Position numbers and translations under genes: made by a program | Notes under the pieces: model-generated | Seen by the model: the letters and a program-made list of their open reading frames with translations, nothing else | Database searches by the model: none | Told to the model about the DNA's origin: nothing | In this document: one piece after another, positions 1 through 64,000 of the stretch | Numbering within the stretch: the first letter of the stretch is position 1 | Layout of the letters: every line of letters begins with the position of its first letter | Virus record (IMG/VR): IMGVR_UViG_3300028653_000015 | Coordinates: 1 to 64,000 of that record | Source of the DNA: a virus | Lineage: Duplodnaviria; Caudoviricetes | Reading direction: 5' to 3' (one strand) | DNA length: 64,000 bases

Positions 1-2
1 GT

Positions 3-608
3 CTTCTGAACAGGTAGGGATGCTGATGTGGAACTGGTTGCGTGACGAGCAAGTTCACCCTTGCGTACGGAGAACTCAGCTACCGTGCCAGCCTGAACTG
101 TAGACCAATTCAGAGTGGTGACGTTGTGACCGTTGGCCTCTGCCTGGAGAGCCTGTACTGCAGCCTCGATGTGGATGCAGAACTCACGGTCTTCGATCTC
201 TTGGATGTCCTTCACCGAGTTGTCTTCGATCACCTTGGTGATGGGCATTTCGTATGCCAGAAGTTCCTGCTCCGTCTTCTCGAACTTCTCCGAGGAGATG
301 GTGAAGAAGGCTACTTCAGCACGGGGTGCACGTACGAAACGTGCAGTGGGTTGACCACGGAAGGTCAAAGACATTGCCTTGCTCTTTGGCTCGATGTCGA
401 TGATCTTCACCAGTGTGTCGTGGTTGACGGACCTCTGGCAGTCTGCCCTGGTCACCTGTTGCGGGGGAATGATCTTCCTCGCAAAGGAAACTTCGCGCAA
501 ACGGTCACGAATGTACGTACCAGCGTACTCTGCGATCTTCTCTTTGCCCTCGCTGCTATCCAGCTTCTGGGTGAAGAGATCATTTAGGATTCTGGAAGGA
601 ACGCTCAT
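3..608 (-). CDS. Major capsid protein, N-terminal part (runs off the window; absent from the ORF track)
   Basis: ATG at 608 with GAGGT 8 nt upstream. The frame is open to the window edge: MSVPSRILNDLFTQKLDSSEGKEKIAEYAGTYIRDRLREVSFARKIIPPQQV... It lies directly downstream of the protease, scaffold and decoration genes. Confidence 0.75.
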   Translation of the reverse strand, partial: MSVPSRILNDLFTQKLDSSEGKEKIAEYAGTYIRDRLREVSFARKIIPPQQVTRADCQRSVNHDTLVKIIDIEPKSKAMSLTFRGQPTARFVRAPRAEVAFFTISSEKFEKTEQELLAYEMPITKVIEDNSVKDIQEIEDREFCIHIEAAVQALQAEANGHNVTTLNWSTVQAGTVAEFSVRKGELARHATSSTSASLPVQK

Positions 609-648
609 GTTGATTTACCTCTTGTTAGAGCCTGTTAATCAAACCCAA

Positions 649-1098
649 TTAGCCAAGGGTCTTGAGGAACCTTAGCCGACCACCATTGTTTGCTGGGAGG
701 CGAGTCACGTACCCGAGTACGATTCCGCCGCCAGATGCAATCAGACCTGACCTTGTCACACCATCAGATGTGACAACTGCACCCGAGATGGTCAGTGGTC
801 CACCAAGGGCAAGACCAGCAGCTGTGAACACGCGGGTGTCAGCTTCGTACGGCTTGTAGTACAAAACCGTCAGCTTTCCGATTGCCTGCACATCGAAACG
901 TCCTCTTTCCGCAAAAGTTGCGAAACCAAGAACGCCGTTGACAGAACGAACGAGCTGATAGTCCATATTCAGACTAAGAAACTCTCCGTCAACGATGCAG
1001 TTTGGGTTTGTTGGGTTCACGAGTGTCTTGTCAGCCACCGCGAAATCCCTGCGGCCGATGTCCTGGACATCGGATACGATCTCTAGATTTACGATCAT
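649..1098 (-). CDS. Probable capsid decoration/cement protein
   Basis: 149-aa beta-rich, Gly-rich protein immediately upstream of the capsid gene; AGGAG RBS. Confidence 0.5.
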   Translation of the reverse strand: MIVNLEIVSDVQDIGRRDFAVADKTLVNPTNPNCIVDGEFLSLNMDYQLVRSVNGVLGFATFAERGRFDVQAIGKLTVLYYKPYEADTRVFTAAGLALGGPLTISGAVVTSDGVTRSGLIASGGGIVLGYVTRLPANNGGRLRFLKTLG

Positions 1099-1140
1099 TG
1101 GGTGTCTCCTTGTGATGCTACTGTTACCTTCGGTGTCTAG

Positions 1141-1530
1141 CTACTGAGCTAGATCTCCAAGCAGATACGACTCAAGTGCGTTATCCCCATCCACACCTAC
1201 ATCCCCTGCTACCTTGGCCATCTCTCCATTTGGTGCAGTCATGTCAATCGCCTCTTCAATTGCATCGAGCGACCGACCACTGGCATGTGCCTCTTTGATC
1301 TTGGAGATACGCTCACCCAAGGAAAGGCCAAGATTGATCTTCTTGTCCTCCATTGTCTGAGCAATCTTCGTGATCCTGGTGGTCAACCTGTAACCATCCA
1401 ATTCCTTCTCCGCCTCTGCCAATTTCACCTGGAGTTGGTCCTTCTCAGAAGCAAGCTTCCGAAGGACACCAGGCACTTCGGCATAGACCTGAGCGGCCTG
1501 GGCTGCACTGATCTTAGTCTTGTTGTCCAT
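1141..1530 (-). CDS. Scaffold-like coiled-coil head protein with K-x-A motifs
   Basis: Helical and charged; RKLAS, VKLAE, TKIAQ, AKVAG; GGAGG RBS; head operon position. Confidence 0.5.
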   Translation of the reverse strand: MDNKTKISAAQAAQVYAEVPGVLRKLASEKDQLQVKLAEAEKELDGYRLTTRITKIAQTMEDKKINLGLSLGERISKIKEAHASGRSLDAIEEAIDMTAPNGEMAKVAGDVGVDGDNALESYLLGDLAQ

Positions 1531-1539
1531 GTGTTCCTC

Positions 1540-2640
1540 CTAGAAACTCGATCCTGTGTTGAACGGCGATGCCGTTCCCCCACTAAGCCCCTGACCCTCT
1601 TTTTCCTTCTGCTTGGACTCGACGATAGACCGAACCTTTTCGGCCCTCGCCTTATCTTCAGACGATGCGTCTGAAGCACAACCCGCCTCAGCAATCTTGC
1701 TGAGTAGGGCCCTCGCCGCTGCAGCCTTAGCTGAGGAGATTTTCACCCCAGCTTCGGATGTGTTGGAGAGGTTGTTCTGAAGGACAGCATCCGTCGACTT
1801 CTTCTGAGCTGGTTCATCAAGAACCTCACCCATCCGCTCTTTTGGCTCTGCCTTCGCGTCACGCTTAGTGTAGTCTCTTGCTGCTTCGTTGCTATCGATC
1901 ATCTTTCTCTGGGATGCAGCAGGCCCAGGGAGAGAAGGCACACTTTCCTCAGAAGCAGTTGCTTCAGGAGGAACATCTGCCAGCTTCTTCATGATGCCAA
2001 GTACACGGTCTACTTGGTTTACTGGAGCAGCTGTCTTTGCTGCCGCAGCTCTCTTCTGTAGAAGCTCTGCGGCACTCTGCTTCAGAATGTCCTTATCCTT
2101 CCAGGACTCATTTCCACCTGGGGGATTGTTGATATCAGTCTCCATGGCCGTACCAGTGTTGGTCTGACCTGGTGAAGCTGGGTCTGTACCTGGCTTCATT
2201 GGAGGCTGTTGCTGTTCTGTTGCCTGCCCTACCGCCTCAGTCTGTACACCTGGTGTAGGTGCATCTAGGTTGGTAGGAGTAGCACCAGTGCCCTCGCCAG
2301 GGCCTATCTTGGCCTCTGGAGTACCTGAAGGAGTAGGTGGAGTAATCTCTCCGACCGCCACCTTCAAGAAATTCTCATTGAGGAACTCAACTGCACTAGC
2401 CAGCTTGAGAGCCAGAGCAGAGGAGGTCTTTGTGTTCGGCTGCTCTGCATCGTTCCTTTCAGGAACAGTAGCCGGGTTATTGGGTGGTGTGTTGGATGCT
2501 CCGGGGCTCTTGCTCTTTGCATCCGAAATGTCTGTGTTCTCTCCGTTGTGTACGGCTTCGTCATCTGAAGCTGCAAGCTTCTCGCGCCTTTCGGCTTCAG
2601 ACACCGTTGCCGCAACCATGCTATGTAGCGAAAACTTCAT
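1540..2640 (-). CDS. Low-complexity scaffold/internal head protein with K-x-A motifs
   Basis: P/T/E/A-rich; EKLAA, LKLAS, LKVAV, QKRAA, AKTAA, KKLAD, SKIAE; GGAGG RBS. Confidence 0.55.
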   Translation of the reverse strand: MKFSLHSMVAATVSEAERREKLAASDDEAVHNGENTDISDAKSKSPGASNTPPNNPATVPERNDAEQPNTKTSSALALKLASAVEFLNENFLKVAVGEITPPTPSGTPEAKIGPGEGTGATPTNLDAPTPGVQTEAVGQATEQQQPPMKPGTDPASPGQTNTGTAMETDINNPPGGNESWKDKDILKQSAAELLQKRAAAAKTAAPVNQVDRVLGIMKKLADVPPEATASEESVPSLPGPAASQRKMIDSNEAARDYTKRDAKAEPKERMGEVLDEPAQKKSTDAVLQNNLSNTSEAGVKISSAKAAAARALLSKIAEAGCASDASSEDKARAEKVRSIVESKQKEKEGQGLSGGTASPFNTGSSF

Positions 2641-2655
2641 CAGGTCCTCCTGGGA

Positions 2656-2976
2656 TCAAACTAAAGGTGGCGGTTGTTGTCGTGCCATGCCCCCAATGTC
2701 TGGATTGGCTCCTGCTGGAACCTCAACATTCGGTTGGGAGTAGTTAGGGCGCGGACCATACTTTGCCGCCGGTTGCACCAGCTTCAGATTCAATGGACCG
2801 GGTGCAGTCGGCGCTTTCGGGAATTGAGTGTTGGTCAGTTTGGCACGTGGAGCCCCAATAGTCTTGGAAGTCCAAGGACTATCAGGGGCACGGACTTCTC
2901 CGGCCACCTTGGTCAACTCTTCGAAAAACGCCGACATGCAAATACCGGTCATTGGGGTTGTTGTTATTCGTTCCAA
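2656..2976 (-). CDS. Small Pro-rich head protein (start uncertain, possibly ATG 2952)
   Basis: Fills an operon gap; AFFEELTKVAG motif of the K-x-A family. Confidence 0.5.
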   Translation of the reverse strand: MERITTTPMTGICMSAFFEELTKVAGEVRAPDSPWTSKTIGAPRAKLTNTQFPKAPTAPGPLNLKLVQPAAKYGPRPNYSQPNVEVPAGANPDIGGMARQQPPPLV

Positions 2977-3782
2977 GTCACTGGGTAGCCGCTAGCTTCC
3001 AGCATCTCGAGAGCTCTACGCTCTACAGCCAGGTCCAGGGGGGACGCTGTCTTGGTTTCTTCTGCAGCAGGTGCAGGAGGAGCAACAAGGTTGCCCTCTG
3101 GATCTACCCAGCCGGCTTCCTTAGCCATGGCTAGTGCACGCTGCTCAGCAAGAGCATCAAGGGCTGCTTGATCTGCCTCACCCTTCTTCTCTTTCTTAGA
3201 TGCTCTGCCAGCTACTCCACCAGCTGCACCCCCGGCTGCAAAGCCAGCACCAGCTGCAGCAAATGGATGCTTCTTAACGCCTTCAACTGCAGTCTTACCA
3301 GCAGCAACACCCTTGTTCTTCAAGAATGCTGGAAGGCCCTTAGCAGCACCAACTGCCTTGTCCTTGAGCCCGGCTTCCTTTTCGATCTCCTTGCACTCTT
3401 GTGCAAACGAGTGAGCCATTACACGGCCCAGGAAGTCAGCTTCTGCCACCTTCTCAGCAGCTTCGGCTTTCTTGTCTTCTGGGGATTCCGAAGAGGATTC
3501 AGCAGACTCTTTCGATTCTGGAGTCTCCTTGGACTCTGTCTTCTCGTCCTTCTTCTCTTCTCCCTCTTCCTTCTTCTGGAACTGTGGAGGAAGTTCTGCT
3601 TCCTTCTGCAATTCCGCAACCATATCAGCTACTTCTTGATCGCTGAACTGGCTAAGGTCCACGTTGTTGTCCCCTGCCAGCTTAACAAGAAGCTCAGCAG
3701 CAGCCAACTTCACCTGATCATCTTCAGCATTAGCCGACTGGCCAGTGCCATAGATCTCTGCTAGTTGTGCATCCATGCTCAT
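2964..3782 (-). CDS. Acidic scaffold-like head protein with K-x-A motifs
   Basis: E/K/A-rich; VKLAA, VKLAG, QKEAE, EKVAE, EKEAG, AKEAG, TKTAS; AGGAG RBS. Confidence 0.55.
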   Translation of the reverse strand: MSMDAQLAEIYGTGQSANAEDDQVKLAAAELLVKLAGDNNVDLSQFSDQEVADMVAELQKEAELPPQFQKKEEGEEKKDEKTESKETPESKESAESSSESPEDKKAEAAEKVAEADFLGRVMAHSFAQECKEIEKEAGLKDKAVGAAKGLPAFLKNKGVAAGKTAVEGVKKHPFAAAGAGFAAGGAAGGVAGRASKKEKKGEADQAALDALAEQRALAMAKEAGWVDPEGNLVAPPAPAAEETKTASPLDLAVERRALEMLEASGYPVTWNE

Positions 3783-3862
3783 TTGGTAACTCCTGTGTGT
3801 CTCGGTTGATCGTTAGGTTCCATGATCGGTTTCTGTTTCTTCGGGGTACGAGGCCCCTAACA

Positions 3863-5710
3863 TCACCGAGGTGTTACTATCTTCTCTCCCATCCTGGTCA
3901 ATCTTGCTATCAAATCACCCGGAAGGGAAGATCCTTCTGAGTGTAGCATACCCAATCCAGCCAAAGCTGCCAGTATGTGGGGATGCTCTGCAGCCAAGTC
4001 GGTCAGAAAGCCCACTTGATCTCCCTTTTGGTCTGCTTGCCTTCTCTTGTAGGCAGCAAGAGCAGAAAGTATCTCAGCGGCTCCCATTGCTCCCAAAACT
4101 GGACCAACTTCAGAAGCTGTCTTACAGAACATATCCCCCAGCCCCTGGCCGTAGACTTTGTTCCAGAGTGTTGTGTCGGAGCTGATAGCATAGGGAATTT
4201 CATGCAAACAGTGGGCTAGCTCTTGTAGGTACCCATTATAGGACGCAGCTATCTTCAGTAGGAAGCGGTCTGATGATGCTATTTTTTCATCCTCTGGCTC
4301 CCCCTTTGGACCGCCCATTATGGTGATTCTGACCATCCTTCTCTTGGCTATTGGCTCCAGGAAACTCTTGTCCTCCATAAAGGGCAACAGTATCTTCTTG
4401 AGCACATCACTCATATGCTCTGAACCCATCTCCCCTGGGCTCTCTACATCATCCGTGGGCCCAAACACCATGCTGTGCCTGTCTAGCTCATCAGCTAGTG
4501 GCTTGTTCCCCATGTGTATGATGGTGATTCTCTGGAACTCCCGAGGCTTGAGAAGCATGCCCATCATCGCAGGAGTAGAAAGAGCTTCACTCAAATCAGA
4601 GGAGCCAAGTCTATCCAGGACTTCATTAGGTAGGTCCGGTCTAGCCGAAACAGCCTTACCGCCGAACTGAGAAGGAGTGATGTCTTTTTCTATCTCGCCA
4701 GATTTGATCTCAGCAACCTTAGCCCTAGGCTTCAGATGACCTATAGGCTTCTTGGTATCTACGGTACCTGTAAAGAAACCACTTCCATCAGGCAGCTCTA
4801 CTGCGTGCGCTGCCTTTTCCATCTGCTCCTCCACATCTGGAAGGTACCCTTCATCCTCCGCCACCCTCCACGATGGTACTGCCTCTCCTGCTCCTACTGA
4901 GGCTAACTTGGCCATCACCTTCGCCGTCTTGTCCGCACCTATGAACACTACTGAGATGTCGAAGAACCTGGGGTAATCATTGATGGCATAGTTCTTCACC
5001 CCATTCGGCATGATCTTATTGAGAGCCTTGCGCAGGTGCTCGCAATAGTCATTGCGAGTAACAGATATACCTCTGATGGGCTGCTGCTTATGTACTGCCA
5101 ATACCGCATCGGCTATGCTCTTGTGTACGTGCGGATCAAAAGTAGCCTTGGCTGTCTCGTACCGTTTCCAGTCTGTACAGTATGAGCACAGATCATAAGG
5201 AACCTTGCAGCCCATGCTGACGTCTGGAAATATACCTTGGTCTATCTTGTCACAGACATCTACAGCGCCAACTTCAAATGCCTTGTCGCGATCTATCTCA
5301 ATCACCAACTCTACCCGCTTCATCATATCGTTCCATACGGACAACAGTATGGTACCGAAGCTACGGGATGGGTCCTTGTTCACATGGTGTTTGAACAAAC
5401 CAGCAGTTCTGAAAGTCTCGTAGCCATAGTCAGAACCCTTATGAAGTAGAGCAACTTCCGGGAAGTAGTCTCCATTGATGTTGGAGCCCCAGTATTCCCC
5501 AGCTCCCAGGGCATTCACCAGGATGACTATCTTACGCGGGCTGGACTTAATGTTCTCCAGCAAGCTCTTAACGGATGGAAGGAGTGGGGCTGCAGTCTTA
5601 CCCATACCGAAAAAGGCTGCAGCCTTATCCATGTCCCCCGGCTGGAAGACTTGAATGAGTCGCTCACCGCTAGGCTGGTGAGCTTGATACTGACAGACCT
5701 TTATGATCAT
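3863..5710 (-). CDS. Prohead maturation protease (HK97/assemblin-like fold) with Cys-rich insert and C-terminal extension
   Basis: Motif order NINGDYFPE ... FKHHVNKDP ... DVSMGCKVPYDLCSYC ... FFDISVVFIGADKTA parallels HK97-family proteases (D..F, His, S.G, EIS.V..PA). Located upstream of scaffold and capsid genes. Confidence 0.7.
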   Translation of the reverse strand: MIIKVCQYQAHQPSGERLIQVFQPGDMDKAAAFFGMGKTAAPLLPSVKSLLENIKSSPRKIVILVNALGAGEYWGSNINGDYFPEVALLHKGSDYGYETFRTAGLFKHHVNKDPSRSFGTILLSVWNDMMKRVELVIEIDRDKAFEVGAVDVCDKIDQGIFPDVSMGCKVPYDLCSYCTDWKRYETAKATFDPHVHKSIADAVLAVHKQQPIRGISVTRNDYCEHLRKALNKIMPNGVKNYAINDYPRFFDISVVFIGADKTAKVMAKLASVGAGEAVPSWRVAEDEGYLPDVEEQMEKAAHAVELPDGSGFFTGTVDTKKPIGHLKPRAKVAEIKSGEIEKDITPSQFGGKAVSARPDLPNEVLDRLGSSDLSEALSTPAMMGMLLKPREFQRITIIHMGNKPLADELDRHSMVFGPTDDVESPGEMGSEHMSDVLKKILLPFMEDKSFLEPIAKRRMVRITIMGGPKGEPEDEKIASSDRFLLKIAASYNGYLQELAHCLHEIPYAISSDTTLWNKVYGQGLGDMFCKTASEVGPVLGAMGAAEILSALAAYKRRQADQKGDQVGFLTDLAAEHPHILAALAGLGMLHSEGSSLPGDLIARLTRMGEKIVTPR

Positions 5711-6327
5711 TTAGCGTATCTGTCTCCAGAGCTGGGATCTATCTGCTTGACCGCACCTGACATCATGCCCAGTGCGGGTGATTGAGCAGGCAACATACCC
5801 CTGTCCTTCTGTACGCCAGATACTGACTTCTGGATGCCGGCCAACATGTTGGCTGTTTCCATTGGTACTGCTGGGCTACCTTCTGGGCCTCTATCAAGCA
5901 AATTACGAACGAATGACCCTGCAATCACAGGGTCAGCAGCCATGTGTGGGGACATGTGCCTGAGGGAGTTGTAGTAGGCTTGAACTCTTCCAGCATCTTC
6001 CTTTTGTAGCTCAGGATGGGCTTCGATCATAGCCTTGTACTCCATAGGCTTTTTGACCTTGTCCACACCCAGGTTTATCATCTGCCTGGCACCACGAATG
6101 CCGGCATCTAGCGCAAGACCGGCGGTTCCTACCACAGCAGCAGTCTGTAGGTTACCACCAAGGTTGTAGCCGAACCTCTGTGCATGTGTCTCTAGGGGTG
6201 AGGTTCCAGAGCGTAGGCCATCTAGTATGGACCTCAAGAGCCCAGGTGCCCTCTTTGCGACGCCCTCTCCTACCTCACCAACAACAGAAGCAGACTTATC
6301 CTGAAGAAACTCTTCTACTGGGTTCAT
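5707..6327 (-). CDS. Virion protein with hydrophobic Gly/Ala segment
   Basis: ATGA-coupled to its neighbours; DKSAS near the N-terminus; LQTAAVVGTAGLALDAG segment. Confidence 0.55.
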   Translation of the reverse strand: MNPVEEFLQDKSASVVGEVGEGVAKRAPGLLRSILDGLRSGTSPLETHAQRFGYNLGGNLQTAAVVGTAGLALDAGIRGARQMINLGVDKVKKPMEYKAMIEAHPELQKEDAGRVQAYYNSLRHMSPHMAADPVIAGSFVRNLLDRGPEGSPAVPMETANMLAGIQKSVSGVQKDRGMLPAQSPALGMMSGAVKQIDPSSGDRYAK

Positions 6328-6632
6328 TGATCATACCCCTGTGCTCGTAGCTGTCTTTGGTACTTCCACTCATCTAGCTTATTCTTTGCCCCAGTGACAC
6401 CCTTGTAGGCCCCGTATCCTGCTCCTAGTGTAGGAGCAGCTGTGATAAGGCCCGTCAAGGCTGCTGGTGCTCCAACACTACCTAGATGCCCGGCTGTAGC
6501 CTGTGCGCCTGCATTCGCAGCATTCCACAAGTGACCTGTAGTTTTGCCCACAAAGCCAGCAGCATCTCCCACAAGACCTGCTGTCTTGCTACGAAGGATA
6601 CCTAGTACCTTAGCGTACTGGGATGGCTGCAT
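6324..6632 (-). CDS. Small Gly/Ala-rich virion protein (start ATG 6632)
   Basis: GAGAGG RBS before MQPSQYAKVLG; SKTAG motif; AAPTLGAGYGAYKG glycine-zipper-like segment. Confidence 0.55.
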   Translation of the reverse strand: MQPSQYAKVLGILRSKTAGLVGDAAGFVGKTTGHLWNAANAGAQATAGHLGSVGAPAALTGLITAAPTLGAGYGAYKGVTGAKNKLDEWKYQRQLRAQGYDQ

Positions 6633-6876
6633 GGAATTCCTCTCCAGGCACTGATTCTGGGGGACTCTCTGGGTCTTCGCGAACAACTCTATTCTTAGAG
6701 CGCCCCTTACCCAGTTCTTTCATCCAATCTTCCACATGCTTACGTGTATACAGTGGGCACTGCCAATGCTTTGAACATATCTTCAAGCCCAGATACGTGC
6801 CCACTACTGAGCCGAAAGCTGAGGCTATCAAACTCAGTATCACTATCCAGGGTATCGCGGACTGCCAGGTAATCAT
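6610..6876 (-). CDS. Small membrane protein with one N-terminal transmembrane helix
   Basis: AIPWIVILSLIASAFGSVVGTYLGLKI hydrophobic stretch followed by a charged tail; ATGA overlap with the upstream gene. Confidence 0.5.
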   Translation of the reverse strand: MITWQSAIPWIVILSLIASAFGSVVGTYLGLKICSKHWQCPLYTRKHVEDWMKELGKGRSKNRVVREDPESPPESVPGEEFHAAIPVR

Positions 6877-7817
6877 TGGATCATCTCGTGCAGCTTAGAA
6901 CGAACTGCTGTCAACTGTTCGTCTAGCACTTCGATGCTCCTTTTAAGCACACGATGACCGTGTGCTATCTTGGTGAAGGCCACAAACTGCTCCACCAGGG
7001 GATGTGATGGGTTAGGTAGCGTTCCGGCACTGGCTGTCTTGCTGAACGATTTAGCCAACTCCTCTTCCGAGTGCCCACGGCTCTGTAGATGCTTGACCAC
7101 TATAGCCGTGGCCTCCTTTAACAGCAGTGCACTAGGTGCATAACCAGCCCACACTCGAGCTATGTCCCCCATGGGTGTACCAGTTTCAAGCTCTTGTGCT
7201 GCGGTCTTACAGAGGTCTGAGGACACATCATCATAGACCACACCGGAAGTAGAGAGCTTACTGATCATAGTCTCCCTAGTTCCCTCCAGGCATAGTCTCA
7301 AATCATTGAGCTCGTCTACTGGATTGTAGTGGCTCATATGATCTCTAGACACCTCTGCATGTACTGATGCAGTCTTTTCCTTGTCCCCAGCCTTGATGCC
7401 GAATGCCTCAGCAAGGGCTTCATCAGTAACTCCAGCCGTCTTGTAGTGCCCAGCTGTATCATGCTGGATGTAGTCACTAGATCCTACCTTGCTGAGCATA
7501 GGGTTGCCTCCGTCGTTCAGGTCTTTCAGGACCACACTGGGATTAGCTGGGCCACCTTCGAAGGTGACATTCCTCATCTCCCCGGCCTTCTCAAATTCGG
7601 AGAGGTAGGCATTGGTATTGGCGAACTCGCAGACCCTCTTCACCTGTTCTGGTGATAGCATGGCCTCTTTCACCACTTCCACCACTGCATCGGAGAGTTT
7701 GATACCCCGGTCGCTGTAGGCGGCAGCAGCACGTTTACCCATCAACTCTAGCTGTTCTGGGTCTACTGGTTTTGCTGCCTGTTGTAAAGCCAGGCCCAGT
7801 GGTAGAGAATCGCTCAT
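6873..7817 (-). CDS. Internal head protein, first gene of the head operon, K-x-A rich
   Basis: VKEAM, YKTAG, EKTAS, CKTAA, LKEAT, SKTAS, TKIAH; GAGGAG RBS; preceded by a sigma70-type promoter. Confidence 0.6.
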   Translation of the reverse strand: MSDSLPLGLALQQAAKPVDPEQLELMGKRAAAAYSDRGIKLSDAVVEVVKEAMLSPEQVKRVCEFANTNAYLSEFEKAGEMRNVTFEGGPANPSVVLKDLNDGGNPMLSKVGSSDYIQHDTAGHYKTAGVTDEALAEAFGIKAGDKEKTASVHAEVSRDHMSHYNPVDELNDLRLCLEGTRETMISKLSTSGVVYDDVSSDLCKTAAQELETGTPMGDIARVWAGYAPSALLLKEATAIVVKHLQSRGHSEEELAKSFSKTASAGTLPNPSHPLVEQFVAFTKIAHGHRVLKRSIEVLDEQLTAVRSKLHEMIQ

Positions 7818-7837
7818 TGATTTCTCCTCTTAGAGGT

Positions 7838-7867
7838 ATGATACGGAGTGCACTAGTTGCGTGTCAA
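7838..7867 (-). promoter_or_regulatory. Sigma70-type promoter for the head operon
   Basis: Minus strand TTGACA (7867-7862), 18 nt, TATCAT (7843-7838), ending 20 nt upstream of ATG 7817. Confidence 0.65.
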
Positions 7868-7896
7868 CGCACCTGACATACTTCACTAGTGATAGC

Positions 7897-8430
7897 ATGG
7901 AGCACAAAGACATGGGAAGCAAAGCAGACGAGGCCGAACACTCTACAAGACTACTCGATGCAAGGATGGATGGTCTAGAGAAACAGGTAGCTTTCCTACT
8001 GCGCGTGAATGGTCTGGATTTATCCCACTTCCGCACAGTGAAGGATGATGCATTGTTGCAGCTATACCAAGATGCTGTTCAATTGGTAGCTGTAGTGCAA
8101 AAAGGGGTGGCTCTAGAGGTAATAGATCGATGGGCCGAGTATTTCATACAGCTTTCAGAGTACGAGTTTACCAGACTACAGCCAATAGTGTCTTTTGATC
8201 ATACCTGGGAGCCATTCTTCCTGCTTTGTACCAAGATGATGACCCAGGTACGACAGGACCCCAAACTCCCAGACAGTGCTCGTATACAACAGCTATACGC
8301 CCTACTTGATAAAGGCAGAAAGAACCTACGGGATGCTGCTGTAGTCATGTGTAGGAAGTATCCAGGCACACTTACCAAGAGGGGCACGGTTATGATCAAA
8401 GACGGTGACCTCTTAGCCAGCATATCCTGA
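7897..8430 (+). CDS. Hypothetical helical protein (likely start ATG 7897)
   Basis: Open frame divergent from the head operon; no recognised motif. Confidence 0.55.
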   Translation: MEHKDMGSKADEAEHSTRLLDARMDGLEKQVAFLLRVNGLDLSHFRTVKDDALLQLYQDAVQLVAVVQKGVALEVIDRWAEYFIQLSEYEFTRLQPIVSFDHTWEPFFLLCTKMMTQVRQDPKLPDSARIQQLYALLDKGRKNLRDAAVVMCRKYPGTLTKRGTVMIKDGDLLASIS

Positions 8431-8479
8431 AAAGCAAAAAATGACCCCCTAAAGTGGTCAAAAGCCACGTTTTAGGCGC

Positions 8480-8506
8480 AAAAACAGGGCTCTAGTAGGG
8501 TATAAG
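8480..8506 (+). promoter_or_regulatory. Phage-specific promoter motif, copy 1
   Basis: AAAAA-cagggctctagta-GGGTATAAG; intergenic, upstream of ORF 8596. Confidence 0.65.
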
Positions 8507-8595
8507 TATATTGATCCAGAAGACCTAGCCCAGTTGGGTTGGCTTCTACAAACTAGGCCGACCTGTAATTGGGCGACCCCTACAAGGAGAGCATC

Positions 8596-9033
8596 ATGAA
8601 AACCCCATCCGAAGAGACCGAAAGGACCGAGAGCACAGAGACCAAGACCACCCACCACAGCAAGGGAGCTGAGCCTGCGATCTTCCCCAGCGACAAGGAA
8701 CTTGCAGCCCATGGCTTCTTCCAACGTGGCGGCAACTGGGGAGTAGGGATGATCCAGGATTTCAGGAACATCCGCCTTGCCCCCGCTGGTGACAAGTCGT
8801 ACCACTTCTTCGCTGGTTCAGCCAAGGCAGTTTTCTACATAACGGCCGCTGAAGGTGCCTACAGCATCGGCAAGTGGTGCCTGGCAAAGCTTGCTGCCAG
8901 GAAAGCTGCTGCGAAATTGGCAAGCAGGCTGACTGGGTTGGAGGTAGGGGACTCTGCTGAAGTGTCAATGACAGCTACTGCAGCATCGTACTGCGACCGT
9001 GGCTGGATTCAGAAGTTCAGGTCCTCGCTGTAG
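8596..9033 (+). CDS. Hypothetical protein (start ATG 8596)
   Basis: CCCCTACAAGGAG RBS, identical to that of ORF 9302; downstream of promoter copy 1. Confidence 0.55.
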   Translation: MKTPSEETERTESTETKTTHHSKGAEPAIFPSDKELAAHGFFQRGGNWGVGMIQDFRNIRLAPAGDKSYHFFAGSAKAVFYITAAEGAYSIGKWCLAKLAARKAAAKLASRLTGLEVGDSAEVSMTATAASYCDRGWIQKFRSSL

Positions 9034-9189
9034 GACCTCACAAGATTCTCCTCGTGGTCTGCTCTGGGCTCGGGCGAAAGCCTCGGGGGTCAAACCAGGG
9101 CAGGCCACAGGGGGTTATGCGCCCTCTGTCCAGCAGAGAAGAACTGGGCTACTGCATAGGGAGCGTTCGGCATCCTGTGCGGCGCCTTC

Positions 9190-9214
9190 GAAGAACCCAT
9201 ATGGGTTCTTCTTT
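9190..9214 (+). terminator. Intrinsic terminator
   Basis: Perfect palindrome GAAGAACCCATATGGGTTCTTC followed by TTT, immediately before promoter copy 2. Confidence 0.6.
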
Positions 9215-9220
9215 AGCTGC

Positions 9221-9247
9221 AAATTAGGTACCCCAGTCGGGTATAAG
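9221..9247 (+). promoter_or_regulatory. Phage-specific promoter motif, copy 2
   Basis: AAATT-aggtaccccagtc-GGGTATAAG upstream of ORF 9302. Confidence 0.65.
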
Positions 9248-9301
9248 AATATTAGATCAAGGAAATCTAACCCCAGATTTAACCCCTACAAGGAGACAGT
9301 C

Positions 9302-9652
9302 ATGTTGAATGCTGGAGATCGTGTACGCTGCAAACGTTATGTGGAGCTCGGGTCAGGCAATGAGATCTTCCAAGCGGGAGACATTGTTTGGATCAAAGAG
9401 ATTGTATGCAACACGTTTGTACGTGTGTCCGGCACTGGTGACAAGCTTGGTTACATTGGTCTTGGACTGGTAGAGGACTTCGAACCTGCTCCGATCTCTG
9501 ACCGACCGGCCATCACTCTGGAGCAAGCCTACGGCCGATACTTTGGCAGACTGCCTGAGGAGTCCAGGAGAGAGCTGGCAGAACTCGACTCAACAAATCT
9601 GATGGACCTGGCCATGCATCTACAGCCGGAACTTGACTGTAAGATCGTTTGA
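9302..9652 (+). CDS. Hypothetical protein with SH3-like N-terminus (start ATG 9302)
   Basis: AAGGAG RBS; MLNAGDRVRCK...GDIVWI pattern. The upstream part of the 8999 ORF call is structured non-coding sequence. Confidence 0.55.
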   Translation: MLNAGDRVRCKRYVELGSGNEIFQAGDIVWIKEIVCNTFVRVSGTGDKLGYIGLGLVEDFEPAPISDRPAITLEQAYGRYFGRLPEESRRELAELDSTNLMDLAMHLQPELDCKIV

Positions 9653-9686
9653 TTCCGGACACAGGCGCTCGAAAGGGCGGACCTGT

Positions 9687-9728
9687 AGAGAAGCCACTCG
9701 CTAACTCCGACCGAGTTGGCTTCTCTTT
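9687..9728 (+). terminator. Terminator hairpin between convergent genes
   Basis: AGAGAAGCCA-CTCG ... CGAG-T-TGGCTTCTCT-TT, between ORF 9302 and the 3' end of the terminase gene. Confidence 0.55.
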
Positions 9729-9745
9729 AGGCCACAATTGCACCC

Positions 9746-12700
9746 TCAGAAGCTGTAATTCTCCATAAGGCCGCTGTCCTGCATAGGTGCAAAGATGTCT
9801 GGACGTGGTCTCTCTATGCAAGATGCCAACAAGCACAGAAGCATAGAGTGGAATGCATCATCCGTCTTTCCCGGCGGCTTCTTGTACTCGTTCATCCTGA
9901 GTCTCTCGTTGTGCTCGGTGAAGATGTTGAGGATGTCTGTACCATGTGGGTCCTGGTAGTCCTCCCACCTGGGCAAGTCTATCTTCTTTGCCTTCAGAGC
10001 ATTGAACCCATCGCTCATTACCTCTGTACGATGGCACATCCAGCGACGCAGGTTTGGCTCCCAATAGATCTTCTTTTTTTGCCTAGGATTGTACTGGTAC
10101 TTCATTACCTTGTTGGCGCCGAAACGCTTGATGAGCTTGTCGTTCTGATAGAAACCACCACCGTAGTCTACACCTATGATCTTAACGTGTACCTGAGACA
10201 ACATCTGCGTGAGTAGGTCCAGCTGCCGTTCTGGGTCTAGGTCTTGCCCAGTAAATCGATGACACCAGAAGATGGAGAAGTTGCCTGTGCCGAAGTATCC
10301 ACCAAATGAAACGTGAGTGAAGCTGGCGTTCTCTCCAGGACCCCAGTCCACTCCAGCATAGATGGACATACCCTGCGCTAGTCTACGAAAGGACTCTATG
10401 TCACCCAGTACGATCTCAGGCTTGCACACAGCCTGCAGTTGAGCTCGGGTGATTGGTCGTACACCGGAGTCATAGGACCTACCAAGCTTCTCATTCATGA
10501 ACTGGGAACGGGAGTATTGCTCTTGGGCTACTAGTACCTCTTCCCAGTCTACCCAGGGGACCATGATCTGAGGAATGCGGTATCCCTCGAAGGTAACCTT
10601 GTCCTTGTTGTCCTCCCGCATGGGGTTCATGGCAGCCCACTGTGCCATGGGATGCCGTGCGGTTATAGACTCCCCACACTTGTCACAGATGAGCCCCGTA
10701 GACCCTATGTTCTTCTCCGTTAGAACATTCCAATGCCAGGTACTCGAGTCACTGGGTAACCCATGCCGCTCACAGGGTACTACCCACTCGTTCTGTGAGG
10801 AGAACTCAGACCAGTAGAATTCTATGGTGTTATCTACTGACTTGGGTGTGCCTGAGTACAAGAATAGCTTGTAGCTAGAGTGGAAGGCACACTGCTCGAT
10901 GACTGGGATGTTATCGATCAAAACGTCTTGAAGCTCGTCGATCAGTACCATGTCTGCAGGAATACCACGAACACGGTCTGCAGTTAGATACGCATAACGA
11001 AGTCTGATCTGAGAGTAGTTGATAAACTTCTTGAAGAAGACAGCCTGGTTGATCTTAGCTGAGGTGTAGGACCTCAGCATGGGGGACGCATCTATGACAT
11101 CCTTGATGCGGTCATTGGAAAAGACCTTCGCCTGTTCCGCTGAAGGAGCTACGTACAGGGACCTGAAGTTGTTGGTGAGGGCTGAGTAGCAGAGCAGCCG
11201 GTTGCCCAGTGTAGTCGAGTTGTGTGTGATGAGTCCATCTACCACGAAGCTGTCAGTACCATCCACAGTGATGTCATAACAATCCTGCTCTCCCACCTCT
11301 TCGATACTCACTATCTCATCCCAGTACAAATCCGTGCTCAGGTGTTGAGCAAGGGCAGATGTTTTATCTTGATCAAATCTTGTGTCTGATCTGAAGAAGT
11401 CTACATACTGTTCAAGTTTGTCATGACTCAACAAGTACTTAGGTTTCTCCCTAAGTCCGGCAGATCTTAGGGATGGTTGTGGTACGTAGGGCCCGCTGCG
11501 GAAGCCGTTTCTAGACCTGTGTATGATAGCTATATCCTCCACAATACCAGCCGGGTACACATCCCTGTTGGAGTTAGTATCTACGTCGATGATTGGAATG
11601 TCCTCTGTCTTTCCAAGAGCACCAATGTCTTCTATGAATCTGACAGCCCCAGCTTGTGTTTCTATCCGCAGCTTGTACGCCCACTTGTCAGTACCTTTGT
11701 ACAATGTGGGTTTCCATCTACGTGTACTGGAAGGAATGCCAAACTTCCATAGAAGACGCTGCACATCTTTGATCAAGTGCTCAGAAATAGAATCGTACTC
11801 CAGGTGGTACGATGAATCTTGCAAACTTGCATGGCCATCGCCGGCCCATAAACGATTGATGAATAGGGCTGTTTGTCTTTGATCTAATCCCCACACAAAG
11901 TCTGGTACATGCTTGTCTGCAGACAACTCTCCCCAGATACCACACTCCTTCACCAGTTTTAGTACGGCAGACTCTGCATTGAATCGAATACTCCACAGGC
12001 CAGGCTTTCTCTCATTGGGGCTATAGTCATCACCTGCAACCAACTCTAGAAACTCCTGCAAGACTGGCCCTTCGCCCTGAGTAAAGGTACACGTATCTTG
12101 CTCGGGCAAGTACCCTTCTGCAATCATGTACGCTGCTAAGATCACCTTTCTATCTGGCGGAGTAGAAGTACTTGTAAACTCCCCAGCTCTCCGAACTGCC
12201 GCAATATGCTCCTGCTCAGAGAGACCACCAGAGATTGACCAGCCACCCCAGGTGCGCATTGGATGGGTCAATGCCACCACCACAGTATGGCCCTGTCTAG
12301 TCTTGATCTTTACGCAAGTCTTTCTAAGTTTTGCAGACTTCCAAGTTACTGATCCTATTTGTGTATGCGCACCATCAGGAGACATGCCTACTACTTTGTC
12401 TCCTACACAAATCTTCTCTAGGGGTGTTACACCGCCGTCTTCCATAGAAATCATGCTTGCTGCGAGACAGCATTTCTCTACCTGCCGGCCGCAAAGCATG
12501 AGAACTTTGTTTGCAGGCGTATCATATATCTTACGCAGGTACTCACGACCGGTAAATGAGAAGTCACCTATCCTACCCGCTTCAGGAACTCGAATCGCCG
12601 TCTCTGCGAAGTCGGATGGAGATACACCAAGCATCTCTGTAGAGGTAAGAGCACTAGAGGGGTCTACTTCTTCAGGCTCCTCGTCTATACCAAAGTCTAC

Positions 12701-12826
12701 AGCCTCGCCACCCTCATCATAATCAAAGATAGGTTCGACTATTCCATGATCATCAAAACAGTATGAGAGTGGAATGGTGTGTGCAGATCTAAGAAGTTCA
12801 GCCTCTGCCAGTGTGATTGTGGCCAT
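9746..12826 (-). CDS. terL: Terminase large subunit with intein
   Basis: Spliced Walker A CGRQVEK|STT, Walker B VLIDELQD, YSGTP motif, nuclease acidic motifs AGVDWG / GVDYGGG / DDAFH, and a CERH...CDKC insert as in gpA-type terminases. Confidence 0.85.
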   Translation of the reverse strand: MATITLAEAELLRSAHTIPLSYCFDDHGIVEPIFDYDEGGEAVDFGIDEEPEEVDPSSALTSTEMLGVSPSDFAETAIRVPEAGRIGDFSFTGREYLRKIYDTPANKVLMLCGRQVEKCCLAASMISMEDGGVTPLEKICVGDKVVGMSPDGAHTQIGSVTWKSAKLRKTCVKIKTRQGHTVVVALTHPMRTWGGWSISGGLSEQEHIAAVRRAGEFTSTSTPPDRKVILAAYMIAEGYLPEQDTCTFTQGEGPVLQEFLELVAGDDYSPNERKPGLWSIRFNAESAVLKLVKECGIWGELSADKHVPDFVWGLDQRQTALFINRLWAGDGHASLQDSSYHLEYDSISEHLIKDVQRLLWKFGIPSSTRRWKPTLYKGTDKWAYKLRIETQAGAVRFIEDIGALGKTEDIPIIDVDTNSNRDVYPAGIVEDIAIIHRSRNGFRSGPYVPQPSLRSAGLREKPKYLLSHDKLEQYVDFFRSDTRFDQDKTSALAQHLSTDLYWDEIVSIEEVGEQDCYDITVDGTDSFVVDGLITHNSTTLGNRLLCYSALTNNFRSLYVAPSAEQAKVFSNDRIKDVIDASPMLRSYTSAKINQAVFFKKFINYSQIRLRYAYLTADRVRGIPADMVLIDELQDVLIDNIPVIEQCAFHSSYKLFLYSGTPKSVDNTIEFYWSEFSSQNEWVVPCERHGLPSDSSTWHWNVLTEKNIGSTGLICDKCGESITARHPMAQWAAMNPMREDNKDKVTFEGYRIPQIMVPWVDWEEVLVAQEQYSRSQFMNEKLGRSYDSGVRPITRAQLQAVCKPEIVLGDIESFRRLAQGMSIYAGVDWGPGENASFTHVSFGGYFGTGNFSIFWCHRFTGQDLDPERQLDLLTQMLSQVHVKIIGVDYGGGFYQNDKLIKRFGANKVMKYQYNPRQKKKIYWEPNLRRWMCHRTEVMSDGFNALKAKKIDLPRWEDYQDPHGTDILNIFTEHNERLRMNEYKKPPGKTDDAFHSMLLCLLASCIERPRPDIFAPMQDSGLMENYSF
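11219..12472 (-). mobile_element. Intein (418 aa) with LAGLIDADG homing endonuclease, inserted in the terminase Walker A
   Basis: Starts CCLAASMISMEDG; block B THPMRT; LAGLIDADG-like AAYMIAEGYL and INRLWAGDGH; LLWKFGI; ends YDITVDGTDSFVVDGLITHN followed by Ser. Confidence 0.9.
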
Positions 12827-12837
12827 GAATGCTCGTG

Positions 12838-12865
12838 AAAAATAGTTCGAAAGATCGGGTATAAG
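12838..12865 (+). promoter_or_regulatory. Phage-specific promoter motif, copy 3 (no protein gene follows)
   Basis: AAAAA-tagttcgaaagatc-GGGTATAAG, divergent from the terL start. Confidence 0.6.
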
Positions 12866-12871
12866 TACTTT

Positions 12872-13050
12872 GACAGGAATGGAAGATAGCCATCACACCA
12901 TTCTTCGCAGAACCCACTCGGTAAAAAAATAGAAACAACAACGAGTAAGGGATCTTAGCAATCATAACACGTGGTTGGTAGGGTGTGTAGGCAGGTGTTA
13001 CTGCTTGTGGTGGCCTTTACTCGTAAGCCTAGGCCGGCAGAGCCGGCCAA
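12872..13050 (+). ncRNA. Candidate structured small RNA (~180 nt)
   Basis: Follows promoter copy 3 in a 240-bp gap. Five consecutive hairpins with G-U pairs that work on the plus strand; no ORF with a good RBS. Confidence 0.4.
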
Positions 13051-13066
13051 CAATTACCCCACAATT

Positions 13067-13585
13067 TTAGCCAGCTACTGCTTGCCCCAACCTGTGCGCT
13101 ACATTGAGTACGAAAGCAGCTACATGCTCCGGACTTTGTACACCAAGTGGCATGGTCTCCATAGGCATTACCACTGACCAGCTGTCTACTTCCGATACGT
13201 ACTTCACACTGGACGGGGTGTCTCTGAATTGATCTGATATTGCAGCCATTAGGCATGCCTGCATACCAGGCCACCAAGGCGTCGCCTCTAGAGCATTGTT
13301 TGCCAGCTCTGCTATGGACTGCCTATCTTCAGCAGAGCAGCCACCATCCAACTTACTTGTGGCAGAATCGAATATGTGCTTTCGATCTGTGTGGTAGAGG
13401 TGATAGATCAACAAGCCATCTTTAGCCCCAAACTCCACAAATAGTTTGCCTATGGTACATTCTTTGAACTTCGGAATGGCGCTGGCAAGTGCCCCTGCAG
13501 TGCAAGGGGCAGTAGGTAGCGTACCTACTGCAGCACACTCATTCTCATCAGCTTTGAACGGTACAATCTCTAGTTTCTCAGCCAT
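13067..13585 (-). CDS. Hypothetical protein (start ATG 13585)
   Basis: GGAGG RBS before MAEKLEIVP; overlaps the upstream stop. Confidence 0.6.
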   Translation of the reverse strand: MAEKLEIVPFKADENECAAVGTLPTAPCTAGALASAIPKFKECTIGKLFVEFGAKDGLLIYHLYHTDRKHIFDSATSKLDGGCSAEDRQSIAELANNALEATPWWPGMQACLMAAISDQFRDTPSSVKYVSEVDSWSVVMPMETMPLGVQSPEHVAAFVLNVAHRLGQAVAG

Positions 13586-14486
13586 CAGCTTCCTCCAGTA
13601 ATCGGTCGGCCTCAGACAGCACATCAGTCCCACTACCAGACTGGCTGTAGTTTACACCAGCCACATCTTCGATAGCAGGAACTCTGTGATTGTCCTTCTT
13701 CATTCGGAACTTCTCGAAGGCATTCAGAACCTCACGCAGAGCCACGTCACTCTGGCGCATCTCGTCCTCAGCTGCCTTGATGACAGACATGTACTTACTC
13801 ATCATGTTGGCATGATCTAAAGATGCTGGCTCTCTTTCTATCTCCAACACCTTCAGGAATGCTACGTCACGCATACGGCGTGCTACAGCTCCAGTGTTGA
13901 TGTTGGAAGGAGGGCCCGACATCCCAGCCAACCAAGGCACAACCATGTCTGCTATGTCTGGTGATGCCTTCAGAGTAACGATACGGGAATAGGCCGCAGG
14001 CTTGTCATCCATGTACGCAACCCACTCCCCCATGGAGAGCAGCTTGCGATTCCAGAAGTAGTGGCCAAACGCCTCTACTCCTTCCACTGTCAGTTTGACT
14101 TTGTGATGCTCATTCAGTCTCCTGACTGTCTCCTCTATACGCAAGGGAGACAGCAGGAGCTGTTCAGTGCTTTCTCTTAGCCTTGGATTGCCTAGAATCT
14201 GGAAGGCTTCTTGAGCCCCCGCGCTGGGGTACCACAGGTCATGGATGCTGTGAGTACGTAGGTACTCTCTCGTAGCTAATTGCTCATCCTCAGTTCCCAG
14301 GTTGGGCGTTGGCGCCCAAGGCTCTGGAAAAGGAAGCATCTTTTCCTGTAGCTTCTCTATGTATCTACGATTGACAGAGTAGAGATTGTGATCTTCCAAC
14401 ACGTGGATAATAGTATCCACTGAGTGCTTCTGCTGACTGATCAAGAAGCAGATAAAGACCTCAGCTGGGGATCTGTTTATGTCCAC
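13578..14486 (-). CDS. Hypothetical helical protein (small terminase candidate by position only)
   Basis: 302-aa ORF, GTG start with AGGGGG RBS, two genes upstream of terL. Confidence 0.5.
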   Translation of the reverse strand: MDINRSPAEVFICFLISQQKHSVDTIIHVLEDHNLYSVNRRYIEKLQEKMLPFPEPWAPTPNLGTEDEQLATREYLRTHSIHDLWYPSAGAQEAFQILGNPRLRESTEQLLLSPLRIEETVRRLNEHHKVKLTVEGVEAFGHYFWNRKLLSMGEWVAYMDDKPAAYSRIVTLKASPDIADMVVPWLAGMSGPPSNINTGAVARRMRDVAFLKVLEIEREPASLDHANMMSKYMSVIKAAEDEMRQSDVALREVLNAFEKFRMKKDNHRVPAIEDVAGVNYSQSGSGTDVLSEADRLLEEADG

Positions 14487-14501
14487 GACAGCCCCCTAGA
14501 A

Positions 14502-16517
14502 CTATGCTTGTGGTAAGGCACCAAGTGTCTTCAGACCAGCAACCACCTTGTCTAGATGAACCATGGACCGTTGTAGAGCACCCTCATCCACGGAGTTGAG
14601 ACCCATACGTGTAGCCACTAGTAACTCTGCTAACTTCCGTATAACTGCCTCGAACTCTGGCACGTAGCTAGCAAAGATGGTGACGTTCTCTGGGTTGATG
14701 AACCCTACCGACAGTATCTTGTCTACTGATATCGGGTCCTCGAGCATGGCCGCTTCCTTGAGCAGGTAAGCCCGTAGGTTAGGTAGGCTCTTCAAGTAGT
14801 CAGCAGCTGCTGACTTGGCCTTCTGGAAGCAGTCCTTGAACAGCGTAACTGGTCTAGCAGAGAACCACATCTCCTGGCTTGCCTGCTTACGCATGCCTAC
14901 CAGGTCCTTCTCAAACTGTACCGGTTCTTGCCCTAGTACCGTGCCCAAGAAGACGGCACCATCCTTGTCCAAACACAAGGACTCCATGACACCTGCCAAC
15001 TTGTCTATGGCCTCCCCCTGGAATGTAAAGTTGATCCCACTGTCCGTTATTACCCGGACAGCAGTCGGCAGAGCTCTAGCCTCTGCCACCTTGGTGTACT
15101 CATCCGGAGACGAGGCCAAGTCAACTACTTCGTTGAAGGACAGGAATCCGCAGTCCTCAGGAATTCCGTAGTGTCCTTCCTCAATCACAGACACCTCCTT
15201 CAGACCAGGCACCTTGGTTATGATCAGCTGTTCACCAGTAACAGTGTCACACTTGAACCCAGTGCCCTCTGGGGTCTCAACAGTCGCATGAATGTTGACG
15301 GGTACAAATGCGATGGCACCCTCTGGAGTGGCGTAGTAGAAGGAGCCAAAACCCTCTGGGTCTGTGTCCAAAAGGTCTGTGTGCCGACCAAGTGGCACAC
15401 CAGCAATGTTCTCTTGCATTGCCGACTCGCTACCATTCGTAAACAGCGCCATCGGTAGAAGTGTGCCACTGAAGTCCATGACCTTCGGGAACACCCACCC
15501 TACTAGCTCTCGGTTCTCATCCTGTGTCTTCACCTTGTAGAGACCGAATTTGTTGACCACTTCGATCTGAAGATCAAGAAGAGTCTCTTTGACCACAGGT
15601 TGAGTAGTGATGGTCGTAGTGCCATCAGCCTCTACTCTGGACACCATGTCTCCACCCAGCGCACCTACTGCTGCTGGACGGGGAATGTCTTGAGAGTCTG
15701 GAATGAGTGCTTCTGAATTCGCAGTCTTGATCCTAAAGCCACCTTCGATCTTTTGAATTTGCATGACGTTGGGTATGATGGCTCCAGCTACCTTCCTCAG
15801 GTAGTCAGGTCCAGCAGCCTCCGCCAGGCTTGCACTACCCAGCTTGTGAAGGAACTCACCAACTACTGGGTTCTTCGTCACTTGTGCATACACAACAGAG
15901 TTGTCTGCACCCATCTTCTCGATAACGTCTGCAGCTTGTTCCTCTGTGATGGTGGGTAGAATGGCATCGAATAGGAATGGTAGCTGGGCGCTACTCTCCT
16001 TGCCCATACCGGCAGCACCTATGTCCGCCATCATAGGACCACGAGCACCGCCATACTGCCTGTGCGGTGGGTACAGCTGCTCAATCAAAGAGATGTCCCC
16101 AGGACGTTCACGAATAGCCTCGAACAGGTTGGGCCGGAACAGGGCCTTCTTCAACCGCTCATCCGTCAGGGGTTCTACCTTCCCATCGTACATCAGAACA
16201 TCCAGCGGCTTGAGCTTACCGTCCTGGATGATGACTGGAATCAGAGCCTTTTGTCTACCCTTCAACACCTCGGGAGTATCATCATCCCTAGGATTGATCG
16301 CCATCTTGTTGAGTAGTTCTATCTGACCAAGACCATACCTACGGTCTGCATCAATGGTGCGAAGCACGACCTTCGGCGCATAGTCACTGGCGTAGGGCAC
16401 CTGTCGATACAGTTCATCTAAGATCTGTTGAGGCCAGTCATTGGCATCTTCGCTCAAGCCTGCCTCCATGCCAGTCTTTTCGATCTGAATAGGCTCGTTG
16501 TCTAGAAACAGGTCCAT
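14502..16517 (-). CDS. Large virion/internal head protein, K-x-A rich (start ATG 16517)
   Basis: GAGGAG RBS before MDLFLDNEP; RKVAG, IKTAN, TKVAE, DKLAG, RKQAS, LKEAA, RKLAE. Confidence 0.6.
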   Translation of the reverse strand: MDLFLDNEPIQIEKTGMEAGLSEDANDWPQQILDELYRQVPYASDYAPKVVLRTIDADRRYGLGQIELLNKMAINPRDDDTPEVLKGRQKALIPVIIQDGKLKPLDVLMYDGKVEPLTDERLKKALFRPNLFEAIRERPGDISLIEQLYPPHRQYGGARGPMMADIGAAGMGKESSAQLPFLFDAILPTITEEQAADVIEKMGADNSVVYAQVTKNPVVGEFLHKLGSASLAEAAGPDYLRKVAGAIIPNVMQIQKIEGGFRIKTANSEALIPDSQDIPRPAAVGALGGDMVSRVEADGTTTITTQPVVKETLLDLQIEVVNKFGLYKVKTQDENRELVGWVFPKVMDFSGTLLPMALFTNGSESAMQENIAGVPLGRHTDLLDTDPEGFGSFYYATPEGAIAFVPVNIHATVETPEGTGFKCDTVTGEQLIITKVPGLKEVSVIEEGHYGIPEDCGFLSFNEVVDLASSPDEYTKVAEARALPTAVRVITDSGINFTFQGEAIDKLAGVMESLCLDKDGAVFLGTVLGQEPVQFEKDLVGMRKQASQEMWFSARPVTLFKDCFQKAKSAAADYLKSLPNLRAYLLKEAAMLEDPISVDKILSVGFINPENVTIFASYVPEFEAVIRKLAELLVATRMGLNSVDEGALQRSMVHLDKVVAGLKTLGALPQA

Positions 16518-16527
16518 GATGAACTCC

Positions 16528-16809
16528 TCACGTGATTTTTCCAGGTAGTGGTCCTGTAGGACCAGCAACCGTGACTATAGCTGCGGATAGTATCTGGTTA
16601 CATACTGCAGTGGCTACCGAGTCTGAGATCAGTCTTGCCAAAGTTGGGTCTAGTGTTACTGGTAGCATGCCCGTGACCGCTGACTTTACATCCACCGTCC
16701 CATCTGGTTTTGGTGTCTGCACAGGGGTCATCACAGGCTGCATGCCGATAGGCTTTGCTATCAGCAGAGTATAGATGGCGTCAGACATTGCGGAGGCAAC
16801 TAGTGGCAT
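16528..16809 (-). CDS. Small spike-associated protein
   Basis: 93 aa, directly downstream of the spike gene; helical core with a TVAGPTGPLPGKIT end. Confidence 0.45.
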   Translation of the reverse strand: MPLVASAMSDAIYTLLIAKPIGMQPVMTPVQTPKPDGTVDVKSAVTGMLPVTLDPTLARLISDSVATAVCNQILSAAIVTVAGPTGPLPGKIT

Positions 16810-16812
16810 GAT

Positions 16813-18057
16813 CTATTTAAGCATCACTTTCTTGGATAGAATGGACTGCAATGTTCCCGCCTGTATGGGTGGAGAGTACGGCACATGTGTGTGGGTAGCA
16901 AGCCACTCCAACAACTTTAACCCAAGAGTGCCCGGCTCGGAAGCGTCAGGACCACCTATTTTTGTGAGGGGAGCATCGATTACCTTGATCTTAGCCCAAG
17001 TCTCGGTACTTGCATCCGACCCAGTGATGTTATGTTCACCTGTGATGGTCTCAGTAACCTTACCCTGCACAGTTACTGAACGGTCTCCGGTTACCTGAAT
17101 GGTTTGGTCTCCTTCAACAGTCAGGGAATCGTTACCCTTCACCTCCACCGTACGATTGCCAGCCTGCATGGAGTAGGAGTGGCCATCCTTAGATATCCTC
17201 AGTACGTAAGTTGGGTCTCCCGACACCTGGCCACTTGCTGGATCTATGTTACTGGGTGCAATCACAACCTCTATGAATGTTTTGTCATCACTAGGTCCGC
17301 CAGGAGGCTTAGGTTCTGAATTCAAAGAACCTACGCTAACCTTGATGGAGGCATTCCTGTCTTGTGCAAACTCCCTGGCCAGTAGGGTGAACTCAGTGGG
17401 TGCATTGCCCCCAGGATCTTTCTCGACAGGATGAACTAGCCAAGACAAAGAACCGGCCGCTGTGTTGAGCTCGTAGTTCTCACAGAAGTCACGAATGTAA
17501 TTGGCAATAGGGACATAGGCACGCTGGCATACGTTCGTAGATCCTATATGAAGAACTCCACCCCTCTTCAAGATCAAAAAGTTCTCATCCCTACCCTGTA
17601 TCCATATGTCGCCTGGATTCATTACAGGACGACCAGCACGATAGCTGGCGTCTGTAGTCTTGGGTGTGGTAGTACCACCTGAGTTGGTGGTCTGAGCAGA
17701 AGGCATGTCATCAGGACTCTCTACATCCGGGTCCTGCGACTCCTGTTGCACATTTCCAGAGGCAGCCCCTACTATTTCTGGAGCTGTGATGAAGCCCATG
17801 ACAAAAGGAGACTCCTCATCAGAGGGCCAGCACAACACGCAAATTGCCCCCACCTCCGGGCAGAAGTTGTACCCCTCCCCATTGTTGTAGTGCAGGTAGG
17901 GCGACATCACCTGTACTCCAGCCATCTGTTTTCCGCTGTGCTGTGCAGTCCAATCCACCGTCATGTTCTGGACGTTTACGCTGGCTATTACACCGGTCTC
18001 GAACCTTGCTGTTCTGTTACCAGTTCTAGAAGCGGAGTTCTTAAAGGAAGCAGCCAT
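16813..18057 (-). CDS. Baseplate central spike (gp5/VgrG/GpV-like)
   Basis: N-terminal OB-fold pattern (PEVGAICVL..P...PFVMG), 8-residue beta-helix repeats TVEVKGNDSLTVEGDQTIQVTGDRSVTVQGKV, and a THTH apex motif. Confidence 0.75.
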   Translation of the reverse strand: MAASFKNSASRTGNRTARFETGVIASVNVQNMTVDWTAQHSGKQMAGVQVMSPYLHYNNGEGYNFCPEVGAICVLCWPSDEESPFVMGFITAPEIVGAASGNVQQESQDPDVESPDDMPSAQTTNSGGTTTPKTTDASYRAGRPVMNPGDIWIQGRDENFLILKRGGVLHIGSTNVCQRAYVPIANYIRDFCENYELNTAAGSLSWLVHPVEKDPGGNAPTEFTLLAREFAQDRNASIKVSVGSLNSEPKPPGGPSDDKTFIEVVIAPSNIDPASGQVSGDPTYVLRISKDGHSYSMQAGNRTVEVKGNDSLTVEGDQTIQVTGDRSVTVQGKVTETITGEHNITGSDASTETWAKIKVIDAPLTKIGGPDASEPGTLGLKLLEWLATHTHVPYSPPIQAGTLQSILSKKVMLK

Positions 18058-18060
18058 AGA

Positions 18061-21000
18061 TCAGTACCACTCCGGATGTTCTTTAGGTGGCTTGCCTAGC
18101 TCGGCGGCGTAAACGACCGCAGGAATTGGATGTAGGCCGTGTATATGGCTTCTCCATCCCTGTTGTGCTGCGCTGATCACAGTATCTGCCAAACCCTCGT
18201 GGTTGAGCTTGGCCATCCAATCTTCCTGCATGTCTAGTGGTAGTACATTCACACCCTTGAGTATGGGCTCATGAACTATAGGCCGTTCTCCCTTAGCCAT
18301 ACTTCTATTCAATGAGGACACGAATGTAGTGGGCGCAAAGTCACCTCGAATGAAGTGTGTGGAAGAGCCTGCATCCTTTATCTTGGTGAGGTTAGTGAGC
18401 GCCTTGATCACTACCTCATGATTACGTCTACGAATTCCTTGACCTTTGTACATGTCATCCAGATTATCTGCCAACATGACCTGTACTGGTTCAATTCCAG
18501 TCAGAGGCAGCATCTCATGCGGGTTCACCCTACCATCTGAGATGGGCAAGCCCTTCTTGACCTCTGTACCAACTACCAAAGGCTTTTTGTCATAGACTGG
18601 TACTCCTCTAGACAGCGGGATGTAGTGCCGCTCCCCCTCTATGAGTACGTTGTGACCTCCAGCCGTATCCTTTTCTATCTTGGTTACTTTACCAGATACT
18701 GTGCTCAGTGTTGCTGAACCTGGCAAATTCTTCGGGAACAGCAACAGGTCTTGCACCTGTTCAAACTGATCAACAAGTGCCGACTTCGATGAGGCAGTAC
18801 CACCAGTATGGAATGCTTTCATGGCTAGCTGTGTTGCACGTTCACCTATAGCCTGACCGGCAAGAATGCCTACGTTCAGTCCCCTCTCCGGTAGAGTTCC
18901 ATTCTCCGTCAGGCCATAGCACATCTGACACAGACCAGGTCCATGCAAACAACGCAGCGGAGATCTAACTACCACCTTACCCACATTGTTGTTCCTGAGA
19001 GCACTTCGCAACTCTGGGGTGATTAGTGTGCCTGACTTTACTATCCTGTTGCCAAGTCTGACATCTGCAGCTGTGAATCTATCTAGAATATCTTTCTCAT
19101 CTACGGATAGAGCGATCCCTTTGTTAGTACCACAGTCATGATCTAGAATGAGGTTATTCATCGTAGAGTTGATAACCTGCTTAGTGATATGACCAGGCTC
19201 TCTAACTGCCTGAACCTTCTGAATGACACCCTTGCGACCACCACTGGTAGCTGTCCAGTAACCGGCAATGTCTAAGCCCTCAGCATAAGACTTACGTACA
19301 GGGTTGGGTATGATCTCCCCTTTATGATTGGCCATGAGCATAGGTGCAGCTCTAGTCTGTCTTACGGTGTCCGTGCCACCCTTCATACCCGTGTTGTGCA
19401 ACAACATGAGATTGTTGCCCTCTTCTGGTACGGCCCTCAAGTGGGCATTTAACTCTTCTGTGGCCTTCGCATAGATCTCAATGGCTTTGGCGTCTCTAGA
19501 CGGCCCTGACAACTTCTCTACTCGGGCATCCGCCTTGGCTAGTATTTGATCTCTAATTTCCCGTATAGGAGCTACGTCTTTGAGACCAACTGAAAAGGCA
19601 GTCTGAGTGGCCCACATGTTGCCTAGATCTTTGAGCTTGTTGATGGACTGTCCGTACTCGTTCTTGTGCTCCTTCGCGATGCGTGTCATCAGCTCTTCTT
19701 GAGCTGATGCATTTAGAGGGTCCGTCTTCCCAAGATACTCTCCCCTCATAACCTCTGGTAATGCACCAGCGACCATGAACCTGCCAACTGTAGAGTGTAT
19801 ACCTCCAACCTTTATTTGGTCTGTGAGCTTTACCTCTCCCTTTCTGACCGCAGCCTCCACATCCTGAATCGTAGAGAATTCATGGCTGGTGACAGCTCCT
19901 ACACGTGTGAGTCCATACAAACCCAGCCTACTCTCTCCGGATGGGGAGTACATCAACTTACCAGTAGCGGGACTGAACAGGTTATTGGAGGGGAACATCT
20001 TGTGTGCTTCAGCCACGGCCTCTGAGCCTACAGGTACGAAGGCACCCATAGCGTCTCCATCGAAGTCCGCATTGAAACCACTGGTGACTAGTGGGTGGAT
20101 TTGAACAGCCTTTCCACCGACAATACGGGGCTTGAATGCTTGGATACCATACTTGTGAAGCACGGGGTCTCGCTTCAGGAGTATTGGCCTACTGAGGATG
20201 ACCCTATCTAAAGCTCGGTCTACTATCTCCCCACCCTCTTGCATTTTCTGCTGTGCCTGCAGAGGAGAGATGCCCATCAAATTTCGTAGTTCTCGAATCA
20301 CGAAAGGCTTGTACAGTTCTAGAGCTGCAGACTTTGGTATTCCAACCTCATCTAGGCTGAGTGAGGGCTCTGGGACAATCGTTCCACGCATAGTCATATC
20401 CTGTTTGCGTGTGACCAATTGCTCCTGGAAGAATCCCTCCTTTGGAGGGCCCACCTTGGCACCAGTACTGGGATCTACACGCTTGCCGGCAATGTAGTCC
20501 AAGATGCCTCTACGAATACCACGTGGGTAGCTGCCTATGCCCGCCAGCGCACGCAAACCATCATACACTTCTTGTCTCAGCTCCACCTTAGACTGATCAT
20601 CGTCCGGTATGAGCGGGGACATTTTTGCGTATCTGGATGCAGTCAGATGCAGATTCTTGTACAGACCATTCAAGTCATCTTCACTTATAGTACCGTTTGG
20701 AAGGATGGGCAAAGGACGCATGGATGGGGGAAGTACTGGCACACTCTGCATCATGTATGCATCACGGGGGCTGACACCGATCTTATCCAGCACCTTCAAA
20801 AACTTGACCCGTTTGTTTACGTCGTCTAGGTAGGACCCCTTGAGTGTTGGCTTCTGCAACTTATCCAAGGCAGCAACCAGGTCCTTCTTCACATTTATCT
20901 TTCCTAGTAGTGCAGCAAAAGCCTTACCACCCACTAGACCGCCCTTAATCTTCAGCGGGTCACCATACTTACCTGTAATGGGATCATAGGCTAGTGTACC

Positions 21001-24000
21001 TGCGATCAGTCCATCATACTGATTAGTCTTGAGTCCAGTCAGCTTTACTATGGCTCCCTCAAATACTGGATTCGGGAATGCTTCTGGCAATACGAAGTGA
21101 CTCCACTTATCCCCCTCCATACCACCTGTAATCTTCTGATCGAATAGACCACCTGGCTCAGGCCGCATGGTTTTAGCAACAGTCATCTTAGATGGATCTT
21201 TGAGCTCACCGTTGCTCATCTCGTGGACTTGCTTATCTGTCATAGGAGAAAGCGTCAGACTGTTTCCAGTCTTCTCTACATTCACATTCAGACCTTTGAT
21301 CAGACTGATGAACTTGTTGTACGCAAATGTAGGCTTTGGGGTAGGGAGCAGTTCTCCTGCTTGTAAAGCAGCCCAAAATTGATCTCCTTGGCCTGCATCA
21401 CTCTTCAATGTATTCATCTCGCGAAGGTTTGCTGTAGCTCCGTGAGCAAGCATAGAGTACAGACCCAACACTCCTAGAGACTGAGCGCCATGTGGACCAC
21501 CGCCTTTGGGTATCTTGTTCCTATCGTAGGCGTACCCATAACCCAGGGCTCGAGCACTGAGTTTCTTTTCTACCTGGTGGTGCAATTTGAGGACATGCAT
21601 AGGCCCTACTAGTGCATCTCCCATAGGTCTTCCGTTACTAGGATCGTAGACAGTTTCCTTATCCGTCAAGCCATGCTTAGCCAAATCCTGTGTAACCTGG
21701 GCATGTAAGTCTGCGCCTGGTTTGAAGTTCTTGGTAAAGTATGTCTTGCCTGTCTTTTCCGCAATCTTACCTGCAGCAACCTCCAACACCTGCCCTAGGT
21801 TGGTTCTACCAGTAACACCCAATGGGTTTAAGATCACATCTATGGGCCTACCATCTTTGGTATGTGGCGCCTCATGGTCAGGTATGATCTTAGTAATGAT
21901 GCCCTTGTTACCGTGGCGGCCTGTGATCTTGTCTCCAATCTCTAGAGTCTCTTCTGTCTTCACGTGAACGGCAACATTATGACCAGTCTTAACGACCTCT
22001 TTCACAACCCCTGGGTAGTCGTTGTCCCATGTAACACTGGCATCCTTAAATGGCCGTACAATCGACTTGTGCAGTTTGGATAGCTGCACATCCTCCCGCT
22101 TCTCTGACTCATTTGAAGCGCGTAGAGCAGCTATGAGAGTGTCACCAGGCATAACCACCGTGCCAGGCTTGATAACCCCCTCGTCATCAAGCTTCTCAGC
22201 TTGGGCTCTATTCATACCAGTGGGTATGTACGCCTGGAACTTACGCTTATCTAGGACGTGAGCCACATCCCTCTCGATTGAGTGCCTGTGTAAATGCTCT
22301 GACGTGAGCTTCTTAGCGGCACTCTCCGTAACTACAATACCATCTTCGTAGTTGTACCCCTTGTATGGCATGAACCCAACACGAAGATTGGTACCCAAAG
22401 CCAACACACCGTTCTTGGTGTAGTTGGTGTCGGCCACCGTCTGCCCAGCCGTTACCTTATCTCCCACCTTTACTATGGGTGTGGAGTGTAGAAAGGCTTT
22501 GTCCTCATTCAACGGAAAGTGATCATAAATCTGAACTTCGTGCCTCTTCCCATCTGCGCCTTTAATAACTACAGCATCTGATTTGATCTGAGCAACAGTG
22601 CCACTATCACGAGTATGGTGACTAGCAAAGCCTCCAACAAAGTGATCGAAGCTATGTACACCTGCCAAACTCTGTACAAGTGGGGCCTCTCTGTGCAGTA
22701 GAGAGACTGATTGCTCCATTTGCCGACCGGCCATTGTACTTCTGTTCGGGTGGTCAGCTGGCATGAAAGGGATGAGGTTCGATGCAAACGAGAACATTTG
22801 CATCGGGTCCTTCATTACATAGTCCGCACTCTTTATGGAGCCGTCATAGATCTCATTCTCAAGACCACTGATCTTTATGGAGGGTCCTATGGGTACTGGT
22901 TTGCCTTCTACCCACTTGACTTGGTCTGGAAGGACTACATGAGACCTGTAGGCAACTGTTGGGTTGACGTCCTCAGTCTTACCAGTATGTAGATTGTACA
23001 TACGGATGGTGACATCATGGCCGTTCTTGGTAACACCTATGGGCAGTCGTAGAGTGATGCCAGTCTCCTTGCCCTCTGGTGTGTGTATGGGATCCAGGTA
23101 GCCCAAATGGGACGGGTCTATCAGCTTCGCTTCATCAGAGACTGTGTGCTCGCTCTTGATACCACCATCTCCTGTGATGGTGGTCTTGAATTGAGCAGAG
23201 ATCATTTCAAGAGGATTGGTCTGGCTTGGTACTGAAGACAAAGAGTTCTTGGAGAACAGCTGCCGTATATGTCTATTGAAGATGTCCGGAGCTATGATGT
23301 CTCTGACCTTGTCCTTCTTGTCTACCGTATTTCCGATCTTACGTAAGATGTCTCTAGAGCCTCGAGTTATTCTCTCAGCTGCAAAGTCCTCCATCGAGTG
23401 AAGGTCCTTGAACATGATGGCGTCTCTAGGATCTGGCTTGGCCTCTCCACGAGAAATCTTGAGCAACTTGACGGAAGCATCTAGTAGCGTAGCACCAGTC
23501 ACGTTGGAGTGTGGCTTACCCAACGTGAGCATGTTGACGTCTGGATTCATCTTGGTGTTATCCATGACTTGCCAGAAGTGAGCACGCATATCCTCTGAAG
23601 TCATGATGGACGCGGGCTTGAGGCCCGTATCAGACTTGTAGAACTTAGCCAACGCCTTGGGCATGTCTGCGTGATTGGCAGCCGCAATATCCTTACCCCA
23701 CCTCTTCTCTACCTCCTCTTCCGGCATTCCCATAGCATGGAGTAAAGGCTTGAGAGGTATGTTGGAGTTACCATACCCCATAGAGAACTCACGAGTAGCT
23801 GGGTCAAAGTGGATCTTGAAACCACCTCCTGGTGCATTGAAGTGCGATTCTAATGCACCGTCAGCCTTGATCATATTGTATACGCCAGGCTTCAAACGCC
23901 ACTGGTTATCTACTTGGTACTCCTGACCATCAACTATGCTGCTGTATCGGTTAGTGATCTTAGGCAAGCTCATTAGCTTGATCTTCTGCCTATCTATCAC

Positions 24001-24240
24001 CTTACCCGTAGCATTGTCCTTCAAAGAGACCGTAGCCTCCACCGGTACCGCCCACGACTTACCCTCAAGTTTGGCCTCCTTCTGAGACCTGAAGTCACCG
24101 CTATCCAGGTTGTCCCTGACAGCTACGTCGTGAAGCTCTAGCGTGTTCTTCTTCCCTACTATCGGGAAGAGACCGCTGACTGCATTTTGTACTCGGTCTT
24201 TGAGGAGATCAAACCCCTCTGCCGGGACAATACGTGCCAC
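18061..24240 (-). CDS. rpoBC: Fused RNA polymerase beta-beta' (single 2059-aa chain)
   Basis: Beta motifs: TPEG, GYNYEDG, GDKITGRHGNKG, NPLGVTGRTNLGQ, KLHHQVEKKLSAR, LKSD. Beta' motifs: VLPPSMRP, RDPVLHK, catalytic NADFDGD (20053-20073), DCG...RSPLRC...CQMCYG, trigger loop GERATQLAMKAFHTGG. GTG start with AGGAG RBS. Confidence 0.95.
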   Translation of the reverse strand: MARIVPAEGFDLLKDRVQNAVSGLFPIVGKKNTLELHDVAVRDNLDSGDFRSQKEAKLEGKSWAVPVEATVSLKDNATGKVIDRQKIKLMSLPKITNRYSSIVDGQEYQVDNQWRLKPGVYNMIKADGALESHFNAPGGGFKIHFDPATREFSMGYGNSNIPLKPLLHAMGMPEEEVEKRWGKDIAAANHADMPKALAKFYKSDTGLKPASIMTSEDMRAHFWQVMDNTKMNPDVNMLTLGKPHSNVTGATLLDASVKLLKISRGEAKPDPRDAIMFKDLHSMEDFAAERITRGSRDILRKIGNTVDKKDKVRDIIAPDIFNRHIRQLFSKNSLSSVPSQTNPLEMISAQFKTTITGDGGIKSEHTVSDEAKLIDPSHLGYLDPIHTPEGKETGITLRLPIGVTKNGHDVTIRMYNLHTGKTEDVNPTVAYRSHVVLPDQVKWVEGKPVPIGPSIKISGLENEIYDGSIKSADYVMKDPMQMFSFASNLIPFMPADHPNRSTMAGRQMEQSVSLLHREAPLVQSLAGVHSFDHFVGGFASHHTRDSGTVAQIKSDAVVIKGADGKRHEVQIYDHFPLNEDKAFLHSTPIVKVGDKVTAGQTVADTNYTKNGVLALGTNLRVGFMPYKGYNYEDGIVVTESAAKKLTSEHLHRHSIERDVAHVLDKRKFQAYIPTGMNRAQAEKLDDEGVIKPGTVVMPGDTLIAALRASNESEKREDVQLSKLHKSIVRPFKDASVTWDNDYPGVVKEVVKTGHNVAVHVKTEETLEIGDKITGRHGNKGIITKIIPDHEAPHTKDGRPIDVILNPLGVTGRTNLGQVLEVAAGKIAEKTGKTYFTKNFKPGADLHAQVTQDLAKHGLTDKETVYDPSNGRPMGDALVGPMHVLKLHHQVEKKLSARALGYGYAYDRNKIPKGGGPHGAQSLGVLGLYSMLAHGATANLREMNTLKSDAGQGDQFWAALQAGELLPTPKPTFAYNKFISLIKGLNVNVEKTGNSLTLSPMTDKQVHEMSNGELKDPSKMTVAKTMRPEPGGLFDQKITGGMEGDKWSHFVLPEAFPNPVFEGAIVKLTGLKTNQYDGLIAGTLAYDPITGKYGDPLKIKGGLVGGKAFAALLGKINVKKDLVAALDKLQKPTLKGSYLDDVNKRVKFLKVLDKIGVSPRDAYMMQSVPVLPPSMRPLPILPNGTISEDDLNGLYKNLHLTASRYAKMSPLIPDDDQSKVELRQEVYDGLRALAGIGSYPRGIRRGILDYIAGKRVDPSTGAKVGPPKEGFFQEQLVTRKQDMTMRGTIVPEPSLSLDEVGIPKSAALELYKPFVIRELRNLMGISPLQAQQKMQEGGEIVDRALDRVILSRPILLKRDPVLHKYGIQAFKPRIVGGKAVQIHPLVTSGFNADFDGDAMGAFVPVGSEAVAEAHKMFPSNNLFSPATGKLMYSPSGESRLGLYGLTRVGAVTSHEFSTIQDVEAAVRKGEVKLTDQIKVGGIHSTVGRFMVAGALPEVMRGEYLGKTDPLNASAQEELMTRIAKEHKNEYGQSINKLKDLGNMWATQTAFSVGLKDVAPIREIRDQILAKADARVEKLSGPSRDAKAIEIYAKATEELNAHLRAVPEEGNNLMLLHNTGMKGGTDTVRQTRAAPMLMANHKGEIIPNPVRKSYAEGLDIAGYWTATSGGRKGVIQKVQAVREPGHITKQVINSTMNNLILDHDCGTNKGIALSVDEKDILDRFTAADVRLGNRIVKSGTLITPELRSALRNNNVGKVVVRSPLRCLHGPGLCQMCYGLTENGTLPERGLNVGILAGQAIGERATQLAMKAFHTGGTASSKSALVDQFEQVQDLLLFPKNLPGSATLSTVSGKVTKIEKDTAGGHNVLIEGERHYIPLSRGVPVYDKKPLVVGTEVKKGLPISDGRVNPHEMLPLTGIEPVQVMLADNLDDMYKGQGIRRRNHEVVIKALTNLTKIKDAGSSTHFIRGDFAPTTFVSSLNRSMAKGERPIVHEPILKGVNVLPLDMQEDWMAKLNHEGLADTVISAAQQGWRSHIHGLHPIPAVVYAAELGKPPKEHPEWY

Positions 24241-24305
24241 GAATCTCTCCTAAATGTGTGTTGTTACCCCACCAAACTACCAGAGATACCCGACTGGTGG
24301 GTATG

Positions 24306-24332
24306 AAATTGTAAGTCGGTAAGCGTTATAAG
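24306..24332 (+). promoter_or_regulatory. Phage-specific promoter motif, copy 4 (variant)
   Basis: AAATT-gtaagtcggtaag-CGTTATAAG; same 21-nt offset between AAA and TATAAG as copies 1, 2 and 6. Confidence 0.5.
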
Positions 24333-24418
24333 GATAGTACAGAAGTAAGATAACTTTACTTCTGGCTGTGTCTAAGGTTGACACAGAGGCAACACCTAAG
24401 TACAGGGGTTATGTTTAG

Positions 24419-24541
24419 ATGCCTGAGTCCGACCACCAAGAAACCAGTGGACCTATGGATGATCTCAAGGACAGCCTTTTCGATGAGATCGAAGGTGGAA
24501 AAGAGGAGAACTACTCCGATGCAGGTCAAGACGAGAAATGA
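24419..24541 (+). CDS. 40-aa highly acidic micro-protein (below the ORF-track cutoff)
   Basis: MPESDHQETSGPMDDLKDSLFDEIEGGKEENYSDAGQDEK; AGGGG upstream; first ORF after promoter copy 4. Confidence 0.4.
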   Translation: MPESDHQETSGPMDDLKDSLFDEIEGGKEENYSDAGQDEK

Positions 24542-24645
24542 TTTGGCACTTTGTCTTCAGCCTTTTGGCGGCATATATGACAGTACTAATGATCCCCAGG
24601 AAACATGCTTGCGCCGCTAATCATCAGACCGAGCTTTGTCTGTAG
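24538..24645 (+). CDS. 35-aa hydrophobic micro-protein candidate
   Basis: ATGA overlap with the acidic micro-ORF; MIWHFVFSLLAAYMTVLMIPRKHACAANHQTELCL. Confidence 0.25.
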   Translation: MIWHFVFSLLAAYMTVLMIPRKHACAANHQTELCL

Positions 24646-25108
24646 AATCTGTTCCTCTCCTATGGAGAACGACGACCCAGATGAACCTCCTGAGCCTATA
24701 GGAGCAGAGTTAGTAGTGATCGAAAATGGCAAGATACTCCCTATGCGCAAAGACCCGAACTTCTTTGTGTTCCACTCGTGGGCAGATGTGCCACCTGGTG
24801 AACTACCTGAGGGTATACAAGCGGAAGTATCTATCTGGCACAAAGAGTGCTTCGATAATGTCTACAACGAGGTAGATGACAGTGTGCACGCTATAAGCAC
24901 ACGATACTGTGCTGTGTGTGATGGAGATTTCGATGCCAATCCATACGGCAATCAGATCACATTAGGCAGGCTTGATCTAAGCGAGGAAGTGTTTGTAGAA
25001 GACGGCTCTGCCGCAACCAGAAAACTGTGTAGGCATTGTCTGCACAGGGTATTGGGAGAGGGAGACCCCGAGGAGGGGGCTGCCCTACTAGAGAACAGTT
25101 TGTTGTAA
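24605..25108 (+). CDS. Acidic double zinc-finger protein
   Basis: CRIC ... HKEC ... CAVC ... CRHC ligand pattern. Confidence 0.6.
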   Translation: MLAPLIIRPSFVCRICSSPMENDDPDEPPEPIGAELVVIENGKILPMRKDPNFFVFHSWADVPPGELPEGIQAEVSIWHKECFDNVYNEVDDSVHAISTRYCAVCDGDFDANPYGNQITLGRLDLSEEVFVEDGSAATRKLCRHCLHRVLGEGDPEEGAALLENSLL

Positions 25109-25186
25109 TACGGGAAGGACGAGGTAGCCCACAAGGTGTGGGCTACCTACCGTCCGACCATCACCACAAAGAAAGGAGGAACAGCT

Positions 25187-25615
25187 TTGCCAAGGTACAC
25201 TGGAGTCATAGATCCCACGGTACCAGAAGTCACATGGGAGAATTTCAGAGAGATGTGTTTTATGGTTGTTGAAAACCCACTGAATTTCTACCTAGAACTA
25301 CATAAGGGCGAATTCGGAATGCGGCCAGTATACGAACCCAGAGGACACAAAGAAGGACAACCAACAGAAACCTGGTGGTTCCCAAAGTTCATCGCAGAAG
25401 GATTCGTAGAGAAGTACAAGGCAAACATTCCATCAGTTGATCCGAATTGGCCAGACGAAATGGCGGCTGCAGTATACAAGGACTGCAAGCCGTATGAGGA
25501 ACACCTGGCACGACAGAAGACTGCAAGAACCTCGCAACACCAGAAGCGGTGGAGATACATAGTCTCCACAAAGCTGTCTGTGGAACAACAGAATAAGAAG
25601 GAAGATAGTGGCTAA
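25187..25615 (+). CDS. Hypothetical protein (likely TTG start 25187)
   Basis: AAGGAGG RBS before the TTG; convergent with the portal gene. Confidence 0.55.
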   Translation: MPRYTGVIDPTVPEVTWENFREMCFMVVENPLNFYLELHKGEFGMRPVYEPRGHKEGQPTETWWFPKFIAEGFVEKYKANIPSVDPNWPDEMAAAVYKDCKPYEEHLARQKTARTSQHQKRWRYIVSTKLSVEQQNKKEDSG

Positions 25616-27654
25616 ACCATCGCTGCTTCAGGTCCTCGCTGTGGAGGTCTCTGCATAGGCAGGGCTCTCGCAGACGCGGCTGAGGCAGCGGTGGGGCCAT
25701 TTGCTCCGCTCATCATTAGCCCAACAACCGTATCATGCAACTCTGGGCTGCGTTCTTGTAGACGTCTGAGCGTTACTGGCTTCTCTGCAGGAGTGAGCCT
25801 CGATATCTTGTCCGCCAGTTGTCTAGCCATGTACAGCAAGTCTACATTCATCCCACCCGCGATATCTGTGTTGGTGGCTGTAGCTGGATGTTGTTGAATG
25901 CTGCTCAGACTGAGTGGAGATGTGATCTCTTTTGGAGGTGAAATCAAGGATGGGTCTCTTGGTGTGGGTGCCATGTCTGGAGACTTCTGTGGTGCAGGCT
26001 GACCCGTTTGTGCAGCCGCTTGATCTTGCATCATTCCACTCTGAATCTCTGACTGGAATGTCATCTGTTCCTTGGCCGCTTCTGTCTGTATCGCAGCCTG
26101 CTCCACCATGGCCTTGGCTTGTGCTTTGTTCTGCCACTTGGCTGTGACAAGCATGGCCTCTCCCTCCATCTCCGCCTGTAGCAGTCGCTGCTTCTTCATC
26201 GCAGCTACCCTACGAGAAGCCTCCACTTCCATGATCTTGTCTTCTTTAGCCGAGTCGTAGTCAGCATCTGCCATCAAGGACTCATCAGACATCTTGCCAG
26301 CTTGGTTAAGCTGGAAGAGATATGCCTTCCTCTGTAGATCGTCCGCCATCTTGAACGGCTTGAACCTTGCCCCCACCTTGGGCCAGCTCAAGTAGGATGC
26401 TGTCCTGTCAATCACCCACCGCAATAGGGATAACTGGTCAGACAAGTAGCCCAAGAACATGTTCTCGAGCATGCGCAAAGACACGTTAGATCCTGAGTAG
26501 CTAAGCCCACCAAAGATCAATTCGTTGGGTACTCCCATACCAGCAACAATATGCTCAGACCATACCCGAATCTCTTGACTGAGAAGTAGGGCCCTGCCAT
26601 CGCCGCCTATCGTCTCTTGACCAATAGGAAGTGGTAGGATGGGTATGTAGTTGTTGTCTGCACGCCACCGACGTAGCTCGCCCGCAATCTGATCATGCCA
26701 GTCCTGCAAGTTGACTGTGGTGTAGGGGTCACTGGTGGCAGAACCCGACTGTGGGAACAGCATCCTCAGGGGAACGATATGCTCAAGAGCTATGGATTCC
26801 TGGGCCTTCCTGAGCACCTGCAGATAGAAGGTATCCTTCAGTACTGGCAAAATCATAGGAGTACCCCAGCCTCTATCTTTGCCGGCAAGGGTAGGCCGCT
26901 TGAAGTGGTAGATATTGTCCCTGCTGAACACGACAGCCTTCCTCAAACGAAGGGCGTCGATGAACAGCTGGGGCACACTCTCTACCGCCGATTTTTTGCC
27001 TATTATAATGTCGTTCTTCAGCTGCACCGGGATCGAATAGTAGTACTCGTACTCCCCGCTGATGTCGTTGTATCGGATGTCAATGTCTTCCGGATTCCAT
27101 CGTAGTAGCCTGATACCCTTGGGTGCCTTGATGTAATGGTCCCGGACCTTGGCTATACCAGAATGATCGCACTGCTCACACTGCCAGTGGAACTCGAAGT
27201 TCATGAACCTGTATATGGCATCAGATGCCTGCTTCTCGAATCCGCAGCGTGTGCAACGAAGAATCTTCACGAATGGATAAAAGATGCTGACAAGAGCATT
27301 CCCGTAGGTGTAATAGTCCAGACCTATTTCGATCTGAAAAGGACGGTACCTTAGTTGCTCATTGAGAAAGCTGTTCCAGCTCTCCTTCAAATCTTGCTTT
27401 TCGGTGTCTAGGATGATGTCTGTAATGGGGTAGTCTGCCATCTTGGAGACTACGGCATTGATCAGTGGATTCACCAGGAAGTAGTACCGACACCACCGGA
27501 ACATCTGCTTGACCGTAGCTGGCAAGTAGGTCTGTCCGATATCGAAGAACGGGCTAGGGTATTGCAGACCGTAGTCTGAGGAGCTACCGGTACGTCCTCT
27601 AGTCCTAGAGAAGCGGAGAGCAGAGGAATCTGCACCACCTAAACCTGCACTCAT
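25612..27654 (-). CDS. Portal protein with Zn-ribbon insert and Q/A/P-rich C-terminal extension
   Basis: NPLINAVVSKMADYPI, DYYTYGNAL, LLRWNPEDI, IYHFK...GWGTPMI, IVAGMGVP.ELIFG portal-type pattern; CTRC...CEQC insert. Confidence 0.75.
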   Translation of the reverse strand: MSAGLGGADSSALRFSRTRGRTGSSSDYGLQYPSPFFDIGQTYLPATVKQMFRWCRYYFLVNPLINAVVSKMADYPITDIILDTEKQDLKESWNSFLNEQLRYRPFQIEIGLDYYTYGNALVSIFYPFVKILRCTRCGFEKQASDAIYRFMNFEFHWQCEQCDHSGIAKVRDHYIKAPKGIRLLRWNPEDIDIRYNDISGEYEYYYSIPVQLKNDIIIGKKSAVESVPQLFIDALRLRKAVVFSRDNIYHFKRPTLAGKDRGWGTPMILPVLKDTFYLQVLRKAQESIALEHIVPLRMLFPQSGSATSDPYTTVNLQDWHDQIAGELRRWRADNNYIPILPLPIGQETIGGDGRALLLSQEIRVWSEHIVAGMGVPNELIFGGLSYSGSNVSLRMLENMFLGYLSDQLSLLRWVIDRTASYLSWPKVGARFKPFKMADDLQRKAYLFQLNQAGKMSDESLMADADYDSAKEDKIMEVEASRRVAAMKKQRLLQAEMEGEAMLVTAKWQNKAQAKAMVEQAAIQTEAAKEQMTFQSEIQSGMMQDQAAAQTGQPAPQKSPDMAPTPRDPSLISPPKEITSPLSLSSIQQHPATATNTDIAGGMNVDLLYMARQLADKISRLTPAEKPVTLRRLQERSPELHDTVVGLMMSGANGPTAASAASARALPMQRPPQRGPEAAMV

Positions 27655-28487
27655 CCCACTACTCCTGCGTCAGGTGTAAGAGCTCCAGCACCGCTATTAG
27701 GCGCCAGTTGCCCAAGTGTTCGGCCGACACCCTCTCCTGCTTTCCCCGCCCAATGTCCCAACAGGTAGCTTGGCAAGAGGCCAGAGGGCCCTACTGTGTA
27801 GCCCACGGTACTTGCAGCATCGCCTAGGGTACGTTCTAGCCTGCCAGGCCCACCTGGTTCAGTAGGTCTGGCAGCATCCATAGTTATACCAACGCCGGCA
27901 GCACCGGTCAGTCCCTTCTCGAGCTGACCCATCCTATTCCAGGAATTGTGGAGCAGTTTTCCTGGGTGTGTAACCATGCCGTGTACTGCACCAGGAACAG
28001 TCAGCCAGCCCTGTTGGAATGCTTGTTGGTGGGCTGCATCTCTAGCCAGGTCCTTAGCGTGTGGCTTCTCCGCCAACTCTGGAAGCACCCCTAACTCCCT
28101 AGCTTTAGAAAGTTGTTCTGCTGGATTACCTTCTATACCGTGGCCTGTGAACTGGTACTTAGATCTGTCCCAGAACTTCTTGGTTGCTTTGCTGGCTGCT
28201 TCTCTACCACCCTTGGTAGCCAGCAACCCAGCACCAGTCAAACCACCACCAACTAAAGCCCCTCTAGAAGCGCCCTGAAGCCTTTCACCAGGCTCTGCAG
28301 TACCAGCTCCCACTGCTGCCCCCGCGCCAGCGCCTATCGCAAGCTTCCCACCATAGGTGCCCATCCTATTGCTAAGACCCTCACGCACCGCTGGAATTAG
28401 CTTACGAATGCCAGACAGCGGAAGAGCAGCCTCCTTCTGGAGCTGCTCAACCAGTGCATGCATGTGGGACTGGGTTATGTGTCTCAT
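27651..28487 (-). CDS. Gly/Ala-rich (glycine-zipper) virion protein (start ATG 28487)
   Basis: ATGA overlap; LQKEAA near the N-terminus; LAIGAGAGAAVGAG and GALVGGGLTGAGLL segments. Confidence 0.55.
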   Translation of the reverse strand: MRHITQSHMHALVEQLQKEAALPLSGIRKLIPAVREGLSNRMGTYGGKLAIGAGAGAAVGAGTAEPGERLQGASRGALVGGGLTGAGLLATKGGREAASKATKKFWDRSKYQFTGHGIEGNPAEQLSKARELGVLPELAEKPHAKDLARDAAHQQAFQQGWLTVPGAVHGMVTHPGKLLHNSWNRMGQLEKGLTGAAGVGITMDAARPTEPGGPGRLERTLGDAASTVGYTVGPSGLLPSYLLGHWAGKAGEGVGRTLGQLAPNSGAGALTPDAGVVG

Positions 28488-29350
28488 GACAACAACAGCA
28501 ACTGTTCCTTGAGTTGCTTGTTCCTTAAAGCTTGATAATCCCACGCAACCTTCAGTTTGGCTACCTGTATATCGACGGGGTTCTCCTCCAGCGTCAGACC
28601 CTCTGGGGTGCGTATTATTTCCCTGTACTTCTGCTGCACCTCTGTGATCATATCTGAGGACTCAAGACCCCTATCACTAAGGTATCTATTGATCTCGCTT
28701 TGACAGAACGCTATAGGGTGTGGTGCGTACATAACATTCTCGTCCAGCACGCTGGCAGCTACAAAACTTTGTGTCTCAAGTACAAATGCCTCACCAGACC
28801 TAACCATCTCCGCCGCATCCACACTGTTGAAGAGCTGTGCGATAGATGGCTTCTGAAGTACCTGCCAATCTGGAATGTTGTTGTTAAGTGCCTGTGTTAT
28901 CCAACAGAACACTTCCCAGTTTGTCCAGTACATCTGCCCTATGTGCAGGGTCTTAATCGCTTGAATCTTTGCCTTCGCATGATCTGATATAGATGGTACG
29001 TGGAAATCTTCTTTGATCTCTTTCCACAGAGTCTCCGATTCCCACTCAAACCAGTCTGTTCCGTACTTACGCAACAGTGCCACGTCAAACACCACAGGAT
29101 GAGAATCGTGGTGCACAAACAGATTCTTAGTTGTGACTGGAGTGGACTTCTTGTTCTGAATGTCTCCCACCATCACAGGAGGAAGACTGGCTACGTCGTT
29201 AAGAGTCAGAACGGGCTTAGTCTTGTCAGTAGTTTCAACCACCAGGTCTGCATCGAGGACAGCGGGTTCACCGGCATCTACGAAGAGAGATGGCTTCTGC
29301 TGGCCGACTTTTTCAAGTACGGCCAGCAGATCTGATTCGTGATCAGCCAT
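28484..29350 (-). CDS. Hypothetical virion-operon protein
   Basis: 288-aa ORF in the portal operon; LEKVG near the N-terminus. Confidence 0.6.
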
Positions 29351-29370
29351 CTTGTACTGCTTACTCCAGA

Positions 29371-30531
29371 CTATTCACCAGCAGCTCCACTTGGTCCAGA
29401 AGGTCCACTTGGTCCAGAAGGTCCACTTGGTCCAGAAGGTCCACTTGGTCCAGAAGGTCCACTTGGTCCAGAGGGTCCTGTAGGTCCATCAAGCTCAACC
29501 GTAAGTGGGCTGGTGAATACACCATTCGATTGAACTCTGACAGCAACCATGTCTCCCGATGCACGAGGAGGATCAACATCCGTCATGTCAGGATTGATGA
29601 CTACTACACCACTGTCTATCCAAGCAGCAGCTCCAGCCGTGCCTGTAGTGTTCTTTGGCATGCAGGGGATACCAGCTACGGTCACACCGTTACCGGCATA
29701 GTTTCCTACTCCGCCAGCAAGTGGGGTCACTGGAACTGCAGTAGAAATACCTGTGCCAGCCGCCGTAGCAGCCGCACGAATGATGCCCCGGCAAGGAGAG
29801 CCATCAGCATTGATCAGTGTGGCCACTGCATTGGCTGTGCTACCACCCTGAGCAGGCTGTACAGTCAACAGCCGTACTGACACAAACGCCTTAGGTTCTA
29901 CTGGTGTGTAGACTCCACCACCTGCAGTACCAAGAGTAGCAGTGATACCAAATGCAGTTGCATTGATAGCATCAACAACATCTTGAGCAGTGCTTCCACC
30001 ATCAGCGAATCTGATAACCAGTCTGTTGTTTGGCGCATCGAAGGTCACACGCAGGGTTCCACCAGCGCCTGGCTGTATGATCTCAACCTGGAGACCAACC
30101 GCACTAGGATCGGTTGAAACCAGATTGATGACCGATGTTCCAGATGTCAGCACGCAAGTGAGCGTGTCAGAGTAGGCGATGGAGAGTGCACCAGATTCTA
30201 CTGGGGCAGCAAGTATCTGCGCCTTGATGCCACTCTTACCTGGCTTCATAGCAGTCAGCGTAAGGATGGCAGTACCAGAGACCAGAGCCGCATGATCGAA
30301 GGTCTGTCCCTGAAGAAGCTTACGACCAGCCAGTGTAATGACTCCACCGGTAGATACGGGAACAGCCCCCACCATAGCATCGAGCTCGGGGAATCCAACT
30401 CGTCCTTCCGAGTTCTCAAACCCAAGTTCTGTATCAACCCGGAGATCTGCAATCTCCCCCGGCAAACCTGTCTTACCACTGGCTACCAAATGTGGGATCT
30501 TTGCGCTAGCGAAACCGAATGATTGTGACAT
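29371..30531 (-). CDS. Structural protein with internal duplication and C-terminal collagen-like tail
   Basis: G/A/T/V-rich; repeated [14 protein letters not shown] / [14 protein letters not shown]; ends GPT(GPS)10GAAGE; AAGGAG RBS. Confidence 0.65.
29387..29476. repeat. 18-bp tandem repeat x5 encoding (GPS)10
   Basis: CCACTTGGTCCAGAAGGT x4 plus CCACTTGGTCCAGAGGGT. Confidence 0.95.
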
Positions 30532-30546
30532 GTTGTTCTCCTTCTC

Positions 30547-31902
30547 CTACTGCGTATCGTTGAGAATCCTGGCGATAATCCGTTTCGAATCCAGTGGCAG
30601 AGAATCGAACACTTCGCTCGGTTTCTCTACTATCTCACTCGCCAGTTCGGGACCAAACTTTGCTTTTAATGCATGTATTTTCTGACTGTCGTGCACACCC
30701 TCCTGTAACTGATCTTGTGTCAGTCTATCAGCTCCCTGCTCCCATAGCCACTCCGCCCTTTTCTCCATCCCAAACACACATGCTACTGGGTCTACAATGA
30801 AGTCATCCCAGTATTGATCTAGGCCATGCTGCACATCGAATGCCGTAAGATCTATGCAGAACTGGTCTGGAGAAGCACTGGCATACTTATCCAGCATGCC
30901 CCTCAGTGCATCCCTCTCCGGCGCATCATCTACCCAGAACTGCATACGAGTACAGACCGAAGCTCGTACATCATCAGCTGAGGCAAAGTTCTTGCCAGCA
31001 TACTTCATGATGTTGTCAGTCACGGAGATATGAAGTTCATCAGCTCTGGCTGCGAGCTTGGTGCAGTACTCCCTACGCTCCTGTGGATGTAGGCTCTTAC
31101 CATTCTCTTCAAACCACTTGTTTGCCTCCAGGACTTCCCCGTAACTGTCGATGGGGAAGCGACCCTGGCCCAGCTTCTCTAGACAGTAGCGTGTGTGAGC
31201 CTTCTTCTCGAACTTCGGAGGTGGAGACTTACCAGTGGTATTCACATACAAATGATCAGCGTCCTTGGGTATGTGCATCTGTACCTTCTTGTCAAAGTCT
31301 TTCATGGCATTGAGCTTGCCAGAAGTGATTCTCATCTTCTTTACTAGATCTGATACTCCAGCTTTCTTCTCATCTGTAGCGTTGAGCTGGCTATCCGCAT
31401 CAGCCTCTTTGTTAGGATTGGACTGAAGAGGCATTACTTCTGATCCAGTCAAGTCCGCTGATTTCTTCTTGCCGCCAAACAACTCTTGGGACAGCTCTCT
31501 TCGCTCTGCGGATGGCATAGGCTTACCAGCATGAGTGAGAGTTACATGTTCCGCAGTCTTCTGTAGTTGCCAAGGCGGTTCGATCTCAAAAGCCTGGCAG
31601 TACTCCACCAGGTTGGCAGCAGCTACCTTCTGTGCCTCTTCCGGCAGCTTGTCCTTGTTCTCCAGGAAGTAGAGGGTGGATAGAGCAGTGTTACCCTTGT
31701 CCACACAGGCGAACTTTCTGATCTTATTACCCTGGTCTACCATAACCAAGGCAAAGGCATCATCAGGAAGAGCAGCCAGCTTCTCCTCTGACTGATAGTC
31801 AGCTTGCCGGATGTAGTCCGGGAGCTGAGCGAATGCAAGTTTGGTCTTCAGTACTGTTCCTGAAGGGTCGTCATAGAAATCGATGACCGTGCCTGTTTGC
31901 AT
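30547..31902 (-). CDS. Internal head protein, K-x-A rich, with DUF6582-like motifs (start ATG 31902)
   Basis: GGAG RBS before MQTGTVIDF; LPDDAFALV...RKF..D and GRFPIDSY motifs; EKLAA, QKVAA, QKTAE, KKSAD, NKEAD, TKLAA, EKRAE. Confidence 0.6.
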   Translation of the reverse strand: MQTGTVIDFYDDPSGTVLKTKLAFAQLPDYIRQADYQSEEKLAALPDDAFALVMVDQGNKIRKFACVDKGNTALSTLYFLENKDKLPEEAQKVAAANLVEYCQAFEIEPPWQLQKTAEHVTLTHAGKPMPSAERRELSQELFGGKKKSADLTGSEVMPLQSNPNKEADADSQLNATDEKKAGVSDLVKKMRITSGKLNAMKDFDKKVQMHIPKDADHLYVNTTGKSPPPKFEKKAHTRYCLEKLGQGRFPIDSYGEVLEANKWFEENGKSLHPQERREYCTKLAARADELHISVTDNIMKYAGKNFASADDVRASVCTRMQFWVDDAPERDALRGMLDKYASASPDQFCIDLTAFDVQHGLDQYWDDFIVDPVACVFGMEKRAEWLWEQGADRLTQDQLQEGVHDSQKIHALKAKFGPELASEIVEKPSEVFDSLPLDSKRIIARILNDTQ

Positions 31903-31920
31903 GGGTATCTCCAAGACTAG

Positions 31921-31950
31921 ATAGTACGAGCCACAAGGAAGCCGTGTCAA
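31921..31950 (-). promoter_or_regulatory. Sigma70-type promoter for the portal operon
   Basis: Minus strand TTGACA (31950-31945), 18 nt, TACTAT (31926-31921). Confidence 0.7.
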
Positions 31951-31968
31951 CTCCTATACTAGCGCAGC

Positions 31969-31994
31969 AAAAAGCTCAAAACCACGGGTATAAG
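31969..31994 (+). promoter_or_regulatory. Phage-specific promoter motif, copy 5, heading the replication block
   Basis: AAAAA-gctcaaaaccac-GGGTATAAG, back-to-back with the sigma70-type promoter. Confidence 0.65.
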
Positions 31995-32065
31995 CAAATC
32001 AGTCTATACCCCTGATAATGCCTACAGACAAGATTCTCAGAACAACTGCACAGCAAAGGAGATCA

Positions 32066-32476
32066 ATGGGATACGCAGAACGGTTCAATCTGAATGAGAC
32101 ACCAAGGTGCTTCGGTCACAACGAATGCTATGACGATGATGACACCGATTGCAAAGCCTGCAAACATCTTCATACGTGTCGACAGGAAGTCACCAGACAA
32201 TCGGCAGCAGCTATGCCACGAGTAGCAACTGCCTACACACCCTACCGCCCCTCCGCCTCCGCTCCTACACCAATCCGACCAGCCTACACTCCAAGCTACA
32301 ACTCGAACTATAGGCATGGTAGTTATCCAAGTGCTGATGTACCGACCTGGGAACCTGGGCCCATGAACGACAAAGATCCTGCGGTCACACGCTTCTTCAA
32401 AGATGGTGCCGCTGGTGCAGCTCGAGGTCTGTTCTTTGAGTTCTGGAGATTCTGGACCGTGTTCCGCCTCAAGTAA
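32066..32476 (+). CDS. Small Zn-finger protein (start ATG 32066)
   Basis: AAGGAG RBS; CFGH...CKACKHLHTC; Pro/Tyr-rich linker. Confidence 0.6.
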   Translation: MGYAERFNLNETPRCFGHNECYDDDDTDCKACKHLHTCRQEVTRQSAAAMPRVATAYTPYRPSASAPTPIRPAYTPSYNSNYRHGSYPSADVPTWEPGPMNDKDPAVTRFFKDGAAGAARGLFFEFWRFWTVFRLK

Positions 32477-32485
32477 TAGATCAAC

Positions 32486-32519
32486 TTGACACAATGCAAT
32501 TAGACGCAGTCTAATTGCA
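32486..32519 (+). promoter_or_regulatory. Sigma70-like promoter overlapped by an 11-bp perfect inverted repeat
   Basis: TTGACA (32486-32491), 18 nt, TCTAAT (32510-32515); TGCAATTAGAC-GCA-GTCTAATTGCA (32495-32519). Confidence 0.5.
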
Positions 32520-32543
32520 GCGCATCAAAATTTAGGAGACAAA

Positions 32544-33992
32544 ATGGCAAACCTGCATTTGATCAAGAGAGATCCTGACAAAGGTTACTTCGGTAGGCAA
32601 CTGTGGATACCGAAGAAACATGTGAATGTGAGATCGATCAAGGCAGGGCTAGAGTACCCTGTGATGGGGGATGAGGGTATTGCTTTTCTACAGCTCTGGG
32701 AAGAGAACGAAACGCACATCATTGTGCCTAGAGAGTTCATTCCCCGGGATCAATACCCGCTCCTTCAGTTTCCCATAGTGCGGGTAGGTCCTACCTCTTT
32801 TCCCACCATCAAATTCAAGAGCAGCATAGAGCTGGATAAGAAGAAACTCCATCTCAATATCCAGCGAGATGCCTTCAAAGCTATGTGCGCTTCTCGCAGT
32901 GGTATCTTGAACTTAAGTTGTGGCCGGGGGAAGACAGTAATAGCCCTGCACCACATAGCCGAGAAAAAAGTACCAGCTCTGATCATAGTGAACAATACCA
33001 CTCTGATAAACCAGTGGGGAGAGAGGATCGAACAGTTCCTGGAAGTAGCGGGGGGTGTAGGACTAGTACAAGGTCCTCCAAACACCTGGGACTGGGAAGG
33101 TAGGGGCATAGTTATAGCCATGCTCCACTCCCTTTCCTTGCGTTACGAGGAACTGCCTGACGGTTTTGATCGATACTTTGGTGGTGTCTACTACGATGAG
33201 ACTCACCATCTTTCTGCTCCACTCTTTGTCCGAGCCGCTCCTATGTTCTACGGAGCTAGGTACGGACTGACAGCAACAGTAAACAGAGAAGATGGACTAG
33301 AGTCCATCTATCAGTACCACATTGGTCCTGTGTTTTATAGAAATCTGATGCAAGACCTGAAGCCTCGCATCTACATCCAGGAGATGCCTGTGCATGTCAA
33401 CTTCCAGGACCCTGCGGTCATAAAGGAAATCACAGACAAGCGAGGCATGCCTAGTATCCCTAAGCTCCGGGGCTATCTGTGTACCCGGCCGGAAACTCTT
33501 GAGTTCATCTCAAGCAAGCTGCGTGTTCCTCTACATAAAGGACGTAAGGTCCTGGCACTCAGTCACTGCATCGAACAGCTATGTGCGTTGAACGCTATGT
33601 TTCCAGACTCCGGCCTGTGCATAGGTGATGTGCCACCACATGAAAGAATCGAAACTTTGAGGCATAAGCAAATCACATTTGGGACTCTGCAGTTAGTCAA
33701 GGAAGCTCTGGACGAAGAGACCCTGGATACCATATTCTTCTTGACCCCGTTCGGCAGTGGTGCCGTAGAGATGGGTGGAAAAAACTCTCTACAGCAAGGA
33801 ATGGGTCGTATCCTAAGGCCCCTTGAAGGTAAGAGGCATCCTATAGTTGTGATCGTAGACCCCATATACATACCCAAACTCCACAGGATGTGCAGTCAGT
33901 TGAAGAAGCTCATCAATGCCTGGCCTCAAGATGAGGGCGGGCCTTTTGAGTACACACTTCTAAGTCCATACGAAGGAGCCGAACCGAAATGA
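32544..33992 (+). CDS. Superfamily 2 helicase (UvsW/XPB-like)
   Basis: LSCGRGKT, YYDETHH, GLTAT..REDG, QQGMGRILR. Confidence 0.85.
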   Translation: MANLHLIKRDPDKGYFGRQLWIPKKHVNVRSIKAGLEYPVMGDEGIAFLQLWEENETHIIVPREFIPRDQYPLLQFPIVRVGPTSFPTIKFKSSIELDKKKLHLNIQRDAFKAMCASRSGILNLSCGRGKTVIALHHIAEKKVPALIIVNNTTLINQWGERIEQFLEVAGGVGLVQGPPNTWDWEGRGIVIAMLHSLSLRYEELPDGFDRYFGGVYYDETHHLSAPLFVRAAPMFYGARYGLTATVNREDGLESIYQYHIGPVFYRNLMQDLKPRIYIQEMPVHVNFQDPAVIKEITDKRGMPSIPKLRGYLCTRPETLEFISSKLRVPLHKGRKVLALSHCIEQLCALNAMFPDSGLCIGDVPPHERIETLRHKQITFGTLQLVKEALDEETLDTIFFLTPFGSGAVEMGGKNSLQQGMGRILRPLEGKRHPIVVIVDPIYIPKLHRMCSQLKKLINAWPQDEGGPFEYTLLSPYEGAEPK

Positions 33993-34519
33993 TCAGTATG
34001 GATGATCTACTTAACATCATATGCACAGAAGCTTTTGAAGGTGGCAACACTAGTTCCTGTATTGATTATGCAAGTCCAGAAGAAGTACACAATCAACATC
34101 TAAAAGAGGGCGGAATAAAAATGAACCAAGACAACAAACGATTGATCATTCTAGGCAACGGTAACCTTCAACAGATGTACGTGGGGTACACCCTGTTCTC
34201 ACATGAGCAGATACTATACATGCTTAAAGAAGGACACCCCATCGGCCTCACAGAGGCCAGAATCTTTCAACACCTGATCATAAATATGATGAGCCCACAA
34301 GGGCCACTCACCAGCGTGAACACAAAGATCTTACCATTTCCCATAGACATGAGTGGCGGAGAGATTTGGATTAAGGCAACTGAGTACATAGATCCTGACA
34401 GTTCTAGAGCCGTATCTGAGGCCATCAAGAACCTACTGGGGACGTGCAGCCAGATAGAACAAGATGCGCGACTAAAGGACTCAGGATTAGTCCTAGCTTC
34501 CAGCATGCCAAAGGACTGA
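33989..34519 (+). CDS. Hypothetical protein
   Basis: ATGA-coupled ORF in the replication operon. Confidence 0.6.
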   Translation: MISMDDLLNIICTEAFEGGNTSSCIDYASPEEVHNQHLKEGGIKMNQDNKRLIILGNGNLQQMYVGYTLFSHEQILYMLKEGHPIGLTEARIFQHLIINMMSPQGPLTSVNTKILPFPIDMSGGEIWIKATEYIDPDSSRAVSEAIKNLLGTCSQIEQDARLKDSGLVLASSMPKD

Positions 34520-34526
34520 GTACACG

Positions 34527-35258
34527 ATGAATAAAGAAGAAGCACTCAAGCAATTGAGAGCAGAGTGGGGTGACTGTAGACGTTGCGGTTTATGCAATAC
34601 ACGTAAGAACCTGGTCTTCGGTAATGGCAATCCCAATGCAGACATATTGATAGTGGGAGAAGGACCTGGGGAAACTGAAGACAAACTTGGTCTGCCCTTC
34701 CGGGGATCTAGTGGCGAGATTCTGAATCGATTCCTAGATGCTGCACAGATAGACAGGAACTCGGAACTGTATCTCACGAATGTGGTGTGCTGTTGGCCAT
34801 ACCAAGTTGTGAAAGATGAGAGGACAAACAGGGACCTTCGTGAGACCAGGTCCCCCACCAAGGAAGAAAAGCTGGCATGTAGAGAACGGTTACTGAAGAT
34901 TCTCTATATTGTAGACCCAATGATCATAGTAGCCCTAGGCAAGACAGCCATGCAGTCTCTGACCGGCAAGGGTACTGTAATTACAAAAGCACGTGGCGAG
35001 ATACTGGTGATGGAAATACAGGGTGTGCATACCAAGGTTCGTTACCCAGTCCTTCCCGTTTACCATCCGGCCTACCTAGCCAGAAGCATGGACTACACAG
35101 ATGATGGTCCATGGCATACAACGGAAATGGACTTCGGTCTTCTGTGTCAGGTGGTGGATTGCTTACGAGAAAAGTACTACGGTAAAGTACCCCCAGAAAG
35201 AGATCAAAAACATGAGCAACCGAAAGAAAAAGAAAACGAAGACAGAGACCACGATTGA
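34527..35258 (+). CDS. udg: Uracil-DNA glycosylase, family 4 (Fe-S type)
   Basis: CRRCGLC, VGEGPGETED..G.PF.G.SG, YLTNVVCC.P, YHPAYL. Confidence 0.9.
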   Translation: MNKEEALKQLRAEWGDCRRCGLCNTRKNLVFGNGNPNADILIVGEGPGETEDKLGLPFRGSSGEILNRFLDAAQIDRNSELYLTNVVCCWPYQVVKDERTNRDLRETRSPTKEEKLACRERLLKILYIVDPMIIVALGKTAMQSLTGKGTVITKARGEILVMEIQGVHTKVRYPVLPVYHPAYLARSMDYTDDGPWHTTEMDFGLLCQVVDCLREKYYGKVPPERDQKHEQPKEKENEDRDHD

Positions 35259-35727
35259 CCAGCCACCATCAATGGCCGACAACAGCGCCAAACGGTACAG
35301 AGCTGCAGAAGCAGAATTAGCGGAGTTCATGAAGGACCCCGACGTTAGGGAGATACTAACAGAACTGTATCAGTTGGTTGATGAGAGGAATGCAACTCTG
35401 GATGAGGCCATTCGCAACATCAAGTCAGAACTACAGCGTTCTGATCAAGCGCAGCTTGTGCTTGGGGGACTAGGTGCACAAAAGAGGCACAAGAGGTGGT
35501 ATGATACTGACTTCTTGGCTGAGCATCTGCCACACAACCAAGCACAGCTGGTTCTCACATCACATCTTGAGTGGGAACTCAATCAAACACTACTTGAGCA
35601 ACTGCTGAGGCAGGGTGAGGTTGATGCCGAGGTAGTTAAGCAGGCGTTTCATGACGAACCCGATTCTCCTGCGGTACTACCTGGCACACCGAAACCATTC
35701 ATCCTTCCACCGCTACCAGTTGATTAG
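35212..35727 (+). CDS. Hypothetical coiled-coil protein (start ATG 35212)
   Basis: Open frame beginning MSNRKKKK; helical. Confidence 0.55.
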   Translation: MSNRKKKKTKTETTIDQPPSMADNSAKRYRAAEAELAEFMKDPDVREILTELYQLVDERNATLDEAIRNIKSELQRSDQAQLVLGGLGAQKRHKRWYDTDFLAEHLPHNQAQLVLTSHLEWELNQTLLEQLLRQGEVDAEVVKQAFHDEPDSPAVLPGTPKPFILPPLPVD

Positions 35728-35735
35728 AGGGAACT

Positions 35736-36197
35736 ATGAAAAGATATGTGTTGGGTTTTGCATTTGATCCTACCCTGTACAAGGTGTTGCTAATTGAGAA
35801 AACCAGACCCGAGTGGCAGGCCGGACGCATGAATGGTGTGGGCGGGCACATAGAAGAGGGCGAACTCTCTTACGAGGCCATGAGGAGAGAGTTCATTGAG
35901 GAGACTAACATTTCGGCAAATATTGACCCAGCCTGGGTACAGTACGCCAAGCTACATGGAGTTGATAAGAGTGGAGAGCTTTGGGAGATAGACATATACC
36001 GAGGGATCATAGACGAGCTCGGTCCTATCGACAGCTACTATGCTACTACAGATGAGGGTGTTGTATCATTGGTGGCAGTTAAATGTCTAAATACCTGTCC
36101 GGTACTTCCAAACCTGTTGTACCTGATACCAATGGCAATCAACAACATAAATGGCACAGACAAGTGCGCATACTTTGACATCGCGGAAGTTAGGTAA
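35736..36197 (+). CDS. Nudix hydrolase
   Basis: Nudix box GGHIEEGELSYEAMRREFIEETN. Confidence 0.9.
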   Translation: MKRYVLGFAFDPTLYKVLLIEKTRPEWQAGRMNGVGGHIEEGELSYEAMRREFIEETNISANIDPAWVQYAKLHGVDKSGELWEIDIYRGIIDELGPIDSYYATTDEGVVSLVAVKCLNTCPVLPNLLYLIPMAINNINGTDKCAYFDIAEVR

Positions 36198-36199
36198 AC

Positions 36200-36937
36200 A
36201 TGGCACAGCTACTGACAGAAGATCTTACATGGTGTGTGAGTAGACTACCAAATCTGCTCAGGAAATTGATTAAGGAAAGGCCAAACCAACTGGTTGTGGC
36301 CGGGGGCTACATAAGGTCCTGCATAGCCAATGAAAAAGTAAACGACATAGATGTCTTCTCTCCAAGTGCAGGAGATGCACAACTGTGCGTGAGCATATTG
36401 AAACTGGCCGGACCCGATGTACTGAAGGTGGTAAAGACCGAGAATGCACTCACCATTTGTACGAAACCGTACCCAGTGCAGTTCGTGCACAAGTGGGTGT
36501 TCGCAAAACCGGAAGATGTAATCCCCAGCTTCGACTTCACCGTGGCTAAAGCAGCCATCTGGTACGATGGAAATAATTGGGTATCCCTGTGCGACGACAG
36601 GTTCTACCTAGACCTAGCTGCCAAGAGATTGGTCTACTGTTGTCCCATTCGAAATGAGTACGCTGGTGGTAGTATGTTGCGGGTGTTGAAGTTCTACCAG
36701 CGTGGCTACAGGATACCGCTAGACAGTATGGGCGCTGTCATAGCTAGACTGGTGCAAGGTGTGGGTATGCGGATGAACAGTACCCCACCAGAAAGCCAAG
36801 AGAAACAACTAGCAAAAGTACTGACAGGACTACTACGAGAAGTAGACCCTAGCGTCGACCCAGAGCACATAGCCCATCTTCCATCCACAGAACAAACTAA
36901 GGAGAGTGATGCCAGCACTAGTGATACCCGGACGTAA
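36200..36937 (+). CDS. Pol-beta superfamily nucleotidyltransferase (CCA/poly(A) polymerase-like head)
   Basis: VAGGYIR ... NDIDVF ... FDFT ... LRVLKF..RGY. Confidence 0.75.
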   Translation: MAQLLTEDLTWCVSRLPNLLRKLIKERPNQLVVAGGYIRSCIANEKVNDIDVFSPSAGDAQLCVSILKLAGPDVLKVVKTENALTICTKPYPVQFVHKWVFAKPEDVIPSFDFTVAKAAIWYDGNNWVSLCDDRFYLDLAAKRLVYCCPIRNEYAGGSMLRVLKFYQRGYRIPLDSMGAVIARLVQGVGMRMNSTPPESQEKQLAKVLTGLLREVDPSVDPEHIAHLPSTEQTKESDASTSDTRT

Positions 36938-37280
36938 AGTTATGGCCACTGTAGAAGGACGTGCTCAACAGATAGCCAAAGAAGACAACAACCGAGTACG
37001 ACGGAAGCAAGAGATTCGTGGAGAAGCAGAGCTCAACTTCTTCCCCGGAGATGGGAAAGCTCAAGTAGACAGCACCAGGGGGTTTAAGTCTTGGATCAAT
37101 GGTCGCAATGGTGGACTTACTGTGGAATCTACTGTTCGTGTCAGTGTGGCCTGTAACCAAGACCCAGAGTCCATAGAGGTTGCTATACAAGAGGCTGGGG
37201 CAGTAGCAGAGGCAATGGCGAAGAAGGGGGCTGAGGAGATGGGAGCATACGTAGATCACTTCGCAGAGGATGTGGGATGA
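36906..37280 (+). CDS. Hypothetical protein (start uncertain)
   Basis: In-operon ORF with AAGGAG upstream. Confidence 0.5.
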   Translation: MMPALVIPGRKVMATVEGRAQQIAKEDNNRVRRKQEIRGEAELNFFPGDGKAQVDSTRGFKSWINGRNGGLTVESTVRVSVACNQDPESIEVAIQEAGAVAEAMAKKGAEEMGAYVDHFAEDVG

Positions 37281-37495
37281 AGACTTGTGCCGTATGCGAT
37301 AATACGTCAGAAGGCAACTACTCCATCCATAGATACGCAATGGATGTAGGTCGAGAAGTGTGGCTCTGTGATGGGTGTGGATCTAAAACAACACCCACAT
37401 GCGGACAGATATGGGATTGGCTGCGCGATAAGAAGTTGCCAAGGTCTGCCTTCGTCAAGAAACCTAGGAAGCCGAAAGCAAAGAAACGCACATGA
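37277..37495 (+). CDS. Small Zn-finger protein
   Basis: CAVC...CDGC; basic tail; ATGA coupling on both sides. Confidence 0.55.
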   Translation: MKTCAVCDNTSEGNYSIHRYAMDVGREVWLCDGCGSKTTPTCGQIWDWLRDKKLPRSAFVKKPRKPKAKKRT

Positions 37496-37845
37496 AAATC
37501 TGTGATGATGCTTGTTTGATCAATGCTCTACATGTAGTGGAGATAGCAATCAGCAATACCACCCCATACGTGGGTGGCAAAGGCATGCTCATGACTGCTA
37601 CCTATGCTCTTGCCATAGGAGATCCTAAGAACCAACAAATACAAAGCACGCACGGTAAGTGCACAGCAACACCACAAAACTGGTCAAAAGAAACACTAGA
37701 AAAACTAGTCGACTTGATCGACTCAATGGAACATGACCTACTACCAAGACACTTCGACAGAAACATCAACAACACACTAAGCAAGGGGATGCAAGATGAG
37801 ACAGGGCCTGAGACTGGAAGACTCGAAGAAACTCCTCAAATTTGA
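37492..37845 (+). CDS. Hypothetical protein
   Basis: ATGA-coupled ORF. Confidence 0.55.
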   Translation: MKICDDACLINALHVVEIAISNTTPYVGGKGMLMTATYALAIGDPKNQQIQSTHGKCTATPQNWSKETLEKLVDLIDSMEHDLLPRHFDRNINNTLSKGMQDETGPETGRLEETPQI

Positions 37846-38938
37846 ACTGGTACGACAGGAGGTCGCTGAGGAACACTATCTCAAGAACCCAGACATCGTA
37901 GTCAAGATGTCTGACTTGAGGATCACACCAGAGCTCCACATGGAAATCCCAAAGTTGGGTACGTTCAGCATGACAGATTGGTCCAAGCATCAGCTCGGTC
38001 AAATCCTGGGAATCCAGTGGAACAAGTGGTTCAATCCTGCCTTTGTCAACCACAGCGTCATTCAGGATGAGTTACAAAAGCGTTTTTCTTGGACCGGCAT
38101 GAGCCAGAAGCTCAGGACCAAGCAGTTCCGACCAGGAACTCCAGGGGTCAAAGGAGCCAACGGTTATCTACGTGCCGTTCTATCCCCAACATACGAGCCC
38201 ATAGATGACGAGAGGATCTTTGATAGGTGCGAACGCAGGTTCACATCTCAGCTCAGTGAGCTGGGCTTCATGAAAAATCACCTAACAAAGCATACACGGT
38301 GGGGTAATGACCACTGCAACTACTACACCATGGTTTCCAAACAGGAGATCAACCTTGGGGAGATTGACAGGAATAATCCCAACCCGGAAGTTCGACGTAT
38401 CTATGACCTGGCGGAAAGAGAAGGCAGACTCCCAGAAGCTGACTACATCTACCCAGGTCTGTCCCTGCGTAACTCAGAAGTAGGATACACAGCTGTCGTC
38501 ATAGATGAGTTCACCTTCCGCCTGGTGTGCTTGAACGGAGCCATCATGTGTGTGGGCGATAGCCGACTCATGTACCGACAACACCGACCCATCGAAGAGG
38601 CTTTTCTGGACAAACAACTGAACGAGGTATTCAGCAAGGTCGACAAGCGATGGCTTCAGACCAAGAATAACCTCCTCATGCTTTCCGGCATTCCCATCAA
38701 AGACCCAGACAATGAGATCCTCCTGCAGTTGACAAAGCTGGAGGCTTCTAAGAAGTTCATCACCGCTGCTCAAGAAGCATACAAACTCGAGCCCTTGGCA
38801 ACCATGTACGGTGTGTTCCAGGCTGTCACACGGGCAGCTCAGAATATCAACGAGGATATGGACAAGCGCTTCGACTTGGAAACTATGGCTGGACGTCTGG
38901 TATCTATGGCTCCAAAGCTTACCGCGTTGGCTGCCTAG
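37796..38938 (+). CDS. DUF932-like protein
   Basis: LRAVLS..Y..ID, LRNSEVG......FRLVCLNG, RH, T.YG..QAVT pattern. Confidence 0.65.
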   Translation: MRQGLRLEDSKKLLKFELVRQEVAEEHYLKNPDIVVKMSDLRITPELHMEIPKLGTFSMTDWSKHQLGQILGIQWNKWFNPAFVNHSVIQDELQKRFSWTGMSQKLRTKQFRPGTPGVKGANGYLRAVLSPTYEPIDDERIFDRCERRFTSQLSELGFMKNHLTKHTRWGNDHCNYYTMVSKQEINLGEIDRNNPNPEVRRIYDLAEREGRLPEADYIYPGLSLRNSEVGYTAVVIDEFTFRLVCLNGAIMCVGDSRLMYRQHRPIEEAFLDKQLNEVFSKVDKRWLQTKNNLLMLSGIPIKDPDNEILLQLTKLEASKKFITAAQEAYKLEPLATMYGVFQAVTRAAQNINEDMDKRFDLETMAGRLVSMAPKLTALAA

Positions 38939-39063
38939 ACCACAACCTGTTGTGGGTGGGGTAGGGGTACACCACAAGCAGTTGGGTTCATCAACACGTC
39001 GTTGACAGCCTCACTGCTTGGGGTACTCTTACCCTTTCCACTTCTGTTGCAAGGAGAGATCAA

Positions 39064-39381
39064 ATGGCAGAACGAGGAAGAGCGTCAGGACCCGGTTCCG
39101 CACTACTGGGACTAACAGAACTGAACAACCGATTCACTGCGCTTCAAAAAGAGTTTGCGGAACTCAGAGATCAACTGAACGTCTTTGAGAATTGGAACTC
39201 TGAGATCAAGACGATGTACGGTAAGATGGTTGGCATTGACACCACAGATGGCAACTCCCGTACTGGTGTTCTTGTGTGGTCAGACCGCTACAATCTATGC
39301 ATAGAGCGGGTAGGTGGAGTTAAAGCGCACAGACAAATCATAAGCAAAGGTGCAATGGTCTCTATAGAGCTAGAGGAGTAA
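39064..39381 (+). CDS. Coiled-coil plus Hfq/Sm-like domain protein
   Basis: C-terminal GKMVGIDTTDGNSRTGVLVWSDRYNLCI...QIISKGAMVSI aligns by eye with the Hfq Sm1/Sm2 motifs; AAGGAG RBS. Confidence 0.55.
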   Translation: MAERGRASGPGSALLGLTELNNRFTALQKEFAELRDQLNVFENWNSEIKTMYGKMVGIDTTDGNSRTGVLVWSDRYNLCIERVGGVKAHRQIISKGAMVSIELEE

Positions 39382-39384
39382 CCT

Positions 39385-40899
39385 ATGGCAGCCAACAAAG
39401 ACATATCCTTGATAGCAAAGATCGCTGACACAGGCGACATCAGAACTGCGTACGATGCTGGTGTACGTGTAGAACGCTTTGCAGATACAGATGCCAGGCT
39501 ACTATGGGACTATGTCTATGGATACTGGAGAAACAAAGCTACCAGTGGTGATGTTCCCACCAGAGAGATGCTTCATGAGGCATTTCCCTCGGTAGACATT
39601 CCACCAGAGAATCGCATAAGCATCAAGTCAGCCGTAGATGAGTTCCTCAAGCACGACACTACAGCAAGACTCAAGAAACTTGGTACGTACATAGACGATT
39701 GGGCTGAAAGACCTGATGAGGCTATTGCGCATTTAGATCGTGAAATCAGAGAGATGCGTAAGATCCGTAGGAGTAGCACTGATATCATTGTCTCTGCTTC
39801 CGGCGAAACCGTAAAGCGTATGTACGAGGCGAACAAGCAGAAGAACGTACTCAGTGGTATCCCCTATCCGTGGAAGATACTGAATGATGAAACTCGAGGT
39901 ATGCAGGATGGAGAGTACATCATCTTCTACGGAAGACCTAAGAGTCTCAAGACTTACCTCGCTCTGTATGTTGCTACGTATGCATACGATTTCGCCAGCT
40001 GCAACATATTGATCTATACCCGCGAGATGTCTCCAGAACAGATGATGGTCAGAAGTGTGTGCTTCCTAATAGGCGCTCCATACGAGGCATGGAAGCACGG
40101 ACGACTGAACGAGATAGCGCATCCACACGGTGGTAATATGGAAGATCATTTCCATGCCACTATGGATACTATGTACGCAGATGAGAAAACCTGCAGTCTA
40201 GAGACTGGCAGAAACAAGAAGCTGATCATTACCAGTGACCGAGAGGACCGCAAGTACGGTGGTGCAATAGGTGGTCTACAGCGTAAGATGGAAGACTTCA
40301 AGCCAGACATGACTGTAGTAGACGCCGTATACCTCATGAAAAATGATCGTGATGGAGTAGGACAACGGTCAGTGAAGTGGGGAGACCAGTCCGCCATATC
40401 CCAAGATCTAAAGGACCTGGCACAAGACACCAAACGAGTAATCCTAGCTACGTTGCAGGCGAATAGGGCCAGTGAAAAACCAGACCAACGAGGACAGTCT
40501 ACAACTAACCTGGCCTACTCAGACTCCTACGCACAGGATACCGACTTGGCCATTGAGATCATAAAGAGGTACGTGGATAAAGAGCACAATGAGCTAGCCC
40601 TTGCTATCACTGCTTCCAGAGAAACAAATATAGCTGGGTTTGCCATTCATGGAAATCCATGCTGCGATTTCAGCATGTTGGAGCGAGAAGTTCGTGATGA
40701 CATGGGTGTCATGAAGAATCCTGATGGCACCAAGGTCATTCAGCCTGTTATCTTCCAGGACCCAAGAGACATCAAACAATTCTTCTGGAAGAATCACATA
40801 CCAAGCGTGTTGCCAAACTACGATGCACCTGAAGAGTCCTCTGGCGATGGAGGACGTAGAATGAAGGGCCCGCCCTCGTTGCATATCCCAGGTAGGTGA
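39385..40899 (+). CDS. dnaB: Replicative helicase, DnaB-like (SF4)
   Basis: GIPYPW..LN..T.G, YGRPKSLKT, REMS, VVDAVYLM, LQANR, SDSYAQDTD. Confidence 0.85.
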   Translation: MAANKDISLIAKIADTGDIRTAYDAGVRVERFADTDARLLWDYVYGYWRNKATSGDVPTREMLHEAFPSVDIPPENRISIKSAVDEFLKHDTTARLKKLGTYIDDWAERPDEAIAHLDREIREMRKIRRSSTDIIVSASGETVKRMYEANKQKNVLSGIPYPWKILNDETRGMQDGEYIIFYGRPKSLKTYLALYVATYAYDFASCNILIYTREMSPEQMMVRSVCFLIGAPYEAWKHGRLNEIAHPHGGNMEDHFHATMDTMYADEKTCSLETGRNKKLIITSDREDRKYGGAIGGLQRKMEDFKPDMTVVDAVYLMKNDRDGVGQRSVKWGDQSAISQDLKDLAQDTKRVILATLQANRASEKPDQRGQSTTNLAYSDSYAQDTDLAIEIIKRYVDKEHNELALAITASRETNIAGFAIHGNPCCDFSMLEREVRDDMGVMKNPDGTKVIQPVIFQDPRDIKQFFWKNHIPSVLPNYDAPEESSGDGGRRMKGPPSLHIPGR

Positions 40900-40902
40900 G
40901 TC

Positions 40903-41970
40903 GTGGCACTACGTGAGGTCGTACTAGAATACGCTACTAAGTATCTGCGGTACGTAAGAACTTCAGGAACGGTTAACGTAGGTGGTCCTTGCCCTTTCCA
41001 TAAGGGAGGGCAAGAACGCACACCATCCTTCTACATCAATACCCAGAATGGGTTGTACTTCTGCCATGCGTGTGGCGAGAAGGGTACGTTCGCGCAGTTC
41101 ATGAAGCTAATGGGGGCTAGTGCTGAGAAGGTAGACCTAGTTCTCGAGCTAGCCAGACAAGAGCAACCGAAGAGACCGCCTAAGGCATCAGACCTTCATG
41201 GTGACCACTACCTGAACGAAAGCTTGTTGGGTGTCTTTGACTATTGCCCCGTAAAGCTGGTAGAAGATGGATTCGATGAGGTACTACTCCACAAAATGGA
41301 TGTGGGGTTTGATAAAGAGTACGAACGGATCACATTTCCTCTCCGCGACTTGTATGGGAATTTGGTGGGGTTTTCAGGAAGAACGGTGACGGATGGTTAC
41401 CCGCGATACTTGGTATACAAGAAAGAAGACCTGAAGAGGTTTTGCTCAGACAGACCAGAGGACATGGCCAAGTATGATTCGTATGACATCAAGAATCATG
41501 AGCATCTGTGGAACATGCACAACGTGTTCCCCAGTCTGTTCTATACCGAGCTGGATACTGTGATAGTGGTTGAGGGATTCAAGGCGTGTCTATGGATGAT
41601 ACAGCATGGGTTCGAGAATACCGTAGCTTTGCAAGGGAGCCGAATGACGGCAAAACAAGAGGCCATACTTTGCAAGTTTGGTGGGAGTGTGCTCTTCTTT
41701 CTAGACAACAACAAGGCAGGAAGGGATGGTACTAATGACGCAGGACCAAGACTAAAGTGTAGAGGACAGCAGTTCAAGGTTTGCTCCTACCCGGACTCTG
41801 TAGAAGAAGGAGCACAGCCAGACAATCTCACACAAGAAGAAATACAGAACAGTCTGGACACAGCAAAAACACTGAATGAATGGAGAACTGAAAATGGAAT
41901 ACTCCCCAAATCGAAGAATCTCAATAGGGCAAAGAATCCATGGGTACATGGCAACGCACAGCACAGGTAA
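40903..41970 (+). CDS. dnaG: DNA primase (CHC2 Zn finger plus TOPRIM)
   Basis: CPFH...PSF...CHAC, RITFP...VGFSGR, VVEGF, FLDNNKAG. Confidence 0.85.
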   Translation: MALREVVLEYATKYLRYVRTSGTVNVGGPCPFHKGGQERTPSFYINTQNGLYFCHACGEKGTFAQFMKLMGASAEKVDLVLELARQEQPKRPPKASDLHGDHYLNESLLGVFDYCPVKLVEDGFDEVLLHKMDVGFDKEYERITFPLRDLYGNLVGFSGRTVTDGYPRYLVYKKEDLKRFCSDRPEDMAKYDSYDIKNHEHLWNMHNVFPSLFYTELDTVIVVEGFKACLWMIQHGFENTVALQGSRMTAKQEAILCKFGGSVLFFLDNNKAGRDGTNDAGPRLKCRGQQFKVCSYPDSVEEGAQPDNLTQEEIQNSLDTAKTLNEWRTENGILPKSKNLNRAKNPWVHGNAQHR

Positions 41971-43039
41971 GAGCAGCGGTTTCAAACGAAGCAGAGGCTC
42001 TTCCCTCAACATCAGGTGGGGTGCTAGGTGGAGGCCGCCGAAGGCACCAGCCACAGCTAAGATCCGACTGATACCAGGGAACTACAAGGGACTGGATGGA
42101 AACGAGTACTCATACTTCCAGTACGTTGAGTTCTACAGCGTGAGGGCCAACAGGAACTTCATCAGTTCCGCTGATTGGAAGATCGATGATGAGGGTAAGC
42201 TCATCAAGGTTGGTGGGAATTGCCTTGGTCAAGATGCAATGGATACGGAGATTGCAGAGGGTATAGACAGGGACCACCGTTCGATCTCTCGTAGACTTAT
42301 GCATGTGTTCAATGCAATACACCTGGCATGGTACCACCTGGTACCAGTAGAACGTGGAGATGGCTCACCAGCCATCTATGAGAATGGCAAGAACAAAGGT
42401 GAGCAGATACTGCAGAAGGTACCTTGTGATGGTCGCAAGTGTGACATGTGCCAAGAAAAACTCCCAAAGACATTTGGCAAGAAGTCACACTGGAGTCTGG
42501 GGTTCAATCACCTCGTGAATCTGTCCGGGTTCATTGACGAGATTGAAAAGGACTGTTCAGAGTGTGGTGGCAAGGGCACCATAGAGAAGGTTACCTACGA
42601 CTGCGGTGGATGTGGCACACCAATCGTTGTGTGTGCTGACTTCGATCTCCGGGATGAGAAGCAGGCAAATGAGTACGACAGGTTGATTGGTAGACCATAC
42701 GTCTGCAAGTGTGGCCTTACTGATATACCTGTGGCTCAGCTTGAGTGCACTGGCTGCAGAGACCCCAAGCCACTGGACATCTTTGACTGTGACATAGAGG
42801 TCAAGAGGCAAGGTGAGGGTACTGCCTCCACAGTACAGGTTGCTCGATGGGTGCCTACCGTGCTTACAGATGAATTGAAGGAAATGGCCAAGCCGTGGAA
42901 CTTCAGTGAGATCTTTGCACCTGACCCATTGAACATACAAGCAGACATCCTGAAGTGCAGGAATCCATATGCTACCGGCGGTGCCGAAGCCGGTAAAGAA
43001 CATGCCCGTGAATACGGTACAGCCGACTACAACAAGTAG
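41894..43039 (+). CDS. Probable ssDNA-binding protein (gp32-like) with several Zn ribbons (start ATG 41894)
   Basis: KIRLIPG and DIEVKRQGEG..T motifs; CSEC, CGGC, CKCG, CTGC; located between primase and polymerase. Confidence 0.55.
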   Translation: MEYSPNRRISIGQRIHGYMATHSTGKSSGFKRSRGSSLNIRWGARWRPPKAPATAKIRLIPGNYKGLDGNEYSYFQYVEFYSVRANRNFISSADWKIDDEGKLIKVGGNCLGQDAMDTEIAEGIDRDHRSISRRLMHVFNAIHLAWYHLVPVERGDGSPAIYENGKNKGEQILQKVPCDGRKCDMCQEKLPKTFGKKSHWSLGFNHLVNLSGFIDEIEKDCSECGGKGTIEKVTYDCGGCGTPIVVCADFDLRDEKQANEYDRLIGRPYVCKCGLTDIPVAQLECTGCRDPKPLDIFDCDIEVKRQGEGTASTVQVARWVPTVLTDELKEMAKPWNFSEIFAPDPLNIQADILKCRNPYATGGAEAGKEHAREYGTADYNK

Positions 43040-43052
43040 TGACTGAGTCTGT

Positions 43053-43094
43053 AGTCCCACCCTCCCTTCTGCCGGGGAGGGTGGGATTTTCTTT
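43053..43094 (+). terminator. Intrinsic terminator
   Basis: AGTCCCACCCTCCC / GGGAGGGTGGGATT stem followed by TTCTTT. Confidence 0.8.
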
Positions 43095-43117
43095 GTAGGC
43101 ACACTCAGGAGAATTCT

Positions 43118-45067
43118 TTGCAGCGCATACTACAGTTGAAACCGCCGGTTACCTACGTGGATAACCCCGAAGAGATGATGAAATTCGTCAAACACGTACA
43201 AGCCACCAAGGAGTGCGCACTAGATACTGAGACGACAGGACTCAACAGGTGGAAAGATCATGTGGTTGTGTGGTCTGCTTGTCCATCTGAAGACGCCCGA
43301 TACTGCTTTACCCGGCCTATGCTTCGCATCTACAACGAGGAGCTAGCCCAAGATACCAGCCTCACCTGGTACTTCACCAACCAAACATTCGATTTCTGCA
43401 TGCTTGCAAATTCTGGTGTCCTACCTCCTATGGGTGACTCCTATTGCACGCTGGCCATGGACTGGCTACACAACGAGAACCGACAAGGACGCCACGGTCT
43501 GAAGGACACCACGCTGGACTACACAGGTGCCGGCATGGAAGAGTTCAATACCGCTTTCCCAGGTCTGAAAGAAGAGAGTACGGAGGTACGCATACTCAGA
43601 GCTCTGGAAGTAGATTTCCGTAGGGCGATCAGTTATGCGTCTGATGATGCGTACGCAACCTTCAGAGTCTTCCATATTCTCCGCGACTTCCTAGACAAGG
43701 AAGAGATGGTTTATGAGAAGTCCTTGTGGGAGTACTTCCAAGAAGTAGAAATGCCATTCACTAGGGTCTTGTTCAATATGATCCGAAGAGGGATTATGAT
43801 TGATACAGGGTACCTAGAAGATCTGAAGCCGCAGCTGCATGGAAATATACAGCTGCTAGAGCGGAAGATTGTGAAGATGGCCGGTAAGGAGCTGAATCTC
43901 AAGAGCACTAAGCAGCTGGCATGGTTGCTCTTTGAGAAACTTGGTCTTAAACCGATCAAAAAGACAAAGAAAGGTGGCAAGCCATCTACGGATGAGGACA
44001 CTCTACAGCGGTACGCTGATGATGGTATAGAGATATGCAAGGAGATCATAAAGCTTCGTAAGCTCTCAAAGTTCAACAGCACCTACGTCGAGGGTCTGTC
44101 CAAGTGGTTAGATCCTGTGGGTCGTGTGCACCCCACACTCACCCAGCACGTGACAGTTACTGGACGGTTGAGCTCTGTAGATCCGAATCTCCAGAATATT
44201 CCGCGACCTGACAACGACGTGTTCCATATCCGTGAAGCATTCATTCCCAAAGAAGGTTATGCCTTCTGCGTCTTTGACTACGAGCAACTGGAGATGAGAA
44301 TACTGGCTCATATTTCTGGTGAGCCTAACATGATCCAAGTGATCAATAACGGGTGGGATATTCACACAGGCACTGCCAGCCTGATGTACAACTACCCGTA
44401 CGAAGAAATCATAGCTGCTGTGAAGAGGAAGAAGTCAGCATCCAAAGAAGGCAGCAACATCAAGCTCACGGAACTCGAGCTAGCGATGTGCTTTGGTAGA
44501 CAAGCCAGTAAGACAATAGGCTTCGGACTGCTGTTTGGTGAGGGGCCGAAGAAGCTGGCCAATACCCTAGGCGTGTCTATACCAGAGGCAAAGAGACTGA
44601 TAGAGAAATACTTCGCACCATATCCCGGTGTTCGAGAGCACATCAACAATGTGCACAGACTGATCAGAGAGGATTGTGTATACCGCACACTTATGGGAAG
44701 GCCCCGTAGATTCCCAGAGATGTCTCAGATAGGTGATAGACCCTATTGGGATTTGACCGGTGGTGAGAAGCTAGTTGTATCGCAGAGTGAGCGTCAATCG
44801 GTCAACTTCGGTACGCAAGGTGGGGCTGCTGACATACTCAAGAGGGCTATGATCTTGTGTGAGTTCGATCCACACCTCCGAGATCTAGGTGTGGAGATGC
44901 TACTTCAGATTCACGATGAGTTGATTTTCGAAGTGCCTATCGAATCCGTACAGGAGGCTATGCCAGCCATCAAACAACTTATGGAGCATCCACTTGGTTA
45001 CGAACTGGCAGTTCCATTGGCTTGTGATGGAGGTTCTGGAAACTCCTGGATGTCCGCGAAAGGCTAG
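43118..45067 (+). CDS. polA: Family A DNA polymerase with 3'-5' exonuclease (no 5'-3' exonuclease domain)
   Basis: ALDTETTG, YASDDA, TGRLSS..PNLQNIP, DYEQLEMRILAH, R..SKTIGFGLLFG, QIHDEL. Confidence 0.95.
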   Translation: MQRILQLKPPVTYVDNPEEMMKFVKHVQATKECALDTETTGLNRWKDHVVVWSACPSEDARYCFTRPMLRIYNEELAQDTSLTWYFTNQTFDFCMLANSGVLPPMGDSYCTLAMDWLHNENRQGRHGLKDTTLDYTGAGMEEFNTAFPGLKEESTEVRILRALEVDFRRAISYASDDAYATFRVFHILRDFLDKEEMVYEKSLWEYFQEVEMPFTRVLFNMIRRGIMIDTGYLEDLKPQLHGNIQLLERKIVKMAGKELNLKSTKQLAWLLFEKLGLKPIKKTKKGGKPSTDEDTLQRYADDGIEICKEIIKLRKLSKFNSTYVEGLSKWLDPVGRVHPTLTQHVTVTGRLSSVDPNLQNIPRPDNDVFHIREAFIPKEGYAFCVFDYEQLEMRILAHISGEPNMIQVINNGWDIHTGTASLMYNYPYEEIIAAVKRKKSASKEGSNIKLTELELAMCFGRQASKTIGFGLLFGEGPKKLANTLGVSIPEAKRLIEKYFAPYPGVREHINNVHRLIREDCVYRTLMGRPRRFPEMSQIGDRPYWDLTGGEKLVVSQSERQSVNFGTQGGAADILKRAMILCEFDPHLRDLGVEMLLQIHDELIFEVPIESVQEAMPAIKQLMEHPLGYELAVPLACDGGSGNSWMSAKG

Positions 45068-45071
45068 AACA

Positions 45072-45260
45072 ATGAACAAAAAGCTAAGTGAGATACAGGC
45101 ATTCGTAAAGGCTGAGATGGCCAAAATAGACACTGACGAAAGGTATCATAACGAACCGGCACTGTTGCAAGTAAATGCACCCCTAACTTTGATCCAGCTT
45201 GAAATGAGTGCCAAGATGTTAATCCTAAAGAAGGTAAAGGCACTTCTAGACCAGCCATGA
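45072..45260 (+). CDS. Small hypothetical protein (start ATG 45072)
   Basis: Fills the gap between polA and HU; ATGA-coupled to HU. Confidence 0.5.
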   Translation: MNKKLSEIQAFVKAEMAKIDTDERYHNEPALLQVNAPLTLIQLEMSAKMLILKKVKALLDQP

Positions 45261-45736
45261 CCTACCAGCAATTGATCGTGCACGTTGCAGAAGGCTCGAG
45301 CTACACAAAGCGTGAACTACGTAAGATCTTACGCCTTGTTAGCTCCGCCATCTGCAACGAGCTTGCTGGTGGTGGAGAGGTTGTGTGGAACGGTCTTGGT
45401 GCACTCAAGAACGTACCTAAAGCCCCACACCTCGTACGCAATGTCTTCACAGGAGAGCACTACAAAACTAAACCTAGTAGACGAGTCAAGTTCACTCCAA
45501 GTGCAAAGGTTAGGAAGCAGGTGAGAGCATCTATACACCTGTTCCAGGAACCTGACTTGGTTCAGCGCTATCTACCAAAGGAGAACAGTGGAAAAATACG
45601 CAGTACAGATAGACCCAACAAAAGTGGACAAGGAGAAGGAGAAGAACGCAGAGAAGGGGAAGACGTTGGACGACCCCAACTGCAATGTACCCCTAGATCC
45701 AATCGAGGGCTCAAAGCCTTTCGAAAAGGAAGCTGA
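45257..45736 (+). CDS. HU/IHF-family DNA-binding protein
   Basis: MTYQQLI..VA...TK.E..., GGEV...GLG.L, RNVFTGE, VKFTPS..VR. Confidence 0.8.
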   Translation: MTYQQLIVHVAEGSSYTKRELRKILRLVSSAICNELAGGGEVVWNGLGALKNVPKAPHLVRNVFTGEHYKTKPSRRVKFTPSAKVRKQVRASIHLFQEPDLVQRYLPKENSGKIRSTDRPNKSGQGEGEERREGEDVGRPQLQCTPRSNRGLKAFRKGS

Positions 45737-45764
45737 GAAAGGCGCAAATGCCAAAGCCAAGTAA
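45588..45764 (+). CDS. 58-aa ORF overlapping the HU 3' tail in another frame
   Basis: AAGGAG-aaca-GTG start; MEKYAVQIDPTKVDKEKEKNAEKGKTLDDPNCNVPLDPIEGSKPFEKEAEKGANAKAK. Confidence 0.55.
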   Translation: MEKYAVQIDPTKVDKEKEKNAEKGKTLDDPNCNVPLDPIEGSKPFEKEAEKGANAKAK

Positions 45765-47091
45765 GACACCAGTCAAGAAGCCTACGTACACAGGGCCTGT
45801 GTACGTAGACCCCAATTCTATCCCGCGAGCTGATGCAAATGAGCTTCTGGATGTTCTCCAAGCCACGCTTGGCGGCGATGGTGTAATCCTGCAGCAGGGT
45901 ATAGAGGTAGAAGGTCGCTTAGATCTAAGACGACCAAGTGGAATCACCCAACTAGATATCGCGTGTGGTGGTGGTCTGCCAGCTGGTGGACTTTCTCAGA
46001 TAGATGGGGCTGATGGGGTGGGAAAGAACCTGCTGATGAACTACTACTTTGCCAAGCAGCAGTCCATTCATGGAGCCGCCACCAACCTGGCCATGGTGTG
46101 CCTAGAGAGTGGTTATGACAAGCTGTTTGGCAGGGCGGTAGGAGTCAAGGTAGCACTATCTCCATACGAGATTGAGGCAGAGGGCAGGCGTAGGCGCATG
46201 AAGGGAGAGCCTGAGCTCACAGTTGAGGAAGTAGCAGAGCTACAGTCTCAGGTAGGCAACTTCCACATCTTCCGTGGTGCCGCATCAGAAAAGATACTGG
46301 AGGCTGTGGTGCACTGTGTGTCATCCAACTCCTATCAGATCATAGGCATTGACTCTTGGGATGCCATGCTCACCGCAGCAGAGGAGGGTAAGGAGCTCGA
46401 GGACAACGCGAAAGTAGCCGATGCTTCGGGTATACAGACTAGATGGATGCGCAAGGTGTTTGGTGCCTTATCTCCCCAAAAGATCTGCCCGGACTGCTTT
46501 GGTAGGCCACTGGGATTCAAGCAGTATGGCAAAGGGAACTTCGACTACATCTGCCCAGAAAGCAAGTGCGGTTGGAAGGGTAAGAAACCCTACATGTGGG
46601 AGAACGAAACTACCCTCATAGGCATTCGGCAGATACGCGCCAACCTGAATAAGATGGGCATGCATGCTCGGGAGTACAAAGTCGGAGGTGCATATGCTCT
46701 TCGTCACGGCAAGATGATCGATATTGCCCTCAGGCGAGGCAAACCGATAGAGCTCAGCAATAACAACATCGGAAAAGAGATCAACTGGGAGCTTACAAAG
46801 GGCAAGGCAGGTACACACGAGGGTCTGAAAGGAGCATACGAATACTACTACGCTCCGCCAGGCATCGACCTGTCTTCAGATCTAGTCAACTACTGCTCGG
46901 CCAACAACATCATCCAGTATGGTGGACCAAAGGTTGGGTTCTACGTGACGTCTATGGATGGTAGTGAACAGGTTAAGTTGGGGACCAAGGAAGAGATGCA
47001 AAGGCGGGTAGAGGAAGACAAAGACATTGAGCACCTTCTTCGTGTTCTCAGCTTCAGAGAGGCCGGGCTAGGGAGAGTGCGGTTCAAGTGA
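45748..47091 (+). CDS. recA: RecA/UvsX-like recombinase with Zn-ribbon insert
   Basis: SG...LDIA.GGGLP.G, GADGVGKN, IGIDSWDAM, IRQIR, GGAYALRH; CPDC...CPESKC insert. Confidence 0.85.
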   Translation: MPKPSKTPVKKPTYTGPVYVDPNSIPRADANELLDVLQATLGGDGVILQQGIEVEGRLDLRRPSGITQLDIACGGGLPAGGLSQIDGADGVGKNLLMNYYFAKQQSIHGAATNLAMVCLESGYDKLFGRAVGVKVALSPYEIEAEGRRRRMKGEPELTVEEVAELQSQVGNFHIFRGAASEKILEAVVHCVSSNSYQIIGIDSWDAMLTAAEEGKELEDNAKVADASGIQTRWMRKVFGALSPQKICPDCFGRPLGFKQYGKGNFDYICPESKCGWKGKKPYMWENETTLIGIRQIRANLNKMGMHAREYKVGGAYALRHGKMIDIALRRGKPIELSNNNIGKEINWELTKGKAGTHEGLKGAYEYYYAPPGIDLSSDLVNYCSANNIIQYGGPKVGFYVTSMDGSEQVKLGTKEEMQRRVEEDKDIEHLLRVLSFREAGLGRVRFK

Positions 47092-47630
47092 ACACCATCA
47101 AATTAGAGCTGGCTGTACGATATGTAGGGTTCGGAAAGTCCTGTAGCAGTTGCGGACAGGTGAGGGAAACCACACACTATGCCCTCCAGAATACAGTGAG
47201 TGGTGATGTGCTACAGGACTTCCGACTCTGCGATAAGTGTCAAGACAAGGGGCACGTGATACGATTTGAAGTGGTGGGCTCTGCTGACACCAATAGAGCC
47301 AGAGGAGCGCGTAGAGTACGAATATCCAGAGAGCTGGAGAGGGGCCTTGCCAGGGATGTAGGAGGCAAGGTGCAGCCAGGATCTGGAAACCAAGATGATA
47401 AAGACGATGTGCGGGTGTTCGGAGAGTGGCGATTCGAACACAAGTACACGGACAACTGCAAGGACTACATACTGCACGCTTCAGATCTAATGGCGGTGGT
47501 ACGACATGCCAAACTGTCTGGAGAGTGGCCAGCATTCGTTCTGAACTTCCGCAAGCTCGGTAGGAAGTTTGTCACAATTCCATACGAGCTATTCCTCGAA
47601 CTAATGGAGAGACTGCGTGCCAATAGATAA
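47088..47630 (+). CDS. Zn finger plus PD-(D/E)xK nuclease (Holliday-junction resolvase-like)
   Basis: CSSC...CDKC; E...A...GG...PGSG...DDV.....FEHK. Confidence 0.7.
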   Translation: MNTIKLELAVRYVGFGKSCSSCGQVRETTHYALQNTVSGDVLQDFRLCDKCQDKGHVIRFEVVGSADTNRARGARRVRISRELERGLARDVGGKVQPGSGNQDDKDDVRVFGEWRFEHKYTDNCKDYILHASDLMAVVRHAKLSGEWPAFVLNFRKLGRKFVTIPYELFLELMERLRANR

Positions 47631-48498
47631 GCTGATGAGCGTAAAAGATCTGAGCACCTGCTCAAAGAAGGTGTTCCAAGAAATAACAGTAGTGAACAGA
47701 ATCGAATCTCTGCTGGAAGACATGAATGTCAAGGCAAGTTCGATGTCTGATCAGTTAATGATTGGAGACATGGTACGCATGACTCATGTGTTCCATGCCT
47801 CCGAAATTGGAAGAACCACAGGTAGGTCGCCTAGTGGCAAGTACCCTATGGGTTGTGCTAGAGCCCTATACTACAGTTACATAAATGCACCAGCTGAGGG
47901 TTCTTGGACTCCCAGAAACAGACGCATACTAGACACTGGTACTGCAATCCACAGTCAGCTACAGATGTACTTAGCGGAGGTAGCAAAGAAGAGGAAGAAG
48001 ACAGAGTCGTTCGAGAAGGAAGCTCTCATCTCTCCAGAGACAAACCCAGTAGCCGATGTCTTAGATCTATCCGGACATACTGATGGCATCTACAACATCA
48101 CTCTTCCGCACTTGCAAGTACGTTTTGGAATAGAAATCAAATCCATCAATGATGCTGGATTCAAGGCCACCAAATCAGTACACCCAGAGCACGCAGTACA
48201 AGGTACCATCTATCAAGCATGCTTGGATTTGCCGGTTATGCTGTTCCTGTACTACAGCAAGAACGATTCCAACATGGCCGAGTTCCTTCAGGTATTTGAT
48301 CCCAACATATGGGAAGAGATCAAAACAAAAATCAACTGGGTTAGGGAGTGTGTGTACAAAGGGGTAAGCCCCCAACAAGAGATAGGGTTTGGTTGCAAGA
48401 CCTGCAAGTACAAAGCGATCTGTAAGCCACCACAAAGGACAAGAAGGCCCATGGCAGTGAATGCATTCAGAACAAAGGGAGGTATGGCATGCGGATAA
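47617..48498 (+). CDS. Cas4/RecB-like PD-(D/E)xK exonuclease
   Basis: HASEIG..C.R, GTAIH, GHTDG, EIKS, H..Q...Y, C-terminal CKTCKYKAIC. Confidence 0.8.
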   Translation: MPIDKLMSVKDLSTCSKKVFQEITVVNRIESLLEDMNVKASSMSDQLMIGDMVRMTHVFHASEIGRTTGRSPSGKYPMGCARALYYSYINAPAEGSWTPRNRRILDTGTAIHSQLQMYLAEVAKKRKKTESFEKEALISPETNPVADVLDLSGHTDGIYNITLPHLQVRFGIEIKSINDAGFKATKSVHPEHAVQGTIYQACLDLPVMLFLYYSKNDSNMAEFLQVFDPNIWEEIKTKINWVRECVYKGVSPQQEIGFGCKTCKYKAICKPPQRTRRPMAVNAFRTKGGMACG

Positions 48499-49127
48499 TC
48501 AGACCTGGTGTAGAGCTAGTATCCTGCTCTACAAATCCAGAGAAATTGATCGAGCGTATGGGAAGAATTTGCTACAAGAGTGAGGACATGATCACAGAAG
48601 ATTCTGCCCCCAAGTTCATCAGAATGATCATGCAGCGGGGTCATGAATCTGTACTAGAGCATGCCGTTGCTAGCTTCATCATCACAACAGACCGTGGGGT
48701 TACCCACGAAATAGTACGGCACAGGCTTGCTAGCTACTCTCAGGAGAGCACAAGATACTGTAACTTCTCGCAGGATCGTTTCGGGGGAGAGATTACTGTT
48801 ATCGAACCACCCGGTCTAGGTGAAAGTATGGCTTGGGGTTTCTGGCATAGCGCTGTAGCAGTAGCTGAAGCCCAGTACTTAGCGATGCTCAATGAAGGCA
48901 TGTCACCACAGATTGCTCGATCTGTTCTTCCGAATTGCCTGAAGTCTGACATAGGGATGACAGCGAACTTTCGAGAGTGGCGTCACTTCCTCAAGCTGAG
49001 GACTAGCCCAGCAGCACATCCGCAGATGAGAGAAATAGCGAATCTGATAGCACAAATACTATGCGTCCTGTCTGCAACATGCTTCGGGGAATTCTTGGAG
49101 AAGACTGATGCCAATACTGGAGGCTAA
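48489..49127 (+). CDS. thyX: Flavin-dependent thymidylate synthase
   Basis: GHESVLEH, RHRLASYSQESTRY, ARSVLPN, NFREWRHFLKLR, AHPQMR. Confidence 0.95.
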   Translation: MRIIRPGVELVSCSTNPEKLIERMGRICYKSEDMITEDSAPKFIRMIMQRGHESVLEHAVASFIITTDRGVTHEIVRHRLASYSQESTRYCNFSQDRFGGEITVIEPPGLGESMAWGFWHSAVAVAEAQYLAMLNEGMSPQIARSVLPNCLKSDIGMTANFREWRHFLKLRTSPAAHPQMREIANLIAQILCVLSATCFGEFLEKTDANTGG

Positions 49128-49731
49128 CTACGAACAAGGCATGGCTGCCTATGAACAAGCAGCCGACAAGGGTGATGCGGAACTGATCAAGATGGGCTTC
49201 CCTAGGTCCCAAAGACCTATGGTAACTGTCGAGGGTGTGCAGCAGTTCGCAGATAGACCTACCCTACCTGAACGTCTCAGCGACTTGTCGATGTCAGACC
49301 TGCAGGACTTGCTTGGCTGGTTCACTGCCTGGCACTCGTATGCTGTGGAGCAGGTACCTCCAATGCGCATCATGAGAAACACAACAGAAGCTGCTCGCGA
49401 CTTTGCGTGGGCTAAGATCCGAAAAGAAAAGAAGGGTACAGTATCTGATAAGAACGATAACACCCGTACGGATATGAGGTACGTCCAGGCAAACACCGCC
49501 TATGAGACCTCAGACTACATGTACAATATGATCAAGGCCATAACAGATGGCCTGTACAGAGAGATTGAAACCATATCCAGAGCCATCTCAGGACTGGAAC
49601 AAAAATTCGGTGCAGAAGGACATCGTTTTTCAGGAGAGCGTCGCGGTGTTGGTGCACACTCTGGCCCCTCCTTCAAAACACCGTTCAAAGCTGATGTCAT
49701 GGCACGATTCCGTACAGGGACCAAGCGATGA
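49108..49731 (+). CDS. Helical hypothetical protein (UvsY-like by shape and context only)
   Basis: Long predicted helices in the recombination cluster. Confidence 0.5.
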   Translation: MPILEANYEQGMAAYEQAADKGDAELIKMGFPRSQRPMVTVEGVQQFADRPTLPERLSDLSMSDLQDLLGWFTAWHSYAVEQVPPMRIMRNTTEAARDFAWAKIRKEKKGTVSDKNDNTRTDMRYVQANTAYETSDYMYNMIKAITDGLYREIETISRAISGLEQKFGAEGHRFSGERRGVGAHSGPSFKTPFKADVMARFRTGTKR

Positions 49732-50237
49732 GCTTGGTGATCCCAAAATCGAAGAAAGTGCAAGAGGTTAGACATGTAGCAGGACTACATGTGTGGGTAC
49801 CCTTCCTGCCGCCATCCTCAAATGGCATCTACGTGAACATACCGGGCCACGGTAGAACTCTATCTACCCAGGCTCGGGCGTTCAAGGTGAAGGCCATGCG
49901 AGAGATTCAACAGAAAGGTAGGGTGGCCTTTCTGCAACTGAAACCCAATGTACCCTACCAACTGAACCTCACAGTATTCTTCGATCATATTGAAATCAAA
50001 AAATCAGCAAAGGGAAACAGGTACATAGTTAGAGACTTGAGCAACGTAGTGAAGTTGATAGAAGACACGGTGTCAGAGGCAGTAGGGATAGGAGATGAGC
50101 ACAACTTCAGACTGGTTCTAGAGAAGCACTGTGATCCTGAGAACCCCGGTATGTATGTAGACCTAATTCAAATATCTGAGAAGAGTGTAGGTCTGACAAA
50201 GAAGGAGTACGATCTTGGTCACACCACTAGTACCTAA
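49728..50237 (+). CDS. rusA: RusA-like Holliday junction resolvase
   Basis: PPSSN.IY and RDLSNVVKLIEDTV.....GDE. Confidence 0.75.
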   Translation: MSLVIPKSKKVQEVRHVAGLHVWVPFLPPSSNGIYVNIPGHGRTLSTQARAFKVKAMREIQQKGRVAFLQLKPNVPYQLNLTVFFDHIEIKKSAKGNRYIVRDLSNVVKLIEDTVSEAVGIGDEHNFRLVLEKHCDPENPGMYVDLIQISEKSVGLTKKEYDLGHTTST

Positions 50238-50595
50238 AGTCGATGCAAACGACTTCTCACGTACGAACATCACAGAGTTGATTACTCTGTGCCAGCATGC
50301 CGGTATCCTTGGAGCACACAGGGGCATACCGCGCAAAACACTTATCGCACTGCTGAGAGGAGAGACAACAGCCAGAGCAGTAGACATGCCGGACCCTGTG
50401 GACAACTACAGGGAGATGATGCTCTATCTACAAGAGTCCATGCCAGACATTATCAAAGGGCAACTGAAGTGCAGTACTGATCACTACTTCTGCCCGGCTT
50501 GTCCGCCAGCAAGAGTGGTAGCATGTGCACTCGTGAACTTTGATGAAGGGTTCAGAGAGCAAATCTTGAAAGAGATGAAGATGGGGCAAGGATGA
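50215..50595 (+). CDS. Small protein with Rho-N/HeH-like helices and Cys cluster
   Basis: FSRTNITELITLCQHAGI...RKTLIALL; C....CPAC.....AC. Confidence 0.5.
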   Translation: MVTPLVPKVDANDFSRTNITELITLCQHAGILGAHRGIPRKTLIALLRGETTARAVDMPDPVDNYREMMLYLQESMPDIIKGQLKCSTDHYFCPACPPARVVACALVNFDEGFREQILKEMKMGQG

Positions 50596-50834
50596 ACCTC
50601 AAGAGTTGTGTAAGCTGTGACCGGCTTACCACCTGTCACGTCGTAGATGCAGACAAGTTGGAAATGGGGTATTGTTGCGATTCATGGGCCAAGACAAGCT
50701 CAAGTATCTTGTCAGGCCGCCTTCAAATTGCTAAAAGGTTCGGACCTTGGGCACTCAGGTACGAAACCATTCGACTGCAACCAGTAGGTGAGAGTGCTGG
50801 ACCAAAAATCAGGAGACGACACAAAAATGGCTGA
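50592..50834 (+). CDS. Small Cys-rich protein
   Basis: CVSC....C...CC; ATGA-coupled. Confidence 0.5.
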   Translation: MNLKSCVSCDRLTTCHVVDADKLEMGYCCDSWAKTSSSILSGRLQIAKRFGPWALRYETIRLQPVGESAGPKIRRRHKNG

Positions 50835-51387
50835 CACGTACACTCGCGAAGATCTAGGAAAACTGAAGCGCTCTGAGCTGCGGGCCTTGGCTGTAAGTGA
50901 CAAGGTGGGCATGACGTTCCAAGAAGCAAGCACCGCACGATCTGAAGACATGGTGGAGATTATCCTCAAGAAGCTCGGAGGAGCAGGAGCTAAGAAGGGA
51001 GCACCCGCTCCCAAGGGAAAGCCAGCTGGTAAGCCAGCACCTACCCCAGAACCCGAACCGGAAGAGACACCAGAAGAAGAGGCCCCTGCGGAAGAAGAAG
51101 CTCCTGCAGAAGAACCCGAAGAAGTGCCGGAAAAGAAGAAGGGTGGCAGGGCCCTGAAGGAAGAGAATACGGTCATCCAACGGGTAGATACAATCGGCCT
51201 GTTGGTCGAGGAAACATCCAAGAACGTGGTAGGTCTGACTGAGAAGTTGGGTGCCCTGCAGAAGCAGTCCTATGTTGCACTCAGCTTGCTCAAACTGCTG
51301 TTGGGTGCCAACATGGAACCTGATGAGGTGGACAAGGCTATCGACGAAGCCTCCACAGAATTCGATGGTGGCGAGGGAAAAGAGTAA
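50827..51387 (+). CDS. Rho-N/HeH-like N-terminus, acidic linker, coiled coil (start ATG 50827); ends at a slippery site
   Basis: AGGAG RBS; YTREDLGKLKRSELRALA...EDMVEIIL; EEAPAEEE linker; ends GAG GGA AAA GAG TAA. Confidence 0.7.
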   Translation: MADTYTREDLGKLKRSELRALAVSDKVGMTFQEASTARSEDMVEIILKKLGGAGAKKGAPAPKGKPAGKPAPTPEPEPEETPEEEAPAEEEAPAEEPEEVPEKKKGGRALKEENTVIQRVDTIGLLVEETSKNVVGLTEKLGALQKQSYVALSLLKLLLGANMEPDEVDKAIDEASTEFDGGEGKE

Positions 51388-51566
51388 AGGGGATAGACCC
51401 CATACCTCCGTCTGCTGAAGACGTAGTCACATTCAGCTTCAGCAGCCTAGAGAGAATGAGTGTCAAAGAACTTCTGATGGTGATCGAGTCTGTTGTATCT
51501 GACCGACCACCACCAGGAGCTACTAAAGAGCAGCTCCTGCACTTCATTCATCTCAACTCGATCTAG
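51375..51566 (+). other. Candidate programmed -1 frameshift site and 61-aa C-terminal extension
   Basis: In-frame G_GGA_AAA at 51375-51381. The -1 frame is open from 51381 to 51566 (RVKGIDP...LERMSVKELL...TKEQLLHFIHLNSI) and stops just before the terminator. Confidence 0.65.
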
Positions 51567-51574
51567 TTTCGAGT

Positions 51575-51607
51575 AGAAGGGAGCCCACCGGGGGCTCCCT
51601 TTCTTTT
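51575..51607 (+). terminator. Intrinsic terminator ending the replication block
   Basis: AAGGGAGCCC / GGGCTCCCTT stem followed by TCTTTT. Confidence 0.85.
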
Positions 51608-51610
51608 GCC

Positions 51611-51637
51611 AAAATACATACCCTACGAGGGTATAAG
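51611..51637 (+). promoter_or_regulatory. Phage-specific promoter motif, copy 6
   Basis: AAAAT-acataccctacga-GGGTATAAG immediately after a terminator, upstream of ORF 51683. Confidence 0.65.
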
Positions 51638-51682
51638 GATTATGAGTAGGAAGATCTAACCCACAAACCGAAAGGATCAGCC

Positions 51683-52042
51683 ATGAGTATGCTAATGCCG
51701 AAAGACATCCGAAGTGATGTGCGGAGAATTCTAGCCAGTGCTGCCACTGGAAAGCCCGTAGGATGGAAGCCTCAGTATGTTACTGCCTATCAGATCTTTC
51801 GACGGCTTCCCTCCGCAATCAGACACAGACTGGTAGCTGAAAGGGGGAAGCCTGGGAAGGGTAGCGGCAACGAGTTTGCAGCGGCGAGTGTTGTTGCCAT
51901 GGCATGCAGGGGCATGCCTGACGTACGTATCCGACGTCTGGACACCGAAGGTATCACCTTCGAAACCGGCACAAACAGAATCGCGAAAGCAGGGTACAAG
52001 GTGTGTGGCATCTACAGACTGCTACCACACCAGAACAACTAG
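51683..52042 (+). CDS. Basic hypothetical protein
   Basis: AAAGGA RBS; R/K-rich 119 aa. Confidence 0.6.
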   Translation: MSMLMPKDIRSDVRRILASAATGKPVGWKPQYVTAYQIFRRLPSAIRHRLVAERGKPGKGSGNEFAAASVVAMACRGMPDVRIRRLDTEGITFETGTNRIAKAGYKVCGIYRLLPHQNN

Positions 52043-52060
52043 CACAGGAAGGATTGGAGG

Positions 52061-52309
52061 ATGACAGAGAACGGGAAGACGTATTGGGTACACAAGTCAG
52101 AAGAGCGGACGTGGTGCAAGTTGTTGCCGCAACAATGGTCATTGCATGTAGAGCCCTCATTCCTAGCCAGGTACATCTACACTGGCTATGTGGCGATCAG
52201 AAACGAGAAGGTAATACAAAACATCGGCGCTGACGATGTGACCGAGTGTCAGCAACTGGTAGAGCAGAAAGCTAAAGAGTATCTGACAGCACTGCTGTCT
52301 GCTCTATAA
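52061..52309 (+). CDS. Hypothetical protein
   Basis: 82-aa ORF with GGA/GGAGG upstream. Confidence 0.55.
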   Translation: MTENGKTYWVHKSEERTWCKLLPQQWSLHVEPSFLARYIYTGYVAIRNEKVIQNIGADDVTECQQLVEQKAKEYLTALLSAL

Positions 52310-52419
52310 TGGTAATGACCTTTGAAAAAAAAAAGAACGGAGGGACATGCGCGAAAGACTCTTGGCTGTGGTAGCAGTACAGAGATCGGTGCGTACACAA
52401 CTGTAGACTTGCGCTAGAC

Positions 52420-52448
52420 CCCTCTCCCCGCTGCTGGCGGGGAGAGGG
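52420..52448. terminator. GC-rich hairpin between convergent units
   Basis: CCCTCTCCCCGC / GCGGGGAGAGGG 12-bp stem; no U tract. Confidence 0.55.
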
Positions 52449-52468
52449 ACCATACGCTAAACCTTAGC

Positions 52469-53770
52469 CTACAGAGGTATCTGACCCTTCTCTAGCTTCC
52501 GCACTATGTTCAGCACTCTGCGTATTCCTCGAACATCCTGACTGGCCTCAAAAACAGGATTGGTGGGCTGCACAGTAGGCGCACCTGGAGCAGGAGCAAC
52601 AGGTGCTGGTGGCCGAATATCAAGAGCCCCCACCTTCCGAAGACTCGCAGGCATCTTGAACTTGGGTACCCTTGGCTCCTTCCCGAATACCTCAGGACCT
52701 GCCTCTAGAACCGCATCAGCTCGCTTCTGTAGGGCGTTTGCTATCTTGACCAGCTTCCCCTTCTCCTTAGCCAACTCACGCAGCCTGTCCATGGATATCT
52801 CCACCATGCTACCAAAGAACTTGGGGTTGTCGTAGTGGTCCAGGTATGCCTCTTTGGCGTCTTCAGCAGTGTCCCAGCCAAGCAATATCTTGTCCTCGTC
52901 GTACTTGCCTGTGTCTGGCCTCTGCTGGTGTACTACGAAAGCCTTCTCCGCATCCGGGTTGGGCCCTACAAAGACATCCAGGCCCTCTCCGTCCGCTCCC
53001 TTGGTGCCTCTGATGTAGCCATAGGCATATCTGAAAGTGGTAGCCCACTCGTGGCCGTCCTTGTCTTTACCTCTCCGTACACTACCCGCTGTGTGCTCTA
53101 TGTCTAGTGGCAAGCCTTGGAACTCCATCTGTGAATCTAGCTTGTAGGCTGCTGTCTTTGCCTTCAGCCACAACTCTGCCATCCCACGCTTGTCCAGGCC
53201 CTTAGCCTGACGTACTCGGGCATCCTGTGGCTCTTGTGGCTCTACCTCTGTGGTGGGGTTATCATCAGTGTCACCGGAACCAAGACCAGTGTCCCTGGTA
53301 GCCACATCAGAGTCATGCTTCATGTCACGGGCAGGAGGATTGAAACTGTTCTGATCAACTACTGGCACACTCCCAGGCAGGTCTGTGGGACTGCCTGTGT
53401 GTTTATTTGCTCCTCGGCCTACAAACTCTGGCGAGCTCTTCTCTTCCGGCTTTTGATCTTGGGTTGGTGGGTTCAATCTACTCTGATACATGGCTCCGGT
53501 ATCTTCGATGTCAAAGTTGGAGTAGTCAGCTCGCTTTACTACCGACCCGATTTTGAAAATGCGATTCAGATGGGGTTGAAGCTTAGTCCCATCACCCATG
53601 AATCCGCCGCCATCGTAATCAGACATCTTCTCCTCCCCGGTTTGGGTGGGGTCCATACGAGTACCTTGGAGTTGATGGCCAGAGATTTCTCTGGCCTGCT
53701 CCTCGTTATCACCGTTGGGACCGTCCAGCTTCCCTAGAAGCTTTTTGTCCTGGGAGGGGTCTTCTATCAC
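52469..53770 (-). CDS. Virion protein containing an inorganic pyrophosphatase-like (InPase) domain between disordered K-x-A segments
   Basis: FQGL...IE...GS.R.G.D..G..W...YGYI.GT.GADGE.LDVFVGP...VVHQ....YDEDK..LG; flanked by AKTAA and VKIAN/QKRAD. Confidence 0.7.
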   Translation of the reverse strand: MIEDPSQDKKLLGKLDGPNGDNEEQAREISGHQLQGTRMDPTQTGEEKMSDYDGGGFMGDGTKLQPHLNRIFKIGSVVKRADYSNFDIEDTGAMYQSRLNPPTQDQKPEEKSSPEFVGRGANKHTGSPTDLPGSVPVVDQNSFNPPARDMKHDSDVATRDTGLGSGDTDDNPTTEVEPQEPQDARVRQAKGLDKRGMAELWLKAKTAAYKLDSQMEFQGLPLDIEHTAGSVRRGKDKDGHEWATTFRYAYGYIRGTKGADGEGLDVFVGPNPDAEKAFVVHQQRPDTGKYDEDKILLGWDTAEDAKEAYLDHYDNPKFFGSMVEISMDRLRELAKEKGKLVKIANALQKRADAVLEAGPEVFGKEPRVPKFKMPASLRKVGALDIRPPAPVAPAPGAPTVQPTNPVFEASQDVRGIRRVLNIVRKLEKGQIPL

Positions 53771-54189
53771 TTTGCCTTTGAGGGAGTTACTGGTTTTGGT
53801 GCTGGATGTGTGAGACGTACTGGAGGGGTAACGTGTGTGGGCATTGGTCGTGGCATTCCTGGGTGGCCTGTACGCATAGCTGGTGGTACGGAGTTGACTA
53901 GTGCGCCCACCTCTACAGCCAGAGGGTCTGTAGCAGACACACGTGACAGTGCCCTACACATCTGCCCGGCCGCCATGGCGGAGAGGGTCAAGGTCTGTGG
54001 GGTAAGAGGCTTCCCAGCTGCAATAGCCGCTGCGGCATCAAGTAAACCCAACTCCTTCAATGCTGCTACAGCAGCTAGCGTAGGCGCATTGATTTGGATA
54101 AGTCTCTGCTGTACTGCTGTACTCAGTGTGACAGTCACCTGTGCCTTAACTACTGCTTTAGGGGTGGGTGGGGTCGGTGTAGTTGCCAT
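53767..54189 (-). CDS. Pro/Ala-rich hypothetical protein
   Basis: AAGGAG RBS; coupled to the downstream gene. Confidence 0.5.
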   Translation of the reverse strand: MATTPTPPTPKAVVKAQVTVTLSTAVQQRLIQINAPTLAAVAALKELGLLDAAAAIAAGKPLTPQTLTLSAMAAGQMCRALSRVSATDPLAVEVGALVNSVPPAMRTGHPGMPRPMPTHVTPPVRLTHPAPKPVTPSKAK

Positions 54190-54198
54190 ATGATCTCC

Positions 54199-56070
54199 TT
54201 AAACTGTTCTTGCTACGTGTCCCTCTGTATGCATCTCTGCATAATCCAGATAGACGGAACTAGTAAAAAAGCCCCCAGTTTTATGAAGTCTCATAGGTTG
54301 GAAACTCCACACAGCGGAGGGGTCGGGGTTGAATGCTGGTACTACGTTTGTAACTTCTCCGTTGATCGTTAACGTAAGCTGTCCAAACCCAAACGAGATC
54401 TTACAGTCGTAGTACTCGTTTGGATTCAGTTCTGTTGAAATGTCGTCAGCCCCTGTAGTAGCTACCCCATCAGAGTAGTACAACTTTATGAACAGATCAT
54501 CCGTGATACTTATGAACGCATAGACTGGTCCACTATCCAGGTTGAATCCCGCTTTGATCACAAAGGCTTCACCTGTTGTATCAGACAATAGGGGCATATC
54601 AAAACCCACACTGGCCGACAATTTGGCAGCATCCACATTTTGCATGGTAGGTCCTACCAAAGTTACCTGATCGCCACCTGTGTTACCGCCGAGTTGGATG
54701 ACAGTAGAACGACCGTCTACGACATCCGCCGTGCTGATGAATGAGTCTCCACCTGCTTGGACAACCAGATTACCAATGAATGTGGCGCTTGATACATCAT
54801 ACAAACTGGAAAATCCGAAATCCTCCATGAAGGAGTAGTCTACTACTGGCTTCAGAAGTGGTATCTGATAATCACCATCAAGAATCTGGTGATTAACATG
54901 CATCTGATCAGACATCATATTCAGATCAGATACCCATAGGTGATTCCATGGACTGACCTCGAGTCCCAGATCTAACTGAGCTCCAGTACCTGGGCTCAAT
55001 GATGCCGTACCTGCATCCAGTATGACCAAGTACTCCAGCTCACGGATGGGGTCAAATAATTCGATCTTCAGTGCAGGGCTGCTAGTGCCATAAGTCAAAA
55101 GCTGGATGTAGGAAGAGCTACTGGTGCTCGCATCTAACCAGCACACCCCAAAGATTTCCGACTCTGATGTGGGCGGTATGAGTGTCAACGTACTGAAGTT
55201 ATACAAGCCAGAGGCAGAGCCATCAAAGCCATCGGTAGCATATACTGGGCCATGGCCGCTGTTGTTTATGCCTATGAATCCAACAAGGCCATATACAGAT
55301 CTAGCGTCTAGTGTGTCTTCTACCAGAACCCCATATTCCTCATTGCTGATGCTGGCACAAGATACAAGATCGTGCCCCCCTAGACTCAAGTCCCCGGCCA
55401 TTGGCAAAGAACCATCTAGCAGTAGAACACCAGATGGAATCTCCTCACCTGACATCACTTTGTACCTGGTGAATGCATCAACAGGCAGGTCTTCTAGTGA
55501 GCTAGCCACACCATATGCGATACGCACTACTTGTGCAGAAGGAATTGGATATGGGTCTGATACTACCGCGCCAGTACTAGGGTTTACTGTGCAGAAGTGT
55601 ACCCATGGAGACTGCACAAACCCTGTACCATAAGCTGGGCTCGTATCAGTGGTCTCCATTACCTGGCTTACTCGTACCTCATTGCCATTCTCATCTGTCA
55701 GAGCATTGTACTGATCATCCAGCACAGAGAACAGTAGCATCAGACCCTCAGCTGCAGTAGGAGGGTAGCTAACGTCCCCACAGAACACGAGAGTGCTCAA
55801 GTGATAACTGCTGTCGCCTGCAGACGTAAACTTATCCACCTGAGGTACAGCTATCGCAGAAGCGTACTTCTGGTAGATATAATCTATGTTCAGCGACAGG
55901 GCCCAAGCCGATCTATTAGCTATGGCAGAGGTTGCATTTTCGCCAAACCCTATGAACCTACCACCCGCGTACCCTGGGGTGTCATGCTCATCGTAGTTGT
56001 TGCCATTCGCAATCTGCCCTGGCCCTGAACCGTGAGGAAATGGTAGATGGGAAACAAATGGGATTGACAT
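54199..56070 (-). CDS. Tail fibre/appendage-like protein with C-terminal beta-sandwich
   Basis: FIGFGE..TS..ANR..WAL..N.D N-terminus; LLLDGSLPMAGDLSLGG fibre repeat; acidic beta-rich C-terminus; AGGAG RBS. Confidence 0.55.
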   Translation of the reverse strand: MSIPFVSHLPFPHGSGPGQIANGNNYDEHDTPGYAGGRFIGFGENATSAIANRSAWALSLNIDYIYQKYASAIAVPQVDKFTSAGDSSYHLSTLVFCGDVSYPPTAAEGLMLLFSVLDDQYNALTDENGNEVRVSQVMETTDTSPAYGTGFVQSPWVHFCTVNPSTGAVVSDPYPIPSAQVVRIAYGVASSLEDLPVDAFTRYKVMSGEEIPSGVLLLDGSLPMAGDLSLGGHDLVSCASISNEEYGVLVEDTLDARSVYGLVGFIGINNSGHGPVYATDGFDGSASGLYNFSTLTLIPPTSESEIFGVCWLDASTSSSSYIQLLTYGTSSPALKIELFDPIRELEYLVILDAGTASLSPGTGAQLDLGLEVSPWNHLWVSDLNMMSDQMHVNHQILDGDYQIPLLKPVVDYSFMEDFGFSSLYDVSSATFIGNLVVQAGGDSFISTADVVDGRSTVIQLGGNTGGDQVTLVGPTMQNVDAAKLSASVGFDMPLLSDTTGEAFVIKAGFNLDSGPVYAFISITDDLFIKLYYSDGVATTGADDISTELNPNEYYDCKISFGFGQLTLTINGEVTNVVPAFNPDPSAVWSFQPMRLHKTGGFFTSSVYLDYAEMHTEGHVARTV

Positions 56071-56079
56071 ATTGATCTC

Positions 56080-56787
56080 CTAGAATTCTAGATCCCAGCG
56101 GAACTCGAGTGAAACTGTAGGTGTCTTGGTTATGGGTGCGAAGTTGTTGTAGGCAATGATACGCTGCCTATTAGCATCCCCTATGTATGGAGGGGTGCTG
56201 TAGTCATAGACGGCACCTGTTACCTGAGACATGACTTGGTCTGAGAGTACCATACCAACCTCACTAATGGGTATGGCTGGATACGCGCCTCCGAGATGCA
56301 AGTCTGTCTGCTGTAGAGTCACTTGAAACTCTACCACTGACGAAATCCCATTCAACTGTGCTGGAAATGCCGGAGGTATGATATCCAGCTGCTGCCCCCA
56401 TACCCCCATAGATGTGTGGCTTGGTGGGTTATCTGGAGTTCCTGATACCATCACTGGCCTCTCCAGGTACAGTGTTTCGTGGGTACCCTTATCGTAGGTG
56501 TTACCGCCTGGATAAACTTGATCTAGTGTGGGGTAGAAACTGGAGATGTTTACTGTCTGCTTGTTTCCGCCGATCCCAAATGTAAAGTACTGAACCCAGT
56601 TTGGACATACCGGTCCTGTAACATCCCCAGAAAGAATAGCCGAAGGAGATATCACTCTAGGAAGATACCATCTTCCTAGATTTACCCAGATGTTGTGACT
56701 CTCCCTGCACATGCTCGGTACCCTCTTACCACGCTCGTACGCGGTGATGAACATGTTCGATTTTGCTTGTATACGATCAGTAAACAT
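56080..56787 (-). CDS. Baseplate/fibre-attachment protein (start ATG 56787)
   Basis: HNIWVNLGR, ISEVGM, IAYNNFAPITKT.....EFRW pattern; GAGAGG RBS. Confidence 0.55.
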   Translation of the reverse strand: MFTDRIQAKSNMFITAYERGKRVPSMCRESHNIWVNLGRWYLPRVISPSAILSGDVTGPVCPNWVQYFTFGIGGNKQTVNISSFYPTLDQVYPGGNTYDKGTHETLYLERPVMVSGTPDNPPSHTSMGVWGQQLDIIPPAFPAQLNGISSVVEFQVTLQQTDLHLGGAYPAIPISEVGMVLSDQVMSQVTGAVYDYSTPPYIGDANRQRIIAYNNFAPITKTPTVSLEFRWDLEF

Positions 56788-56825
56788 GCTGTTCCTCTCT
56801 ACGCATTGTAGAACGAAATCGTGAC

Positions 56826-59800
56826 CTAAAGATACCACCCTCTTGAGTAAATGCCGTCAGTCAAACCAGCCAGCCCTCCAGGTAGACCCATATCGAATGA
56901 TAGCAGGCCCACCAACGGACCATAAGGCGGCGGAGGTGGGGTAGGTGCTGGACCACTCAAAGGGACTATATCCATGCCTCCTCCATCATCAAATGCCCAG
57001 ATGGAGTCAAACTTGGGAGTTCCAGATAGAGGCTCAGCAACATAGACTGACAACTCATCTGTGGCTGGAAATAGGAGGGGTCTGTCGTGCGCAAAATATA
57101 CTGGATCATATAGGTGGGCATTAGCTAGTGCGCCTATGGCCCAATCTATGCCGCCCACTATAAGTACATTGCCATCTAGAAGAACAGATGCAGCATTGCC
57201 AGAATTGGCTACTGTGGTTTGATCTACTATGATGAACCGACCAGAACTCGGTTCATAGAGCTCCACAACTGGGGTGCTGCCTCCCACCACATCACCACCA
57301 ACGACAAGCACTGAACCGTCCTGCAGCAGAGATGCTGTGAAATCCCCTCTTGCCACATTCAAATCCCCAGTGGCGCTGAACGTGCCTGTGCTGGGATCAT
57401 ACAGTTCAGATGTACCAACAGGTCCGGACATACTCCAGCCACCAGTAATGAGCACCTTGCCGCTCTGTAGCAGTGTAGCTGTATGATAGCATCTACTAGT
57501 CAGCATTGAGCCAGTAGCTACAAACTCATTTGTAGCTGGGTCATACAGCTCAGCGGTGTCTGTGATCGTCGATCCGTCAAAACCACCAGTGAGCAATACC
57601 ATGCCGTTTGGTAGTAGTACGGAGGCAAACAAATCCCTATAGAATATCGTAGAGCCTACGCTAGAAAAGGTGCGGGTATTGGGGTCGTACAGATCTGCAC
57701 TTCCTGAACCTGCAACCAATACCATGCCATCATCTAGTACGGTAGCAGTGGGCGACCCTCGATAATCAGTCATGTCACCCACGGATTGAAACAGCCCAGT
57801 CACAGTGCTGTACAACTCCGCAGAGTTGACTGGCGATGTACTGCCGTCCGTACCACCAGCTATCAACACATACCCCGCACCAACCATAACAGCTGCTGCT
57901 TGGTACCTCTGTACTATGGGCTCTGCGGCACTATGAAACGTCTTAGTTCTTGGATCATACAGTTCTGCTGCCCTAGCCTCTATGGATTGGGCCCCACCAA
58001 CAACGAGCACCTTTCCACTGGGTAGCAGGGTAGACGTTGGCCATATGCGAAGCCCAGAGGAGCTCAGCTCCTTAACAGAGGTATTCACTGCATCAAAGTG
58101 TTGCTGGCATTCCCCATCTGTATACAGTGAATCATGTGGAGGATCAAACGCCTCTCCAGAAACGTCATCATCGTATCTGTACGCACCGATGTTCTTGGTG
58201 TCTGGAGTAGATACGATCAACTTACGTACCGTAGTCGTTAACTCATCCACCACATCTATGGTGTCTGGCGGAGTTGCAACATTCTTCAGAATGATAAATG
58301 TTGGATAGGTGTAGTGGGGCTTGAACTTCAGCATGAAGTCAATCGCAAACGTGAGGTTTGCGATATCGAAAGCATCCACATTGGCTCTGATGGCAAAGCG
58401 AAAGAACTTCTCTACCTCTGAGAAGACAGAACCATACACAGACCCCCACTCAGCACCATTCAACCAGTCCAATACCTCTACACCGGTACTGAGTGGTGCA
58501 AATTGATCTATCTTATCCCCCACAGCTATGGTCTTATGTGTCTCCTGATTTATGGCTAAGCCTAGGTGACTGGTGGTGGGGTAGTAGTACCCACGAACAA
58601 GCGCTGGGTTACTTGCATCCTGTATAAAGATCCTACCTTGCTTGGCACTGAAGTTTTGGTTGATGTCCTTTACGATTCCTGCCTCTTCCGAAAATGGAAG
58701 ACCTAGAAGTATATGAATGCCTACACGTATGTTCTCAATAGAGGGGCCACCAAAGTAGGCGTACCAAAGTCCTCGAACAGCAGACAGATAGTCCAAAGAC
58801 TCTGAGATACCTGTAGACTCAGATGCTGTGAATGATACCAGCGTACCAAAGTTGGCCTCTATAGCTGGGCTGTTATCTAGATATGTGATCTCCGCCCACA
58901 GTCTGTCTGGAGGAGGGTCTCCTATGGAGTATGTGCCAGGAGCAAACTGTATGGTGTTCTGCCCAGCAATCTTAGTGATGGTGTAATCTTTGTTGCCTAC
59001 GAGGCGAGACTGTGGGTCTTTGATCACCTCCTGCAGACAGGGTATATCTACTACCAGTGCATCTACCGGCACGTTCTTGAGTCTGCTCACACCTACAAAT
59101 GTAGTAGTGAAGTCCTCAGGCTTACCGTTGTAGTACATCAACAGCGGAGCAGGGTTAAAGCCCAACCTCTCATGAGCTACACCCACTACCGGGCAATGGA
59201 CGATGGTAGGCACTCCAGTTGCAATGGGGGTGACTTCAAATCTAGCCAGGTCCCCTACTGAGATCAGTTGAGCAGTGAAGTCATTGACCTCCGATACCAC
59301 AACTGATGGTATCAACCAATCCCTAAATATCACAACACGACCAATTGCTGGATCTACAGGCACGTATTTGGCAGGTATGGGATCTAACAGCACAACATCG
59401 AGGTATACTGGTGACACTCTTTGATAAACTGGGCGCAGACCTATGTCTTTGATCCTAAGTGCTATCCTATCTTGTGGCACATTGGGTGGGTAAATGATTG
59501 TTCCCGTGAACACATCTTCGGGGCCTACTCCGTAGTACGATAGATCATAGGTAGGTAATCCAGGATCGTTATTTACTCCTTGATCAAAAGTGGAATGTAT
59601 CTCGATATTAACTTGGGGCCCTGGAGGAAAGCTGCGGAATTCAGGAGTATATGCAAACGAGTAGATCTCGTAGGGAGTGTATGTATCAACTGCTCGTAGA
59701 TCATTCTGCATATACGCAGTAGAAAAGAAGCCAAAACTGGAATTTGCCGTTCCATTTGGCGTGAGTCTCAGCAATCTATTAGGGTAATCAAAAGCGAGTA

Positions 59801-61598
59801 TCCAATCGTTACGAACATTAGCTAGTGGTGTGTCTGTCGTAGAGAAACCCAGCTGTTCATTTACTTGCCGGGCCAACTCCTCTGGAGACAGTGGATTACC
59901 TGGTGTTCCAATGAATGTAACTGTCTCAATCTTTCCATTGTCAAATACGAACTCCAATGTTAAGCCAGCCACATCCTTCGGGCCACCCCAGGGGCATAGG
60001 ATACCCCCACGTAGGATTCGAATGGTGGATGTAGTAGGATCGTCTGTAAGGAATGTATTGTACTCCAGCCATCTACGTTGAAAGACCCTCTGAATGTCTT
60101 TCAAGCTCTTGTTGTAGTCTATCTGCCAAACTGTCATCAGGATGTTGGCTGCAGCCTGAGCGAACCCTGACCACACTGTCTCTATCTTATCTTTGTCCTC
60201 CAGTAGGTTCCAAAAGTCGGATAGGTGCCTCCAGATGAAGGAGACATCTGGAATCTCTCCCAGTGTCAAGGATGTCTGGGACACGTTCAGAAGTGCGAAC
60301 TCCGGTATGCTATCCAGTTCTCCATCGTTCACCACCAGCTGTGGTTCATACAAACCAGCGGCATCTGGAGTAGCATCTGGAGTGGCGTGTGTCTGGTCGC
60401 TGAAGAATGTGGCAGAGTGACATATGACCCAAGCCTGGTTGCTCAAGTTATCCGGCAGTAGCTCCGCTGTTATAGCTATGGTGTTGTCATCAATCCAACC
60501 GCCCCCAACAATGTTACGCACCCACTTGCTGGTGCGCAGATCTAATGTCCACATTGGTGTCTGACCAACGACACCAACGGCTACTGTGTACTGTTGGCCA
60601 CCTACTAGTAGTGTGTCCCCAGGCTGAAGTACCGGAGCTTTGTCAACACTGAAAGACCCCTCTGAGTCGTAGAAAAAGTAGGTGAATCCATCAGCATTGA
60701 AGTCAGGGCTGGTACTGCCAGCTACGCTAGATATCTTGAACTGTGATCCATCTGGTGCATCAATCAAAGACCAGAAGTAGGTAAGAGGCGAGCCCTCAGG
60801 ATCGTAGCTGCCAGAGCCATCAAACCGAACAGTAGCTCCTACAGATACACCCTGATCTGTACCTGGTACTGCTACAGGCCGCTGATTGGGCACCATCATC
60901 GCGTGCCCGTTAAATCTGACAGTTTGCACTGTGATCTGAGCTGGTATAGACCCAGTACCCAGTGTGGCTATGACTACCCCATTACTAGAGTCTGGCGGTG
61001 ACTGAATCGCACCGGTGGTGAATCGTAGTTGATGGCCCTTTATAGGTATCAGATCAGTCTTGGTAACATAGATGTTTGTTACATCCAGTTCTGCGCTCAC
61101 TGCTATACGAATGGTGTAGTAGTCACTACCTTCCGGGATCAAAGACTGGCTTCCTGGAATAGGAAAGGCGGCACCTGTTGGGGCGGATACGATAGCAAGA
61201 CCTGCTCTGGAGATAACAAGACCACAACCTGGGCCCTGCATATCGTACGCACCTATGAAGAGCCTATAGATATCCAGGTTGCTCAAGTCTGGTGGCAGTC
61301 TATCTGGTCGGAATGTAACCTCGAGTGTCCAGGACTCACTAGTCTCAAGATCTATGCTGATGGCTGTTTCAGCATTTCCATCATCCATGATCCTGAGCCC
61401 TAGGGCTGTAGGATCATACACAATCCAAGGAGCGCCCTTAGTAGCGCTTACCTCTATATAGTCCGGCAAAATGGCTATCGTACTAGCGCTGTCTACATCA
61501 GCGCTAGGGAACTCTGGGGATGTGGGTATGTGCTCACTTGGAGAACCAACAGAACCCCAATGTGCACTACCCCACGGACTATTTCCCCAGCCAGCCAT
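56826..61598 (-). CDS. Large baseplate wedge-like protein with PKD/Ig-like domain and 7-bladed Kelch propeller
   Basis: NQRPVA.PG.DQ...FDGSGSYDPEG..LTY.W.L...P.GS (PKD/REJ-like); KFKPHYT wedge-like motif; seven Kelch repeats at about 57102-58049. Confidence 0.7.
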   Translation of the reverse strand: MAGWGNSPWGSAHWGSVGSPSEHIPTSPEFPSADVDSASTIAILPDYIEVSATKGAPWIVYDPTALGLRIMDDGNAETAISIDLETSESWTLEVTFRPDRLPPDLSNLDIYRLFIGAYDMQGPGCGLVISRAGLAIVSAPTGAAFPIPGSQSLIPEGSDYYTIRIAVSAELDVTNIYVTKTDLIPIKGHQLRFTTGAIQSPPDSSNGVVIATLGTGSIPAQITVQTVRFNGHAMMVPNQRPVAVPGTDQGVSVGATVRFDGSGSYDPEGSPLTYFWSLIDAPDGSQFKISSVAGSTSPDFNADGFTYFFYDSEGSFSVDKAPVLQPGDTLLVGGQQYTVAVGVVGQTPMWTLDLRTSKWVRNIVGGGWIDDNTIAITAELLPDNLSNQAWVICHSATFFSDQTHATPDATPDAAGLYEPQLVVNDGELDSIPEFALLNVSQTSLTLGEIPDVSFIWRHLSDFWNLLEDKDKIETVWSGFAQAAANILMTVWQIDYNKSLKDIQRVFQRRWLEYNTFLTDDPTTSTIRILRGGILCPWGGPKDVAGLTLEFVFDNGKIETVTFIGTPGNPLSPEELARQVNEQLGFSTTDTPLANVRNDWILAFDYPNRLLRLTPNGTANSSFGFFSTAYMQNDLRAVDTYTPYEIYSFAYTPEFRSFPPGPQVNIEIHSTFDQGVNNDPGLPTYDLSYYGVGPEDVFTGTIIYPPNVPQDRIALRIKDIGLRPVYQRVSPVYLDVVLLDPIPAKYVPVDPAIGRVVIFRDWLIPSVVVSEVNDFTAQLISVGDLARFEVTPIATGVPTIVHCPVVGVAHERLGFNPAPLLMYYNGKPEDFTTTFVGVSRLKNVPVDALVVDIPCLQEVIKDPQSRLVGNKDYTITKIAGQNTIQFAPGTYSIGDPPPDRLWAEITYLDNSPAIEANFGTLVSFTASESTGISESLDYLSAVRGLWYAYFGGPSIENIRVGIHILLGLPFSEEAGIVKDINQNFSAKQGRIFIQDASNPALVRGYYYPTTSHLGLAINQETHKTIAVGDKIDQFAPLSTGVEVLDWLNGAEWGSVYGSVFSEVEKFFRFAIRANVDAFDIANLTFAIDFMLKFKPHYTYPTFIILKNVATPPDTIDVVDELTTTVRKLIVSTPDTKNIGAYRYDDDVSGEAFDPPHDSLYTDGECQQHFDAVNTSVKELSSSGLRIWPTSTLLPSGKVLVVGGAQSIEARAAELYDPRTKTFHSAAEPIVQRYQAAAVMVGAGYVLIAGGTDGSTSPVNSAELYSTVTGLFQSVGDMTDYRGSPTATVLDDGMVLVAGSGSADLYDPNTRTFSSVGSTIFYRDLFASVLLPNGMVLLTGGFDGSTITDTAELYDPATNEFVATGSMLTSRCYHTATLLQSGKVLITGGWSMSGPVGTSELYDPSTGTFSATGDLNVARGDFTASLLQDGSVLVVGGDVVGGSTPVVELYEPSSGRFIIVDQTTVANSGNAASVLLDGNVLIVGGIDWAIGALANAHLYDPVYFAHDRPLLFPATDELSVYVAEPLSGTPKFDSIWAFDDGGGMDIVPLSGPAPTPPPPPYGPLVGLLSFDMGLPGGLAGLTDGIYSRGWYL

Positions 61599-61638
61599 TA
61601 GCTTGCTCCTGTTGTCGTGTGGTACTCACTTACGTAGG

Positions 61639-61668
61639 ATTGTACGAGTGTACAGCGCTCTAGGTCAA
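61639..61668 (-). promoter_or_regulatory. Sigma70-type promoter for the baseplate/fibre operon
   Basis: Minus strand TTGACC (61668-61663), 18 nt, TACAAT (61644-61639). Confidence 0.65.
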
Positions 61669-61706
61669 CTGTTGCCGCAAAGTTACTATTGGCGTAGTGT
61701 ATCACC

Positions 61707-62024
61707 ATGGACCTGAAACCCGCTGACCCCCGCGTCATTCTTAAACTGTTGGAAGGTAAGAGGGATGTCATAACTCCTCTAGCTGAAAAAAGAGATGCGT
61801 TCTACTTGGGCCAGACATGTATCAGGTGTGGTGGCACAGCCCTGACCAAAGTGGCCAATGCTGCTACGCTTTTTCGAGCCAATGATCCTATGCCACGCTA
61901 CCTGCTGCAGTGCCAGGACTGTACGTGTCTGTTTGATCCGCATACTGGTCTACTCTTGTCTATGGGTAACCTTGGAAAAGCCTTCTTACCTGCTGTTCCT
62001 CTTCTTGACGGCCCAGAGGACTAG
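61707..62024 (+). CDS. Small Zn-ribbon protein, apparently leaderless
   Basis: CIRC...CQDC; no SD; TTGCCG-N17-TAGTGT ends 6 nt before the ATG. Confidence 0.55.
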   Translation: MDLKPADPRVILKLLEGKRDVITPLAEKRDAFYLGQTCIRCGGTALTKVANAATLFRANDPMPRYLLQCQDCTCLFDPHTGLLLSMGNLGKAFLPAVPLLDGPED

Positions 62025-64000
62025 CCTCTAGATGAATCCTGGATGATATTGATGCTGCCCTCAAAGAAGGTAGACAGCTTTCCCTTGGACACGGAGTTGT
62101 AAGATCTGTCGACAGAGATGTTCCTGTATTCGTCGTATGCTACAGCCAACAGTGTGATAGGACTGGTGACAGAAGAGGCCCCACGTCTGGAAGCTTTATC
62201 CTGAATGACAGAGGCTACTACTCTCTCATTTGGGGTGAGAGCATCTAGATAGGACAAAACGTCCGCAGTGACTACATCTGCACTAGAACCGCCTACATAG
62301 TGCATATCGAAGTTGATGTAGGTTGGGAACAGATGACGAACAAGGATACTGGCGGTAAGAACTCTATCTAGATCTGAGGAGGCGAAGGATTGTATGTCTG
62401 CCACTATGCCGGCCTGCTCGTATTCGATCTGAATGTTACTGCCAGCAAGTTGTATCTTGTTCTCTGGACTGTCTGTCTCACCCACCTCCAGCATGCTGGG
62501 AGTGAGGATCATACTTAGTTGCTCCTGTGTGGAGTAGGACAGGTTACTGTCTGCTACCTCCAGTCTGTAGCCATCGGATGTGTGACCAGTGACAAAGAAC
62601 ACGAGACCTTCTGGTATGTTCCATAGGTCACCAGAACCATCCGAGATCAACTCGATATCAACGTATCTAAGCCCACTCTCTACCTGCTTGCTCATGTCTG
62701 TAGAGGAGATTCGTTGTACTCCCTGACGTAGTACTCGAAAGTGGTTGGCCTGCTCAAAGTATCCGGTAGTTGGTACGAGTGGTGGGTTACTATCCATATC
62801 CTGTATCTCAATCTGAAATCCCCTAGTCGGATCATAGGGGTTTGCATTGAGACTGATTACCTTGTACAAGCCCTGTGTGTTGCTTTGATGAAAGAAGGAC
62901 TCGTTATTTACAGTTGTTTGACCAGGTGGAGGTGTGAACCCCAGTATAGAGTTAGCCGTTCCAGTAGACAGTATGACTATGGGCACGTCTGCCTCAAGCA
63001 TCAAGTACTGTGAATCACTGTAGTTCGTGATGAAGGCTATATCTACACCAACAGCTTTATTGATCTCGCTAGCAACCACATCGGTTGTGGTTGCATTGAC
63101 GGAGAATGTGATCGTAGTTTTCTTGTCATCTACCTTTAGTATGAGTGTGTAGTTAACGAGTGCAGTAGGAGTGTCCGCTAGCAAAGCCTTAACATCGGTC
63201 ACACCCTGTAGAGGCTGATACGTTATCTGGATCAAGTCTCCTACTTGCACGCCCATAGCTACAAAGTCTATCACTGGGCTTCTGTTGTCATATCCCAGAA
63301 TGCTTGCAAGCACTTCCGATGTTACAAAGCCAGAAGTTGGTCCTGAGGTGATGGTCAGGTTGTTGGGTATTACGGTGTTTCCGGCTTCTGGAATCAGGGT
63401 ATGCCTCAGCGAAGGGTCTGGAATGAATCCCAACTCCGCCCCATTGATCGTAGTGGTAAAGCGAGTTACGGCTGGTTCATTTTCCGCTATGGTACCGCCA
63501 TCTATACTTGTACCTACAGCAGCTGCATTTGCTGGGAAAACCGAAGAGCTCTTCAGAGCAGGTCTGTACGCACCACGAGCTTCGAATGAGGTTGGGTCCA
63601 AGAAGTAGACTCTGGCTGTACCTGTAGATCTACTGCCGATGCTCAGCTCCACACCCATATCTGGCTGCAGGAAACGAACAGTACCAGTTGTCTCATCGAA
63701 ACCAGTGACCATGATCTTATGGTTCACATCGTCAATCACCACAAAGTAGTAGTTGCCGACATTCAGACCTGAGGTTATGGACACTACGTCGAGTGCTGGA
63801 CGAAGGTCATACTCAGGGGCTTCCCATGGAAAGGACAAATCTGATGCATGACGTATCTGGCGGCTGTCATCTCCGCCAGTTAGGCCCAAAGAGACACCAG
63901 CTGTAGTTGTGATTCGTATCCATCTATCACTTGAACGCAGAGTCAGATATTGCTCTTCATTATCTCCGATGAAAGTCCCAGCTAGATGTGGGGTTGCAGT
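62021..64000 (-). CDS. Baseplate wedge (gpJ/gp6-like) protein, C-terminal part; starts beyond the window
   Basis: Frame is open to the window edge; C-terminal IQSFASSDLDRVLTASILVRHLFPTYI resembles baseplate-J C-termini; beta-rich body. Confidence 0.55.
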   Translation of the reverse strand, partial: TATPHLAGTFIGDNEEQYLTLRSSDRWIRITTTAGVSLGLTGGDDSRQIRHASDLSFPWEAPEYDLRPALDVVSITSGLNVGNYYFVVIDDVNHKIMVTGFDETTGTVRFLQPDMGVELSIGSRSTGTARVYFLDPTSFEARGAYRPALKSSSVFPANAAAVGTSIDGGTIAENEPAVTRFTTTINGAELGFIPDPSLRHTLIPEAGNTVIPNNLTITSGPTSGFVTSEVLASILGYDNRSPVIDFVAMGVQVGDLIQITYQPLQGVTDVKALLADTPTALVNYTLILKVDDKKTTITFSVNATTTDVVASEINKAVGVDIAFITNYSDSQYLMLEADVPIVILSTGTANSILGFTPPPGQTTVNNESFFHQSNTQGLYKVISLNANPYDPTRGFQIEIQDMDSNPPLVPTTGYFEQANHFRVLRQGVQRISSTDMSKQVESGLRYVDIELISDGSGDLWNIPEGLVFFVTGHTSDGYRLEVADSNLSYSTQEQLSMILTPSMLEVGETDSPENKIQLAGSNIQIEYEQAGIVADIQSFASSDLDRVLTASILVRHLFPTYINFDMHYVGGSSADVVTADVLSYLDALTPNERVVASVIQDKASRRGASSVTSPITLLAVAYDEYRNISVDRSYNSVSKGKLSTFFEGSINIIQDSSRG

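Follow-up and report, generated by a model that had tools for sequence, protein, structure and literature searches.

The window analysed here is a 64-kb stretch of a tailed-phage genome, taken from a record of 79,115 bp (G000) that is 43% complete; the whole phage would measure roughly 180 kb. The virion (minus) strand carries a gene for a fused β-β′ RNA polymerase (RNAP), and on the plus, non-virion strand a word built around TATAAG recurs between genes, preceded by an A-tract. Six such copies had been put forward in the original prediction as a bipartite promoter, and these are set out below together with the polymerase gene.

8480..8513, plus strand: copy 1; A-tract 8480-8484, GGGTATAAG 8498-8506, predicted start G 8513
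9221..9254, plus strand: copy 2; AAATT 9221-9225, GGGTATAAG 9239-9247, predicted start A 9254
12838..12872, plus strand: copy 3; A-run 12838-12842, GGGTATAAG 12857-12865, predicted start G 12872
18061..24240, minus strand: fused β-β′ RNA polymerase gene, 2059 aa, virion strand
24306..24339, plus strand: copy 4, a variant; AAATT 24306-24310, CGTTATAAG 24324-24332, predicted start A 24339
31969..32001, plus strand: copy 5; AAAAA 31969-31973, GGGTATAAG 31986-31994, predicted start A 32001
51611..51644, plus strand: copy 6; AAAAT 51611-51615, GGGTATAAG 51629-51637, predicted start G 51644

Distribution and layout of the motif

The exact word GGGTATAAG occurs in the window at 8498, 9239, 12857, 31986 and 51629, always on the plus strand, as had been described; 0.31 occurrences are expected, and five or more were obtained in 0 of 100 shuffles. 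When one mismatch was allowed, the window gave 12 matches against 10.06 expected, which is no excess over chance, and the signal therefore resides in the exact word. All six predicted copies are present, but the total is higher, since the whole record holds a sixth exact copy at 67493, also on the plus strand, and with the variant at 24324 this makes seven sites (six exact, one variant). No exact copy was found on the minus strand of the whole record, and TATAAG by itself occurs 10 times on the plus strand and once on the minus strand.

All seven sites are intergenic, in agreement with the prediction, in that they fall outside the best gene models; the site at 9239 overlaps a mechanical GTG ORF, an SD-preceded ATG being found instead at 9302. 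The proposal that the motif heads transcription units holds for six of the seven sites, which have an SD-preceded ORF 45-150 nt downstream. For the site at 12857 there is no such ORF in the next 400 nt, and this copy heads a conserved non-coding region; its promoter elements are invariant in a five-way alignment (A2). Copy 1 heads the ORF at 8569-9033 (ortholog in L007) and copy 2 that at 9302-9652 (orthologs in L007 and L040), while copy 4, which is divergent from the RNAP gene, heads 24378/24605-25615. Copy 5 heads a replication block at 32018-51387 that includes a helicase and a family A DNA polymerase (ortholog in L014), and copy 6 heads 51683-52309.

The sites share a layout consisting of G(C)AAAWW, 13-14 nt, GGGTATAAG, an A/T-rich 6-mer and a purine. 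At six of the seven sites the distance from the first base of AAAWW to TATAAG is 20-22 nt, as had been noted for the original six, and the added site at 67493 has AAATC; per position, the background frequency of AAAWW is 0.3-0.5% genome-wide and 1.3% in intergenic DNA. GGGTAT is present in six of the seven sites, with the same 13-14 nt spacer, and the reported lack of a TTGACA box at −35 was confirmed at all motif sites. Alignment of orthologous sites shows no variation in the A-tract, GGTATAAG or the start region, whereas the spacer varies. Position −15 is occupied by G or C, never by T, in all seven sites, and the −10 element ends in G in this phage as well as in its relatives. For σ70, a T at the end of the −10 element ranks among the two most critical bases of that element, and the invariant G where σ70 needs T argues against the host primary sigma.

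Other signals on the two strands

Further elements adjoin the motif copies, and a different type of promoter is found on the virion strand.

9190..9211, plus strand: terminator-like hairpin; 9-bp stem, then UUCUUCUUU; −18 kcal/mol, z −4.72; abuts copy 2
51578..51600, plus strand: terminator-like hairpin; 9-bp GC-rich stem, then UUUCUUUU; −18.5 kcal/mol, z −2.3
8519..8531, plus strand: 5′-leader element GAAGACCTAGCCC; related copies at 9261-9273 and 51650-51662
12872..13062, plus strand: conserved structured non-coding region, 3′ of copy 3, flanked by two minus-strand genes
7838..7867, minus strand: σ70-like TTGACA-N18-TATCAT; heads the minus-strand unit 6873-7817 and beyond; ortholog in L007
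31921..31950, minus strand: σ70-like TTGACA-N18-TACTAT; heads 30547-31902 and downstream genes (tail-fibre-like); ortholog in L014
61639..61668, minus strand: σ70-like TTGACC-N18-TACAAT; heads a 1590-aa Kelch-repeat gene, 56826-61598

Two copies had been said to start right after intrinsic terminators, and GC-rich 9-bp hairpins with U-runs do precede those at 9239 and 51629; the second hairpin closes the replication block immediately 5′ of copy 6. The shared downstream element was recovered as 13-mers at 8519, 9261 and 51650, and TCTAACCC is also present after 67493 (three copies in total on the plus strand, none on the minus strand), but as a loose pattern the element was no more frequent than expected by chance. 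Since its distance from the promoter varies, the 13-mer more probably belongs to the leader than to the promoter. The non-coding region behind copy 3 has a structure z-score of −3.46, with compensatory pairs at 1/32; a search of Rfam gave no match, and the region is a candidate small RNA. TTGACA-N18-TAnnAT is a second promoter class, located on the virion/RNAP strand.

The motif in related phages

At the place upstream of the RNAP gene that is orthologous to 24324, G[GT]TATAAG is kept in 7 of 10 related loci, which bears out the variant copy; L009 has CGACATAAG and L020 has GGGTACAAG at this place, and among the 10 loci compared nothing clear was seen in L021. The original prediction had expected strand-specific intergenic enrichment in this genome and in relatives with the same RNAP; it was observed in this genome, and a strand bias was seen in most of the relatives. 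In the cultured Salmonella phage Arash, GGTATAAG favours the strand opposite the RNAP gene by 30:1 (controls 3 and 2), and in three complete metagenomic genomes (G005, G006 and G007) the ratios for G[GT]TATAAG are 33:3, 32:1 and 31:3 in the same sense. The fused-RNAP relatives G001, G002, G003 and G009 gave 3:0, 3:0, 4:0 and 3:0, respectively, G010 gave 15:3 (controls 7 and 3) and G011 gave 4:1 (controls 3 and 4). In three relatives that have both RNAP and sigma the exact word is not enriched (G008, 4:4; G014, 0:0; and D69); D69 uses GTTATAAG instead.

In Arash, each of the 31 G[GT]TATAAG sites on the favoured strand is followed by an SD-preceded ORF (median distance 29 nt), and TGG stands before TATAAG in 18 of them. 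Among all motif sites that have such an ORF, it lies 16-150 nt downstream in 35 of 37. Within the fused-RNAP clade, AAA occupies the place of the A-tract in 27-28 of 32 unfiltered sites, and a purine is found 7 nt past TATAAG in 30 of 32. Plain σ70-like promoters are also present on the Arash strand that bears the motif, and T4-late-like (C)TAAAATA(T) motifs occur on the structural strand in both Arash and D69. The GC content of genomes in the lineage with the motif ranges from 35 to 67%. These results support the conclusion that the motif tracks the phage lineage with this RNAP, including a cultured Salmonella phage in which, since it has the same promoter, bench testing is now possible.

Phage and host candidates for reading the motif

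Judged from its sequence context, the GGGTATAAG motif is supported as a strand-specific, intergenic, bipartite promoter class of the non-virion strand, and would serve this function in a phage of ~180 kb that has its own fused β-β′ RNAP. The layout is of σ70-family type: G(C)AAAWW takes the place of a −35 element and is separated by 13-14 nt from GGG joined to TATAAG, behind which come 6 A/T-rich nt; transcription would start from the purine that follows TATAAG at 7 nt. A gp10-like σ70-family protein of ~230 aa, bound to the phage β-β′ core, probably reads the motif, and by analogy with Arash this holoenzyme might be delivered with the virion or made during infection.

The lineage has a sigma family of its own, and its RNAP has retained the β′ clamp-helix region. 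The ~230-aa protein, with regions 2-4, is found in Arash (gp10), G001, G005-G011 and at least 80 viral contigs, and all complete relatives examined with this RNAP type have a sigma-like gene (G001, G005, G006, G007, G010 and Arash). Its profile matches SigA, RpoS and RpoD chains across regions 2-4 (E 1e-16), and fits primary sigmas and SigB/F about equally well; Sigma70_r3 was detected in 6/6 members and Sigma70_r2 in 5/6. Against the sigma models of NCBIfam, SigBFG included, the lineage sigma scores below the curated cut-off in every case. A region 2.2-like DPxxGTKLST motif is conserved. The fused RNAP of the window matches Pfam RNAP domain models directly, and its β′ clamp-helix region aligns with bacterial β′ (E 1e-44). 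The metagenomic tailed phages of the mReC lineage likewise have β/β′ homologs seen by standard profiles, a likeness and not a clade assignment; that paper has no promoter analysis and uses the word 'promoter' 0 times (PMC7481178). Searches of the 79-kb record and of the RNAP-flanking loci of close relatives gave no sigma gene, so that a sigma for this phage is an extrapolation; the gene would lie in the unsequenced 57% of the genome.

For Arash virion preparations, the RNAP β subunit is reported to be detected more than any other protein, and β′ and the sigma gp10 are also present; the authors note that the RNAP could be carry-over (PMC10585845). The evidence for packaging of the RNAP into virions comes from mass spectrometry of this one distant relative.

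Because the lineage encodes a σ70-family factor, reported with the RNAP in those preparations, we consider it somewhat probable that a holoenzyme of phage sigma and phage β-β′ RNAP reads the motif. Recognition by host RNAP with its primary sigma, as strong extended −10-type promoters, would leave the phage RNAP to serve others. TATAAG is one base off TATAAT, the TATAA core is common to TGnTATAAT promoters, the TGG of Arash-type phages, which have no strong −35, fits the TGn, the distance to the conserved purine is σ70-like, and the plain σ70-like promoters on the same Arash strand make host transcription there plausible. The invariable G at the end of the −10, the G or C at −15, the −35-like A-tract and the rarity of GGTATAAT (2, against 30 for GGTATAAG, on the Arash strand opposite the RNAP gene) nevertheless make this unlikely, and the perfect TTGACA-N18-TAnnAT on the other strand of our genome indicates that a host-like code is used elsewhere. 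Redirection of the host core to the motif by the phage sigma has precedents in SPO1 and T4: the SPO1 gp28 and gp33/34 promoters and the T4 gp55 late TATAAATA are those of phage-encoded sigmas that use the host core, and there too a sigma-family protein provides the phage promoter code. The lineage sigma, as a regular σ70-family protein with regions 2-4 and the DPxxGTKLST motif, would suit such a role. It is quite unlikely, however, that the sigma redirects the host core while β-β′ has some other task, given that the lineage encodes its own core, keeps the large RNAP gene with its clamp-helix region and has RNAP subunits reported together with gp10 in Arash virion preparations (PMC10585845). 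On the virion strand this phage has σ70-like promoters in place of T4-late-like motifs, with 0 copies of TAAAATA.

Sigma-free reading by β-β′, directly or via a non-sigma subunit, would resemble phiKZ/AR9-type jumbo phages (reviewed in PMC7598289). Their multisubunit RNAP is likewise phage-encoded and possibly virion-delivered for early genes; it is split into several polypeptides and is not known to have a canonical sigma. The failure to find a sigma in the 79-kb record fits this, as does the near-perfect conservation of the 9-mer, which is typical of phage-polymerase promoters. We nonetheless hold it to be very unlikely, as the record is just 43% complete, every complete relative examined with this RNAP type has the sigma-like gene, and two elements at 13-14 nt spacing are what sigma regions 4 and 2 read. 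Unlike the phiKZ/AR9-type enzymes, β and β′ are here fused and co-occur with a σ70-family protein. The bipartite promoter had been called novel, which goes too far as regards its architecture, since the GGGTAT core and spacer match the SigB/SigF (group 3 sigma) layout, with a published SigB consensus of GTTTAA-N14(13-17)-GGGTAT (PMC9847131). The −35 element also starts with G in both, and the lineage here likewise has a sigma of ~230-260 aa with regions 2-4. That a host SigB/SigF-group factor reads the sites is highly improbable even so: the −35 is the A-tract G(C)AAAWW and not GTTTAA, AAG after GGGTAT is invariant, a Salmonella phage uses the same core although enterobacteria are not known to have SigB/SigF, and a stress sigma would hardly drive the whole of non-virion transcription, the bulk of which would be served here instead of a stress regulon. 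It is extremely improbable that the motif is some other strand-specific intergenic signal, such as a regulator binding or RNA processing site, in view of its position after terminators, at divergent junctions and before SD-preceded ORFs, its −35/−10-like geometry and the conserved purine at the expected start.

Several observations count against the favoured phage holoenzyme. To those already given (no sigma gene in the 79-kb record, a sigma profile as close to primary sigmas as to SigB/F, three relatives in which the exact word is not enriched, and the possible carry-over in Arash) are added the location of the RNAP gene on the virion strand, amid units with σ70-like TTGACA-N18-TAnnAT promoters that are kept in relatives, and a conserved plus-strand gene at 7861-8430 that lacks a motif copy. 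As a whole, the original interpretation is partly supported: we infer that the phage β-β′ RNAP reads the motif, and the timing of motif-driven transcription by analogy, whereas the claimed 'early' timing and the orthogonality of the polymerase/promoter pair are unproven. If the favoured reading is true, an orthogonal pair would consist of phage core and phage sigma, and since the lineage encodes its own σ70-family factor, both would most likely be required.

Placement of the motif and layout of the record

In the window, GGGTATAAG occurs five times, in every case on the plus strand, against 0.31 copies expected, and none of 100 shuffles reached five; words with a single mismatch are about as common as chance predicts (12 against 10.06 expected). 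The full record has a further plus-strand copy at 67493 and no copy on the minus strand. The variant CGTTATAAG at 24324, which the original prediction had grouped with the exact copies, was borne out by comparison with relatives, since G[GT]TATAAG stands at the equivalent place, divergent from the RNA polymerase (RNAP) gene, in seven of ten related loci. All seven sites (8498, 9239, 12857, 24324, 31986, 51629 and 67493) lie outside the best gene models, and two copies follow directly 3′ of strong hairpin and U-run terminators. An ORF preceded by a Shine–Dalgarno (SD) sequence begins 45–150 nt 3′ of six of the seven sites. The small proteins encoded 3′ of the promoters gave no Pfam matches, and their PHROG matches were weak or absent.

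The record (G000) is linear, 79,115 bp long and estimated to be 43% complete, and the GC content of the window is 50%. No near-identical DNA was found in the phage collection, and scanning the window for tRNAs and Rfam families gave no matches. The main features of the window are as follows.

Gene features of the window
9746–12826, minus strand: large terminase with an intein (Hint/intein splicing and LAGLIDADG domains)
18061–24240, minus strand: fused RNAP β-β′ gene, one ORF of 2059 aa
Window, minus strand: baseplate-hub-like, tail-fibre-like and protease-like proteins
Window, minus strand: portal-like protein (weak)
Window, minus strand: minor-head or peptidase-like protein
Window, minus strand: Kelch-repeat protein, 1590 aa
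32018–51387, plus strand: replication block with helicase and family A DNA polymerase

The morphogenesis genes are located on the minus strand, and the plus strand carries the replication block together with small ORFs without known function; the proposed division into a virion and a non-virion strand is thus reasonable. The terminase intein spans residues 116–536 approximately, N-terminal to the gpA-type ATPase domain. The RNAP ORF, 2059 aa here, is 2568–2962 aa long in four relatives (L007, L015, G009 and G010), where the match is fragmented, which points to inserted sequences, for instance inteins or homing elements; the gene is two separate ORFs in Arash (OQ632216), a cultured phage of Salmonella, in the Vibrio phage D69 (OZ195729) and in three metagenomic genomes (G005–G007). 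The 3′ end of the tail-fibre-like gene (about 29350–29460, minus strand) carries GGACCTTCTGGACCAAGT repeat units of a Gly-Pro-Ser, collagen-like type, and comparable Gly-rich repeats lie towards the end of the record (about 78900–79000, minus strand). At the end of the last plus-strand gene, a promoter-like CTGACA-N16-TATAAT site (52283–52310, plus strand; 11/12 match) faces the convergent gap and is followed by an A-run, GGAGGG and ATG, where there could be a small unannotated ORF.

Site 12857 lies between two minus-strand genes with no ORF within 400 nt. The stretch 3′ of it (12872–13062, plus strand), about 190 nt, is non-coding, conserved in four relatives and folds better than shuffled sequence (z −3.46). 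Its first, 5′ hairpin shows one compensatory change (1 compensatory pair of 32) and a GGCCGGC hairpin is conserved at its end; Rfam gave no match to the stretch. On this thin sequence evidence, the stretch is put forward as a candidate small RNA, about 190 nt long, that would be driven by the 12857 copy.

Some local features accompany individual sites. The spacer of the 51629 promoter contains an inverted copy of the core, CATACCC-tacga-GGGTAT (51617–51635), and site 9239 likewise has TACCC-cagtc-GGGTA; the inverted core is not general among the sites. The leader of the 24324 promoter (24339–24400, plus strand) has two neighbouring hairpins, cagaagtaa...ttacttctg and ctgtgtc...gacacag, with equivalents in relatives.

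Promoter anatomy and known promoter classes

When the sites are aligned, they read G(C)AAAWW, 13–14 nt, GGGTATAAG, six mostly A/T bases and a purine. The AAAWW tract that had been reported 20–22 nt before TATAAG is present at that offset in six of the seven sites, the seventh having AAATC; the background frequency of AAAWW at this offset is 0.3–0.5% genome-wide and 1.3% in intergenic DNA. A larger set of 32 sites was also assembled, without filtering, from this phage and the relatives whose RNAP is fused; in it, orthologs are non-independent and two or three sites are probable chance hits within genes. AAA occupies the −35-like place in 27–28 of these 32, and a purine stands 7 nt after TATAAG in 30 of them and in all seven sites here; σ70-family promoters generally start transcription some 7 nt past the −10 element, mostly on a purine, so that this base is the predicted start. 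Aligned orthologous sites show no change in the A-tract, GGTATAAG or the predicted start region, and the spacer drifts. The two-element arrangement fits the generic bipartite layout of the σ70 family, with two elements at fixed spacing, upstream of genes and on the coding strand. Among the listed sequencing runs that contain the sequence there is no RNA run; they are DNA, labelled rhizosphere metagenome. We conclude that the motif is very probably a promoter class.

The downstream element that had been described for three copies fared less well. The three 13-mers exist, but their loose pattern is not above chance (as RAWCTARCCC, 2 copies against 0.79 expected) and their distance to the promoter varies; after site 67493 a hairpin is inserted ahead of TCTAACCC. 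Because of this variable spacing and chance-level frequency we rejected the element as a part of the promoter and left it out of the definition; it is read as part of some 5′ leaders instead.

A T at the last position of the −10 hexamer is important for σ70. At this position all seven sites have G, and on the non-structural strand of Arash GGTATAAG occurs 30 times against 2 for GGTATAAT. No TTGACA-like −35 hexamer is present at any of the seven sites, in agreement with the original prediction, and no site of this phage has T at −15. Taken together, the missing TTGACA, the base at −15 and the invariant G in place of T disfavour the host primary sigma factor. The TG of extended −10 promoters, one base 5′ of the hexamer, is likewise absent from the seven sites, which read GGG or CGT there; it is found in 18 of 31 Arash sites. 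Closer in sequence is the SigB-type consensus, GTTTAA-N14(13–17)-GGGTAT according to PMC9847131. Set against this consensus, six of the seven sites share the −10 element GGGTAT (the variant has CGTTAT) and the 13–14 nt spacer matches, but the −35 element differs (G(C)AAAWW as opposed to GTTTAA). The motif therefore departs from each of the primary σ70, extended −10 and SigB consensus promoters in at least one defining element. Judged by sequence, it is closest to SigB/SigF-type promoters, and functionally its nearest counterparts are promoters that alternative or phage-encoded sigma factors read. The phiKZ/AR9-type systems have split β and β′ subunits and no sigma-family factor, whereas here there is a single β-β′ ORF of 2059 aa and the lineage has a σ70-family protein.

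A full-text literature search for the motif, or for any promoter of these phages, returned nothing relevant; neither the Arash paper (PMC10585845) nor the mReC paper (PMC7481178) uses the word 'promoter' anywhere in its main text. The motif is apparently undescribed so far; it is a variation on sigma-type promoter recognition and not a new principle.

The motif in relatives and the promoters of the opposite strand

A search with the RNAP identified 16 viral contigs (41–90% identity, 35–67% GC). In these loci, no G[GT]TATAAG outside genes shares the strand of the RNAP gene; all are on the other one. The closest cultured relatives by RNAP (31–34% identity) are the Vibrio phages D69, D148 and D181 and Salmonella phage Arash, with genomes of about 181–188 kb. 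In the complete genome of Arash, 30 copies of GGTATAAG lie opposite the RNAP/terminase/structural strand and one on the same strand, the reversed-word controls giving 3 and 2. An SD-preceded ORF follows all 31 G[GT]TATAAG sites on the strand opposite RNAP, at a median of 29 nt, and in Arash the sites have the consensus TGGTATAAG-taaaGTGTAaa. G005, G006 and G007, which are complete metagenomic genomes (172–183 kb) bounded by direct terminal repeats, gave counts of 33:3, 32:1 and 31:3, with the majority opposite the RNAP gene. In relatives with a fused RNAP the counts are 3:0 in G001 (202 kb, 67% GC), 3:0 in G002, 4:0 in G003 and 3:0 in G009. In two more of this group, the counts in G010 (192 kb; 15:3, controls 7 and 3) and G011 (4:1, controls 3 and 4) are barely above the reversed-word control.

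It had been anticipated that relatives carrying the same RNAP would show this strand-specific enrichment, and of 14 counted genomes or records that have this type of RNAP, 11 carry G[GT]TATAAG mostly opposite the RNAP gene (G000, Arash, G001, G002, G003, G005, G006, G007, G009, G010 and G011). There is no enrichment in G008 (4:4) and G014 (0:0), despite the presence of the RNAP and a sigma-like gene. For G012 (1:0) and G013 (8:1) the strand sense is not scorable because the sequenced part is without the RNAP gene. In D69, GGTATAAG is not enriched (6:3, controls 4 and 7); its motif is instead tttGTTATAAGtaatatGTA, with the −10 word form GTTATAAG. Between relatives the −10 word varies (GGTATAAG, GTTATAAG, GGTACAAG or none).

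The opposite strand bears other elements. Three minus-strand units of the record are headed by σ70-like promoters.

Sigma70-like promoters, near-consensus TTGACA/TTGACC-N18-TAnnAT
7867–7838, minus strand: σ70-like promoter
31950–31921, minus strand: σ70-like promoter
61668–61639, minus strand: σ70-like promoter

The same near-consensus type, mostly with an 18-nt spacer, precedes RNAP-strand genes in seven related loci (L007, L014, L016, L012, L022, L011 and L021), and it is conserved across relatives of 35–60% GC; in L021 one such promoter lies immediately 5′ of the RNAP gene. In the present phage, a conserved TCTGGTAGyyT(G) element is found about 35–45 nt before the RNAP start codon (24240–24330, minus strand), with conservation in seven of nine aligned relatives; possibly the RNAP gene is transcribed from it. 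The element has TGGTA in common with the Arash form of the motif. Divergent from the promoter at 7867–7838 is a plus-strand ORF of 189 aa (7861–8430) without GGGTATAAG, conserved in six related loci at 44–94% identity. Its protein had no match in Pfam or PHROG and did not resemble a sigma factor in an hhalign comparison (probability 0.07).

Arash and D69 (loci L024–L027 and L031) have (C)TAAAATA(T) about 25–35 nt before the start codons of genes on the structural strand, and in many cases the reverse complement of GGGTATAAG adjoins it back to back. This element resembles the late promoters of T4; TAAAATA has no copy in our phage. The non-structural strand of Arash also bears plain σ70-like promoters. 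Since the motif is on one strand and σ70-like or TAAAATA elements are on the other, these genomes use at least two promoter codes. Either code might belong to either enzyme and to any time class, and mainly for this reason we did not adopt the label 'early' that had been attached to the motif.

The lineage sigma factor and the proposed reading of the motif

The lineage encodes a σ70-family protein of about 230 aa, annotated in Arash as gp10 and recognized in G001 through a weak Sigma70_r2 match. The family was found initially at eight viral-contig loci and with a wider profile at 80 or more, many of them on contigs of 140–226 kb. A six-member profile aligned with the solved SigA, RpoS and RpoD chains over regions 2–4, with E-values down to 1.5e-16; all six members match Sigma70_r3 and five match Sigma70_r2. 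For none of the curated sigma subfamilies does the family reach the cut-off; this includes TIGR02980 (SigB/F/G; best E-value 1.8e-10, five of six members), and the RpoD and FliA models fit it at least as well. In the 79-kb record, six-frame searches with Sigma70_r2 and Sigma70_r4 found no sigma gene, and neither did tblastn with Arash gp10, gp196 and gp9 and the G001 sigma; the sigma-family HMM against all six-frame ORFs of the record and of the RNAP-flanking loci L007–L022 from close relatives gave a best E-value of 5.6.

In Arash, G005, G006 and G007 the sigma gene has a same-strand copy of the motif about 325 nt 5′ of it. We did not take this copy as a sign of sigma autoregulation, which it had first seemed to be: the four genomes are closely related, only 4 nt separate the motif from the start codon of a small ORF ahead of the sigma gene, and this is one weak observation. 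The motif is not enriched in the sequences flanking 80 sigma loci (16 on the same strand and 8 opposite, controls 14 and 12), as expected for loci inside structural blocks.

In bacterial enzymes the β′ clamp-helix region is the docking place of sigma region 2, and this region of the window's RNAP can be aligned with bacterial β′. In purified virions of Arash, RNAP β was the most detected protein, and β′ and the sigma gp10 were also found, according to PMC10585845; its authors note that virion RNAP may be packaged for early transcription or may be carry-over of abundant proteins. When the promoter layout, the lineage sigma, the virion proteomics and the clamp-helix region are considered together, the phage sigma with the phage core is the most economical reader of the motif, and we consider it somewhat probable that these two read it. 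The path from a sigma factor in the relatives to one that reads the motif in this phage is one that we infer at each step. A fuller reading would be that the lineage, including Arash, possesses a complete transcription apparatus of the bacterial type, a self-contained β-β′ core and sigma that are packaged in the virion and use a private code (A-tract, N13–14, GGGTATAAG) unreadable by host σ70, with two codes on two strands: non-virion genes would use the private one, and virion genes one that is host-like or T4-late-like. This we put forward tentatively, as rather doubtful in its entirety.

Bacterial-like phage multisubunit RNAPs are known mostly from metagenomes, and in the literature searched no promoters for them are described. 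The motif provides a concrete conserved promoter for one RNAP-encoding lineage and links it with a sigma-family protein of phage origin. Were the enzyme, sigma and promoter orthogonal to the host, they would constitute a novel multisubunit expression tool, and if the self-contained, private-code reading were true, the polymerase, sigma and promoter would form a portable orthogonal set. Arash, a cultured phage whose published isolation host is Salmonella Typhimurium, a laboratory organism, has some 30 copies of the same code, so that the target of the polymerase and its timing are directly testable. Furthermore, the motif can be used to annotate non-virion transcription units in many uncultured phage genomes of ~180 kb.

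Follow-up and report, generated by a model that had tools for sequence, protein, structure and literature searches.

The gene at positions 50827..51387 on the plus strand of the window, by which we mean the whole stretch of 64,000 nucleotides analysed here (its source record is a 79-kb IMG/VR virus contig with a CheckV completeness of 43%), very probably gives rise to two proteins from one message, since some ribosomes would slip back by one base shortly before reaching its stop codon. We assign a probability of roughly 0.88 to the reading that the gene is subject to programmed -1 ribosomal frameshifting, in which the tRNAs for Gly and Lys would slip in tandem on the heptamer G_GGA_AAA and thereby yield a minor, 246-residue isoform. 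A sequence-only reading of the same DNA had proposed such a shift, and the comparison with relatives bears it out: heptamer, open -1 frame, encoded peptide and position of the terminator are retained in 11 loci, and there is no conserved start codon from which the -1 frame could be entered independently. It is this comparative evidence that makes a programmed frameshift the best reading of the locus.

The 0-frame gene (P0001) encodes 186 residues from ATG 50827 to TAA 51385..51387 and is preceded by AGGAG at 50811..50815, that is, 11 nt 5' of the ATG. An upstream in-frame GTG (50788) is unlikely to serve as the start, and ATG 50827 is preferred, because distant homologues begin at the motif MA..YTRE. 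The final codons of the gene are GAG GGA AAA GAG TAA, so that the heptamer G_GGA_AAA (51375..51381) lies in X_XXY_YYZ phase one codon before the 0-frame stop. An open -1 frame covers 51327 to 51566, and its continuation past the slip (51381..51566, plus strand) comprises 61 codons and the TAG at 51564..51566. The predicted trans-frame product would join residues 1-185 to these 61 codons (246 aa), with the junction ...DGGEGK/RVKGIDP.... Folding places a candidate stimulatory stem-loop, GGGG-ATAGA-CCCC, at 51389..51401 after a 7-nt spacer, and an intrinsic terminator (51570..51608, plus strand; -21.8 kcal/mol), consisting of a GC stem followed by UUUCUUUU, is located directly past the -1 stop. 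A simple terminator scanner did not list the hairpin at 51570-51608, the stem of which is bulged. The first start codon of the -1 frame, ATG 51456, has no Shine-Dalgarno (SD)-like motif within 20 nt. All sequence features on which the initial proposal had drawn (ORF end, in-phase heptamer, hairpin at 7 nt, 61-codon -1 frame, terminator, and an internal ATG lacking a ribosome binding site) are thus present as described.

Of the 61 putative genes of the window, only one contains an in-phase heptamer among its last 10 codons, and this one possesses a 61-codon -1 continuation. Both codons of the heptamer are minority codons in this phage (AAA accounts for 23% of Lys and GGA for 22% of Gly), and, for the amino acids encoded, G|GGA|AAA has a joint probability of ~0.014 per lineage. 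A second in-phase heptamer inside the gene, G_GGA_AAG at 51015..51021, was rejected as a slip site: its -1 frame shuts after 3 codons, and the K-G-K at this place is not conserved.

Homologue searches yielded 20 and then 48 proteins, all 97-218 aa in length, and DNA could be compared for 11 loci including the window, corresponding to 10 distinct sequences (L008 and L009 are identical) with 28-79% amino acid identity. Across these loci the conservation of site, frame and peptide is evident from the sequences themselves. An in-phase slippery heptamer is located 0-4 codons before the stop in 11/11 loci, so that no homologue lacking it, as might have spoken against a programmed shift, is encountered among the loci with DNA. 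The heptamer reads GGGAAAA in nine of the loci, G_GGA_AAC in L014 and A_AAG_GGG in L006, always in phase; flanking synonymous sites vary between loci, whereas the heptamer does not. Protein sequences extend this picture to the family as a whole: within the last 8 residues, G-K or G-N is present in 46 of 50 family proteins (29 G-K, 17 G-N) and K-G in one, and the residue preceding G-K or G-N is always one with a codon able to end in G (E, Q, P, K, G, S or T). The exceptions (P0016, P0017 and P0061) are truncated or aberrant; P0016 stops 8 residues short, without G-K, possibly at a contig end. Scans of viral contigs with P0021, P0028 and P0020 returned nothing, and a scan with L014 returned only L014 itself.

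The -1 frame likewise remains open for 60-69 codons past the site in 11/11 loci, and in L002, L003, L007 and L008/9 it opens only 2-5 codons before the extension begins. In all loci it encodes homologous peptides that share the pattern P..P...D..T.....L..(M/L)(S/T)..EL..l....V.......(T/D)(K/R)e.ll.l...(H/N)S(I/V/L). The substitutions are of the type expected for coding sequence: for five sequences of the window's clade (the window and L002-L005), the ratio of synonymous to non-synonymous codon differences over the extension is 144:198 in the -1 frame versus 48:275 and 18:307 in the other two frames, and stop codons number 0 in the -1 frame versus 6-8 and 3-5 in the others. Moreover, wherever the available DNA extends far enough downstream, it is the -1 stop that the terminator follows, and not that of the 0 frame. 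An in-frame fused form was found neither among the 20 and 48 homologues nor among the 12 matches that the extension profile returned in an exhaustive search.

The start codons inside the -1 frame raise the alternative that the downstream part constitutes a small gene in its own right (36-72 aa), translated either from a start of its own (ATG 51456, or an ATG or GTG located before the heptamer in relatives) or by translational coupling to the end of the upstream gene. Seven of the 10 distinct sequences have an internal ATG in the same column of the alignment, that of L001 is preceded by AGGAGG at a distance of 11 nt, and gene finders have called ORFs of 37 aa and of 68-72 aa in this region (P0023, P0024, P0026, P0028, P0032, P0033). 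We nevertheless consider a separate gene improbable, for the following reasons. (i) The internal Met is replaced by Leu in L007 and L008/9, and the first candidate starts there (an ATG at extension codon 35 in L007, and only a GTG, at codon 41, in L008/9) fall inside the conserved module. (ii) The 25 codons preceding the internal ATG exhibit the coding signature of the -1 frame (synonymous share 0.35, versus 0.12 and 0.04 in the other frames, with 0.61 at the end of the 0-frame gene as a control) as well as conserved residues (P..P...D..T.....L). (iii) The ATG of the window, as noted above, is devoid of an SD-like motif. (iv) A separate gene leaves the invariance of a heptamer built from rare codons unexplained. 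Independent initiation is conceivable in one other clade, the proteins of which end with E-W-x-x-Q-G-N. There, the codons of a conserved Glu-Trp pair (GAR TGG) contain, when read in the -1 frame, an ATG or GTG located 4-5 codons ahead of the heptamer, and the public ORF calls of 68-72 aa (P0026, P0028, P0032, P0033) begin at this codon. This start is an incidental result of the Glu-Trp conservation, and it is absent from the window's clade. Since these calls begin just before 'GKR', which is the -1 reading of the heptamer, the heptamer must be kept there too. With regard to a downstream gene with its own start, which the sequence-only reading had named as evidence against itself, the outcome is divided: a potential start ahead of the heptamer occurs in the 'QGN' clade but not in the window's clade.

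Transcriptional slippage on a short run of A or G would lead to the same -1 C-terminal extension, in that the two frames would be fused in a small share of the transcripts, those that lack one base or have gained two, and a homopolymer run is indeed present at the site. Programmed transcriptional slippage, however, uses runs of about 7 or more bases, and the runs in this family comprise just 3-5 (AAAA in the window, AAA in L014, AAAA and GGGGG in L006). What is conserved is instead the phased X_XXY_YYZ pattern together with a stem-loop at the 5-9 nt spacing typical of ribosomal frameshift sites, and we regard slippage of the polymerase as very improbable. Finally, an assembly indel error, or a decaying gene with a -1 frame open by accident, is hardly credible even though, at a G+C content of 50%, a 60-codon frame would be open by chance in a few percent of cases and the hairpin of the window is not significant. 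Ten distinct sequences, obtained from different metagenomes, share the arrangement and a homologous peptide, and the -1 frame bears the marks of selection. Contigs from two other sequencing runs (possibly from the same campaign, with single runs leaving parts of the stretch uncovered) cross the site without a single difference or gap, so that no indel error is apparent.

Returning to the programmed ribosomal frameshift, its course may be envisaged as follows. A ribosome positioned at the heptamer would hold Gly-tRNA on GGA and Lys-tRNA on AAA, and a fraction of the ribosomes would re-pair one base back, on GGG_AAA. Shifted ribosomes would then read AGA GTA AAG and onwards through 61 further codons to the TAG, while the majority product would be the 186-aa protein. 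The shifted product would share the first 185 residues with the latter and would carry, in addition, a linker rich in Pro and, beyond it, a second module of the helix-extension-helix (SAP/HeH/Rho_N) type. The stem-loop, variable in strength among the loci, probably assists the slip, and the adjacent 0-frame stop possibly does so too. That ribosomes slip, how often they do so and what the hairpin contributes is inferred, whereas the alignments show that site, frame and peptide are conserved. The window contains no tRNA genes over its 64 kb, and hence no phage tRNA encoded there bears on the slip. A conserved internal SD-like stimulator ahead of the site was not seen in the distant loci.

The hairpin deserves separate consideration. 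A stem-loop is located 5-9 nt past the heptamer in 10/10 distinct sequences, with stems that differ in sequence. In the window it comprises four G-C pairs and has a predicted energy of -6.8 kcal/mol with flanks and -5.3 kcal/mol alone, which is no better than chance: 39 of 100 shuffled sequences fold as well. It clearly surpasses the shuffles only in L014 (0/100), L008 (1/100) and L002 (5/100), and is unremarkable in L007 (38/100), L001 (27/100) and L006 (19/100). Alignment of the region with MAFFT and folding with RNAalifold gave no convincing consensus structure (-2.35 kcal/mol), and Rfam yielded no match to a frameshift element here and only a sub-threshold hairpin match in the terminator region.

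The 186-aa protein comprises an N-terminal HeH/Rho_N-like domain, an acidic linker rich in Pro, Glu and Ala, and a conserved C-terminal domain. The assignment of the N-terminal domain (residues 1-52; 50827..50982) as HeH/SAP/Rho_N-like relies on sub-threshold Pfam matches and on structural neighbours: Pfam remains below threshold throughout, with Rho_N matching 1 of 19 members at an E-value of 0.052 and the N-terminus of L014 at 0.028, and the Atlas model of P0001 (pLDDT 0.58) has Rho_N or SAP clusters in 7 of 10 structural-neighbour rows, with low TM-scores that make these a lead only. The C-terminal domain (approximately residues 108-180; 51148..51366) is defined by its conservation among homologues and has neither a consistent Pfam or PHROG match nor a sequence relative in the PDB. 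Searches of Pfam, PHROGs and NCBIfam with the protein, the C-terminal domain and the extension returned low-complexity or sub-threshold matches only; PDB sequence profiles gave nothing significant, and the Atlas holds no entry for the extension or for P0028.

Residues 17-58 of the extension (51429..51554, plus strand) form a predicted HeH/SAP-like module. The exhaustive profile search with the extension returned, apart from the short ORF calls, four proteins with SAP, Rho_N or HeH repeats (P0025, P0027, P0029 and P0031; E-values of 5e-7 to 1e-4 against the whole library), and the extension profile aligns with these repeats over the full module, for example with residues 1998-2033 of P0027, where Pfam recognizes HeH/LEM at 1999-2031. 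Consistently, hhalign aligns the extension with the N-terminal domain of its own family over 43 columns (E-value 7.8e-5, probability 61%); an earlier, narrower comparison of the two had covered 22 columns (E-value 0.0099, probability 4%). The pattern L..M.v.EL..l....... (T/A)TK.qLl..l. is shared with the SAP, HeH/LEM and Rho_N families (PF02037, PF12949, PF07498). The Pfam models of these families nevertheless stay below threshold on both domains, binding of nucleic acid by either being a prediction, and on the extension the SAP, HeH and Rho_N models match 0 of 13 sequences even at E-values up to 10. That the shift adds a second Rho-N/HeH-like domain, as had been proposed from the window, is therefore supported at the profile level: the profile matches and the alignment to the N-terminal domain point to a second HeH-like domain, although neither domain reaches the Pfam threshold. 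An internal duplication is a plausible origin of the second module, as judged from this similarity.

The setting of the gene is that of DNA replication and not of virion assembly. A block of replication and recombination genes extends over 32.0-51.6 kb on the plus strand and includes (i) a helicase, a DnaB-like helicase, a primase and a family-A DNA polymerase, (ii) HU, a RecA/UvsX-like ATPase and a Holliday-junction resolvase, and (iii) a Cas4-like exonuclease, ThyX and a RusA-like protein. The frameshift gene closes this block, and virion genes on the minus strand converge on it. In a synteny comparison of 9 loci, the order Cas4-like exonuclease, orf207, RusA-like protein, orf126, Cys-rich orf80, frameshift gene, terminator is kept in all relatives that are long enough, and the frameshift gene (29-43% identity) evolves faster than its neighbours (61-69% for the RusA-like protein). 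The identity of a tail assembly chaperone, which a heptamer of this type might suggest, was ruled out: instead of lying between the major tail and tape-measure genes, the gene comes after those for a Cas4-like exonuclease, ThyX and a RusA-like resolvase, and it exhibits no similarity to chaperone families. The description as a non-tail gene hence holds, the gene being the last of a replication/recombination operon and having no tail-chaperone match in PHROGs or Pfam.

With regard to function, the protein may, at low confidence, be taken as a putative nucleic-acid-binding factor of the replication/recombination block, for which the shift would set the ratio of one-headed to two-headed molecules. 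It is tempting to speculate further, although we think this rather doubtful as a specific proposal, that the shift adjusts the stoichiometry of one- and two-headed DNA-binding proteins that cooperate in replication, recombination or genome organisation of the phage, and that the long form bridges or caps DNA or a partner. On this view, a phage counterpart of the isoform control known for dnaX would operate throughout an undescribed family of large phages from soil and rhizosphere, and the second head would have arisen by duplication of the first and would then have been placed behind a recoding signal.

Comparison with known systems reveals both shared and distinct features. In Escherichia coli dnaX, which encodes tau and gamma, a -1 shift at A_AAA_AAG followed by a stem-loop yields isoforms that differ by C-terminal domains. 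A heptamer containing a Lys codon, a downstream stem-loop, a replication context and, as predicted here, two isoforms are shared with the present gene; however, the shift in dnaX truncates the protein, with a stop at once, whereas it would extend the protein here, and the two are not homologous. In the 10A/10B proteins of phages T7 and T3 and in the major head protein of Lactobacillus phage A2, a -1 shift near the end of the gene places a short C-terminal extension on a fraction of the molecules. The predicted outcome is alike, but those are virion proteins, whereas the present gene belongs to a replication/recombination setting and its extension would duplicate a module of the nucleic-acid-binding type. 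In its signal the gene resembles the lambda G/GT pair (G_GGA_AAG), which, together with its counterparts in other tailed phages and in haloviruses, has a heptamer of the same type near the end of the upstream ORF. Here as there, a minor, C-terminally extended isoform would include the whole of the short protein, and the device is retained despite divergence in sequence. The G/GT pair, however, belongs to the tail module and its T part is a tail-binding domain, whereas the present gene stands at the end of a replication operon and would add an HeH/SAP-like module.

Frameshifting on the dnaX mRNA is mentioned in the abstract of PMC6787027. G_GGA_AAG is described as highly shift-prone in E. coli in PMC5009743, where the g-t genes of haloviruses are assigned G_GGA_AAC and G_GGA_AAG as sites of the shift. 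None of the three heptamers of the present family occurs in the main text of PMC4066793. In the PRFect training data, as given in parts of PMC10885494, 2397 of 2476 joined genes are tail chaperones; other phage gene classes with reported frameshifts are listed there as lysins, methyltransferases, polymerases, RusA/RuvC and capsids. Since this source names other gene classes, a frameshift outside the tail genes is not new in kind. Our literature search found no report on this family or on a similar case, and supplementary lists, e.g., the non-chaperone predictions of PRFect, might hold related ones. The mechanism is a textbook one, but its probable occurrence in this gene family is new.

Several consequences follow from the presence of this signal. 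Nearly all annotated phage frameshifts sit in tail-chaperone genes, and a canonical signal is encountered here in a non-structural family, retained down to 28% identity. Gene callers miss the long product, in that the extension is either omitted or replaced by spurious ORFs of 37-72 aa, and annotations of the family should be corrected accordingly. The three heptamer variants, combined with hairpins that range from weak to strong, constitute a natural test set. Moreover, since the target of the extra HeH-type module would be needed in sub-stoichiometric amount, the arrangement provides a way to approach the role of this protein within the replication/recombination block.

The frameshift gene has no match at the DNA or protein level among INPHARED phages, and no relative on GTDB genome contigs, so that the latter provide no clue to the host. 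The family belongs to uncultured phages of roughly 170-190 kb from soil and rhizosphere. As a separate observation, the same phage encodes a 2059-aa fused RNA polymerase of the multisubunit type, the nearest cultured relatives of which are found in Vibrio phages D69 and D181 and in Salmonella phage Arash, at ~31% identity.

Besides the site predicted to direct the −1 shift, the frameshift gene, which is the last gene of the replication/recombination operon, contains a second in-phase heptamer, G_GGA_AAG, in its linker at 51015-51021 (+ strand; codons K-G-K). We rejected this candidate, since the −1 frame is shut 3 codons later and the relatives do not conserve the site, many of them carrying R-G-R or K-G-R at the position of K-G-K. 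An in-phase A_AAA_AAG is also found on the minus strand, at 10073-10079, inside a 1026-residue ORF (9746-12826, minus strand) that contains a terminase large-subunit domain (residues 538-986). From there, 110 codons remain to the stop of the ORF and the −1 frame is open for 71 codons; this heptamer may be a chance occurrence. The same ORF carries, fused N-terminally to the terminase domain, ∼530 residues that are unknown or helicase-like.

An 80-residue Cys-rich ORF (50592-50834, + strand; pattern C..C......C...........CC) shares 8 nt with the start of the frameshift gene and is located ahead of it in all relatives; a family search with this ORF found none. On the far side of the operon terminator, ahead of the convergent virion gene, are two small + strand genes encoding 119 and 82 residues (51683-52309). 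Neither has a counterpart in the nine related loci or a match in the family searches, and the region looks like a lineage-specific insert bearing its own promoter-like motif.

That motif is bipartite, consisting of GCAAAA(A/T) followed, after ∼16–17 nt, by GGTATAAG(G/T/A)A. It was located at six positions in the window (8499, 9240, 12858, 24325, 31987 and 51630), all on the + strand and all with + strand genes downstream: the copy at 31987 precedes the start of the replication operon, while the one at 51630 precedes the small genes beyond the terminator. It is likewise present past the terminator in the related loci L001-L008. The core by itself is not over-represented in the window (7 matches observed versus 5.4 expected), and what points to a candidate early or middle phage promoter is the presence of the GCAAAA box upstream of it, together with conservation of the motif among relatives.

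Two further minus-strand genes deserve mention. A 433-residue protein (52469-53770) contains an InPase domain (PF18823; residues 205-333, E-value 5e-41) flanked by conserved N- and C-terminal parts, and its homologue in the related locus L009, of 304 residues, seems to be devoid of the InPase insert. Finally, a single ORF of 2059 residues (18061-24240) is matched by several PHROG families called RNA polymerase beta subunit, its closest cultured relatives being found in Vibrio phages D69/D181 and Salmonella phage Arash (∼31% identity).
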